Source: Balanoglossus misakiensis (Eukaryota > Animalia > Hemichordata). From it: DNA of 64,000 nucleotides. Made by a program: the position numbers and the translations under genes. Shown piece by piece: positions 1-64,000 of this stretch. The notes beneath the pieces are model-generated. The model worked only from the letters and a program-made list of their open reading frames with translations, searched no databases and was not told the DNA's origin. How positions within the stretch are numbered: position 1 is the stretch's first letter; each line of letters begins with the position of its first letter. The stretch covers positions 1,929,027 to 1,993,026 of the forward strand of contig CM082588.2 of NCBI GenBank assembly GCA_040954595.2, given 5' to 3'.

Positions 1-2
1 CG

Positions 3-404
3 AACTTGACGATCCGAGGCACGCAGCTAAGCGACGACGGCTCCATGGTGACGTGCGCGGTGGCGAATGTCGCCGGCAGTTCGACCGTCAGTGCAATCTT
101 GCGTGTGCGGCCTGTCGCGATGACAACCGAAATGAGCTGGCTCAACCCACCAACACTGGGCCCGTCTGCCGACAGCAAGATTTCAGTACCGGGGATGCAC
201 CACAAGGATAAGCACGCGCTGCTGATTGGAGTAACCAGCGGAGGCGCCATTTTGTTTTTCGCCGCCGTTGTTTTCGCCGTTTCTGCGTTCGTCTGTTCTT
301 GTTGGGACAAAAAGAGGGGGAAAGCCCGAAATAATGGAAGAATTCGGCACGCCATCTGGTGTTCGAAAAACACCACCAAGCATAACTTGCCCACACGTGT
401 ATAA
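3..404 (+). CDS. 3' end of an IgSF type-I membrane receptor (last Ig domain, stalk, TM, short tail); 5'-truncated by the window edge
   Basis: The frame is open from position 3. NLTIRGTQLSDDGSMVTCAVANVAGSS matches the E-F-G strands of the third Ig domain of the paralogs (compare LTISRLTIFDDGMVVTCIAGNIIG in 50423). It is followed by a hydrophobic TM (ALLIGVTSGGAILFFAAVVFAVSAFVC), a basic stop-transfer (KKRGKAR) and the C-terminus PTRV*. Confidence 0.88.
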   Translation, partial: NLTIRGTQLSDDGSMVTCAVANVAGSSTVSAILRVRPVAMTTEMSWLNPPTLGPSADSKISVPGMHHKDKHALLIGVTSGGAILFFAAVVFAVSAFVCSCWDKKRGKARNNGRIRHAIWCSKNTTKHNLPTRV

Positions 405-3400
405 ATGCAGAATATAATGATTATTTCACGTATGGTTATAAAAAGTTTTAACCAGTCTTGCCCCTGACTTATCATATATCAGAACTTTAATAGCAGAATA
501 TTCGGTAGGCCTAGGCCTAAATGTGGTTTCTTTACCAAGTTAGCAAATATCTGTGCGTTTCTTTTTCTGTTCTATTTTTAAAGTAGTAACGGCCTGTGAG
601 TCGATCTGACCAACGGATCTCATTTCAACCATCCACAAGGTTTTCAGATCGTTAATCAAACTCTACGTAACCCTATCCATCATCAAAACATTTATTACCA
701 CTTTAAAGTCCACTTTGTGATGTCTTTATAACATCAATCCAAATTTCATATTCCTGAATTACATTTCTTTTCACATATTTAGCAGCTCTCAAAGTTACTG
801 GTTTTCTGCTTTGAACTGTCAGCAAATTTCCTTAGTGCAATACTAGTGTAACTCATACAATCGGCATGGTTGAAACACTGATACTGGTTCTTCTCAAGTA
901 TCTAGATTCTAAGGTTGCTATTGACCACAAATTGTCGACAGATGAGTAGACAGACCAGGGGCGCCATCAGTGGTTGGTGGCGTTCTTGGTTGTGTTCACG
1001 TTTCCGAGTCGCCGCCTACCTTTGATCGCGCCCTCAATCAGTAAGAACAAAGTTCACTTTCGTGTTTAGGTTAAATTTGAATTAGTGATTTCCTGATAGG
1101 GCTGTGAGGTCATTGCTTCCCCAGGAACACTATCAGGGGAAACATGATGAATCAACAGTTTTCGTAATCTTGTCCGTTTTTGTTGATGATATGTCGCACA
1201 GCTATGCCCGTTGTTGGGCTGATGACTCCTCGATTTTGTTGAATGTGTATATCTTGTTGGTAGAAAAAAGTATAAACATCCCTGCACAGAGGAAACCAGG
1301 CATGATAAGCCCAGTTCCTGTTTGCCGGAAAGGTTGAAATAGATGTGGATATACATAATCGTGCAGTGGGCTGGTTCCTGACCGATTTCATTTTCCATTT
1401 TAGGACCACACATTGGGTATTCCTAACACATGGGATATGTTTCTGTGGTTGATAAGAGTTATGTTTATCGGCCAATTTTTTTTACAATGAACGACGCCCT
1501 TGTATTTCCAGCTGCATCACCCTCCAGACGACAAAACAATCACCTCACTAAAGGTAGAACCGGAGAAAACAAGAGATTTTTGATAATGACAAATATGCAT
1601 CCACCTCTCTCGTAGAAGTTCTGGAAGAGGCGGCGCGATTCAGAGACAACAGAGGAGGGCGTCCTTTCAGTTCCTATTAACAACATTCGTCGGCAAAATA
1701 TTACATTCCAATGGCTTCAGTTTGTGTATACGCTAGTTAAGACCAGTTTATATTACTGTGCGCACTGGATTTGCGTTACAACAAAAACACAGACGACATG
1801 TAAACATTTCCTCGGAAATCAATCCGCCCTCGTCGTAAAACGACCCAGTTAATTGACAAGCCGATTTCCCTAAGCGGTTAATTGCTCATCAAACGGACCT
1901 TATTTTATGAGATAATATCCGGCCAGCAATCTGGCTAATCAATACTCATCAACTAATTGCCGTCAAAACACGGTCGCATGAAACCCCCATTGCCTTTAAT
2001 TTTATGACCATTGGCCATAGTGTACCTAATAATTATCTACGCTGCTATAAAACTCCAAAACTCCATCCACTGTACCATACCGCTTTTTATTACCCAGTCA
2101 CGAAAACTAAACCCCGCCCTTCTTTCACTTCTCCCTCGAGATTCTACGATTACCACCCCGTAGGTCCGATCTCAGACGACCCCCCCCCCATCTTCACTTT
2201 CCAGCTCGCCAACCACCATCACTGTCAACAAGTAAATACCACTTTCTTGATGACGAGTCCAGCAGCCTGCGCAAAGGAAGTCGGGGCTTCCTCTATAAAA
2301 CGTTATCAATCTTTTTTTCCTGCAACACACATCGACCAAAACTCTTCCTTATCACGTATCTCCTCGGGTTTCTCTGCGTCTATTACAAGCATCTGACTAC
2401 ACTCAGACCCGACAAATTTCTCACTATCACCGCTGATACTAATGGCCAGGGGGGTGGTTTCGAGTCGAGAGCTCTTGATGTTCACCAGTCTTTCCACTCG
2501 ATTGCTCTCTGCGTGCCACAATAAAAAATGGATGTAATCCAGACCAGTACAAACATCCCGCGTGAGAGAGATTGCGGCTTTTGTCGGAATTTTTCTCTCG
2601 ATACATGTTCAAGCACTTGAAGAGGCGACAACCATATCAAGCTCATTTTTAATCCAGAATTTTTTTTCCAGTGCATTGTGTGTTGACCGAAAGAGAAGAA
2701 GAGTTTAAGAATGATTGCAGTTAATGTATTTCGTAAAGAGCCTGCCATCAACTCCAAATCACTCGACGGTCGTAAAACTTTCCTCGGACAAAAGCTCGTA
2801 AAGATGGTCGAATGGAGAGTAACGCGTTGCAGGAAATCGCACTTGAAATTGTCGGCGCGAGGAGAAGACGCGCCCGATTGGCCGACGAGTTTGTTGGTTA
2901 TTTGAACTGGAAGTTGTTACCACGCATGTACAGTCTTTAATTGCCAGTCATCAAAACATTGATGTTTTATTGTCAACTGCCTGGCAATATAACCATGACG
3001 TTTCGAACAAAACATTGGATGTCGGGCGATACCTCGCTTCCGCCACCCGATATGTTTAATTTCGACCCCGTTGGCCCAGCAAGGGACATATTCTACATAT
3101 TTCCCGACAAAGGTGGGGTTTAGGGTATCGCTAGAATGATCCGACCGTAGCAATACAGATTACTTTAAAGCCCCAAACGTGGAATTAGTGAACTTTTGGG
3201 GGATACAGGTGTTATGAGGTTGTTGAGCAGCTTGGTTTTAAATTAAAATTAAATATGATGGATGAGTTGTTGCTTTTTTCTGTACACAGGCACGACCTTG
3301 AACGTGTGTACGCTGTGTGGCTGCAAATATATCGAACAATTGGCCGGGGTTTGGGTTGTGAGTGTACGTGTCTCCCTGTGTGTGTACTTCATTGCGCCGA

Positions 3401-4680
3401 CTGACACTGTCGAAGGATTTCTCTTCAACGGTGCAAATTTACTTGTGCTTGAGTTGGTCACTTTATAGCTGAGTGTGTGTTCACGAGTGTGGTCCGGTTA
3501 CCAGGCACTTCAAGCGCTACCCGGGCAATCACCACACTGCGTGGGAATTTCACCTCCGCAACATACAGACACACAAACCGGGGTCATCGGACTCACGTGA
3601 AGTCTAACAACCAATCTGCCACTCGGAAAACAAACATATACACTGGCTAGATCTCGTCTTCCGCTTCCCTGTCTACTCATTTGTACATTCATGAGGCAAT
3701 AGTGAAGAAAAACCGCCGTGCGCTATCAGATATCGGCAAACATTTCAAGAGTGAAAAATGAGAATCGAGCGTCGAGGAATTCCGGTACTGGACGTTTTAC
3801 CCCCACGGGGGAATAAACGCTTAATAAGTAAACATAGTGTGAGCCTGCTACTAACACCCCAGTCATTGCTGAGAACAGCGATTCCCACAGTAAATAATAA
3901 ATTCGGTTACAGTATTTGGACGGCTCAGCAAATCGCATCCACGTCCAGCATCTCGGAGAATGTCTCCCCTCAATTGTTCTGTTGTGGCGGCGCTCGCAGT
4001 AGTAGATAAGTTTCCGTTAAAACAGCAATTTTTCGTTGACTGATCGGATAATAATCTGCTTTAATGAAATTCTTGGGCAGCCTGGTTCGCTGTCTGGTGT
4101 TTAGGTATTGCTGGGATTTCAACTCTGATAAGGATAAATCCCGTGTGTCGTGCAATAAATCATCTACGCTCGGGGTCGGGTTGCTTGGCCAGTACGGCAG
4201 TGTTAATTAGCCCGCTAATGATCTGGTATAGCATAGCGGGCGTCGTTTAGCACCTGTTAACGCATCAGGTGGGGAGGGACCAGTTTGAAATACTAGGAGT
4301 ACCTGTCTATGAATAACTCTCGAGTCTTCCCCTCTTCTGCCTCGAAACAAAAATATGATGACAAGTGACAATGAGTTTTAATCAAACCCTGTTCGGTCGG
4401 TTGGGCGTGAACAGGGTCTACAATGCAAATGTAGGCTAAATGAATAGAGGCAAATGAAAAGGTTTGTATTTAACCAAGGTGCAAGGTATGTGTAATGTAA
4501 AGTTACATTCAGAAGTGGGAGCATGTCCGGACAGGCCGGCATACGTTTGCTAAAACGTTTAGTTACGTGGGAGATCTCTATTCAGCATGCCTGGTCTTGA
4601 GACTGTTTTTTAAGCAGGGCCGCAAAGTCGAAGCCGGGAATTTAGGCAGTTTTATCGCTAAAACGTTCCTGAAAAATGTC

Positions 4681-4772
4681 CCGGAAGAATTTTGAGTGAT
4701 ATCTTATCAGTGGTCATTGGTGTTACTGACTCAGTATAGTAAATAAACGGCTGCGGTTGTGTCTGAGTCAGT
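4681..4772 (+). promoter_or_regulatory. Candidate cis-regulatory module about 300-400 bp upstream of the 5075 receptor gene
   Basis: Within 92 bp: ETS-like CCGGAAG (4681), GATA CTTATC (4703), AP-1 TGACTCA (4727), Runx TGCGGT (4752) and AP-1 TGAGTCA (4764). These are motif matches only. Confidence 0.3.
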
Positions 4773-5074
4773 GTACAGTGGGTGAGGGCGGTTTCAGGGG
4801 CTGGCATGTAATGAGATTTACATCTGAATGAGGAAGGTCACACCGTGGCAACAGCACGCAGGATTGATGAGATGAAAGCGAGGCTATAAGTAATGCGGGC
4901 TCACAGAATCGGCAGTGGTCAACAGTAGTACAATTCAGTCACAGTTAGTGAGCGCAGCAGAGAGTACGTATACGCGTGTTAGTGAACTCAGCACCCAGTG
5001 CCCCGTCCGCGTAATCAGCGTGTCACTCGTCAAAACCAGGAAAAGCTATCAGGGACTCCCACTAATTTACCGTC

Positions 5075-6466
5075 ATGTACAGCCTGCATCGGCTGCCGTT
5101 GACGTTCCTCCTGCTGGGAGCGGCGATCACCGTCAGCGGACAGACTGGCTTTGCTGCGTCGCCGACCAATACACAGGTGATCGAGGGCAGCAGTGTGACT
5201 TTGGGCTGCGTTATTGCAGCGGATCCGAGCAGACAAAAGTACGTGCAATGGATCAAAGGCGAAAAAGCCATCAGCGCCAACTACACAATCAACACCCAGA
5301 GACTTGTGGAGGACTTTCAAGTAAGTGAACCGTCGCGTTATCAAATCATTGGTGATTTTTCGAGGGGCGAATTCAATCTTCATATTGCGAACACAATCGA
5401 GTCACAAGATGATGACACTTATAAATGCATCCTGGTCGGCCCTTTCGGACTACTGTCAATATCGGATGAAGCCCGCTTGTCAGTGGCGAGTCCTTCCGTC
5501 GACCAATATCCCCTATGTTCGCCGACGGAACTGAAATCGAAGTACGAAGAAGGGGAGCGAATTCGGACCGAGTGTGTGTTCCGTCATGCCGATCCCGCCC
5601 CGGAACTGCGGTGGCGATACGCCGATAGGATCTTTCCCGGCCACCGTGCGTACGCTTCGCTGCCAGACGTTCGTCAGGAATGGGTGTTATCGTACCAGGA
5701 CGACGGGGCAGTTTTCACCTGCGAGGCAGTGGGATCAGCTTTCCCGACGCCTCAGACGTGCCAAGTTGGACCCTTGAACGTCCAATACAGGCCCAGGGTG
5801 ACCGTTCAGCCTTCTATCTCCAACGTGCTGGCAGGGAGCACTATTGTCTTTACGTGCACGGCAACATCGAATCCGGCACCCGCCGCTTACGTGTGGGAAA
5901 TCAACGGCAAAGTTGTGATCGACTCGTCGAGGAAGTACTCGTTCTCCGATAACGGCAGGGTGTTCACCGTCAGCGACGTGGGCGACGGCGAGGACGGCAT
6001 CTCCGTCACTTGTCTGGCGTCCAACAACGTCGGTCTCGGGGTCTCGGAAACGCCGGCCAGAGTCAAAGTGTTCCGCAGCGAGAGCGAGCGAGAGCAGAAC
6101 ACGAATCTGAGGACGGTCACCCCAACATCGCCAGAGAACATTGAACAGCAAGAGGCAGACCCCAAAACTCTTGCGATAATAGTGGTGGCCGTAGCCGCTG
6201 GCCTGGCTGTAATATTTTCCATCATAGTACTAATCTGCTTTAGGAAAACAATTAGCAAGTGCTGCCAGTCAGGGATTTGCTGGAGGACTAACAAGCCCGT
6301 GGAGGTAAATATGGAGAACAAATTTTCCAACATAGCCGAGCTGAGCACCATGATTGCTCTTAAACACAAACTCGAACAACTCGAGGACGACAACGAGAAG
6401 CGAAAAGAACGCGGAGACTCGGTCTCCACTATGACGCCATACACACCTGAAATTACAATTGTCTGA
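5075..6466 (+). CDS. Single-ORF IgSF type-I receptor, 463 aa: signal peptide, V/I-like Ig, C2-like Ig, I-set Ig, TM, tail ending in a PDZ ligand; nephrin/Kirrel-like
   Basis: Signal peptide MYSLHRLPLTFLLLGAAITVSG. Three Ig domains have the canonical C..W..C spacing (VTLGC/VQWIK/DTYKC; TEC/LRW/VFTC; VFTC/YVWEI/VTC). Domain 1 has the nephrin-like RYQIIGDFSRGEFNLHI. TM is LAIIVVAVAAGLAVIFSIIVLICF and the protein ends ITIV*. Confidence 0.95.
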   Translation: MYSLHRLPLTFLLLGAAITVSGQTGFAASPTNTQVIEGSSVTLGCVIAADPSRQKYVQWIKGEKAISANYTINTQRLVEDFQVSEPSRYQIIGDFSRGEFNLHIANTIESQDDDTYKCILVGPFGLLSISDEARLSVASPSVDQYPLCSPTELKSKYEEGERIRTECVFRHADPAPELRWRYADRIFPGHRAYASLPDVRQEWVLSYQDDGAVFTCEAVGSAFPTPQTCQVGPLNVQYRPRVTVQPSISNVLAGSTIVFTCTATSNPAPAAYVWEINGKVVIDSSRKYSFSDNGRVFTVSDVGDGEDGISVTCLASNNVGLGVSETPARVKVFRSESEREQNTNLRTVTPTSPENIEQQEADPKTLAIIVVAVAAGLAVIFSIIVLICFRKTISKCCQSGICWRTNKPVEVNMENKFSNIAELSTMIALKHKLEQLEDDNEKRKERGDSVSTMTPYTPEITIV

Positions 6467-9400
6467 AGTGCGGAGGGACAAGGAAAGGAGGCGTGTTAAT
6501 TTGCAGGTGATAAAATCTAAATGCCTTGTATGTATATTGCACACAGGCGCTGTAGATAGCTGTCTGGGTCCCCGGATGAAAAAGAGAGCTACAACTCATT
6601 GGTGTGGTTTTAATCCTGATCACACACAAGTGACTTGCTTACAAAAGCAGTGGAAATCAATCGCGTTTCTGCGCTGTACTGAAAATTTACAAGTGATGTT
6701 TTTTATTGTATTATTATTTAAATAAGTCTTGACAAATCTTCATCTTGCTGTCACATAATCTCGAGACAATCCATTGGTGTCATGTGACCTAATAGGTTTT
6801 TTTCCGAGTGGGACACTCATTTCATCTCAACATTATTCAGTTCATCCGACAAGTGGTTGTAATTATTAATTATTTTTGAGAGTAACTTTTCATATTATAT
6901 TTTTAAACAGAAGAGAATGTTCTTATTTATAAGTGTGATGTCCGTGAAACGCCGTCTTTTTTGTTAATTGCGCTGTTGTTGTAAACATAGTTTAAATTCG
7001 GATAATGAGTATAGGTGGTTCAGAATTCAGCCGCACATCCGATTTTGCGCAAAGTCTGCAGGCGACAACGAGAGAAACTCAAAACCCGAAAATGTTTCGA
7101 AGCCAACGGCTGCACGCATGACCGAATCATGTTCAGCCTGGCGTCTTGTTTGAGTTTGTTTTGTAGGTGCGGAGTACACGGTTTCACTTTGGGATATTTT
7201 GTAAATATTAAGATTTTATACAAGCGCTGTAAATAAACCCGCACCGTGGGAACTCCTATACCTTTTCGTTTATCGAGTCTTTGTTCCATCAGGTCTAACT
7301 TTTTCTCCCCTGTCTGCTTTGTGTGTGTTTTGATAAAATAAGGCACAATGGCGAGTGGGTCGGTCGGCCTACAGAGGAGGTCAGAGCAGGGGGTGGGGGA
7401 AACACTATATATTTGGTGAAATTAGTGCAGGTTCTGGACGACACAATGCGTGAATGTTCAGGGCGGAACAGTGAAACCTGTTGACACGAAAATAATGACA
7501 TTCATCTTTCGTGTGAAGCTGCGTGACCGACAGAAGAATTCGGTGCGCCCACTGGTCCAGAACATGTTGGGTCCTAAAACCTGGGCGAAATTATCACCAG
7601 TCTGTAATCATTTACAAGAACTCATAAATGGCTGAGCAAATAACGATATCAGCTTACTATGACATAATATCATGGACCGATTATTTCCTTTAAAAAAATC
7701 GCAGCTGGTTTTCAATATGGCTCATGATATTTTCGCTGCTGTATTTTTACATGACCGTCAAACACAATGGATTGACTGTACACCGTGTGAGATTGTGAGG
7801 CTATGGGCTATAGCTTTGAAAATGTGCGCGGTCACGGATATCTGATAGGGTTATGAGCAGACGACGAGAAATGCGAGCGTGCAACTTGAAAAATTAATGT
7901 GAAATTTATCGTTCCGACGGCCATTTCTCACGTAGTTGATACAGCTTCCGGATTATGGTCCATCAGGGGCGAAGTGGTTGGCAATAATTCATGGTGAAGT
8001 TCGCACATTTCAATTTTACATGACATTATTTATGGGATCTAATTATTGATGTTGACTCTTGAACAACAAGTGCTTCGCCATGATGGGAAACTAGCGAGTG
8101 TACTCATCTAATGTAAATCATTCGGGAATGGATTGTACACACAGAAACCGCGCCATGGTCGTAACGAAGTTATAATGCGCGATCATTCCAATGTTAGCGA
8201 CGAGGGCATTTGGGAAATTTCCCAACAAAGACTCTCTGTTTTCGCTAAAGGTTAAAAATGCGACTCTGCGGCCTTCCGTATTTGACCATCGCGACTCGGC
8301 AAACACGCAGAGAAATTCAGAAATTCAAGCCAATTAAAAAGCTGAACAGCGCATTCTGATGTAACCCCGCATCAGCGTGAGCAGATCACCAGGCACCACA
8401 AACCGTGCATGTTTGTGTGGCGGAAGATTGGGATGTCGGGCTCAGCGTTATCAGATGAAAAACCAGACTGCCCTGTAGCAGTGCCATATAACAGACAAAA
8501 GCGGGATCTCTTGGCTTATATCGACCCTTCAAAATGGATAAATCTACTTCACAAATGACATGGCTACCACATATATATGGTAGATGCTGGTCAAGGGTCA
8601 GTTATCGGTCACTGAAGCAGGGGGAGAGAGAAAGAGAGAAAGAGACTACTATAGAACCAGCGGGAATGACGGATGTAGTGTCTCCTCAGTCGACCATAAC
8701 AGGACCGAGTTAAAATCGAACAGTTGTTTTCATGGATGACCATAGCCTGAACTAATTTAGGGGATTATGATCACCCAAGCGAACTATTAAACGGCAAACG
8801 TCCTCCCAGTTGTGCACAGTATAAGGGTATACTATGCAAATCGTATCGATCTGCAGATTTCACGTAATAATACATAGGATCCGGTGAGGGAACTGGGAAG
8901 GTGGGATACCGGCGCTGTTTGTGGTTTTTCAATTGTTATTATATAATAAGCCTTAATATAATAGCAACCGGGCCAAAACAGACTTCGGGTGCTCAGTTAC
9001 TCGCCGTTTGCCAGAACAGAAATGACGAAGATGGAAAGTCTAAGCTTACATTACACTTTATCGATAAAGCTCTCAAGTTGCACAGTGCATGTCACGACGA
9101 GTGACCATACGTAATCAGGGATTTGAGGGGATCACACATGATTTGATAGCTGTTAAGAATCAAAATCTCCACAAACAGTAACGATCACTGCATGTTGGGA
9201 AAGAGTAGATTTAACCCGAATCCAACCGCGTGGACAGTTTTGAGTGTAAGCGCGTTGCCTATCGGGAGGTCAGCGACATAGCCCCCGTCGCAGCTGTATC
9301 CGATTCTGGCAATTCAAAGACGGCATTGTACAGTTTGACATTTTAAAGACACCTTCTCACCATCTATCACACACCAGTGTAATCTTAGCGACGTCTCCTA

Positions 9401-12400
9401 TAAGCTAATGGGCGGATAAGAGGCAAAAATTTACTTTATCAAGAGTATAAGTTCGAAAGCCCGAGCACACGATATTTAAAAAGTCTCTCATAATCGGATC
9501 CAATTTCCAATGTCAAAATCCAAAAGGTTGCAACACAAAAATACGCCTTTGTTTAACTTAAACACGCAAAGCTTTATCCTGCCCTGCCGTGCCGCACTAC
9601 ACAGAGGAATGCGTGGACGGGGGAATTTCACAGGCATTCGCCCCATTACAGTCGATACCGTGGGATCGAGATTCGGGCCCGGCCTTGTAAAGGTGGTCTC
9701 CGCTGCAACTGAATACCCCCTGTATTTTTAATGAATGAGTGTTACAACACGCAATGCAAACACGCCACAAAGGATTTACTCTGCACCGACGGGTTCGCCT
9801 GCAAGCATATTTAGTACATGCGAGCATGGGACAAAAAAAACCCAGAAAATCGGCCGACCGACAACCTTTTCGGACCAAAACCAGGTCTGGTTTGCGAAAT
9901 CGGGAGAAAACGAAACGAGTTTTACTCTTCGGGGTCTTGTCGGCAGAGACATTCAATATGGGTCCAAATTTGGTGGCGTGTTCTCTCGCAGTGTATAATG
10001 AATACAATTACTTGGTAAGCACCAAACTTAGCGGCTAAATTGCAAACTGAATAGGTATCAACAACAATGGGTATACACACCGTGGTAAAGAGGGAGTCGT
10101 ATTCACTGTACGTTTAAATTGCCCGTGGGGGACCCACCGTGATAGAATAACTGGACAAAAGGACTGACGATGATGAAAGGCGAACTTCGCCGTGCCACCG
10201 TCCTATAAATAAAACACGGCATAATGAAAGTGGCAAAAAGCCCAAGGGACGGGAGCATCTTGACTTCAAACTTTTACGTCACCATTGAATGTGGGCAGTT
10301 TCTGCATCCCACGCTTCCGACCAGTCACGTGACCAGTGTCGGTCGAAAAACCATGACGTTGCAGCGAACCGGAGTTTGACCCCCGACGGGTTGTGACTAA
10401 GTTTATTGCCAACTAAAGATAGTAACACCACCCCTTCAACAAACAAGGATTTCCCTGAGTGGAGTCGGACATACCGAATTTCATAAACGTCACGAGTTCA
10501 CGACCTGACGGTGGTCTCCTGCATTGCAATGGGGAGCCCGCCATCCGGTTGAAGTCAGAGATCACATGTTCAGAGCATAAGTCTTGCTGCTTTTTTGTTT
10601 TCCCCTCTCAAACACCTGCCAAAGTTGGAGCGAAATCGCCCTTGCGAGCAGCCCTTCTCACAAGAATCAATCGCACGTGTTGGGAAACACCTCCACACTT
10701 TGTCCAATACATTCATTGAGTGTAATTATGAAGGCAAGATGGGTTGTTTTCCTAGGGGAATTAACTCACCTTGGAAAGAAATTCACAATGAAATTAATTA
10801 AGTACCCCAAACTGGAAACTGGAGTTCTGTATAGAACCACAAGAAAAATAAACTTGGCTTGATTGGTATTATCGTGGACGTGGTATTATCGAGTCATTAA
10901 TTGGCAGGCCGACCAATGTTCGCAAGAGAAATGCCATTATCACGTCGAAGTCGTGTTTGCTCTTGGGCTTCTGTGGCCAGAAGAGACTCGACTTGAACTT
11001 GGCAATCAGCAAACCTACTTTAGATTAACGGCATGTCGAATCGCGTCCTTTTCACACTACTCAGCATGTGAGGACTCGGGAGTGGGCTGTGATACGTCAG
11101 TGACGACGATTATTGACAATCAATTAGATTGAAAACAGGGAGGAAACTTAAACAAACCTCAATCGATTGCCGTACAAACACAACCCGACTAAGACGTCGG
11201 AATACATCGATTGATCGTGATTCAAAGCGCAGCCACTCGAAAAAGGTGATGTTTTGGTTTGTTGGCCTGGGAACAAAAGAGGCAAATTGGCAAGGTAAAA
11301 GGTTCTGTGTTCGCTAAGAACTAACAACAATAGAAAGGGGTTGGATTCAGATTTGGGCAAATGACTCCTGGACTATTTAATATGACGGCATCAATTCGTA
11401 TTGCATCACTGTGAAAACACCGTGGCCGTTTTTGGTTATTTTTAGCTAGTGATACTTGCGATAGAATGAGACGACAGAAAGAGCGTACACAACAGGTGGT
11501 TATACTCGTTCACTGTCAACCGCTTCAAACTATGTGATGTAAGAAAAAAACAAGACCACTACAATGTGTGGCTTGTCGAGAGTTCGTATCGTGGAACGGT
11601 TGACACTATACGATCGCGTCCGTCCGTGACGGGATGTTCACCAAAGAGGTATTACACGAGACGATAGCGACAGTTCCCCGGCAACTGTTGATGTCGCCGC
11701 CTGAATAACAAAACGACAGAGACCCGTCGAACATCGACCCGTTCGTACAAACTTCCCAGTGTTTGTCCTTCTATAAATGTCTATAGTTTACCTGACAGAT
11801 CAATGAGGTATTTCTCACCCCAGTCTCAGAAAAAAGACACCCTTCCATCCTGGTAATTTAAAAACAAATAGTTTACAATGGGGGCATAGTGTTATTCGAC
11901 TCAGTCGTGTGAAGTCCGATATCTCCGGTGGAAATGGAAAGCGAAGTCCAAGCGCGAGGATTTCGCTGAAAAGATGAAACACACCTTTATTTTGAAAGTG
12001 GCGAAAAACAATCACCGTGCGAGCGCATGTACGTCGCCGCCGCCACCTTCCCAAGGATGTTCATTCTTAGCGTTTATTTGTTTACAACGCCTTGTCAGGC
12101 GAAGGAAACGCTCTTTGAAGAGAAAAATGTTTGCCCGGTAAAAGCAAGGTGACAATGCGAGAGTCGAATCGAGGAAGGGAAAGTGTTTAAACTGGTTAAG
12201 ACCGAAACTAAGTAAATAGGGCAACATTCCTCAGCCGTGATCTCAGTTTGGAGGGGGGAAAACTGTGACGTTTGTTCCGGTCGACTCAACCAAAACGCTT
12301 ATTTGACATCGTATTCACAGATCCCAGTCATCGTAGCATCTGCCAACAATGATATGCTAATTTATACGAGAGAAAAATTAAACAGTTATTCCGAAACAAT

Positions 12401-15400
12401 TCGAAGCCTTTTCACACAGTATTTGATGGGTACTTGGTATGTTAAATTATGCACACACTGAAATGGACACCTGTACTGTCAGCCAGGAAGCGGGTTCTTT
12501 AATTGATCTTCACACCCGGCCCTGAAAATGTCGAAAGTGGTTCAAAAATTCCATGATGCGTTTTGTATGAATCATTCTTTTCATGGCTACAGTCCACCGT
12601 GGTTCCATTGGTATAAAACGACGGACATAACATGTCCTTCAAGATGTTTCATCAGTCGTCACCGTGTCTGTTGCTAGACTATGATGATATGAATGCGGTG
12701 CACCGCGTGCTGCCGGCGGAGGTCAGGTGACTTCACAACATAATGTCACTATTCCTACAAGTGCAATTATTCCCTACAATAGAACCCTACAAATCATGAA
12801 TATCATAAACTAGACAGAAATATTCCGATTTTGTTGCCCAAAACGCGGCAGTTTTTGCCACCATGACGCGCGCGCGTAAACTGACAGAAACCACAAACAG
12901 CGAATGACCAACAAGGCGATAAATGTATTTACACTTTCAATCGTGTGTTATAATACCGGCAAAAGTATCATCAGCAAAGTACCGGCGCTATATGGTATTA
13001 TTCAGATAGAGTTACGTAATCAATATCTCATGACAATAAGATTCAAGCTGGAACTGCGCGCTTATGCAAAACAGCGCGGTGTCAATTTCATCTCATCATC
13101 ACAGCATACATTATGAAAGACAATGAGAACATGATATATGTTATTAGATTTCATGTAATGCCCGCGTCATGAATTTTTCATTTTTTTGGCTGAGAGCTGA
13201 TTCTGTCACGACCAAGCCATGCAGAAGTCCTCCACAGCTTGGAATTGAATGATGGAGATGAACCGCCAGTGAAAACGGCATCGACTTTGCCACCGACAGC
13301 TGTCGTATACGTGTCGTCATAAATTATAGGGTACTCCGCTCACAGCTGCTGGTTGTTCAGTCATAAGGAATTCTCCAGGCAATTATGGATGATAGGTAGA
13401 ATGGGGGTAATACAAAGCAAAGGGCATCAAGTACCCCCCTTTTAGAGTTTATATTATGGCGATGCCAATTTAGCAATTTTGGATAACGACAATCGACTGT
13501 CTACTTATGAACTCAAGCCAGATTATCAGACATTTTTGCTTTAAACTGACGGACAGTTAGTTATACGCGCTCGATCAGAATCGTTGCAATGCCCGGTGTG
13601 TCACTAATATCTTCAAAATCGTCAAGATGAAAAATTCATCATGATTCTAAATTTAAAAGTTTCAGATAGCATCATTTTTTGTGTGCTCAGCTATCCTCTC
13701 CGACGGACAGTCGGTGCTCGATCGGCAACTTCAAAGCCACACTCAGTGTGTCACATTTTCAAAATCATCAAGTTGTATTCCGATTTTAGACTTTGATTAC
13801 ATCATGGCATTGTGCTCAACAGTAGATGTGTGCATATGTTTCTGTATTGTAGTGGTATGAGAAACGCGGAGGTAGGTTTGAGATTAGGGCCACACTGATG
13901 AGAAGCAGACACCCATTTGTACCCTCATATACAGTCTGGAGGGCATCACACACAGAACCGTTCAATGACAATAAAGGCGAATAGCAACCGATAAGATAAA
14001 CCAACTCTCCTGAATTAGCCATAAAATATCTCGAAAGTCTTTTCATCTTATATTTCTGTTTATACGAGTATCCGATAAAAGGAGGACCCATGTCAAATGG
14101 CAGTTAAATGTTACACGGAAATGCCCTAAAGGCGTACTGAACCGACATATTTGACCATCACGTGACCATCCCGAGTGAACACTGGTGAAAGTCACCTCCT
14201 TGATAGAGAGATATGACGTGATTGTGTGGTGAAGAAAATTAAACTAACTTCATAGCTAGTGTACATGTATTTGTACACATATTAATTTTCAAAGATATAC
14301 CCTGGGACACTTTGCCAATTATTCTGTTACAGACTTTATGGATGGTCTGGTCCCTGCCAAGCAGTCGACGATGAATGTTCGCGTCGACATGGGCCGATAA
14401 GTTTGAATACGGATCAGATTCTTTCTGTCGTGTCGCAGACAGTTTTGACAGGCAGTTTTTGTCTTGCCTTTCTTAGTAGCACAGAGTGAACTGTAATTGG
14501 ACCACGGAGTCCGCTCCATGCAACGAAACTAAACAATCATGCGGTTTATGACAGTTTTGTTTCTGTTCTGTTGGTCAGAAACACCACAGCCGCTTAAGCG
14601 CTTTGCGAAATTCAACCCTACGGACAAAATCAAACTCAATATCATCTCCATCAACCTATAATGCCACGAATGGACTCAGTAAGCACTACAGTAAAATGTA
14701 ACTGAAGCCTCGAGCTCCAATATGGCGACCAGACTGCCAGGACAAAAACAGACACGCCAGAAATTATGGCTGTGCGCAGTAGTGACATCGATTAAACGGT
14801 TATTTACTGCAGATTCGGGAGCAATTTTGAAACATGTGACCTCTGATCCGAACCAAAGTATATACAACAGTTTCTCCTAAAATATCCGATTAGCTGCTCT
14901 GGTATTACACCCTGTACACCGTAAACATGTCATGTTTAACGACGGGATATCATTTTTTCTACAGCAGAGACAGAAACGCAGAAGCAATTTTATCTCTATG
15001 GTGATACCGCTAACTTCGAAATAAAAAAAACTTTGGCCAGCAGTCTATACTTGACCAACAAACATTCAGAAAGCGAAACCATTACGTCGGTAAGAACCAC
15101 GTCTAAGCATGAAACTGCCTATCCAGTGTATGATACAATGATATGACTAAACATCTTGTACTCAACAGGCGTGTAAAAACACAGCAGCGTGTGGAACGCT
15201 GCTCTCAGAGGAAATTACAAGCGGCCAGGATTAATTGAAGAGGTGGCCGCGGACCAAGACTTTTCCGCCATTTGCTCTATATAATTCGTTTGATTAATGA
15301 CTACAGTCTTCACTCTATCATATCACCACGAGAGAAGCTGGCCACTTAGTCTGGTCCTGGTGTGGACCGCGCGAGCAGGCGCACCGAAAGCAAGAACTGG

Positions 15401-16189
15401 TCTGGGACACCGTGTGAGTATGATGTCACCAAGAGATTTGTTTGAAGGAGAACCTTCTCCCTCAACTTGTCTACATCGAAATAAGGGTCACATGTACTTG
15501 TAACTACAGGACCCTTGTTTCAAGTTGGCATGGCGACGCCTTCTTCGCCCACGCTGCCCATCATGCCCGGCGCCAACCACTAAGCTATGCCTGGGGGCAC
15601 AGGCGGTGTAATTGTAAGCACGGTTGTGTCCACGGCGGATGTACCTCGACTGTACAGAGAAAGTTATTTCCGCACCTTGTAATATAATTATATAATAAGG
15701 GGTGTGGGGTGCCAGAAAAGATGGAGTTCTACCTTCCTCGGTCCTGCACGAACAACCCCTTAACTCAAATAATTGCACTTCAAACATCCGTGCGGCCGCG
15801 GCCAATAATGCGTCTATTGTATGTGTGATATGTACGTATGTTTTCCACCGAAGCACAATTTATCATGATAAATTCTAATTACTACCAAAATGTCTATTCA
15901 AGCGCTTTCAATAGTTTAAGACTACTACTAATATCATCACGCGTGTTCCAAATCCCGATATGCGCATTTTTGGGGACTGTTCAGTCTTCTGCGCATGACA
16001 CCTGTTTCCAGCACAAATAGGTCGTCAACATATAGACAAAACATGCAAAATAAACTCTCAATAAATCATCCAAGCATGTGCTATAGCATTGTCGTATTCT
16101 TTTTTTTTCATTCCGCCTCGGGGTGAAATTCAGAAAATTTCGACTCGACATGAAATGAATTTACATATGTATGAATAGGGAAACGTGTT

Positions 16190-17010
16190 CGATATTTTTG
16201 GGGCAGTCATGAAATGTGATGGGCCTCTCAAAACGGCCAGGTTTCAACCATCTTTACAAGGATTTGGATCCCACATCATCGATATGATGAAGTTTCATGG
16301 GATTATAAAAGTATAAGGCTGAATTTTATAGTTATTTACAGCGAACATTTTCTTCGATCCCCATTTAAATAATTCACACGCCGAAGTAAATTGTAAATAA
16401 TTCATATTACATCCATCTTTCATTTCTCGCTCATTGCAAGACGATACAACGTTGTAATTTAAGAACATGGTTCTATTTATCCTATTAACCTCGCGTGAGT
16501 CAATGTCATATTGGGTTCAGTTCTTTTTTCTTACAAGTTTGTGCGCGAATAATTTTAAAACCTATCTCCGCCATTTTGACAAACCTGGCTAATCATGTAT
16601 CACAGGGATTCTGAATACCAAATTTCAAAGCACGAAATGGCAAGGAGTGCCTCCAAAATGCAACGTTGCATATTTCCTTACCAGTTTAATACATCTCACT
16701 CAGATTATTCCCAGGGAACGACACACCACATTTCACAATATTCTGAAAAGACTGTCTAACAAAATACCGCAAAAATTGTCCCAATATCATATTGTATATT
16801 TCTTTACAATTTTGACTCGGGTCATCCCTGGAGAGCCGATGCTTGCATTTGGTATAGATCTTAGCAAGTGTTTTATACAATGAATGACATATGACCAGAG
16901 GTGTAGGAGGAATTAATTATTGATGGCCCTATGCATTGCGGACGACGACGGACAATCGGCCTTTCAGATAAACTCCGCCCAACGAATACGAAATTCAGTT
17001 ACAGAGCTAC
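16190..17010 (+). mobile_element. Degenerate non-autonomous element resembling Helentron-associated interspersed elements (HINE/DINE-1-like)
   Basis: Several diverged internal repeats share ccat(c/t)tt(t/g)acaa, (c)cagg(g)a and (a)aatttca cores (about 16245, 16570, 16710, 16800). They are followed by a ggacgacgacggac microsatellite-like tract (about 16940) and ataaactc...gagcta end motifs. Boundaries are approximate and the family call is by eye. Confidence 0.4.
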
Positions 17011-20000
17011 CGTACACATGCATCTATTTATGTCACATTAATATATAATGAAAGATATAAATTATCATTTGTTCTAATCTTTATAAATTGAAGAAGACAA
17101 TTGCAATTTCTAATAATACAGTTCCTGGTGGTCGTCTATTTTTGATTGGTAATTAGTGTACAAATTGAATACAATCATTTAAAAAGATCTAGTCGATTTG
17201 AATATTCCCCCATTTTTCAGATAAATTAGGGTGATAAAATTTAAAGTGAGCCCATGATTGCTGTTAATGATCATGTTCAATTAAAACTCCTCGGCCTGTG
17301 ACTGAATTATATTTGTGAGGGTTCGTTCAAGTCGCATCACAGATAAAAACCCGTTTTAAGAGCAATGTCTGAAAAAAGCGTCGGTTATTCAAAGAATGTG
17401 ACCTTCGCGCTCAATTTGGAGATTTTTTCCGAAGATTCCCACACTCCATTTTGAGAGTGAAGTAGTGACATCCATACGGAATCGAAACTCTTCGCTTTTC
17501 GTTTGATTTGTTTTAACGGGTGACTTATTTTAGCCCGTACATCCGGGAAGTATCGTTTTCTGGTGTAAAAAGATGACATTTATTACATGTAGGTTATTTT
17601 CGTTCGTAGCTGGTTCAGCGCCATCGCAATCACTCATGAACACGCCAGGGGCGTCTGCTGCTTGATTGTTCCCAGCTTCTCGTTGCCGATTGAACTTTGA
17701 CCTCTTGGTGGGGTCACAGTCAGTTAATTTAGTGCATCTTATGACAGCCACGCATTGAGTTGCATGTCACATGCATTCTGCTTTGTCTATTCTCTGATAT
17801 GAACAAACTGATGAAAAATACCCCATAAATAATCAGTCCTTTTGTTATATGCAGAGGGTCGCATTCTTTTCATGCAGCTACATTACCCCTCTATGCAATG
17901 TTGTCACGGGTTTATGCGCGCGACACCAAACAGCAATGACAAGATAAAAATACCACAATAACACAATGTGCAGAGAATGCAGACATACCATATTAGTTTT
18001 GTTTAGCTTTGAGAATGTCACAGTGTTTTTGTTTGAATATGAGAATGCTGGCAATTTTTACGGGTACGTGGAGACCAGAACTTTTCTCACGTACGCTTCA
18101 GCAGTTTTGGCATCATCATAATGGCGCCCCTCGGGTGTCTTGCTTTCGGGGTGTTTGGGTGTAGAAGTTATTTCGGGCATGAAAGTCATAAATATGAATC
18201 TCACGAGCGTTCCAGCCTCTTTTCTGTGCATTTTGCAAAAACAGATCTACTTGAAAAATATCATATTCAACATGACCAATTCTAACCAGGCTGCTTCAAC
18301 CTTCCCAGGACAACTTCTCCACTTCCCCCTCTTCACAAAAGAGCGCCTATCGACGTCACCTTTCCAAGTGCCAATTAAGACACTATTTTAGGGTCGTGTT
18401 TACCACTAAACAAAACAATAAAAGCCACAGTTGTCTGGCAGTTGCAACATCCCACTGCACACGGTCAAATTGTCCATCGACGCGCGACTGATCGACGAGC
18501 AGACCACAAGAATTATTGGTCCCTTGGACAATGAGGTCCATACCGCGGGCACACAGGTGGGACGGACCACTCGCAAATCTTTCAACGCACCTTGTCGGCG
18601 AAGACGACCCATCAGTTGTCTTGTGTGTTTACAAGTATTTCGTCAATGCATGGTATGATGGTTGACCCCAGATTTTGGCCTATGGCAACTCCACGCATGG
18701 TTTACCGGCTTTAAAAGTTGCCAGAAAGGCTTATAAAATTGGCACCTCGATGCATCCAAGTCTACCGCGTCTAATGTTTCTGTTTTGTTTTGGATGTTTT
18801 TATCTATGAGTGTGTTTACACCTCCCAGTAAATTATCTCGTTTAACATTAGAGTAACCATGGCGGCAACGAAACTATTTGAACTTCGGTGTTCGCCCAAG
18901 TGGTTCATTGTAAATCAATGTTAAAGCACCTGTCCAAAATGAACCCAGCGATGACATTATTGGTGATGCGTTCACTGTCAAGTTCCGCGGTCAAAAAAGT
19001 ACGGTCTTGACATACAGAGTACTTTTGGAAAATTCCTTGCAAAGCAATATTTATTTTCCCTTGTGTCCGACCTAACTCTGACTAACTGTGTGCGGAGCGA
19101 AATGGCCAATCAATGGGCGGAGGGACTGTGGTCCAATGTGTCTGGTAAACATAGTAAAAAAGTTGACCCGAACCCGAGCTCAGTCGTTGTCAAAAAAAAA
19201 ATAGTATACACAACCAACTCAGTTTCAAGTTTTGCTAATATAACGAAACAGTAGCGGGATTTGTGGTAACGGTTTAGTATCTGATAAGGCTTATCAGTAT
19301 GGGAAGCCATTAGTGCTGTCTCCGTTGACTCGTTAATTTCTCGCGAAGACCAATTGGCCCCCGTGGTTCTCGCAGTTGAGGACTGGAATGTATCGCGCAG
19401 TCGCCATGCTATCTGTCAATATAAATCTTTTCATGGAGATTCTGTTCTAATTCATCGCGTTTTCTTGCCGAGATCTGGGGTAATATATTTAAGAGGATTA
19501 GAGTATCGCCTCGTTAATATTAAATTTGTTTGGGTTACTGTGTGCGAGAGATCATAACGCGCGCGTATTTGCACTATATATCAAATACATAGATACGCAT
19601 ATCGTGTTATATATTGATCTCTTGTCGCTCCTTCTTCTTGTACCTATGACGTATCAATCATTAACAGGGGGTGGGGGTTGAAACGTATCCGAAAAGAGAG
19701 AGTTTTTTATCCAAATGCAAATGTTGAAATCAAATTACTAAAAATACGAATTGACCCCCTCTCTCGTCCAATCACCATCAACCAATAATGGAAATAATTA
19801 ATCATAGACCCGTACTTTCAAGTTCCGACGGGAAAACTACTTAATATGTATCGAATCCAAGTTGGAACTGAGCATATCAGGAAGTACTCAAACACCACTT
19901 AAGTTTTTTGTCTCTCTAAACGTCAGTCATCACAACTCGGATTGAAAAGAAAAAAAAACACGAGCGAATCTCTATTTTCGCCTTCTCTAATTGCTAAGGG

Positions 20001-21169
20001 TGTTAATGCGTTTATTCAGAGGCCATCATTACATGCTATTGTCTATTACAAGTTGAAATAAACACAATTAACGGTTCAAACAACACCCATTATTGTGTTG
20101 TTTTATGTTAGAAAAATACCATTATTCGGGGGAAAAGCCGGATTTTGGATTTTCACCACCTCCGTTACAATTACAACTCATGTTATCGATTCTGATGTGA
20201 TGTTCTTCGATTTTTGCCTGAGTGTATTTGTGCTGTACGCGGCGGCCATCTTTGTCGGTCACATTTTTGTCTTTTGTGGACAGAAGGTCTTGAGGGCCAC
20301 TCAGCGGGGAAGTAGCGTGCTCGGCAACCACCTGTTTGCACTAATCCGATTTTTTTTCCAGACCTACATGGCCCCGCTCGTAAAGTCTCCAAGTACACGG
20401 CGCTGCGATAATGATCTCTCCCACGTGCCTCGCCAAATGCACATGAACTAGGCGATGAATCGGGCATTAAAAGCAATCGCTTTTACTTACAGTGGTCGTC
20501 GGGCGATTCAGATATGTAAATGATTTTGTATGACCATCTCCGGCTCCCCAGCGCGTCGATCGGTCACAAATGACCGCCTCGTCTTTCAACGCGAGACCCC
20601 CGTCGAAACTGTACGACCTCGCCTGTCTGCGACATGAATGGACGCGTCAATATACTGTAGACGACAGTTGAAGTGCGCTTTATTTGGCCAATGCTGTCAG
20701 ATAAAACACCACTCTGGTCATTTTATCTTAGTTTATCGCGGCGAGCGTGTTGCTAGGTTTGCCGAGGATCACTTGAAATATTTGATCGCAGTTGCTAGGC
20801 GAGTTTTGGGGTGATGTCTGAAAATACAAACGTTTGTTTTTTGTCCGTGTAAAGAGCTCTGCACACATAGAGTTGTCACAGTTTGACGGACAAGTGCAGA
20901 CCCAGACTAACATGTAACCGTTGGAGCCAGCCATGTTTTTCATGGTCTGTCGCTGCATGAGCGGATTTTTCTTTGACGTTCAAGGCTCTACAGATCTGTC
21001 AGCTGTGCATGGATCATGGTTCTGTTTTCTCCCCCGAAGTGTTAATCCGTGACCATGTACATGGTATACATGTACTAGTACCTCCATGATGGAAGGGTGT
21101 TGATTTTCGTATCAAACGTTCTGTGACATTGTCTGTTCATTTATATATCCTGCCTGGTTTTATCCCCGA

Positions 21170-21270
21170 TTCTCTCTCCCCCCCCCCTCCCCTCCTGCCC
21201 CTCTCATCCTGTCTCCGCCTTCCTCCTTTTCTCTGCCTGTCTCTGTCTCTCTGTCTGCCCTCTCTCTCTA
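21170..21270. repeat. CT-rich polypyrimidine / degenerate (CT)n-(CTGT)n microsatellite
   Basis: tctctctcccccccccctcccctcctgccc...ctctgtctctctgtctgccctctctctct. Confidence 0.8.
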
Positions 21271-24200
21271 AGGTGGATTGTATCCATATCCCAGCTTCAC
21301 CACCCAGAATCCCTTTGCTATAGAATTGTGCTACGTGCACCCGCAGCGATTAACCGCCTATCATGAACATCTATTGACTGTACACGGATATTGGATTCCG
21401 AACTCACCGTGACCGGAGTATATCGATTTGCGAGGAACAAAACCCTAAACAATCATAACAACAAATCAAAGAAAGCGTCTGAGGAGATCGGTTGGCGTCG
21501 TGCCTTCGATTTTTAATTATTTCAATTATACGGTCTAATCAAACCGTGAATCCGTCCTTTCATTGTGTCAAACAGGACCCGGGCAGCGCGTTTAGGAAGC
21601 GAAGTACCAGAAAAATGGGACCGTTTGTTGGCCGCATCGGTTCTGTCAGCCGTAAGTAATTTACTTACTGACCAATCCAAGGACACGTGATGGGATTTTG
21701 TATGTGAAGAGTAAACATGGCATTCAATCAAAGATAGAGGGCAGACAACCTTGTACCGGATTATGGGAATTAACCACCGCGGGGCACTCGGTCACGAGAA
21801 CTTCCATATGTGAGAGGAAGAGTGAATATACTGTGTCCGTGTGTGTGGACATAGCCCCTTGAAGGACTGTGGTTTGGGTGGCGCATATTTTAGTACTCAA
21901 AGAAGTTCACACTTCGCGATCAAATTCCACCAGCAGAGCATTGTGTATTGTGAGTGAGTTTCAGTATGTGGACACAGCTGAAACGTCCAGTTCTTTTTCA
22001 TCATTAAAACGCCATTTTATATATTAAAAGCTTTGAAGCTTTTTAGGAAGGCACTTTGACACTGTCCAATATATCTTGTTTTCCCATCTCGTTAAGGCGC
22101 CAGTTCTCTTTATCTGGAAAGTAATTCTGGAATTCGAATTTTGAAAAAGGTGGATTGTGTCTCATAGATCATTGTGCCCCGAGATCGCAGAGGCAGTGTG
22201 GTCCGCGTTTTTTTTCTATTCCTGGAGGTGACGTCACTCTCTGATCTCAGTGTTTTGGTCATGTATTCGTGTGAAACTTTCGGGTCAATTAAACAGGGAA
22301 TGCGAGCGTCGCATAGTTGTTGGGAAATTTGCATTTTTTCGACAGAGTAGTGGGTGAGTTTGAAGGCGTGGGACTCCCCAACTCAGCGCTTGACTGCACA
22401 GTTGTGCAAGTTTGCTCTGTTTAGCCTTTCGGCGGAAGAAATACGATCACCGATAGATCAAAGTACGCTCAACTGTGTATATATCATTTCTCTACTCTTT
22501 TCGGGCGATTTTCACGACTTGAAATAAATCGAAATTTTGCATATTTGAGTTTGCCCCTATGCCTGACCTGCGTATCGCGGCAAGTGGTCTCGGAATATTT
22601 GTACCGACAAAACTCAACCAAATTATAACCTCTGCTACCGTTTGGGATGATAAAAATTCATTTTATCATTGCAGTGGAAGTCCGTGATAAATCGTCCCAC
22701 GTGGGTGGTCCTGTAAATGTTTCAGAAAATATCATTTACAGCGGAACATGTCAATTCCCTGGACACTTATTGGCAATATATTAAATTAAATACGCGTCAT
22801 GTAAAGTGGTTATGCTTCGCTCCCGTGGGGGAAATAAAATATTAAGTTTCGAATTTGTGGTTCATAATTGTGTGGGGAGGGGCTGTACTTTTATGCCACC
22901 TTAGACTATAAAGAAGGAAGAAATTAGAATCTAAACTACACAAGGAAACCTAGCTCGAGCTCTGTATATCGCGACGAGTGGTCTGATACGGGGGAGCCTC
23001 ATTGAAAGTGGTCAGTGGTTAAAGATCCGCACTCACATAACCACCTGCTTTGTTTCTGGAACAATAGCAGCTCAGAATGCCTCGCTCCGCACGTGACGTG
23101 TCGTAGACAATCGGGCTAATTTATCGCCGACAAAATTCAAAATAGTTAATTAGCAATCAACTACAATGTCAGAATGACAGTGCTTTCGATTAATTAACCG
23201 GATTTTCCAAGATCGGCGAAAGTTTGCAATAAACAGGTCAGACGGTTAACCTAAATTATGCGGGTATCTAAAGAAATATTCTCTACTGCAGACATGCCAT
23301 TTCGCCGTTTTGTCGCTTCCCTAGACTGTTAATTATTTGGTAAAATTACTTTCTTTTTAACCCCATCTACTTTCCCCCATTGACTGTTAGACATTGGGAT
23401 ATCTTGCGATATTTACGGCAAATGCACAATCTGAACTCTCAGTCATGTGTCATTCCAGTGCGATGCGTTTTATTTTTAACCCGGAAGGAGAGGAGGGGGG
23501 AGGGGGGGGGGTCAAAGAATGCCTAACATTCTCCAGTCGCCAACTCGCAAGAAAGACTTGATTAGCGAATATTGTGCCGGTGAAACGAGCGGAAAAGAAT
23601 CTGGCAAATATGCGCGTTCTGTTCGTTTTGTGATTTCACAATAACGTGAAGTATCCACGATATTTCTCCAATCAGAGCCAGGGCTCGATTCTGTCATTAC
23701 TTCTTTGAACGGTTTTCTTTTAACCCTCGTTTCTTAATTAAGATCTCTAAGGTGATGTGTAAGATGCGTGAACTAAGAACCAAGAATGGCGACTCTGTTG
23801 GAACACGCCGCTCTGTTAATTAATACGCGACTTCGCATTTTGTCAGCTTATTTATCGAGAACACAGCGCCGTCTCCAAGTAACCCTGGGTGGTGCCACTT
23901 GGTCGCTATGGAATGGCGGTGTCGTTCATTCGCGAGACCTGTTTTAATTTTGCCCTAACGATATGCATACTTGATTTATTTGAGGTTACTTAAACCCGAA
24001 TCACAAGACTACACACCCTGAAAACAATGGGAAAAACTTCTATTAAAATAATAACAAAAATCATCAACAGTCTCTGTGCGTACATGCTCTTAAGCGTTTT
24101 CCTCTCCAGTTTCCGACCCCCGTCGGGTCACTCTCGGTTTATCTAGACTTAGCGTGCATAAAAGAATCTTCATGAATCCAAACCTCGTTGAAAATGCCAC

Positions 24201-26837
24201 TTTCAGGTATTCTACAATATATACCATTTATAGGAGCACTGCTCAGTTTATTTTGCCCGGTAATGCAATGTTTACGAACTGTTTACAAATTCAAATTATC
24301 CACGGTAAACTTTCACCTACGGGGACAATGACAGTGTTACCGCATCTCGGCGTCTTTTGTCTCCGTCGCATCGCACTTGGACTTAAGCCGTCAAACTTGT
24401 ACGGACACGCTCCGCTATTGTTTCCCCAAAGCAAAAAGTGAGAATGGCCCTTCCATATTTATTGTGTGCTCTTAATTTGAGTGTCTTCCTTAATTAGGCT
24501 ATTTAGCTGCGGGCATTGTTCTCTACTGGCTTATCCGTCGTCGGGTTTGTGGCGGGGCGAATGTGCTGCCTTTGTGGTTGACAAAAAAATGACAGACACT
24601 AATTATTGCGGTCTACGGACACGTCTCCCCAGTGACAGCGGCTCGGAGTCTGCATCGATTCCATGTTCATATTTCATGACAATAATCAATTCCATATTCC
24701 TATTTCAGGAAAAAGAATCTAAAACCCTTTTGGTGTAACGCGAAACAGCTTGCGATTGAACTAAATACGTGAAGCAGTATCTCAATAGTATCAAAACACG
24801 ATGGTGTGAAAATCGTCAAAAAACTGACAAAAAGACCTATTAAAAACACAGTCAAACCACAATACCTACAAATCGACTGACAATTCTGAAAAAAGTGTTT
24901 CATTTGGAGACCTTTCACACTAAAGAAATAACCATTGTATATCATATTATGTGTCAATTGGCCTTTTCGATAACGATGCGCGCAGCTGGTGCCGTTACGA
25001 CGAGAAAAATTGTCCACAGGCTTACATACGACTCGACAGCGTTAAACTATATTCATCAACAATAACAACAACAACAACAAGGGTCCTCTTGTGGTGTTGT
25101 ACGCTTGAAACGATAATCGGCTTTAGACTAACGTCTCTGACAATAAAAGTGAACATTCGCAGAACAGTGCAAGGTGTCTCAAGACACGCAGAAGTTTTAT
25201 ATGGAATGTTTCATAAGTCTCTTCTGCAATGGAAAGCCATTTAAAATTCATTGTATAAATTTAGTTTTACAACACCCGTTGGCTTGTACCCGGTCTATTC
25301 TGACGAGTCCCGGGGCCATTTTCTGTATACATGATGAAGTGACTTGATTGGAATTAAATTCTAATTGAAATGAATTCCAATTGGGAAATGGGGTCAGGGT
25401 ATTGATAAAGTGGCAAGTAAGAATGGCTTCTCTATTTGTTAAAATTTATAGCTAATCCCTTTCGTGATATTTTTTTCTATTTTGTGATTATTTTTTGTTA
25501 TTGCACACCACGCCTCCGTTCACAGATATGGCGCCCTCAATGAAGAGATATTCTCAAACGAAAGAAATGAGCTATGAATATGCACCATATTGCCACTGAC
25601 TAATTTGCATACTTGATCGACTGTAATATATATTTCTATATTCGTCGCAAGTACCTTCCAGCAGTGAACTGGCTCATTAATACATTATAAAACCTTGGTG
25701 GTGTCGGCCATGTATAAAATCCTATTAAAGAACCGTGGTGATAAGGTGCAGAATTGCACAATTCAGAAAACGTATGCATCTGAATATTTCAATTACAGAG
25801 GGCGACTTTACTGGTCAGTATGAGGCAGTTTACATGAGAGTGAGAGTTCCTTTATTTCCAATATTCAACTGTAGGAGGCGTTTGTCCGTAACCCGACTCG
25901 AGTCTATCGCCTACAAGAAGTTATGTCACTGTTGAGAAAACTATCACAAAGGTGCTAGTTAAAGACAATCACTGACCCATGGTGACTGGCCAAGAGAGAC
26001 CTTTCAAATTGTAAGCCAGTAAAGTTTTCTGAAGAAAGTTCGGCTGAGCATAGCCGGAAGGCAAAATATAATTGAACAACCATTTACATTTTGCCTGTCT
26101 TTTATACATGGGTCTCCACTGAGCCAGTGGTTCTATCTCCAGGACGACAGCGCCATGTTAACAGAATAGCAAGCCATAGACAGCACAGCGAGATTTTCCA
26201 TTGTCTATCAACGAACACCTAGCTATATAAGCTCTTTACGCGCTTGGCGAAACTTCACAAACACGCGGAAATAAATTCACAAATGTGAACCTTCGCTTCG
26301 ATTATTCAGGGCCGCACCTTTTCATTATTTATTTTCAGAGCTACTTTCCCTTGGACAGCTCAACAAAAGAACCAAACTGGTTCAAAATGGCGCCGATGTG
26401 ATTGATTACGTCACTGGCATGTGTCATTGCACTGGCCATTGTTACTCCTCTGGCCCCGGCATAGACGAACTGTCATGAAATGGGGTCAAAATGTATGCTT
26501 TAGAAGACATACTCTCCAAAATAGAAAAGGCAGCCGAGATCATATCGATATTCTTGTATCTTGAAGGCATTGAAGCTTTTAAATACAGCCCCTTTATGTA
26601 GGGCTGTGACTTGGGGCTATATTTTGAATCATGATGATGAAATACATACATACATGTACAGTATATGTATTTGGACAGCATTGTTGTTGTTTTTCAGTGT
26701 TGTTGAGAATATCGTATGGCAATAATGTGTTCACGTGCCCCACACCCTTGCTTGAACTTGCGATTTTCGAACATTCGCTCTGAATTACAACAATTTACTT
26801 CCGTGTTTATTTCTATGAAGTTCAGAATCGCTGAGTC

Positions 26838-26901
26838 GTTTCCCTTAGCAACCAAGAAGACAGAGTGGGAGGGCGTGACAAAGAAGAGGGGCTGGGCGGA
26901 G
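26838..26901 (+). promoter_or_regulatory. Candidate promoter elements upstream of the 27407 gene: RFX X-box-like site plus Sp/KLF boxes
   Basis: GTTTCCCTTAGCAAC (26838-26852), GGGCGTG (26871-26877) and GGGCGGAG (26894-26901), about 500 bp before the ATG. Motif-level evidence only. Confidence 0.3.
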
Positions 26902-27406
26902 CATATTATGTTCATCATGAACACAGCAAAGTTTGTACATTTACATTATTCGAAATAACATGGTACCTAGTACCTTACAAAACGAAGAAATTATCCAAGA
27001 GTGCACCTTGAAATATGCCGTCAACCGGCGTGACACAGACCTGAAAGTTGGCATCAAAGATATGACCATAAATGGAACAGGTCGTACGTGCCGTATAACC
27101 CGGATGTTAGATAAGCAGTTCGAATGACGTCATAGCAGTGTGTAGATTTTGGCAGACGCCTCTGTAGTACATACTGTTTGATTGCATATATAATTTTAGT
27201 ACTTTAAGGTCACGCGTTATAGTGTCCTTAAGTCTCTAGTACGTTCAAGTACTGCTGGGTGACCTTTGCTGACTAATACCTAACCGGGGTCAGTTTGTAT
27301 TTTTTACTTCCTTCTGAGTGGAGAGTGCACTGGTAGAGACCGGCAGACGTACACCGTTCCCATAAGATGTAATCAACAACGAGAAAACCCAAGAGAACAC
27401 GTAAAC

Positions 27407-29290
27407 ATGTCTTCCCACGTGAAGATTAAGACTGGATTGATATTTTTCCTCGCGGTTGTAGTTGGATTTCTTCGCGGTCAGCCTACCATTCAGAAGGGCC
27501 CTTCTGACGCCCACGTATTCGCCGGACACACAGCTACGTTTAACTGTCTTGCTGACGGACTGCAAGACCCAGAAAACTCTGATTACAGCGTCGCCTGGAT
27601 GAGGAACGATGTCATCGCAATTGGCGTTAAAATCTACTCGGACCAAGACAAGTACAGTGTTTGTGAGTGTGATGACGGTAATTACACATTGCGTGTCAAA
27701 AATACTAATCAGGATGACGCTATACACGGATTTTCGTGTCATATATGGCACCCGAACGTTACTTCAAGTTGCGGCAACTTCTGCACGCCCGCTAAGATAT
27801 ACGTCACAGATGTCCCATTAGGGAATCCACAATGTTATCTAAATCCTGAGGAGGCTTCTCATACAGTAAAACTGCCTGGGGATCGCGTGGAAACGACCTG
27901 TCTCTTGCGCACTAGCGGCCGACCCGCGACTACACTCCGGTGGTTCCGGAACGGCCGGTCCGTAGGAGGAACGAAAATACTGGAAGGATTGCCCGACATA
28001 CGCGACGAATGGGTCGTGCACGAGGACGATAATGGAACCTCGATCAGGTGCATATATACTTCGGCTTTTGGAGAAAAATCATGTGATGTCAGCCCATTTG
28101 AAGTGAGAATATACAATATTGGCCTGACTGTCGACGAATCGAGGGACGACAAACTCATTTTTTATTGTAGTCTGGATGGAGCTCCAGACTTGGACGTAAC
28201 TTATTCGTGGATCGTCGACGGCGAGGGCGTAATCTTTCAGTCACGAAAGGACCAGACCGGATTGACTGACGATCAGCGGTTGAGATACAACTTGACTGAC
28301 GATGGCCGGCGGTTAACTATTGAGAATGTCGGCTACGGTGATCACGACAAACTTGTCCGTTGTTTTGTGCATGGCGATAACATCAAGGACAAACAAGCGG
28401 TTCATAGGATAGATCGACCTCCGCCGCCCACGACGACGGCGACAACAACAACAATAACAACCCAAGCAACAACAACACACTCGGATCATCTGGACCAAAT
28501 TGTCTGCATTGCACCCGTGATTGGTCTAAGTGTGACGACAGGCATTCTTTTGGCGGCGCTGGTAGCGTTGGTCGCTGTTGTCATCTGCTGGAAGTGCAGG
28601 AATAATTCTCGAGGAAAGCAGGACAATACGAGGTCTGGCGACTTTGTCGGTTATGTCAATGCAGGCCTGGTTGATCCGAACAAAAAAGAGGAAAGTAACG
28701 TCTCGGTGACCGATGAAACCAGCCTGGCGCCTGCCGTGGCAACCGCTGTACCAGACCAAGGCGATGGAGAGATTCACCTTCACTATGATTCCTGTGACGT
28801 CACCAGCTTGACCGCCAACTCGCACGGTCGGGCCAATTCAGCGACTGGCGAAAATGGGAAAGATACGGTAGATCGTCAACAAAGTAGCTCAAGAAGTGGC
28901 GCTTACGAAGTCGTCAATTTGGATACTATGGCGGTGGGAGGGAGCGAGAAGGCGGAGCCAGTACTCTACAAGTCGCTGACGCGGGACGTGGTGCAGCCCA
29001 GTTACATGTCCCTCGCGTCCGTGGCCAAACAAGAGAAGAACTCCAACCCCAAGCCTAAACCAAAAGTCCGACAAAAGCCACTGAAGCTTCCACTTCGTCT
29101 GCCAAAATCATTCAAGAGGGACAAGGGCGACGCTGGGGTCAAACCGAAACCACCAATGCGGCCCAGGAAGGACAAAGTCTGCGAGGAGAACCAAAACAAC
29201 ACCACAAACACGTGCCCGGTGAACCAATGCCAGCCAAGTAACCAGGTGCACGCACCCAATGGAATGGCGGCGTGGAAGGTCATGGTTTGA
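27407..29290 (+). CDS. Single-ORF IgSF type-I receptor, 627 aa: 3 Ig domains, Pro/Thr stalk, TM, long tail with a consensus ITAM and Pro/Lys-rich SH3-ligand-like segments
   Basis: Signal peptide ends LIFFLAVVVGFLRG. Ig domains: TFNC/VAWMR/FSC; TTC/LRWFR/IRC; FYC/YSWIV/VRC. Stalk is PPPPTTTATTTTITTQATTT and TM is VIGLSVTTGILLAALVALVAVVICW. The tail has YVN, YEVV and YKSL-x8-YMSL. AATAAA lies at 29439. Confidence 0.95.
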   Translation: MSSHVKIKTGLIFFLAVVVGFLRGQPTIQKGPSDAHVFAGHTATFNCLADGLQDPENSDYSVAWMRNDVIAIGVKIYSDQDKYSVCECDDGNYTLRVKNTNQDDAIHGFSCHIWHPNVTSSCGNFCTPAKIYVTDVPLGNPQCYLNPEEASHTVKLPGDRVETTCLLRTSGRPATTLRWFRNGRSVGGTKILEGLPDIRDEWVVHEDDNGTSIRCIYTSAFGEKSCDVSPFEVRIYNIGLTVDESRDDKLIFYCSLDGAPDLDVTYSWIVDGEGVIFQSRKDQTGLTDDQRLRYNLTDDGRRLTIENVGYGDHDKLVRCFVHGDNIKDKQAVHRIDRPPPPTTTATTTTITTQATTTHSDHLDQIVCIAPVIGLSVTTGILLAALVALVAVVICWKCRNNSRGKQDNTRSGDFVGYVNAGLVDPNKKEESNVSVTDETSLAPAVATAVPDQGDGEIHLHYDSCDVTSLTANSHGRANSATGENGKDTVDRQQSSSRSGAYEVVNLDTMAVGGSEKAEPVLYKSLTRDVVQPSYMSLASVAKQEKNSNPKPKPKVRQKPLKLPLRLPKSFKRDKGDAGVKPKPPMRPRKDKVCEENQNNTTNTCPVNQCQPSNQVHAPNGMAAWKVMV

Positions 29291-31136
29291 TATGAACTTT
29301 CCACCCCGTCTCGAAAGCTATGACACCAGTAATAAGGTCGATTCGCTATACAATTAGATTTTATACTAGCGGTATGTACATATAACCTCCAGGAATCCCC
29401 TTGTTTTGTAGCATACCTTGACCACACGAAGCACACAAAATAAAAAACAGATGTAAAGTTCACGGATATGTGACGTTGTGCAGAAAAACAAACTGCTACC
29501 TCGGGAAAGGGGTGCGTGTTGTGTCGTGTGTTTTGTTTTGTTTTGTTTTGGGAATTTTAGAAACATCATATTACTGTACCACATTTTATAAGAGTTCAAT
29601 TATCCGTATGCACCGTTATAAACTGGTCTCAACTTGGTGAAGGTTTTGATATCATTAGAGAAATTGTCACTTAATAATCCATAATCTTGCTCGTACGATG
29701 ATGTTCGCAAACAATTTCTTTCATTCAAGTTTATGTTTATCGACAAAGACAGCCGAATCATGTGGGCTTTGACTCACACTGACCGACTCCTGAATCTTGA
29801 CATGAGGCTCCTGTATTTTTGCCACGAAATCTTATTCATTAAGTGCGGGTCACTTACATGATAGCTGGTCACCTTGTTTTGCGACAAAATTAGAAGCGGA
29901 AAATAAAATATTTTTTTATGATTATCCTTCCCGATGTTTCTCCTATTTTTATTCACAAACATTACATTGAAATTCAAAACGAGCCTGTCGTTTTACGGCC
30001 GACTTTAGTCAAGTGTGCGTGCGCATGTGTCTGGCAAGCACCTGATCTCAGAAGCCTATTTTTACTCTCCGTTGTCACGCAGCGAATTTTTGCATTTGAA
30101 AGCCGTTCGCCAGCCATCTAACAAACAAGCGTCCACAAACAAAGACTCTCTCAGGCTAAGATCTGTAATCCCCTGTTTACGAGATTTACTTGTTTCATGC
30201 TGGTGTACTTTTTGTACAGTTATCGCTTTGCTATCTAACTACCAGAAAGGTATGATCACATGCACAGAGTCCATTTACCTTTACAATGTTTATCACCAGA
30301 AATCATACTCTGAGATGAGCATAGATTTCAAAGTTCTTTTGAAACAGGTTTACATCCCGTGTAGGGTGTCGCCTGTAAAATACACAGAACTAAAGTTCAC
30401 ATTTCCTGTCAAGGGTCAGTCACACCACACATGCAGTGAGGCAAGGTGGTTGTTTGACTCGTTATAGCGCCACAAACGACGAGAACAAGACTCGTTTGTT
30501 TTTACATGTCGTTTCGTAGTTTTCCAGCTAACAAAGCTGAAGATGCGGAGCATGAAAATAGTCCAGGTTGGCTTAAAATAACCTGCTATATATATTCTTT
30601 ACTATAACTATAATGTACAGCGTTCAAGGGGCCCTGGGGGGGGGGGGGGCAGAGGATGCAGCCATGTATTTATATCCTATGTATATATGTTACCTACCTC
30701 ACCAAATAATTTTCACTCAAAGTGTTTCCTTGTTACCATGTTGACAAAGAAGATCGATGCTCAGTACATTCCTTCTGTGCAGCTCTCAGACAGTTTTCGG
30801 TGTCGTGTATATCCTAGTTTCGATATGCAGTAATCCTATCCTTATCATCCGTGCGATTAATCACAGCTCCTCATAACAGTGGGACAGTGTATCAGTACAC
30901 GTCTTAGTTTTAGTGTCTGGTACGTGGACACAGTAAACCCCGTCGTAATATAAACTGAAGTCGTGATTCGCCATCATCGATTATCTGATGAACGTGGTAA
31001 ACCCCTCTTCGTAGACAATCACGGCCATTTTCTTATAGCTCGACAGATGCTGGGCAGAATCCTCTCGGAATAGTTCTGTCTGTTGCAAATGGCAACTGGC
31101 TGAGTCTGGAATACGTCCTGAAGTTACTCCCTGAAG

Positions 31137-32118
31137 ATGTTCGTTCATTTTAGAGTCTCGTTATTGTTCTGCGCTGTCGCCGGTGCGGTTGGCAAGCCAA
31201 TCACTGGTCGGCCGCTTTGGAACACGACATCAACGATGGTTATGTCGACGACGGATGAGCAAAATGCCACAACTTTCAAATCATCGCCGACGATGTTGCC
31301 GACCACGCTGGCGACGACGTCAACGGTGACGACTGTGGCGACAACGCTGGCGACGACGTCAACGGTGACGACTGAGGCGACAACATTGGCGTCAACATCT
31401 CAGACTGCAGCCAGTACATCTGAAACCATAGACCCTCGCTCCACAGTCTATGCTGAAACATCACCGACGCTGATGCAGACATTGATGGCCACGGACAGGC
31501 GAATGACGAGCGCCGCTACATCACCCTCGACCACCTCTTTGCAAACTCCTCTGACGAACTCGACAACGAGCAGCGCAATTCCACCCAAGGGGCTTCATTC
31601 TCTGCGTTGTTGCTGCTGCACTCTTGGTGGCGACGATCGCTGTCGCCGTCGTCGTCATCATCGTCCGGAAATATTCGCGTAGATCCACCAAGGACAGCGG
31701 TCGTGCCTCGCCCACACACTCGGCGAACGCAGCTATCACCGTTCCCGCCGGCATCATCCCGACCAGTCGAGAAGACGACAATACGCCGACCAATCACGAC
31801 GGAGATTCAATAGCTCTGCAACAAGCGCCACCATCGAAGGACGGATCCGAAAAACCCAGCGTAGGAAGCCCACCGCGCTTTGCTCTGTGTGACCTGAATG
31901 AGATGAAGATGGTTCTAAACAGTAAAATAAACACTCGTGTACGAGAAGACACCGAACAGGATCATAATCAAGATAACGCAAAGGGCAGTTGCTACGAAGT
32001 GGTGGAAATCCACGCCACACTTACAGCGCGTGCAGCTATTCCAATTGAAAACACAGAACATATCTACAAGTCTTTGAATAAGAAGGACGAATCTCCCTAC
32101 ATGGCTCTTCGACGATGA
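31137..32118 (+). CDS. Mucin-like (Ser/Thr-rich, Ig-less) type-I membrane protein with an ITAM tail, split by a single-base frameshift near 31589-31592 (assembly error, allele or young pseudogene)
   Basis: ORF 31137 gives a signal peptide (MFVHFRVSLLFCAVAGAVG) and a T/S-rich ectodomain up to SSAIPPK. The +1 frame from 31591 gives the TM GFILCVVAAALLVATIAVAVVVIIV, then RKYSRR and a tail ending YKSLNKKDESPYMALRR*. Removing one G from the GGGG run joins the two into one 326-aa ORF. AATAAA lies at 32243. Confidence 0.85.
31302..31400 (+). repeat. 39-bp coding tandem repeat (about 2.5 copies) encoding TTLATTSTVTT(V/E)A mucin units
   Basis: Units start at 31302, 31341 and 31380. The first two are near-identical (acgctggcgacgacgtcaacggtgacgactg). 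Confidence 0.85.
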
Positions 32119-35100
32119 GAATAGAATTGAATGAATAGAATTGAACAATATTACTTGAACTTTTTTCACGTGTAACAATTAAGTATCATTCTTGCCGTTG
32201 TTGATCGTTCCATTTCCATACACGTACTAGTATGTAAGTCAGAATAAAGGTCAATTAATCTTAATTGTCTGATATCTTTTGTTCTGTGAAACAGTCATCA
32301 TTTTCATATCAGATTAACAAAGTGTGCGTGGGGTAGAATGATAAAAAGCGTTCAAAATATATCCTTACTTCAACAGATTTACTGCCACCGACTACGAGAT
32401 GTCATTCATCCCATGATCTCTATTCACCGGCTTGTGTAAACACGGGCACATGACACTGAGTCTGAAAGAACAAGATATCAACCTATTCAACAGCCAGTTT
32501 CGAATCGACGAAGGTATGTAGGTCACCAGAAGGCCACCAGGAAGCACTTCGTTCTTCACGGGGAATGAACGACCTACACAATTCGAGGCGTTTGAGTTTA
32601 ACCGGGCCAAATTTTTATTTCAAGATCTAGGAGCTGCGTGCACTTACTGAGGTCACTTGAACTGCATTGAAGAGAATTCAAAAGCCCACGCTGCTCTCCC
32701 TTTTATAGGAGTAAACAGGTGTTGAACTAATATGTAAATTTAGAGTCTTTTGTTTGTAGGATTCATATTTAAATTCTACAGCCAAATTTGAGAGAGACAT
32801 AGACAGAGGCGTGATAAAGTTCTGTAGCGACCTCATCGTCGACTCTACTAAATATTTTGTTTTCCACGCGAGACTATATCATAATGCATTACTTTAATAG
32901 AACATGAATTTTACGGGACATTTACTTCCTCCTGAAAGCTTACAGTCGCATTAGCTGTGACCATCTGCGTCATTTTCGTGTTTTACTTCAAATCAAACCT
33001 AGTTCACGGAAATGTACTTAATGAGGCGTATTTTGCACCAAATGACATTCTGAGACACGAACGTGATACACAGCCGATGTAATACATGAAGTTTGACAAT
33101 AAAGCCACTGGTTAACCGAGACGAGTGACGCCACGGTCTTCAACAGTGGTGTAGATAAGAGTCTGTCTCTTTTGATGAACACGATAATTGTTTGAATAAT
33201 TATCGCTTAATTGCTCAATCTCAGATCAAACTTTTATCAGCCAGGGTAAGTAATCCCCTGGGTCTTTACAGATAACATGTTCGCATTTGTGTCCGCAATC
33301 AGCATACATTTGGGTTTTCGCTCGTGAGTTAACGAGCTTTACGCAATAAACGGGGCCTTTAGTGGTTAACGCTTGTTAGCGACAATTGGACCGTGTCTGG
33401 ACATGAACTTCAAAGGTCACTTATGTCGCTTCATAATAGAGAGTTAATTACAGAGCGGAACTGCGGTGATGGGGCAGTTCTAAAGAGAGAGCGGTCCCCC
33501 AATCCCCAAGAGGGTAGAGGGGGGGCTGGGTACAGAGAAATCTCAACACATTCCAAATTTAACGGGAGCGAATTACTGTTGCGTCTTTATGATGAAGACG
33601 CCGCCTTGCGTTTTCTTTTTGTTTTCGCTTCTTTTTGAGAGATGCACTTCGCCGAATTGCTTGTGACGACCTAATGTCCACCAATAAAGAAGCAACAGTA
33701 CAAAGAGCAACAAAGATTCCCACAAAAGCAACAACCTTGTTCTGTGCATTAAATGGGCGGTCAATTTACTCTCATTGTGGAATGAAGCCATTTGTGCTTG
33801 ATGAATGCAAAAGCATTGCTTCAAAAAAGACCAAGTTCTGCCGGCTTCACAAGTATACCAAAGTTCACCTGGACTCGTTTGAAAATCCGCGGTTTGGTCT
33901 GTCACGTGCATTAGGAACCACCGATTGGACACAGTCATTTTGGTATTTTTTCCAATTAACTCGTAATCTTTTATTCTAATCACCACTTATTTACAAGAGC
34001 TTTTTGACGCGTCTGACAGATCTTGATGGCTGATAACATAAACGAAGCAACGATTATCCTCGATTGCTAATCTCTTCCCAGATTTCGCTATCAGACTAAA
34101 CCACTCAGCTCAAAATCCATCCTGGTTTGGGGTGACCATCTCTCGCAAATACTCCATAGGAATCACAAACGAAGTCCTCGTCCGTAAAAACCCTTTTCAT
34201 AGATGTTTGTTTGCACTCTGGCTAACGCAGCCAAGAATAGCAACACAACCGACAAAGGTGAAAATTACCTGTGTCTACGACATAATAAGGTATTCAGTCT
34301 TTTTCATGGTCAGATAGGTTCGCACATGCCTTGGTCCCATTTCGTCAGTTTTAGAGTGTAGCAGAGGGGCATTGCCCGGCGCATGCGGCGCCTTTTTGAG
34401 AGACCCTTAGGACCACTTCAGGTACAGCTGTGATGGCACTAGATTTTCGAGAGTATTGCACGTGTACCTACATACACGTTCGAGTGTATTGGCAGACCTG
34501 TTCGTTTACAGTGGTGTTGCCATGGAATTTGGATAGTGGCCAAGGGGAATACGACACTTGTTGACTTAATGAAGTCAAGGGATTTTCACTCAGCCATAGA
34601 AACACAAAGAAACCCGAATAGAAGCAACAGGTTCTCTCATATTGGCCCTGTGCCAGCCGGGAAGGTGTTAAAAACAAACCGTGCAAATTGCATCAGAAAT
34701 TAGCGGAATCGCCGGCCGGGTCACCGTTGAGCCAACAGCGTAGATATCAAGAGAGACCTCAGCTACACGCTGCGTTGAAATGTTCAAGTGCACGGCTAAG
34801 TACTGACAAGGACACGTGCGATAGTGTGTCATGTCTTTTGTCAAGTCTAAACAAGTTTAAGTGCAGACATTCGAACCACCGTGTTAAAATCATCAAAATG
34901 ATGAGTGATTAGGAAAACCATGGTAACTATCAGCGAAGGGTAAAGAAAGGCCAATTTGCACGCTTTAGCTTGGTTTTTGCAATTATGTGTGGAGTTACAT
35001 GTAATGTGATGTAACTTTGAGGTCTGTGATATTTATTTTGCACCTGTCCACCACACTCATGCTGTTGCTAAGGGTAAATAGAATAGGATGAGAGAGATAG

Positions 35101-35580
35101 ACTGCCCAGCACCTTGCTGGTATCGTAAAAAAGACCAAAATATTAGCGAAACAAACAGATGTTGGTCGATATTGTGGTTGCATATAAAGTAGAACCACAC
35201 CTTGAAGACACACACGACGGTAGAGAGCCCTAAGCTGCACATATAGAATTTACACAGCATCGTCAGAACACACCAGCAAGGCACACAGTAAGTAACAGGC
35301 AACATTATTCCATGGCGAACCAAACGACGACATTACTGTTACCATGGCACCTCGACGGGGTCCATAAATCATCATGTACAACAGAGAATGGTGTATTTTC
35401 ACAATAGTGTAGCCTGTGGGTCAATTTTAATGGAAAGATCTAGGTAATAATGAGGGATTTCAAATCTTTCTGATTTATAGCTGACATTGCTACCTGCTGT
35501 CGACGTTGCCCGGGGTACTTCAAGAGCGATTAGTCGTGTGACCGACAGCTTATAATTCGCCTGTTTACTCATCGATTAGC

Positions 35581-35718
35581 GATAGCAGAATCGAAGATAA
35601 TGATCGATATCTGTCCGTTTAATTTAACAAACTAGTACAAAAACATTATCCGCTATCCGATATTAATAGCGATAAGAGACACGCCCGTTATCTTGCATCG
35701 CCAGCGTTGCCTGGCAAC
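35581..35718. promoter_or_regulatory. Candidate enhancer: dense GATA-site cluster followed by a palindromic RFX X-box
   Basis: GATA/TATC cores at 35581, 35596, 35606, 35647, 35654, 35659, 35671 and 35689, then GTTGCCTGGCAAC at 35706-35718. Confidence 0.35.
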
Positions 35719-38700
35719 CGTATTTAGATGCGCGCTTTTGTCCACCGAGAGGCGCTTTTATCATGTACTTCTCACTGCACAATCGGTGCTCTGTCAAGAT
35801 CTTATCCAAGTCGTATAGTTCCATTTTTGCAACAGGACGAAAAGATAATGGATAAAACAGTAAATGGTCTGGGGTCGCGTTTTCTAGTTTCTATGCCTGA
35901 GTTACACTGCACTCTACTGCGCATGTCATTATAAGCTTTTCCATGTGCCGACCGACCGTCACCTATCGACTTTTTGAACCGTAAGCGGGCCTCAGCTGTC
36001 TGCATCTGAGCGCATCACAGAATTATATTTCTGTATGTTTTGTTTCGCCTCATTGCAGTTTAGGGGGCAAGTATCCCCATATAGAAACCACCGAAGGGAA
36101 AGTCTGTGTTAGTTTTGTGCACTCTCCAATAAGTCTCAATAAATTACCCTGATGGTTGACGCCCAGTTCTGGATGACTGACTATTCTCACAGTCCGAAAA
36201 AAGAGTCTTTACGCGCAGAGGATAACAATTGTGGTCTGTGCTGACAAGAAAAAACCACTACACACTTTAAGTTAGTGTATTTTAAAAGGTAACAATTTCG
36301 ATGCAAACTTTGACCTCTGAACCACCAATCTTCTAAAATTAATTAACACTTATCTGGAAACGTGATTGCATGTTAGTATCAGTGATTGATAGCTTGAATG
36401 AACTTTTGACCCCACCTAGGCGCATCCAAATGAACGCCTTGTATGTGGTTCTCTGTCTTCTTTATAGTGCGAGAGCTCTATGGAACTGTTCCTTAGTTAC
36501 GAGGTGTCACATTTGATGATGACGTAAGATTTCACTGTTACCATGAAAGATGGTTGTCTCATAAAAGTCCAAAGCTACACAATATGAAGAAAAGTGAATC
36601 CCACCCCCTTTTTATTGAATCGGTGCCATGTGGAGCAACTTATTGACTTCTCTTGCCAACGACTGCAAAACATGTGTTTGATTTGTGGGTTGCCTTTCGA
36701 TTGCTTAACCCAAACGTTTTGTCTAGTCGATGAAAGATCCCTGTGTAAATGCACGTTTCCACAATCGCCCGCTCTGTGACATCTGCAGAGTTCAACTTAT
36801 CACTGTTTTGTTGTGTCTATCACGGCCAACAGTCAATTAACCTATGAGTTGATCCAACTGTGTACATGTATATCAAAATCACAAACTGTAGGTTACGCTC
36901 AGCACGGTTCAGGCACTAGTCCAGACTGTCACGTGACAGTAGATGCCATTTGAAGGACATTTCATATGGTTTTCAAACCCCTGGTATAAAAAAGTGTACG
37001 GATGGAATTGCCCAATACTCGAATTCCTCCCCGTAGTGTCCTCCCCTCAACCCGCTCCCCATCGATTCCCTCCTAGGCATAACCAAGGACGAGATGAGGA
37101 GTCCAGTTTCAAATTGGGAATATCTAACCTGTCCACCGAGTATGATTTATTTTGTCTGGCGAGTAAGAATGGCAATCAAAGTCCACTTCGCACCCAGGAG
37201 CGAAAGTGGGCGATATACTGTGTTGTAAATGAAAACACACATCAGCGACGTTCCTATCCTAAGTACGGGCCTCGATGAATTCAAATGGCCACGCTGACAA
37301 AAAACCTTGATAGTGCTTTTAGTCAAGACCGTGTTAGTTACACGTAAATCGAGGGTTAAAAAGTTGACATTCAATGACTTGCTTCGGGGGGTCAACTTCT
37401 AATGCAAGTACTCTAAGTTACAACTTCTTGGAGTACTGCTTCTTTGTCTGTCATTGTTGTCGTGTCCCTGCACTGGCGTTTCGGCTTTCTGCCTTGTTTG
37501 CGTCAATTAGCCACCCTCACATTGAGTGTTAGAGTGGTTTCTCTTGAAATTGGCGCTGGTCAAGTGCACGTCACCATAATGACGATTCATGGTAGTATTC
37601 TCGTCAAGAGAGGTGTTCAAGATACATAAACGTTCCCCCACATCACCCCCTCTGGTTGTTAAGACGTTTTCTGATCAAAACAGACACAGATGCCACTTTC
37701 AATTAACGGACAAACACCTATAGCAAACAAAAACGGACAGGCCAGCGTTTAAAATGAAAAGGTACCTCATCAATGGCGTCGCACTGGGGGTAGTTTGTTG
37801 AGTATAGCCCGGAGCGGTTTTCAGTTCACCGTGGGATCAAAATGGAAGCATAATGTCTTGTTATAGACCTGGAACCACTGACCGAAAATAAAAACGAAAG
37901 GATTAACAGTGCAAGTCCGAACGAACTTAGGCTAGAAGCTTTTCAGGTTCTTCTAACCTGATTATAAACACATGAAAGACAACCAGCCAGGGCATATTAT
38001 TAAAACTGACAGGACGTGTTCGGGTTCGTGCAAGCCAGTGCAGATTTCCTCCCATCACCATCGCCAAATTACGGACAATAGCTTTCATCATTTACCAGAA
38101 TACTCTGTATTATATGCAGAGAGAATTTTGAGACTTCAAATTATATAACCGGGTCGTGATAGTGTAATATGCTATGTGTAATAACTGGAATTCTTCTGCA
38201 AGATGAATTTACCACCCATTTGACAGAGTTTGTGGTTTAATATCACAAGTAAGCTCTGATTGCATTTTGGAATGTAACGCATGAATTGAAATTGGCATGC
38301 TGTGTTGTCAGTTTCATTGAGTGACATACACGTGTCGAAACAAAGGTAACAACCTTTGTACCCATAGTGAATTAATTAACAATATTGTCTTTCCTCGTCA
38401 TCGAATGTAACGACTGAATGGGTTGACAGGTAAACATTTCCCCCTCGGTCTGTTCATAGGCCGACCACACAGAAACCATACCGGTAGAACCTGGCCTCAC
38501 GCAGTGACTGGAATCCCTTGAAAAATCCAATTAGATCTCTTTGAGAATACTTGTAATTGCACCGTGTATATGCCCTGCCCCGTTTTCACGTTTGAATTCA
38601 ACACAGAGATATCGGAACAATCGCCTCAATTCAAGACATGCAATTCCTTGGTCGGTCCTCAGTTCGGAGGTAATTTCTCGGCATGCGTGGACAAATGGCC

Positions 38701-41700
38701 ACCAAAATAGGTTGGCATTGATAGCTGCGCAACATCGACGGGAGGCGAGACCTCACATTAGGCAACATATGTTTTTGGCGCAGGTGGTTATCAAAGCTGT
38801 AATTAAAGTAACTGCCAATCAAGAGAGAATAACTAAAACGCCAAGACAAGATCTGTATTGGTGTTTTTGTGAGAAATGCTCTCATCACAACGAGATTATA
38901 GAGAGCCTGCAATCAAACACCATGAGAAATCGAACGATTGGCAATATGGAACGATTTGGAATAAAACAAAATTCTCATCAGTGCCCAATGTATGGCGTTT
39001 CCATTCTCTGATTCCATTACCGATTTTGCGAGCAGGACTTCCACCAAAATCCAACGGTGGTCATGCGCTAGCGAACGCAGTCCGACATCATCAGTTATTG
39101 ACTTCACTGGTAAAAAGAACACTGAAAATGCAGGGAAAGGGGGCTGTGAGCTCTCGTAGCCTACGGCCGGGAATTGATCGACACCGCCCTATCCCGAAGG
39201 TAGTTGAGCGCCGATTGTACAAAATTGGTCTTGGTTGCTGAGCGAATCTCCGCAGTCAAGGCCCAGTGCACTTTAAGGACACCCCTTCTCTCTATTTTAA
39301 TGCGGGCAGAAGTGATTGTTCGACCGCAGGCAAATTTTACAGCGACCGGTGGGAAACGCGGTCCCGGCCAATCCACACGTAGCGAGGCGAATCTCTCTCT
39401 TTCACGTCACGGGTAATTGCTTCTTAGTGTCCGTGATGGTCCGGTGATCGCCAACTTCAACGACAACTTCTATTCACCATTGAATTCAAATTTGGGAAGG
39501 GTTAACGGGCAAGTTCGGGACACTCATCTAAGATAGGATTTTGTTTTATTGTATTCATCATCCAATACATATGGCCTATTCACAGGATGAGGTACCCACC
39601 ACTCCTGTGTTCATGCCACACCCAAGGGTACAGCATGATTGAGATGGATAACGGCGCTCGAATCATGATTAGTATGGGGCTTTGTAACTACCATAAATTT
39701 TCCGAGTTCAAGGTCGTATACAGTCATGCAAGAAACCGTGACGACGGCCCGGTTCACCGTCTCTCCAGCAACGACAAGTTCAAGTGTGCGGATTGATTTG
39801 AGTGTCGTTCGTGAAGAGGACATCAGAAGTCAATTTGTGTCGTGGACCATGAAAAGGGCGTTGTTTATACAACATTGTTTGCGCATGTCATTATTCCTCT
39901 CTCAAGCCGATATTAATTATCAGCGACTTATATCAAAACATTGTTGATTTGAATTCCGGAACGAATTGTGACCTGGCACTGAAGTGTTAATTGATTTTTT
40001 CATTCTTTGAATAATTATCCATAATCACAAAACAATTTTGGGTTCGGTTGGGTTGATTAAAAGTTTAACACTCACTTAGAATACTTTATATTCTTGTTGT
40101 GCATTGTACAACAAAACTTGACGCAACATGTTCAAGTTCAGCTTTGGACAAGTGGGGATTAAAAAAGGGTAAATATTGAATGAACAAAGTTAACAAAACC
40201 AGTGCCAAGTTTAATTCAAATGAAAATTATCCTTTTCATATAAGACTTAAAATTATTATAGTGACTGTTGATAGTCATTTGTATATTTCAGTTTGACAGC
40301 ACGCGAGATGCGCGTGTCAGCGCTTGCTCCATCGCGGGATCAGAGGTCGGAACAATATTGTTGAGAGTTATTAGAAAATGGCCAACCTTTTCTTCTAACC
40401 ACGAATAAAACTGGTTCGGAGAAAAGAGAAGTTTTTCACATGTAAATTTCTTGCGTGTTCAATAGGTACAACCAAAATTATAGTGTTTGGGCGATCAACT
40501 GCTACAAGTACATGTAGATATCCCACCATTCATCATTGTGTTGGTGCGTATCGTAGGAGAAAATATTTCCCCTAGGGAATTGCAAAACAACGGAGCTCTA
40601 CCGTTTATTTGGATCTGTCTGTGTAGAGCAGGTTCCACTCGTCCAGACTGTGTCGTTGAGTCATTGTTCAACTAAACTGAGTTGAAGTTCATTAGAAAGT
40701 GAGGGTCTGAACTAAACGTGACGACAAATTGTCCGAAACTGACGACGTCGACAACTTGTGGTCAGCTGCCCAACATGGCGACAGTTCGCGCGGGTCAGGT
40801 GTAAATCATGTACCCCTCGCGGGTATCGGTGATTGTTCGGCAAGAGGGGTGTGGTAGAGTCCAAAAATAACAGAATGAATCGCTGACAGACGTAAATTTT
40901 AACTGATGGGACCGATTCTTGAAAGTAGTGTCGTGCCTCACAATAAAGGAAAAAACTGCCCCGTCTTTTGGCCTGACAGTGATGGCCCCATATAAACATT
41001 GTTTTGGCACGTAACAGCTGCTGTTTCATTTCTCGACTGCATTTTCTTGCTTCTTCTTCTAACAGCCCCTCACGATTTATCATGTAGTCTGCGAGATAAA
41101 CGAGCGACCATTTGCTAAAATTTTGGTTAAAAATCGTGACAGCTGCGACATACACTATATGTGTGGGACTCTGGGTTGGCAAAACACTTGCGCATCATGT
41201 AACTTTTTATTGAAAGGAAACGTTCTTCTGCCACGACTAGTATGAGTGGAAACAGTGTATGACCTTAGAGGAATTCAGTTAGGTTCATGTCTCTCGGATT
41301 ATTTAAGGGAGAAGCATTATGGATTCCGAGCTGGAAAATTGTCAAACATGTTCACTGAATGTAGGTGAAATGTGTCACTGATATGATAGGTAAATGAATT
41401 CATTTCCTTTTTCATCTGTGTGTGAGAGAGGGGGTGGGTGGGAAGGGATTGCATGAATACGAGCTCCGAAATAGCGTTTTATGTGCCAATATTGTGCTTT
41501 TTATCATGGTGGTATATCCGGTCGATACGGGTGTTCTTGCTTCTATATTTGGGTGGAAGATTTTTCTAGGTTTTAATCGGATGTTGCTATTGATGTATTT
41601 CTGGACTTGTCAGTAATATAAGAGGTCATTGTCCTGATGAGGATGGCGAATTGAAAGAAGTTTCTTCGTATGGCTGAAATCACTCAGTGTCTTTGAATAC

Positions 41701-44700
41701 CAACCGGACAATGCGAGAAATTTTTTGAAACAATTTCCCAGTCAAAGTTCCACACCACGACCTCTCATAACCGCACCGCTTCCTCAAAGGAAGAAACTGT
41801 CCACAATCAATAAAAACACTCTTGATGAAGAACGCGTCTGTTGTCTCCAGAGTGTGGTGAACGCACCAAACCCAACAAGACTGACTGGACACGGCATGGT
41901 GTTATTCAACGTATGCGCATATAGCATGTCAGAATGATTACAACTGTAAATTGAATTACCATTCCGTTTGTATCAACTTTCCCCCACTGATGCCGTATTA
42001 CGCATGCCCTGATCTCGGTTATCAGCCAAACATCTATCTTTGATTCGCCATAGCCATGTCACCATGGGAATTGGTTTATGTTATTAAGAATTGCAAATAA
42101 CCGTGTTAATTTAAATCCATTTGCAATTAACTAATTATTTAATTAATTTATCAATTCGCCACAGTCAATCCGGCGTCCTCCACTTTACTATAAAATATCA
42201 ATACATTCTGAAATTCGAGTGGACACGTCTTGATGGAATAAGACCTGATCGCAGTGACCACCCGCAGTATTTTAGAAGCAAATTTCCCTACCACCTGATA
42301 TCGAATTTCGTCATTTTATACGTTTTGTTATTAGCCTTAGGAAATGTGAAATAATTATACGACAAAACCAGGGTGAAAATATATATGGATTTGTTAAATC
42401 TGTACACAGCATGCATTAAGTCAGCGACCTCGCGGCCGCGAGAAGTCAGTCACCGCGCGTACTTCTTCTGTGGAGAATATCGCCGGATATTCTTGATCAT
42501 CATCTGCTATTGTGTTTTGTTTTGTTCTTTTTCTTCTGAGAAGGGTGTGAGATCGTTCCCTTGCCGGACCACCAAAGAATCGTCACAGATGGATCTCCAC
42601 CAGACACCAATGTGCGACTGTATCAAAGTGACAAGTCGAACAATAGAGCGCACAAACTGTGATTCCTTGTCAAGTCATTAGGGAGACAATCCGCGGCAGG
42701 TATGCTTCACGCCCGGTGGTGAAGGATATGCGTCAGAATCACGGACATACCGCGACGAACTTGACAAAAGCGGTCCAATCATACCCCCCCCCCCCCGCGA
42801 AAAGTGAGTTATGGAACTTGGAAGTTTGAATGTTTCAATATCCGGTTTCACCTGCTGACAAAACCTCAGGGAGGAAGCTGGTCCCTGTGAGTGGTGAATA
42901 CATGTACTTGCACGCATGAGTGACTCTGATTGTACACGGCGTTAAACACGGTCACCATCAGCGACTTTTCCTTCACACCTAGCCCATGTAATCGCAGTTA
43001 GTCTTGTACACAGTTCTGTAATTTTCCTCATTAAAAACATTACCACACACCAAAAAACTCCCTGGGGGTTTTACAGAACAACTGTCACTATTGGTTGAAT
43101 GGGCAGATGATTTTTGTCATCGACGGGAGGACATGATGTAACCCCTGGGCAGCCTGAGCTGTGAAGAGACTTCCACAGCAGTGAGATCGAATTCCTCTAA
43201 AGTTTGCAAAGTTTGTCGGAATTCCGAAATAGTCGACTTAGTAACTCTTTCCCAGGCCAGGAAATCTGTAATGTCATTTTCTTAAGTCCTGTTCACATTC
43301 CAGGATTCATCCCGATTAGTTTGACTTATGCGCGGAACGCAGCCATCCATTGTTTTGTTTTTTAGTCGAATAGCTTTTTCGTCAGACAACGTATCTTTGC
43401 ATTGCTTGAAAAAAAACCGAGTTTGCTCTAAGCGAAAACACAGCGATACGGTGGGCCCGCCTGTTTTGAAAGTAAACCCAAACTCTTGGTCACTATATAG
43501 AAAATCCAACAGTGCGTGTTTGCACAATAGGGAACAATTAGAAAGTCCTGCAAATATAACAAGGATTACGCGCTACAGACCAACCGAGCTCCCTGCATTG
43601 TGCGCATGTTTCAATACAGACACACAGTGTAGACTGAAGCAGAAAACTCGACAAGAATCGTTGTAAAAACAGCACTGACGTGAAAGCAAATTACACTTCG
43701 CCATAATGAACACACACATTAAAAGGAACTCACGTTAATTGACACGAACAATGACAGAGGGGCTGTGATACGGTACAGGTGAAATGGGACCACAAGTGAG
43801 ACAAAAAAGAACCTTAACAATTGTGAATTTCGAAAACAAAACCGAGTTTTTCGTTGTTTTGTGTCTTGAATATCAAGTAAAACAGAGAGAGGGCGAGAGG
43901 GGATGGGATGCAAATAGACAACCGGGCAACAGATTGACAGATAGATAGACAGACGGAACGAAAACAGGCAAGGAACCCCAAAAAGTATTCAAGAATCGAC
44001 AGGTGGTATGCCTGCATCATGGCCCAATGGCGAGACGGATACGGTGTTCCTGCTGTCTGTGCATTTCACTGCATCCCTATACGATCACTTTCCTTGATGT
44101 CAACCGTCTCAATGCCCCCAAAGAAATACATGTAAAACCCCAAAAGATATAGCAAACAGAATCTCCGGTATGGACGTCACGTCTCTGAGCACTACGGCAA
44201 ACTCATTAGAGCGGACCGCTTTGTTAGAATTTGAACACAGGTAGAAGCCCGTCTGACCAAGCAAACAAACACGTTGCGTCTCCCACACGACAATTGATGT
44301 TGCCTTCTCGCTACCAATTGTATATTCTAGTCAACACCGTCCTTTCACACCCGTATCTCCATGATAAAGCCTCTGCAGATCCCTCACTTGGCGCATTGCC
44401 AGGCCAGGTACACCGTTTTCTTCTCTTCGCTGACTTGAAAAAAGGGTGACGTGTATTTAGTGGGGATATTAAAACCTGGAGACCCTTCGAACGAACATTA
44501 ATTATCGGCCGCAGATAATCGCAACTCGATGCGGCTAGTATTGTCTAATTGTTCTCGGTTTTGACAGACCGTGGGATAGTCTCCGCTATCGCCGTTTCTT
44601 CCAATATTATAGCTGTAGCCTTTTCAGGGACCTCAAAATCTCCACATATAAGGAAGAAGCTTTGGGCTAGTTGAATGGAAAGGGGACACTGAGTAACAGT

Positions 44701-45058
44701 TAGTTGATCGCACCCGGACAACCCTCTCATGGCCTGATTCGCACTCCCTTACAACTGATTCTGTGTCATTATTTGATTTCAATGGTCCCAGAGCCAAACC
44801 CTGCCGCGGCCACAAAACATAACGTCTGTCATCTATACACAGGTGATTCAGCTCGGGCTTTGTCAGAGGTCCATACCTTCTAGTACATTGATACAACTGG
44901 TACCGTGGCTTGTAGCTATGGTCAATGAGGTCTAAACTATAATAGGGTTGCCCAGTGCAATATTTGAGATTAGAAATACAAATGTTGTGTATCCGGTTGG
45001 CTACACACACGAAAGGGTTCATGTGGAACGGCCAATGGGGTAATATCCTCTCTGTTCG

Positions 45059-45120
45059 AAGAGAGGGAGTGGGGGCATAGAGAGAGACAGACAGAGACAT
45101 GGAGAGTGAGAGAGAGGGGG
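45059..45120. repeat. GA-rich degenerate microsatellite
   Basis: gagagggagtgggggcatagagagagacagacagagacatggagagtgagagagaggggg. Confidence 0.7.
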
Positions 45121-48100
45121 ATATGTGAAACTTCAATTCAGGGTTGGGAGAACAAGCCATGACATGAGGAATAATACAGAAGACCAGTTGGGGAGATATT
45201 GAAGACGACATGAATGATATAGACCATCAAAGGGGAGGGTCATATATGTAAACAATCTTTACATTTCTTTCTGTAGTTTTATTCATCTCAACCCAAAGTT
45301 TCGCCTTGGTGTGAACGGGGTTGATGGCCCCTCGTGGCGATTTTAAGGCTTGGTCGTTTGAATACCCGTTGTATCTGAAAGCTGTCAATGGACAGAGACC
45401 AAAACACGTAGAGGTATGTTAAGTTCGAGATGACTTCGTTGCTCCAATAAAACAAATCATGGTCAATCGTTTTGGATGGTAAAAATTGCGCATAGGTTGA
45501 TGTTGACTCTATGACGCCTGGCAGTCTGAGATAAAAGCAACTAGATGGAACTTCATGCCTGAAAACCTGGGCTGAGGATAACGCCTCTCGTGCCGAGGTC
45601 ACCTGGGGTCACTGGAGTGCCACAATAGGTTTTTTGGTTGTTACGGGCCACAACAAAGCCGGCTCTGTCTAGAAGGGTCCGCAAATCCAAGAGTCTCCCT
45701 AAAATAAACTATTTTCTGAAATAATTGGTGACACCAAGTAATTAAGAGGTCTATAGCCGCCAGATGAGCGGCTACAGCAAGTCTGCCCAGGACAACTACC
45801 GTTAACCAGAAAAGGAATTTTACTTCAGTTTAGAACCCGTTTCGCTTGGTCTTTATTTCTTTAAAGACAGACTCCCACTCTTATAGCGATGGCAGTTAAA
45901 TGTCAAAGCAGTGCTTAGCACGAACGCCCCTTCCACACAATGTCCATTTCAAAGTTGGAAGCCCACGTGAAAGGAACAACCCCGATGACTGATGTTTTTC
46001 GAAAGCTCCTCTAAGGTCACTTCTCGGGTCAGCAGATAAAAGCAAATAAGGAAAGAAAATGCAAAATTACATAATACAGCGTCTGTTTCATTTTGAAGGA
46101 TAGAAACTCTGGTAGCGACAAGTGCTGAGTTTTTTATCTACACACCGCTGTTGACAATATTAGCATTCGTCACAAACTGATAAATTCAGCAACACTTCCC
46201 ATAATCTCAAAACTTCAACTTCCATATATGGAATTGGCTTGGAGTCAAACTGAAAACATCAATTTACTACCAAGTGCCAAAACGTAGTTTGCAGTGACTC
46301 CTGGGAGTCCCCTGTGAAGTTCGGTGTTGATTTTCAGTCTGCTTCCGAGTCGCTCTGGATTTCCTCATGACCCTGTCTTGGGTAAAATTGGCTCTGTCCA
46401 GGGTACACAAAAACAAGGGTGTCACGTGGGTGCACACACAAGATAGCGGTAGAGCCCTGTCAGTAAGGCTTTGCGCGTGACACACAGACGCTCAGACAAG
46501 TATATATGATGTATATGTACACACAACTGCAAAAGTAGTTCAACATTAGTCTGGGAGCTGCTTGTCAGAGTCTCAACGTTGTTAATTGTTATTTATTGCA
46601 TTAATGTCTAACACATTTGAAGTGGCCTAAAGCAGCTTGTATGGGGTATGCTGAAAAACAACTCGAGTATGCTAGACTACTCAAAATGCCTGCCTTTTAT
46701 TTCAAATTAAATCCCTCCGCGGTTGGTCGGGGGAGAGTGCAGGACCCTCAATGGTGGGTCATATTTCTGGAGGGTCTGTGACATTGCTTTGGTCTGTGAC
46801 CTGCCAGTGCTTTACAAAAGTCATGGGACATGTCGTTCCTTTTACCGGATCGGTTATTTGCGTGTAGCATTTAGTCCATCCCACGGCTAAGTGGCAGCTG
46901 CGCTTGTAACTGGGACACGCAACATTTCCCCCGTCACGGTTGAGGCGGGGTGTTGTTAAGTGGGCCAAGATATTTCGATTCTCGGCTACCATATTGTTTT
47001 TCAAATTAGACCTCTGATATTCGTGTCGGCCAGTCGTCTCGGGTTTCCCCGCCAGTTATTCATGGCCAGTCACTGCGAATGATCGCATCCACGGATGATG
47101 CGAACCAAACTTTTAAAACTGACACGTGATGGCATGCGGCGGGCACTCAATAACCACCCCCCTCCAATCCCATCGACCTCATTTCGGCGAGCCCTTCTGG
47201 AAATTGCACAGATGCGAAACCATGTGTTGGAATGACACCAAAGAACCCCAGGAAAAGCTTTACCGAAAGTAGCCAGTAAGCCGTGTTCATTGAGCGTTTT
47301 AACGGCATGCCACGGGGCATTTTCGCATCGGCATACACGCAAAGTCCGTGTTACCTATTTCTATGTTACAGGAAAACATAGAAGTTTGTGTGTTATAAGT
47401 CTCTCACCCCATCTTTCCCATATACTTTCATTGAGACGTAAACCATACTCGGTTTTAAGTTTTGCTATTAATACACTCACTGTATAAAGTCCACGGTCAC
47501 TCTATACTCTTGACGTTTATACACTTTAATGACTGTTAATGCCATCTTATGCCCAACACTTATGAACGCCAATATCCCCATTATCAATTCAAACAGCAAT
47601 TTATCACGAGTGAGTAAACGCTCCAACGTCGCTCTAATCCCCGCCAGTTTTAACAACCCGGGCAACGACGAGCTCTCCAAAGCCAGGGGTCAGGCGACCG
47701 ACCAGACAAAAATCTGGTTTACATTATAGAAAACCAGGCAGGGAATAATAACCGAAGGAAACTTTTTGTGCCCGGGGACCCTTTGGATTATATGGGGGGC
47801 GAACACAAGGTTACTACCCCATGGAGTCTCTTTGGCTTGCATTGCATATTGTTGATGGAGAGAAATGTCTGCTATTACTTGACTTAGCGCTAAAGACAAC
47901 CTTTCCGAAATATTCCAAATATTCGCAAAACAATATAATTACACCCCGTTCGTGGGGATCAGTTGTTTTATCAGCGATTTTAGTTTTAAGTACTTTGATA
48001 GATTATGAATTATGTCGTTGAAATTCTTCGCATTGCATAATTGCCTACCAGGTACGTCTCGGCGTGGGTTTTACTTACGGAAACTTCGGAAAAACTATTA

Positions 48101-50422
48101 TGTGTTGACCGTAGGCAAGGCAGGGGAATGATTTAATACCTCGCCATGTCTCCGGGATCTGATAACGTTTGATTTAGCGACCGATTTTGAAACCGTTTGT
48201 CGGCGACCAACGATATTTCATCGCTTTGTCGGCGCGACCCCGGTCGAGCTCATACCTGTTCGTGTTTGCTCTAGCCATGGTTCGGGTGTTTGTTTGTTGG
48301 AAAAAATAACGGTGTAATTGATTATGATAGTTGAGCAAAGTGTATTAAGTGACAATAAAAGATACGGCGCGATTACCGAGATACGTGGATACTGCAAAGT
48401 GGTTTTCTTTCGTGTCTGGAAAATCTAGTGGGTGGACTAAGGATTAGAGATGCTGGATTTGAACAAATCTCCGATTTAGTCCACATATATAGTGTTCATC
48501 TAGTTTATTGGCTGAAAGAATTCTATTCGCGTAGCTACCAAGGTGTTGATATGGCCGATGAAATATGTCTGACAAATTTGTTTACTTATATACTATATTA
48601 AGAATCTACCTGGTCGGACAGGATTCTGGCCAGGTGAGAATAGAACACGCCGGGTCGACAAACAAATAACCACTCGCGTGGCACACGTGGGTGTAGTTTT
48701 GCCGAAGACAGGTAAACCTGGGCGGCGGACCACAACACGCGAAATTCGCGTGGAGGAGAGTCCTTCCCTCTCGCTTCGTCAATGACATTACTATGCCAGA
48801 GACAGAAACTGTCGAAGGAATGCGACCAACTGCTGGTGTGTCGGGGTTCAATTCTATAGACCCATCCAAACCACAGTCCCTTCAAAAAGATCTGTTCTTT
48901 GTCAAGTCATGGTGCAGAAAGATGCTTGATTGACATATATAGTGATTTCCAATTACTCGCACTGGAAATGTGCCAGTATAATGTTTTACTCCATGGTATA
49001 AACACGCGGCTTATCACCAGCAAAAGTTACACAACGGATGATCCCCCGCACCTCCATAAAAGTGCACGCAATTGAAACAAACGAAAATTAAAACGCGCAT
49101 TGGCAAGAATTCATTCGCCCGGCCCGTACATAAATTCGTTAATTATCAATTATTCACGAAGTTGCCGAAAGTGGGGTCGGTTTCTTTGGACATTCCGACC
49201 TGAAGAGAAATCGATGGATACTCGTGTTTTATTGGTCAGACTCTTCATGATGTGTTGCGTCACAATCAATAAGCGAAATCCTGTCGGGTGAATAACCGAA
49301 AAAAATTGCCGCGATGATTAATTATTAAATAGTCCAAGCTGTTAATTTCTGCACCTTTCAAGTTCACTGGATAGATTCGCACTTTTTATTGTGGTTCCAT
49401 TTGTGGGTGGCGAATTGTCTTTAGAGACTAATATTAGTGGTTCCTCTGTGGACGGAAAAGAAGCGGGTCTGAGCACGCTTTGAAGGGATTTTAACAAAGC
49501 TGGCCTTGTGAACAGCTATCGCGTGTAAAGGACCTTGGTGAGGTGTGGTTTTATCCCACTTTCCCCGCTAAAAATCGCAAAGTATACACTCCAATTGATA
49601 GAGTGGGGCTAAGCCACGAACTAAGCAGGGCAAGTCTGACCGCCTTGCTAAGTAATCCCTATGGAGACCCGTCTCCCCGGGTTTAACGGGAGAGAGCATT
49701 CACTCATGACTCAGTCTATTTGAAAGTCATTTGCGAAGGGGCTCCTTCACAGGTACTTGCGAGCAATCGTATTGGCTAACAGGGAACAAAAGAAACTTTT
49801 TTTCTACGGGTTATTTACATTACAAAGGAAGATCCACACGCGACGAAGACTGGACTGGCACAGCGAGGGGAACAACAACACTGACTGCAGCACGTCAACA
49901 AAATTTGCATATGATCCGGGTGAAACTCCTTCAGAAATATGTTGTCGCACGGCAAAAATGTCGTCCAGGAACTGATTTACTTCCCGAAGACCCAGGCTGG
50001 GAACAACGGCTCTTCGGCTGACTTGTTTACGTCCGGGAAGCTGAACAAATAAACTGATGAATTTTTAATAGCGGTTGATATTAGTAAGCGCGGAGACATT
50101 GCAGTGGGCGGAGCCTTTGTTCCCGTGAGCGTATTTTAATGCGCATTCAAATAACGTCCCCAGTTGTTGTTGCCACGCAGCGTACAGCAGTAGTGCGGAC
50201 TTTATAACAGTGAATCACTTAGCATAGGTAATCATTCGCAGAGGATAGCCCAGTGTGTATTGACTGAGGTCCACCACTCATGCACAAACGCGTTCTCATG
50301 AAAAGCTGTCTACTTACGCGGAGGTGACAAGTGGTCCCCGTGACTGGGATAAATTCAAGGGCTCTAGTGCAGTGCGAAAGAACAGATACGGACTCGACTG
50401 ACCGATAAACAGTGCAACAATC

Positions 50423-52273
50423 ATGGAGCGGTTGATTCGGATGATCCAATCGATATCGCTCTCCCTCGTTTTGCTCGGAGTCTTTTCCGTGGCCGCCGAG
50501 GACCCTTTCTTCAGGACGCAACCAACAGATACGACGATCGACGAAGGTCAGACGGCTGTCCTACGATGCAAAGTGTCCGGCATCAGTGGTATACACTACG
50601 TGCAATGGGTTAAAGAGGGAATCGCCATAACCTTTCCCAACAGGACTACTAACAATGACCGACTTCGCAACATTTGCCAAGTCGGGGAACCCTCTCGGTA
50701 TTCGGTGGATGGCGACTTTGCCCATGGTGAGTTTAATTTAAAAATTGTCCACACGCTCAGTGCAGAAGACAGTGACTCTTACAGATGCCTTGTATTTGAC
50801 GATTTTGGCCCGGTTTTGTTTTCTTCCGACGCGCAATTGACGGTGCGCACGCAATCGGCCGCCAACTACCCTGTATGTCTGCCCACTACTATACGGAACG
50901 CTTACGTTGCGGGAGATGTACTTCATACGGAATGTTTGTTCCGAAATGCTAACCCTTTACCCGAGCTGACCTGGGCCCGGAACAACCGCTACATATCACG
51001 AGGTGAGTTGATCTACCCAACCCTGGCGGACAAGAAACGAGACTGGGAATTGACGGCAGAGGATGACGGCGCCGTGATTACGTGTCAGGCGACGGGGTCG
51101 GCCATCTCCGGCTCACAGACCTGCGTGATTGGACCCTTGGTTGTATACTATGCCCCGACGGTGACCATAGTGCCCGAAATCGCCGACGTCTCCGTTCACG
51201 ATTCCGTCATGTTTACGTGTTCGGTGGCGGCCAATCCGAAGCCAGACGCGTACTTTTGGCAAACGAACGGAAACCCCATCGATCTGGCCACTGGTAAATA
51301 TACCATATCGCCCAACGGGAAGGACCTGACTATTTCGAGGCTGACTATTTTCGACGACGGCATGGTCGTCACCTGCATTGCGGGAAACATTATCGGACAG
51401 TCGTCGGCGAGCGCCGTTCTCTACGTGCTTGAAGCACCACCACGGCCATCGACGCAACAAACCGTCATCGTCACCGATGCACCCGAACCAGAGGTTCGCG
51501 AAACCACCACAGCCGCGCCGCCACTACCACCGATACGGCCGAACCCACGACTACCGACGACAACGGCCACCAAGACCAATACTCCAAGCAACGCAGACCC
51601 CGACAGCGATTTGGTATTCGCCGGTAACTCCGATGAACCACGGGAGGTGAACAACGGCCTCGCCCTCTCCGTGCCCGTGTTGGCGGCTGTTGTCACAGGC
51701 AGCGCCATATTCGCCATAGTGCTCGTGGTCCTTGTTTGTGAGCTCACTAGATGGAACAGAAAGCGGAGGAAAGCACGGCAGGAGGCCGAGGAACAACGGG
51801 TCACCGGATACTATGACGTGAATCTCAGTACTGCACACGCCGAAGACGAATGCAAACAAAGAGTAAACGAATGGCTAAAGAAGTCAATCGACGATAAATA
51901 CTATTTTATTGACACCGAGCAATCACTAACAATCAAGCTCTCCAGAGCCGGATCCACCGGCCAGGTTTCGAATTTGTCCTCTCTGGAAAGCGGCGTCAAC
52001 AAAGACCAAGTGGACGTTACCAACGACACCCAGCACCGCGCGAGGGACAGCGTTGCTTCCAACGTCCAACGGCACCACTACGACGAGATCGCCAACTACA
52101 CCGAGAGGGGTGAGACATTCACCGACGGAACGGACAGCGGGGTGAGCGGACACGTCTACAGTATTCCCATAGACGCGAACTTCGCCCCCGGAAAGGAATA
52201 CTACCACCACCACCAGACTGTGATTTCCCCGTCGAAATTGGTCAATTACGGCGTGATAGACACGCACCGGTGA
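50423..52273 (+). CDS. Single-ORF IgSF type-I receptor, 616 aa: 3 Ig domains, Pro/Thr stalk, TM, tyrosine-rich tail with ITSM-like, YDEI and ITIM-like motifs; closest paralog of 5075
   Basis: Signal peptide ends SLSLVLLGVFSVAA. Ig domains: VLRC/VQWVK/SYRC; TEC/LTWAR/VITC; MFTC/YFWQT/VTC. Domain 1 has RYSVDGDFAHGEFNLKI. TM is VPVLAAVVTGSAIFAIVLVVLVC. The tail has TGYYDV, YDEI, YSIP and VNYGVI. Confidence 0.95.
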   Translation: MERLIRMIQSISLSLVLLGVFSVAAEDPFFRTQPTDTTIDEGQTAVLRCKVSGISGIHYVQWVKEGIAITFPNRTTNNDRLRNICQVGEPSRYSVDGDFAHGEFNLKIVHTLSAEDSDSYRCLVFDDFGPVLFSSDAQLTVRTQSAANYPVCLPTTIRNAYVAGDVLHTECLFRNANPLPELTWARNNRYISRGELIYPTLADKKRDWELTAEDDGAVITCQATGSAISGSQTCVIGPLVVYYAPTVTIVPEIADVSVHDSVMFTCSVAANPKPDAYFWQTNGNPIDLATGKYTISPNGKDLTISRLTIFDDGMVVTCIAGNIIGQSSASAVLYVLEAPPRPSTQQTVIVTDAPEPEVRETTTAAPPLPPIRPNPRLPTTTATKTNTPSNADPDSDLVFAGNSDEPREVNNGLALSVPVLAAVVTGSAIFAIVLVVLVCELTRWNRKRRKARQEAEEQRVTGYYDVNLSTAHAEDECKQRVNEWLKKSIDDKYYFIDTEQSLTIKLSRAGSTGQVSNLSSLESGVNKDQVDVTNDTQHRARDSVASNVQRHHYDEIANYTERGETFTDGTDSGVSGHVYSIPIDANFAPGKEYYHHHQTVISPSKLVNYGVIDTHR

Positions 52274-55200
52274 TCTGGTGGCTAAAAACTAACCTTTCTG
52301 TGGCTTATAATTGAACTATCAAGCAGTCATGGGAAACGCGCCGATCTTTCGGTTACAAGCTAAAAACGGTGGTGACCAGTGCACGATGAGTAGTCGAGCG
52401 CGACGTGGAGTTTGAAAGAGACCGTACCTCGCGGTGACACATTACTACTAAAACATTGTATTTTTACCTGTGACTGACCAACCATGGGCCAACGGACCGG
52501 TCTTGGATGTCATAAAACACTCACAAGTATCGAAACATTTTCAATAGACTGGCTTTGCTTTGTTTACATATGATTATCTTGCAGAATCATTCAGCGTTAT
52601 ATATTTCGAATTTTGTTAACGTTTAACTGGTGAATAACAGACATGTAGTGCTAGTTTTGTGGTCAACCGACAGGTCACGATGCGACTCAAAATAAGGTCA
52701 GAGTCCACTCGTATTTGATGCAGAGGGAGACAGACAGTCCGAAGTTAGAAATTCGGACGAAAACATTTACACGAGGCCTTATTTTTTGCTTTACTTAACC
52801 AGGCAATATTTTGTCTTTGTCTGTGACTTAACCTAATAAGACTAATTCAGCCAAGAGTGTGGAAGACGACAGATGTTATTTTAATTAAAAAACAAGTTCA
52901 CATCAGCAGGTGAGAATAGCAAATTATCGACCCAAGGTACACGCGCAAACGTAATGGCCAAGTTCAAAACATATAATGAAGGATAAACGACGACTTACAG
53001 GGTCTCAGAATTCTTCATTCTGTGTGCATCATTGTATTAGTACAGAGACAAAACAGATTTACCCGTCATACAATGCCCGGACACAATACCCTGAATTAAA
53101 ATAACCATTTCACAAGTATGAGAAAACGAGACGATTCTTTAGTTTTAAGTGTGGTCGATGAATTCCCTTTTTGGTCTTTTTGTTGTAATTTTTGGCGTAA
53201 GCTGGAAAAGGGATTAAACACTGACTTATGAGCATTTCCCTGAAAGGAATTACTGGGTTGCTAAAAACCATAACAAAGAAGACTTTGTTTTGTTTGGCTC
53301 GTCAGCAGTGTGATGTCTGTTTCAGAAAACAAGAATTTCGCGTGACGTAATATTTAAGAAGGCAAAAAATGCCATACTTTTAACAGTTGTAGCTGACATA
53401 TTTCGACCAGACATATTTCCACCGCTTTGGTTTCCCGTGGGCTCTTTTTTTCTCCCTGTGTCTGGTGATTGGTTTCGAAAAAGAAATTATGAAACATTTT
53501 CCATTCAATCACGCATGAACACAGTGCAGAAGGTGATCTCGCTCCATCCGGTCAAGTGTGCCCGTTTTGGACCATTTAAAACCTTGCTCAACCAACCACG
53601 AAATGGAACCACACAAGAAGGGAGGGGACCCCATTAAGATGTTAGCGAAAAAAATACGGGCTTGCAAGATTTGCAAATTTCATTAACTTTGGTGACATTT
53701 CCCCTCACCCGAGACCCCTGGAGGAGATCGCATTTCCGCAGGAGCAAAGAGAGCCTTTTGTGAGACCAGTTTACTTTGCCTTTCACGAGCCGTTGACTCA
53801 AAAACCACCGCTGAATGATCTAGATTGGAGTGCCGTGTTGCCGGCAGATAAAATTACCGCGAACCCTGGTCTGCTGCTTTGATCAAGGGAACTTCAAAAT
53901 TTGACCCGGTCACGGCGTACAAACAAAAAGGATAGAGTGCCCCTGGCTTGGTAGTCAGTTCACGCACAGGCGCCCTACTCATATACACACACCCGTTCAT
54001 GTCACGGTGGTGTTGACTGCTATGATGAAAGAGCGTTTTTCAGTCCATCAAGTCATCTCCATTATCTTGTAAACACGGCATTTTTGTGTGTGTTTCTATT
54101 TAGACGGCAGAAATCAATACTCTCCCACTAGAAATTCCGAAAGCCCACCATGCAACATTAATTTTAAATTCTGGGCTGAAGTGAAGAATTCCAAACACTA
54201 GCCCAACAGATGGTCGGTCAATCTGGGATAGATTAGTGTATTCCCACGATTTTTTCCTTTTGTTTTGTTTTTGTTTGGAAAAAAGTTTTGTCAAAGTTAG
54301 CGGCGGGGTTAGTAATCGAGTCACGGAGAAGTCAACCTTCCAAAAAATAAACCCTGTCAGATTTCACAAAAGGGACCAACGGACAACATGCCAAGTTGAG
54401 ATTTTAATGTTTACGTTGGCTGACACGAAACAAAAACGGTGTAGTTTTTGGGGAACGTGGGTCCATTAGGACGTCTTGTAAGAAAGCCATTCTCTTTGTA
54501 AAAACAACAATACATACACTAGCTGTTGTCACTTTTGGCTCTTGTCTGAAATTATAGTGTCTCCGTAAGTCTATTTGTTTCTGGGGCGAGGTATGTGATG
54601 CGGATCGGATCTTTTTACCAGGCATTTACACGGAACAGCTGTCAGTTTATTTTGCAGAGACCCCCGAAAGAGGGGGTCTTATGGAAAACTTCAAAACAGT
54701 GAAGACGCAGGATTAGGGTGGCGTTACAATATTGCACACAAAGCACACAACATCATATCCCTTTTTGAATGGACTAATTAGAAGCCTAGCCTTTGTATAA
54801 ACAAAGAGGGTCCTGTTATTGCTAAACTTGCCATACGATATGTCTGTGTACCCACAAGCAAACCATTTGAACAGTACCCATAAGCACTGACTTTATGTAA
54901 ATATTGTACATTTTTTGACTTTTTTTGTTTTGTATTGTAATGCGGAAACTGAAAACCGAAAATAAAATGTTGAACATTTTTTTCGAACTTAAAAAGTTAA
55001 CGTTGTTTATTGTGTTGGTTGTTTACTGGTAGACTGGGTGTGTGGAAGGTTTTGATCCGAGAACATATACTAGAAGTTGTACAAAAGAAGAAAAATTGTC
55101 TTTCCACTCGCATCTTAGATTGGTGGTCTGTGGCCCATAAAACACCTTGAGTAAAGATGCTTAGTGTGCTAGGAGAATTTCAAATCCCTCGTCACTGCCA

Positions 55201-58200
55201 AAAATAGGCAGAAATGTTTCTCCCCTTTGTCTGACCGGAAAAGATTATCGAAGATTCCTCGTCCTCATTAGCATGCACAATATGCGACAGTCTCTTGTCT
55301 TCACGCCGGGTGTCTCATCAAAATTGTGCAAATCTCAGACAAGGCGATGAAAGGACGACAAGAGGATTTGCACTAAGCCACAACCTGTCGTTCCCAGAGC
55401 TAATCTGCCTTGACCACAAGATGATAACAGTAATGGTGTTGTTGTCACACCAGCCCCAGCGCAAACGGCACCCCATTTCGGAAACAGCCTACCCTCCTCT
55501 CCCCCCTCTTCTCTCTTTCTGTCTGTCTCTCTCAGTTGAACCCCAAAAACCAGTGGTGCTATGCTGTGTTGTGCAACCCAAGGCTACACACAGATTTTGT
55601 CACTTTATGTGGGTCATCCTTATATAATATATTTGCTTTACTGGTTTTTGATCCTGTCGCGACATTCCAAAGGATCTTGTAGGGCAATTGTGACTGTGGT
55701 TTTGATATATTTTATGAGCCTCAGGTGTGTCTAGCAAACATGAAAACTGCATCAGCCATCATAAACACGAATAAAACGTGTTAATGCGATGATATGACGA
55801 TTTGATACCACCCTCAGACAAGTAAACTATGAGAACAACTTCAGGCATTCACCTTAAAGATGTTTTTATTGATTTTTTGCCAGTTTTCAATACGTCCAGA
55901 AATGTTGGTTTCTGGAAAACAACAGATGTATCAGCCCCCGAGTTTCTCCTTTACTCAAAATATTGACATTTCGTCGAGAAGTGTGGCTTTCGGTGTGGTT
56001 GTTTACGAGTTAAAACGGCTCTAGATTTGCCGCAAGCGCTCGCGAGATTCCCCTCTCCTTAAAGTCGCTTACATAACCTGTTTGCGCCCCCGAAAAATCC
56101 GTCGTTTGCCGGACATTCCTCACACCAGCTCACACCGGTGATATCGATGTTAAACACCGAGTCTAGACTCTCTCGAGGTCGGTTGTATTATATTTCAAAT
56201 ACATGTTATATTTCCATGTACGAGCTACTCAAATCAACATGATACCCTGTCGGGGAAAGTGGCTCTCGATTAGATCCATTGTGGCGAGAAACAATGGGAC
56301 CGGTAAAACTGGTACACCGTGGACAGTCAGGCTGGTCTTTATGGAGGTGACAATTACAAGCCAAGGGTTTTTAAGCCGGAGAAGACACTCTTCGCAACAA
56401 AGACATGGACATCGAAAAAAACATTGCGTCCACCCCACCACTAATTAGGAGATTGCACGTCGTGTACTAGATGGAGGGGAACAATGGTATCACGCCTAAA
56501 TACGGTGATATCACAAAACGAAATCAATATCGTATTATTTCATATAATGAATGTGACATTTGCGAGTATTGCCCCCACCAAAAAAATAACAGCGGATCTG
56601 AATTTCCAGTTGAAGAACCTGGGTCATGGGAAATAAAGCTTTAACACACACGTATCTCTGATTTCACATATTTGGTTGAAAGTGTTCCTGGTCACTACAT
56701 ACATGCTGCGCTATCCTGTCTCGACCGAATCCACACCTCGGAAATTGTACGAGTAACACAAGTCAATCCCGCGTAACCCTTCATCCGATATCGCGATATT
56801 CACAAAATTTACTGTGGGAAAATACGAAAAAAGGAAAACCTCAGTCTTTTCGGGCGGAAAGTTCTTTCCTGGGTATTACCAATTCTCACGTAACAGTTAG
56901 CGCACCAGACATGTATCATACATGTTGTGGGCGGTGAATTTGCATATGTTTTGGCCTGTACGTCTAAAATAATATCTCTTTTTCACTATGGATTCTTCAT
57001 TGTCTTGTCTGGTCTCAATTGAAAACGATTGTTATAGAACCGCCAGAAGAAACAAAGCATTTGCCTGTTATATAGCGGGTAATAAAAAATGTAACGATTC
57101 TTGCTGAATAAATTTGATGATTATAAACCGAAACAAAAAATGAGGAATTTTCTAAAGCACCGCAAAGGCAACCATTAACCTTTCATGGAAACATGCTGGC
57201 GTTTACAACGGGCCTTTTCGATTCCCGTGAGGTCAGAATTTTAATGTCACTTTTTATGGGGAATTGAAGAGGTCTGATGGTCACTTGGGGTGGCTTACTC
57301 TTTGAATTTCTCCGCTCGTTGTTAAAGTCGTAACAAAGTCGTTAACTGCAAACCAAAGACGCTGGAAATGACGCACCCTCTTACGGCCTACATTGAAGGT
57401 TCAATACAAAGAGCGGCATTGATGTTCGGCTCTCGAAAAACGAAAGCGACAATGGATTTTATTTATTTTTCATTCGGTTCTTCTTTGTTTTACACCGGCG
57501 GAACATCACCTTGTTTCGGAATGAACTTTGCCAGGTGTGCGGCAGACAATCTAAGTCAACAAACATGTCAACAGACAACCTGATTTAGCCTGTGCTAACA
57601 ATCATCACTTTTGTTGCACCGCGCGGCTTTTTTGTTAATCCAATGTTGCTTCGGAGTACGGCCCTTGCAGGCAATTTTTTTTTCTGACCCTCTCTTCCGT
57701 ACCCATCCCTTTGAGAATTCTCTGTTATGTCTCCGACAAGTGGGCTTCCCGTCCCCCTTCGAGGCAGCTTTAGCTCTCCTTGACGCGGCGGCACTCTTTT
57801 GATCGAAGCCGATGGTCTAACATGACGTGTTCTGGACCAGATGTCTCGATATCGACTGACCACTTCTCAGAACAACACGCACTTTAGGCCCAGAACTTGA
57901 CCATCTAATCAACACCTGCTTGAGATATTCACTGATTGAAGATCACTCAACACCTTTTATTTTCATAGTTTATTCCCTAGTCTTAACACTTTCCTATTGT
58001 CTGACAGAACAGGAAACAGCTCTCCGCGAGCAACACAAGTGATTACGAACAGACTAATTACGTCGATTGTTTTCGTTTTTTTTCAACACATAACCAACAA
58101 AGCGAAAAAATAGAGGCACAGTTGTAATGTTGAGTATTATTCGGCCTGCCACCCGCGGTGGTCACCACCAAAAATGTGGCGATGCAGCTACAAATATTTG

Positions 58201-61200
58201 AGGTTGCATTGTCTTTAATTCACAAGATAATGGATTACCAGGAAGATAGCCATGGGAATAACGCAACGTGCACGACAGCGGGATCTTTTGTCTGCACGGA
58301 CGAAGGTGTCGACACGCCGCACAGCAAGTACTTGCTAATTCTGCCAAACTACAACAAAATTGCAGATCAAGACAATCCGAAAGAAAAACACGCCCGTAAA
58401 ACAAAACCGATCGATGGAAAATTACATGTACAGCCTAAAAATAAAGATGGCGTCACTTTTGCGCCAGCTGTTGTCAGCACACGGCGAATCTTAGCGCTTC
58501 TCCGCAAGGAATGTTACACTTTCCTTTTCTTCGTATGGGATTTTTTCCACCTGTGGGATTTCATTTGTGTTGGAATTACTGTTCAATGGCACCGGACAAT
58601 TATTTCTGCCCATGCGATTCATGACCCTGATCGAAGTGGCGGTTTTCTCCCGACATGTTCGAGCACATTTTGTCATGCCAAATTAAATTCGATTTCCAAC
58701 AAGAATGCAGCTATGTTTCTTCCCATGATAAGACTCCAAGCAGAGCTCGTTGAAAAATGATAAACTGTGTGGCCAACGAAAGGTGGAAAAAATAACACCA
58801 ACCCGTTTATTAAATTATGACGTGAGAGGAATAAATTCCAACACCTTCCGAAGATATCATAAATAGCTCAATATACCCGCCATTTCTGTTGGACAAACAT
58901 CCTGGCTTTGTCGGCATCTCCTGTGCTTGTAAAACCGAAATAAAACCTGTAAAATGAAGAATAACCGAACCTCCAAATCAGAATCATCTCCCCACCCCGA
59001 CAGAGAAAACACTCAGTAGTTTCCTCCATCATGATTGCCCCCAGAGCTTTTACTCTGTGACACAAAAAACACAGATCAGTAAATCTCACTGAACCGATAT
59101 CGGAGATAAATAATTTATGGTCGGAGCTAGCTACTATTCCATCGATTGGTTGTGCTATATTTATTTTGCAGCGATTCATGTCATAAACTAATTATTTGCT
59201 AATTTAAAGCAACTTTAATTATCTATAATTAAGAGTGTTGTTCTACTATACTCATTCCATTGAAATTCCAAGTAGCCGCATCAATGCGCCGTGACAAGCT
59301 AGAGCGGCTGTCTTTGAAATGGGTCAAACGATTCCCCTGGTTATCACGATAATATTTGTCACGTGACATTTTATTGGGTGGATCAGTCAGGTGAGTTGGC
59401 GGTTGCTTGACACAACATAGGGAATAAATATTACCAATATGAATTGGAATCATATACATATGTATATATGAATTATCAAACCGTTTGTTGTACGTGTTCA
59501 CCTATCGAACAAATACATGTACGTCACGGTTGTCTACTGTGCCACGCTTCTTCGCACAAAACTAGCTCAGTACATTCGGCAATATGTCATAAGCACTTCA
59601 AATGTTGGGTTTATTTTGGACTGCAGCTACCCATATGTTTTTTATAATGTTTTGACGTTTTAATTACAGTCAGGAGTGTGTCCTGATGGAACACGTGTGG
59701 CACCGAAATGACACGGAATTAAACAGTGTTGAGAAGCGGCGTTTGAAGACATATGTTTTTCACAGCTGACCCTTTGTTTCCGTGCATAGACAAATTATAA
59801 AGATCTATTGTTTATATATATAGAAATATCATAAATATGGACCTTTGAATATAATAGGGGGTAACTATTTATATGTTTATATTTATTGAAACTCCACAAA
59901 GACAGTCTATAATAAGGATGCCTTCAGAACCATTCCCGATGTAAACTGATCCCTACATGTAATAATCATTCGTCAACGCATGTCCCAGTAGACACAGCAA
60001 CATAAAGGCTTCTTAAGTTCTGGCAACTTTAATTTAAAAGAAAATGAGAACAAAGTAATTCAGGGTTCTCGTATTACATCTGAACCTATATAAAGTGCAG
60101 CAAATTCTTTGTTAATCACTGAAATATTTACTGGTTAATCCATTTGATTTCAGTAAAGCTATATGCGCGCTTTTAATTAACAACAACCTGTTAATAAATG
60201 CAATCTATATACACTATGTGTTGTATTCACAGTAAAATTGACGGCGTTAGCAAAACTATTTAATCTTAAAATCGTTAAATTTACTACCGATTTCACACGT
60301 GCTTTTGCGAATTATCTAAATGTGTTCGCAGATCCTAGTGCTAAACCCATTGTATACGACCGTATTGACGCCCAAAGACGACTATAATACATATCGCGCG
60401 TTTGAGGACCACAATGCAAAAAATGATTAACAGACCACCGATCACACCAACCCATTGTGAAACAAGTAGCCAGCTCGTACACATGAATATATCGGACACA
60501 TTTTTCACGTCTCTCCGTTCCAAACAACAAACAGAACGGTTTAGTTAAATCCTCGATCGCAGGACTAATTCATCATAGTTTGACCGTTTGAATATTCATA
60601 TTCGTGAGAGCCCTTGTAATTTTGTCAGTGGGCTTTTAAACAATCTCGTTGAACAAGTGTGAAAAGCTCGCCTGGGGCTGTCTTCGCCTTTGAATGGTTT
60701 TTCTGTCATGAATTATACATTTTCGTGTTTAAATAGTTTTGAAATTTTGAGACACATCCGTGTTGTATACACATAACGATATTTTTTATTCCCTTGGTTT
60801 TACTTGGCAACAAGTACATAGGGCCTATTCACGTGGCATTGACATACATTTCAGTTAACGAGAAAGTCGAACCGAAAATAACCCTATCAAGGACATCACA
60901 TTGGCCGCAATGAAAGCACCATCATTAATATACGTACTATAAATAAAGGGAGTGCATCTGCAAGGGAGGGCGGTTCAGTGTGTCGTCGTCTGACAATTTA
61001 TGAGATTCAATTCACATTATCACTTTGCGCATCTACATGCCTGATTTGCATATTTCATTACTCAAAGGCTGGTGCATTTTGCCGCATTTTGCTAAAAAAA
61101 GCATAACCTCAATACTGCGGGTGATTGAGTGTACAATTGTAATTAAGATATGATATTGTTTTGTGATGGAAACGTTTTTAAACGACATTAGCGAAATTTC

Positions 61201-63712
61201 GATTCTGCATTTAACCATCTATGTTTTCGTTACGACTCAATCGTGGCACTGGGGTCTGGAAATTTGAAACGATGCCATTCGAAAATTCGAACCGGTTGAG
61301 CACGTGATTTCTAATAGCATTACTCATCTTTCGCGTTGCCATGGGGATGATAACATGAATAAATAATATATTTTTCTCTTTCTTTTGTTAGATGTCATCC
61401 GAAGAGATTAAAACTGCTCTTCGATTAATACTGAGTCTCATCGTTTTTGTTGAATGGCCTGGCGTGTATTTGCCTGTTGTTGTGGAAATCCAAAATTTAT
61501 CGATCGTCGGCGATGGTGAGCCGTTGTCAGTGTCTCGCCAGAATATATTTGCGTCACGGTTTGTGCGATTTTGTGCCCTTCGCTGCATTTTTCATGAACA
61601 ACTCTGACATTTTGCCATTCACGAAAATATCGCTTTAATATCCCGCAAATGTCCCTTTATTCTTTACATACTGCGAAGGTGACCCAGGGTCATTCAGTCT
61701 CTGCCTTGTAAGTTAAATGGTATCCCAGTAAAAGAATACGACCACAGAATGACAGTACGATATATTTTGCACCGAACCCGCAAAAATGACTTAATTTTCA
61801 TCGCACTGTTCGTCAATTTGCATATTGCCCGCGGCGCTCGGCAGCTGCAACCTAATTGCGCATTCTGCCAGCCCATCCGGCGTTTCAAAATCCTCAATAA
61901 ATCACCTCACGTCAAACGGTCGCCATTGGTGACTCTGCAGAACTCCGGCGGAAATGCAAGCTCACCGGCGCAGCGCTGCTAGACACAACACGACCACCAA
62001 ACCATGAAAAATTCAATATATTCATATCCCGAATATAAAATATACAATTTATTATTTCGAATTATCAATTGCTTTATTCAATTATTTATTCATGATGGGA
62101 AACCTGGTTGTTCTAAATGCATGGGACTTTTTGAAAAACACTGTTTACTTAACGGTGCCGCTGTCATGTCTATAAAACAAATCTGCTCCATTATTCTTCG
62201 GGGCTGAAATCCCCACAATAGCCTTCATAAGTAGTTCTGAAGTGACTCAAGAGACTTAGGCCGGGTCAAAGGTCAGATTTGATTCATGCTTTGTATCTCT
62301 CGTCACGGCCTGGTGCGTGCAAGTCTGGCGCTATAGCGGCTATCCTGTTTCCAGTTTCAACTTTTGGTGTAAATGGTTCGGACGATTTAACGTTTACAAA
62401 AGGCAAATGCAAGGTCAAAGTCATAAGAACACTCATGAGTTGTTCACAAAATGGCCTGAATCCATACCCCTACACCTACAGTATGTGGCGCTCGTTAAAA
62501 TAACAATAAGCATAATGTTCGCATTAATACTACCTGCTAGTTTTACCATAGCAATTTAAATAATACTAAAAAAGAATTTAACCCGTGCCTTTTTTACTTA
62601 ACATTGAAAGTCAGTGATGGCGATGAGTTTGTTGAGAGAAGAGATGTTTAGCTCATCACTGTCGCTTTGTAATACGAAGGATGAAACAAAGATGGCTGAG
62701 CTATTACTGATGCGGAATGCGCGACGCGAAATTAAGAAAATCATCATGTTGAGTGCAAATGAAATGCGCAGGGGCGGTGTCCTTATTAATGAAATTTGCA
62801 TTGGTTCTGGTGAAGGCACATCACGTGACATTTGCTGGGAAAGGTCGAAGGGGCACCTGACAGGAACTGTACATGACACGAGGATAGCGTGTTTGGTCTC
62901 TTGGTATACGGCACTCGATATCTCATCCCGGAGGATGATGAGTTCGAGACATGGTCAAGGCCGCCATGTGCCTCGGAGCCAGGCATTTACCCTTGAGCCA
63001 CAGATTTATCTCTCAATGCTTCTCTCCTACCCTGGAGTGACGGATGGGATAAAATGCCATTTTCCTCTTTCGAGTCGCATTTTAGTGTCAAAGCACTGCA
63101 TTGTCGTTTACACAAATCATTCAACCGGAACACTTATCCACTTTCCAAGATGACACCAGAGGCTAGATTTATCTTGTAAGTGTACTTAAAACGCCGTTCC
63201 ATCTTCTGCGACATCATTGCAAATTTCTCATGAGCATTACCTTTAACAACAGTCAAATACTACTATTATCCTCCTGCAGTGTAGTTCGATGCCATTTTGC
63301 AAAGGTGAAGGTAGGGGGCGCTACATCCAAATCCAAAATCGAAATGAAGACTACAGAAGAGATATATTTTAATAGACAAACGCTGAGGGCGCATATTCAG
63401 CCGATCACCAAGGCAACGGGCACAGGCGAGGCAGGTGATCAGAATAAAAGAACGCAAAGCGTTGCTGAGCCATGACAAGTCTGAGATACCAAAATTATGC
63501 TCGTTACTTGGTGAAATTGGCTCTCTACCAAATGTCTTATTAAGATCAGCACCCATGCGAACCTCACAACAAAAACTGCCTGCCTTATATTATTGTAAAG
63601 CTATGCATTGGGGACGGCGAAAGTGACCCCTTTGTTCATAGTAGTCTGAAGGGTCGATGATCCCGGAAGGAGAAACAAGGACAACTTGTTCTCCATTTTG
63701 GATATATCAGAC

Positions 63713-64000
63713 ATGGCTCGTGTGAGGTGGTTTTTGATATCAGTGCTGTGTCTGTTGTCAGCTTCTCGGCCATTGGCTGCCAGTGGTGATTACCTTAACT
63801 GCTCAACATCTGCTGACGATAGGTCTTTGCAAGAAGGAGACACTATCAACCTTTCTTGCCAAAGCCAAGGCGGAGAGCCAAAAGCGGACCTGACATGGCT
63901 GATTGGGGGTCTGGGATTGTCCTCTGTAAGGTCAAACTTCTCCAACACAATAACCACCGAGATCGTACTATCACGAAGTCACAATGGCGCGTTGTTTGTT
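63713..64000 (+). CDS. 5' end of another IgSF family member (signal peptide + C2-like Ig domain); runs off the window and is absent from the ORF track
   Basis: Manual translation of 96 stop-free codons: MARVRWFLISVLCLLSASRPLAASGDYLNCSTSADDRSLQEGDTINLSCQSQGGEPKADLTWLIGGLGLSSVRSNFSNTITTEIVLSRSHNGALFV. This is a signal peptide followed by EGDTINLSC..GGEP.ADLTW..LSRSHNGALF, typical of CD80-like C2-set domains. Confidence 0.9.
   Translation, partial: MARVRWFLISVLCLLSASRPLAASGDYLNCSTSADDRSLQEGDTINLSCQSQGGEPKADLTWLIGGLGLSSVRSNFSNTITTEIVLSRSHNGALFV

What the first reader, a model, noticed from the sequence alone, without database searches (positions are those of the whole stretch)
3..64000. Tandem cluster of single-ORF nephrin-like IgSF receptors with activating, inhibitory and scaffolding tails: candidate invertebrate paired-receptor (immune/allorecognition) complex
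Seen: six co-oriented type-I receptor genes. In the complete ones, signal peptide to stop lies in one uninterrupted ORF. The Ig ectodomains are diverged paralogs and the tails differ: ITAM (27407, 31137), ITSM/ITIM-like (50423) and PDZ ligand (3-404, 5075). Known: canonical nephrin/Kirrel genes are multi-exon and low-copy. Clusters of related Ig ectodomains coupled to opposite-sign tyrosine motifs are the hallmark of vertebrate paired receptors (SIRP, CD300, Siglec, CEACAM, fish NITR) and also occur in the Hydractinia Alr complex. Inference: a retroposed nephrin-like founder expanded in tandem into a diversified recognition system. The cluster extends past both window edges.
Basis: partly seen in the sequence, partly recalled or inferred. 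Interest (0 to 1): 0.85.

Follow-up and report, generated by a model that had tools for sequence, protein, structure and literature searches.

The report
Acorn-worm activating and inhibitory receptor cluster
Six same-strand receptor genes, likely from an acorn worm, belong to an old immunoglobulin-type family shared with starfish and their kin whose tails carry 'go' (ITAM) or 'stop' (ITIM) motifs; two members here are predicted activating immune receptors beside conserved, likely adhesive or braking ones, which would extend opposing-receptor immunity to this animal group.

Summary
Partly confirmed. Six co-oriented genes exist, but only three (G2 5075, G3 27407, G5 50423) are complete three-Ig receptors in one ORF. 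G4 (31137) has no Ig domain and is frameshifted in the window (open in a public run); G1 and G6 are cut by the edges. They are not nephrins (3 Ig, no FN3). The host is likely an acorn worm. G2 and G5 have old orthologs in other acorn worms with conserved tails. G3 has no ortholog, a non-random ITAM shared with G4, and allelic differences concentrated in its Ig domains, though at no more than the flank's level. G3 and G5 share only 19-30% of their ectodomains, so the window holds no classic pair. The family does: two Ptychodera proteins, 90% identical, carry ITAMs versus ITIMs, and ITIMs are enriched across 31 relatives, including echinoderm ones. Best reading: an ancient, likely single-coding-exon ambulacrarian ITAM/ITIM Ig-receptor family, probably immune; function untested. 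Retroposition and allorecognition are unsupported. The scan noted similar receptor pairs on other pieces of this genome. Ten paper searches found no description of the family.

The parts
3..404 (+). G1: 3' end of a family receptor (end of last Ig, stalk, TM, 40-residue tail without Tyr, ends PTRV)
   Evidence: best matches are P0050, P0013, P0008 of the clade sister to G2/G5; tail end not conserved
5075..6466 (+). G2: 463-aa V-C2-I type I receptor, short tail ending in a class I PDZ-type motif (ITIV)
   Evidence: ortholog P0005 in Glandiceps talaboti, 54-64% per Ig domain, 56% in the tail
27407..29290 (+). G3: 627-aa V-C2-I type I receptor with YEVV plus ITAM tail; fast-evolving, no ortholog found
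27579..27702 (+). Two-path bubble in G3 domain 1: one path equals the window, the other has 9 substitutions and 12 in-frame extra bases (codons 67-89; C', C'-D loop, D strand)
27662..27670 (+). Cys86-x-Cys88 in G3 domain 1, absent from G2/G5; centre of the predicted domain-1 homodimer interface
28967..29014 (+). G3 ITAM (YKSL-x8-YMSL), preceded by YEVV at 28904-28915
   Evidence: shuffle p 0.0014
31137..32118 (+). G4: Ig-less receptor (signal peptide, about 50% Ser/Thr stalk, TM at about 31603-31665, G3-like ITAM tail); frameshifted after 31587 in the window
32065..32109 (+). G4 ITAM (YKSL-x7-YMAL); the two differences of the other haplotype inside it are synonymous
   Evidence: (p 0.003)
50423..52273 (+). 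G5: 616-aa V-C2-I type I receptor with 10 tail tyrosines (TGYYDV, HHYDEI, HVYSIP, VNYGVI); candidate inhibitory or adaptor-docking member
   Evidence: orthologs P0001 (P. flava, 74-85% per Ig domain) and P0002 (S. kowalevskii, 47-61% per Ig domain, 40% tail, 6 of 10 Tyr kept)
63713..64000 (+). G6: 5' end of a family member, signal peptide followed directly by a C2-set domain (no V domain)
   Evidence: (matches P0036 1-72 and domain 2 of other members)

Best explanation
The window is part of a tandem cluster of an old hemichordate-echinoderm family of Ig receptors, encoded in uninterrupted reading frames, in which G3 and G4 likely act as activating immune receptors through their ITAMs while the conserved G2, G5 and probably G1 likely serve as adhesion, self-marking or braking receptors. 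Shown: architecture, orthologs, motifs, their enrichment over shuffles, and the ITAM/ITIM pair P0007/P0049 in Ptychodera. Inferred mechanism: ligand binding at domain 1 (possibly on a disulfide-linked cis dimer in G3) clusters the receptor, a Src-family kinase phosphorylates the two ITAM tyrosines, and Syk docks and triggers uptake or a defence response. ITIM-bearing members (clearly P0009, P0010, P0049; possibly G5) would recruit SHP/SHIP and set the threshold. G2 would be anchored at junctions by its PDZ end. G4 would be a ligand-domain-less ITAM signalling partner or a glycan-displaying receptor. The activating members turn over fast, while the adhesion or brake members are kept.
For: ITAMs in G3 and G4 beyond chance and homologous to each other (tail score 76 vs 35 +/- 6, 0 of 5000 shuffles). 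In the second haplotype G4's frame is open, its ITAM has only synonymous changes and its stop is kept. G3 has no ortholog (0 hits; best 29% identity, E 9e-15) and a long branch (1.89), against 0.10 for G5. In one run's path G3 differs from the window at 24 sites in the Ig domains and 7 in the rest (p 0.002), domain 1 densest with a 4-residue insertion. Family census: ITIMs 32 motifs in 15 of 31 TM-bearing relatives (shuffle mean 7.9, 0 of 2000 reach it); ITAMs 4 in 3 of 31 (mean 0.34, p 0.0005). P0007 and P0049 have consecutive accessions on contigs of the same 44.3-Mb length, 88-97% identity per Ig domain, two ITAM matches against two C-terminal ITIMs. G2's ortholog, a G1-like protein and a four-ITIM member share a 32.3-Mb contig length in Glandiceps. 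Src/Syk/ITAM and ITIM/SHIP signalling work in amphioxus (passages of PMC13344425, PMC8211107); G5's HHYDEI resembles the amphioxus motif HDYSEV described there. G3 domain-1 homodimer model: 0.43 against best control 0.02 (caveats in the full report).
Against: No expression, ligand or signalling data. No RNA run was listed, so single-exon transcripts are unverified. G3 and G5 are not a matched pair (19-30%). pN/pS is below 1 in G3's Ig domains (0.48), domain-1 divergence (3.6%) does not exceed the 3' flank (3.0%, p 0.58), and without the indel bubble the Ig excess is marginal (p 0.049); it is one pair of haplotypes from mosaic contigs. G5's ITIM/ITSM matches are at chance level. Tyrosine-rich tails also drive adhesion signalling in SYG-1 (abstract of bioRxiv 10.64898/2026.08.25.747070). 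Amphioxus Syk suppresses NF-kB, so an ITAM need not be activating in the vertebrate sense. G3's place in the tree is unresolved. P0007/P0049 are automatic gene models and could be uncollapsed alleles. Syk and SHP were not searched in this animal.
Confidence: 0.55

Rival explanations
1. A developmental or neural cell-recognition code (like Dpr/DIP, Beat/Side, nectins or Kirrels): all members are adhesion molecules and the tyrosines dock Nck/Src-type adaptors for actin assembly, not immune effectors.
For: G2 and G5 are retained with conserved domain 1 (55%) and tails across acorn-worm genera. The 3-Ig plus PDZ-end layout matches nectins/SynCAMs (PMC10084454 passage). Full-length 3-Ig structural matches include Necl-4, DIPs and IgLONs. 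SYG-1 signals through tail tyrosines (abstract).
Against: It does not explain properly spaced ITAMs in G3/G4, 15 strict ITIMs in 7 of 31 relatives (shuffle mean 0.74; pattern chosen after seeing the data), the 90%-identical ITAM/ITIM pair, or G3's tail being less variable than its Ig domains.
Confidence: 0.22
2. Engulfment receptors for clearing dying or damaged self cells (Draper/Shark-like ITAM use, SIRP-alpha-like 'don't eat me' brake), for example in regeneration, rather than pathogen sensing.
For: [quoted passage not shown] A conserved ITIM-like member (G5) would suit a self brake. SIRP-alpha is among the 3-Ig structural matches (TM only 0.31).
Against: Self ligands should keep the activating ectodomain conserved, but G3 is the fastest-evolving member.
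Confidence: 0.12
3. An Alr-like allorecognition locus in which polymorphic G3 binds its own allele in trans and sets fusion or rejection.
For: Clustered Ig genes with ITAM and ITIM tails as in Hydractinia. A divergent domain-1 haplotype block in G3 with 4 of 9 substitutions synonymous, as an old balanced allele would give. A G3 domain-1 homodimer passed the model's mark.
Against: The predicted interface is the D strand with its Cys-x-Cys, not the C'/FG side where most amino-acid differences lie, which fits a cis dimer better. Domain-1 divergence does not exceed the flank. Acorn worms are solitary with no known natural fusion (recalled, no call).
Confidence: 0.07

Closest known systems
Vertebrate paired Ig receptors (CEACAM1/3 and Xenopus Ceacams, PMC5112662, passages; Siglec-11/16, PMC5701461, abstract)
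   Same: Clustered Ig receptors with ITAM versus ITIM tails; P0007/P0049 are 88-97% identical per Ig domain, at or above the 80-93% quoted for Xenopus pairs; a segregating or assembly-level null of an activating member (G4) recalls SIGLEC16P.
   Different: No matched pair inside the window; uninterrupted coding regions; all genes co-oriented; no homology to these families shown beyond the Ig fold.
Hydractinia Alr family (bioRxiv 10.1101/2022.03.04.482883, passages)
   Same: Invertebrate cluster of TM Ig proteins with V-set domain 1, ITAMs in several and ITIMs in few.
   Different: Alr genes are multi-exon and alternatively spliced and mostly carry an Fn3-like fold; here single ORFs, V-C2-I, no Fn3, and old conserved orthologs.
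Botryllus FcoR family (PMC12582321, passages)
   Same: Invertebrate deuterostome receptors with ITIM/hemITAM tails, with allelic switching between the two signs, as P0007/P0049 might be if they are alleles.
   Different: Full two-tyrosine ITAMs here; no fester-type partner seen; no link to a histocompatibility trait.
Nectin / SynCAM (CADM, Necl) family (PMC10084454, passage)
   Same: Three Ig domains, TM, unstructured tail, PDZ-type end (G2); Necl-4 is a full-length match by profile (E 6e-35) and by fold search.
   Different: Reported only from tunicates and vertebrates in that review; identity about 16%; ITAM tails, 4-Ig, V-less and Ig-less members here; orthology not tested.
Kirrel/Neph/SYG-1 and nephrin/SYG-2 (PMC10084454, passage)
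   Same: V plus CD80-like C2 N-terminal pair matches SYG-2, Neph1 and SYG-1; class I PDZ-type end; RefSeq names several relatives 'kin of IRRE-like'.
   Different: Kirrels have 5 Ig domains, nephrins 9 Ig plus FN3; these have 3-4 Ig and no FN3, and occur in many copies.

Membership tests
Nephrin | Nine Ig domains followed by one FN3 domain | tested here: not met
   3 Ig, no FN3 in G2, G3, G5; definition from PMC10084454 passage
Kirrel/Neph | Five Ig domains | tested here: not met
   3 Ig
Kirrel/Neph or nephrin | C-terminal PDZ-binding motif | tested here: inconclusive
   Conserved in G2; not conserved for G1; absent in G5
Kirrel/Neph or nephrin | Nested within the family in a tree | tested here: inconclusive
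   Three nephrin-like proteins (my label, from length and sequence) form their own branch (100/100) but were used as outgroup; G3 plus these is not rejected (AU p 0.27); no true Kirrel was in the set
Nectin/SynCAM | Three-Ig ectodomain, TM, unstructured tail | tested here: met
Nectin/SynCAM | Orthology to chordate nectins/Necls; afadin or band 4.1 binding | not tested
   No chordate sequences were in the tree; identity to Necl-4 16%
Paired receptors | Highly similar ligand-binding ectodomains in an activating and an inhibitory member | tested here: not met
   In the window G3 vs G5 19-30% per domain. Met elsewhere in the family by P0007/P0049, 88-97%
Paired receptors | Opposing tail motifs (ITAM vs ITIM) within one gene family | tested here: met
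   ITAM in G3/G4; ITIM enrichment in relatives; G5's own ITIM only at chance level but conserved
Paired receptors | Encoded in the same cluster | tested here: met
   Six loci in 64 kb; shared contig lengths and consecutive accessions in relatives, which is indirect
Paired receptors | Gene conversion or dN/dS above 1 in the ligand-binding domain | tested here: inconclusive
   One haplotype pair: pN/pS 0.48 in Ig domains, divergent block in domain 1; no DNA similarity between window paralogs
Paired receptors | Syk and SHP/SHIP recruitment with opposite outcomes in the same cells | not testable with these tools
   Needs expression and biochemistry
Alr-type allorecognition locus | Extreme allelic polymorphism that predicts fusion or rejection | not testable with these tools
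   Only one sample's contigs
Alr-type allorecognition locus | Multi-exon genes with Fn3-like fold | tested here: not met
   Single ORFs, no Fn3 hit; Alr features
Retrogene cluster | Intron-containing parent plus poly(A) or target-site remnants | not testable with these tools
   No genome held; uninterrupted ORF also in L001, so any event is ancient

The most novel reading that the evidence does not exclude
Hemichordates and echinoderms share a large, undescribed, single-coding-exon Ig receptor family that is a true paired-receptor system: ITAM and ITIM members with matched ectodomains arise repeatedly by tandem duplication and tyrosine switching, fast-evolving activators such as G3 track pathogens that exploit the conserved brake or adhesion members, and Ig-less ITAM proteins such as G4 act as signalling adaptors. 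ITAM/ITIM balancing on nectin-like V-C2-I receptors would then predate the split from chordates.
Probability: 0.35. Interest if true: 0.85.

Novelty: new variant of a known kind. Interest (0 to 1): 0.62.

Why it matters
Opposing ITAM/ITIM Ig receptors are central to vertebrate NK and myeloid cells and are described in a hydroid and a tunicate, but my searches found no such family for hemichordates or echinoderms, the sister group of chordates. If the reading holds, these mislabelled 'Kirrel-like/CADM-like' models are a candidate missing arm of sea-star, sea-cucumber and acorn-worm immunity. They give named, compact genes (G3, G4, G5, P0007/P0049) with which to test whether activating-inhibitory balancing is ancestral to deuterostomes or repeatedly re-invented.

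Tried and rejected
Whole genome not held, so flanks and family size were not counted. No RNA holder listed: no evidence on expression or splicing. Word-indexed search found no G3 homolog (limited to 344-1098 aa and the 7996 best candidates). No further family copy or pseudogene in the window: 37 relatives by tblastn at E 0.05 hit only the known loci. Pfam on 66 of 93 stop-to-stop frames of 90 aa or more (the 27 left out overlap the receptor ORFs) found only G6 and one sub-threshold hit; shorter exons would be missed. No Rfam match; no notable repeats. Fold search of the G3 model gave only generic 3-Ig matches (TM 0.23-0.41) and does not pick a family. ESM Atlas look-ups gave generic Ig clusters. 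L002 and L003 from the metagenome scan match weakly over one domain; L002 reads as bacterial and was dropped, L003 was not examined. Splice-site motif scans are not decisive. A DAP12-type charge pairing for G4 was rejected because the G1-G5 TM segments carry no charged residue. Earlier-finding look-ups by place near and by sequence were empty. Paper searches: hemichordate+ITAM+immunoglobulin, amphioxus+ITAM+ITIM+IgSF, echinoderm/ITIM/ITAM/Ig domain (34), sea urchin+ITAM+coelomocyte, Ptychodera flava+immunoglobulin+immune+expansion, paired receptors+invertebrate+deuterostome+ITIM, Saccoglossus+ITIM, SYG/nephrin, sea cucumber+ITIM, purpuratus/ITIM/ITAM/IgVJ-C2/Branchiostoma/Patiria: judged from listings, none describes this family. 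Subscription papers are not held (for example the amphioxus IgVJ-C2 paper, seen only as a reference, and sea-urchin immune-repertoire papers, recalled), so prior description is not excluded. No supplements were read.
Full report
What is in the window. Six + strand loci encode type I membrane proteins: G1 (3-404, 3' end only), G2 (5075-6466), G3 (27407-29290), G4 (31137-32118), G5 (50423-52273) and G6 (63713-64000, 5' end only). G2, G3 and G5 run from signal peptide to stop in one ORF and have three Ig domains, V-like, CD80-like C2 and I-set (AlphaFold model of the G3 ectodomain, pLDDT 86.9, pTM 0.55). They are 23-40% identical as proteins and share no blastn similarity, so the duplications are old. 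G4 has no Ig domain: signal peptide, a stalk of about 50% Ser/Thr, a TM and a tail whose end aligns with G3's (score 76, shuffles 35 +/- 6, 0 of 5000). In the window its frame breaks after 31587. A contig of run X3 has 8 more bases there, which opens a 329-codon frame. The other differences listed for that haplotype are in-frame indels, synonymous changes in the ITAM and a stop-to-stop change, plus three amino-acid changes outside the ITAM (only 40 of 159 substitution rows and 12 of 25 indel rows were shown). Whether the window holds a null allele or an assembly error cannot be told. G6 passes from signal peptide straight into a C2 domain, like relative P0036. No further family copy was found between the genes.

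Host and orthologs. G5's best matches are Ptychodera flava P0001 (75% over the ectodomain; the model has no TM) and Saccoglossus kowalevskii P0002 (46% over 97% of the length). G2's is Glandiceps talaboti P0005 (54% over 98%). The host is therefore likely an enteropneust. In the trees G2+P0005 and G5+P0001(+P0002) are supported sister groups. G2's tail is 56% identical to its ortholog and both end in TIV. G5 keeps 6 of its 10 tail tyrosines in Saccoglossus (alignment), across a split recalled at roughly 370 million years (no call). G1 is closest to P0050/P0013/P0008, but its last residues are not conserved. G3 has no ortholog: 0 hits, and 44 hits at E up to 0.001 but none below 1e-30 among 1.84 billion representatives, the best at 29%. 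Its branch is 1.89 against 0.10 for G5, and its position is unresolved.

The family. Of G3's 44 hits I could name 10 more clusters: three from P. flava, two from G. talaboti and five from echinoderms (Antedon, Holothuria, Anneissia, Acanthaster, Patiria); the rest are unnamed. I counted motifs in 31 TM-bearing relatives, after dropping TM-less or fragmentary models, a near-duplicate, eight near-identical cluster mates of P0014, one fused model, four nephrin-like proteins and nine generic multi-Ig proteins. ITIM matches: 32 in 15 of 31 tails, shuffle mean 7.9, 0 of 2000 shuffles reach it. ITAM matches: 4 in 3 of 31, mean 0.34, p 0.0005. P0007 has two ITAM matches. P0049 has changed the second tyrosine motif of both and extends into two ITIMs. 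This meets the paired-receptor definition in PMC5112662 (passages), subject to both being correct, non-allelic models. Glandiceps P0005, P0010 (four ITIMs) and P0013 share one contig length, which hints at one conserved cluster but is not a synteny test. Locus L001, from a metagenome contig, holds a full family member in one uninterrupted 576-codon frame and falls in the echinoderm-containing clade (SH-aLRT 95). If that contig is DNA, the single-ORF state is older than the acorn worms; this says nothing for or against retroposition.

Motifs in the window. G3 and G4 each carry a YxxL-x7/8-YxxL ITAM (p 0.0014 and 0.003 in 20,000 tail shuffles) after a shared YEVV. G5's ITIM (VNYGVI) and ITSM (TGYYDV) matches are at chance level alone (p 0.36, 0.09) and rest on conservation; its HHYDEI resembles the amphioxus motif HDYSEV of a tested inhibitory receptor (PMC8211107, passages). 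G3 and G5 share only 19-30% per Ig domain, so they are not a matched pair.

Allelic variation. Three runs of one sample hold the DNA as contigs; they may be the window's own source and are not independent. In run X3, G3 differs from the window at 31 sites (29 listed, 2 more near the end): 12 in domain 1, 7 in domain 2, 5 in domain 3, 0 in signal peptide, stalk and TM, 7 in the tail (Ig versus rest p 0.002). Nine of the domain-1 differences and 12 in-frame extra bases lie in one bubble (27579-27702) whose other path equals the window. On the model they map to C', the C'-D loop and D, and two further changes to the FG loop. Against over-reading: pN/pS is 0.48 in the Ig domains; domain 1 (3.6%) does not exceed the 3' flank (3.0%, p 0.58), so the pattern is as much a conserved tail (1.0%, p 0.006) as a variable tip; dropping the bubble leaves p 0.049; and contigs are mosaics.

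Dimer model. Two copies of G3 domain 1 scored 0.43 against a best control of 0.02; runs agreed in at least 95% of contacts; pLDDT 82; the alignment was not used. The mark was reached by 21 of 30 microbial proteins solved as pairs and 0 of 23 solved as single chains; for eukaryotes 17 of 29 (animals 7 of 16; 1 of 7 without an older solved relative) and 0 of 30. A pass may come from memory of Ig dimers, and edge-strand pairing of an isolated domain is a known artefact (recalled). The interface is residues 84-92, centred on Cys86-x-Cys88, which G2 and G5 lack. I read this as a possible disulfide-linked cis dimer that leaves the C'/FG side free, not as nectin- or Kirrel-type trans adhesion (inference).

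Mechanism. Shown: architecture, motifs, conservation and enrichment. Inferred: G3 and G4 signal through Src and Syk (amphioxus Syk binds and phosphorylates an ITAM receptor, PMC13344425, passages, which also reports that it suppresses NF-kB); ITIM members recruit SHP/SHIP; G2 is a junction-anchored adhesion or self marker. An immune role is favoured (0.55) over a pure adhesion code (0.22), self-cell engulfment (0.12) and allorecognition (0.07), because spaced ITAMs, ITIM pairs, a near-identical opposite-sign pair and fast turnover of the activating member are what paired-receptor clusters show, while the conserved members look like adhesion molecules.

Comparison. By the definitions in PMC10084454 (passage) these are neither nephrins (9 Ig plus FN3) nor Kirrels (5 Ig). 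The layout is nectin/SynCAM-like, while the first two domains also match SYG-2, Neph1 and SYG-1; origin is unresolved. They work like vertebrate paired receptors, Hydractinia Alr (passages) and Botryllus FcoR (passages), without shown homology to any of them. PMC11999971 (passages) lists an oyster ITAM Ig receptor and nothing on this group. PMC5701461 and bioRxiv 10.64898/2026.08.25.747070 were seen as abstract and outline only; PMC7916673 as two passages. Ten searches found no description of the family, but subscription papers are not held. The scan's own notes report ITAM/ITIM receptor pairs on two other pieces of this genome; these are unchecked AI notes, not support, and I did not test whether they are the same family.

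Verdict. Real, partly misdescribed, and more interesting at family level than in the window: a new variant of a known kind, interest 0.62.

Noticed in passing
P0007 / P0049 (Ptychodera flava XP_070567944 / XP_070567943): 90%-identical four-Ig receptors, one with two ITAM matches, the other with those motifs altered and two C-terminal ITIMs: a textbook paired-receptor layout.
   Followed up: partly
P0001, P0008, P0050 (P. flava): P0001 (G5 ortholog) has no TM; P0008 and P0050 are 94% identical, one with a cut TM and no tail. Possible secreted decoys or faulty models.
   Followed up: no
P0028, P0038, P0046, P0032, P0015 (unnamed representatives): Family members with Siglec/SIRP-like double motifs at the tail end (such as LVYADL...TVYAMI, LVYAEL...VTYAEL); several fall in the echinoderm-containing clade.
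   Followed up: partly
L001:588-2318: Animal-type family member in one uninterrupted frame on a metagenome contig, likely host DNA.
   Followed up: partly
window 38535-39008 (+): Weak P2RX7_C match (E 0.007, below Pfam's cut-off) in a Cys-containing frame; possibly a transposon-related remnant (recalled association).
   Followed up: no
window 30753-30785 and 32692-32741: Short stretches where many unrelated contigs pile up with loose ends: small dispersed repeats flanking G4.
   Followed up: no
window 8000-13000 and 20000-23000: AT skew of about +0.1 and then about -0.1 in the 21-kb gap between G2 and G3, with no ORF, Pfam or repeat explanation.
   Followed up: no
window 31281-31496: G4's stalk contains a 12/39-base tandem repeat and in-frame indels between haplotypes: stalk length may vary.
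   Followed up: partly
G3 residues 545-585 (about 29040-29165): Lys/Pro-rich segment after the ITAM (KPKPK, KPKPP), possible SH3-docking or membrane-binding region; absent from G4.
   Followed up: no
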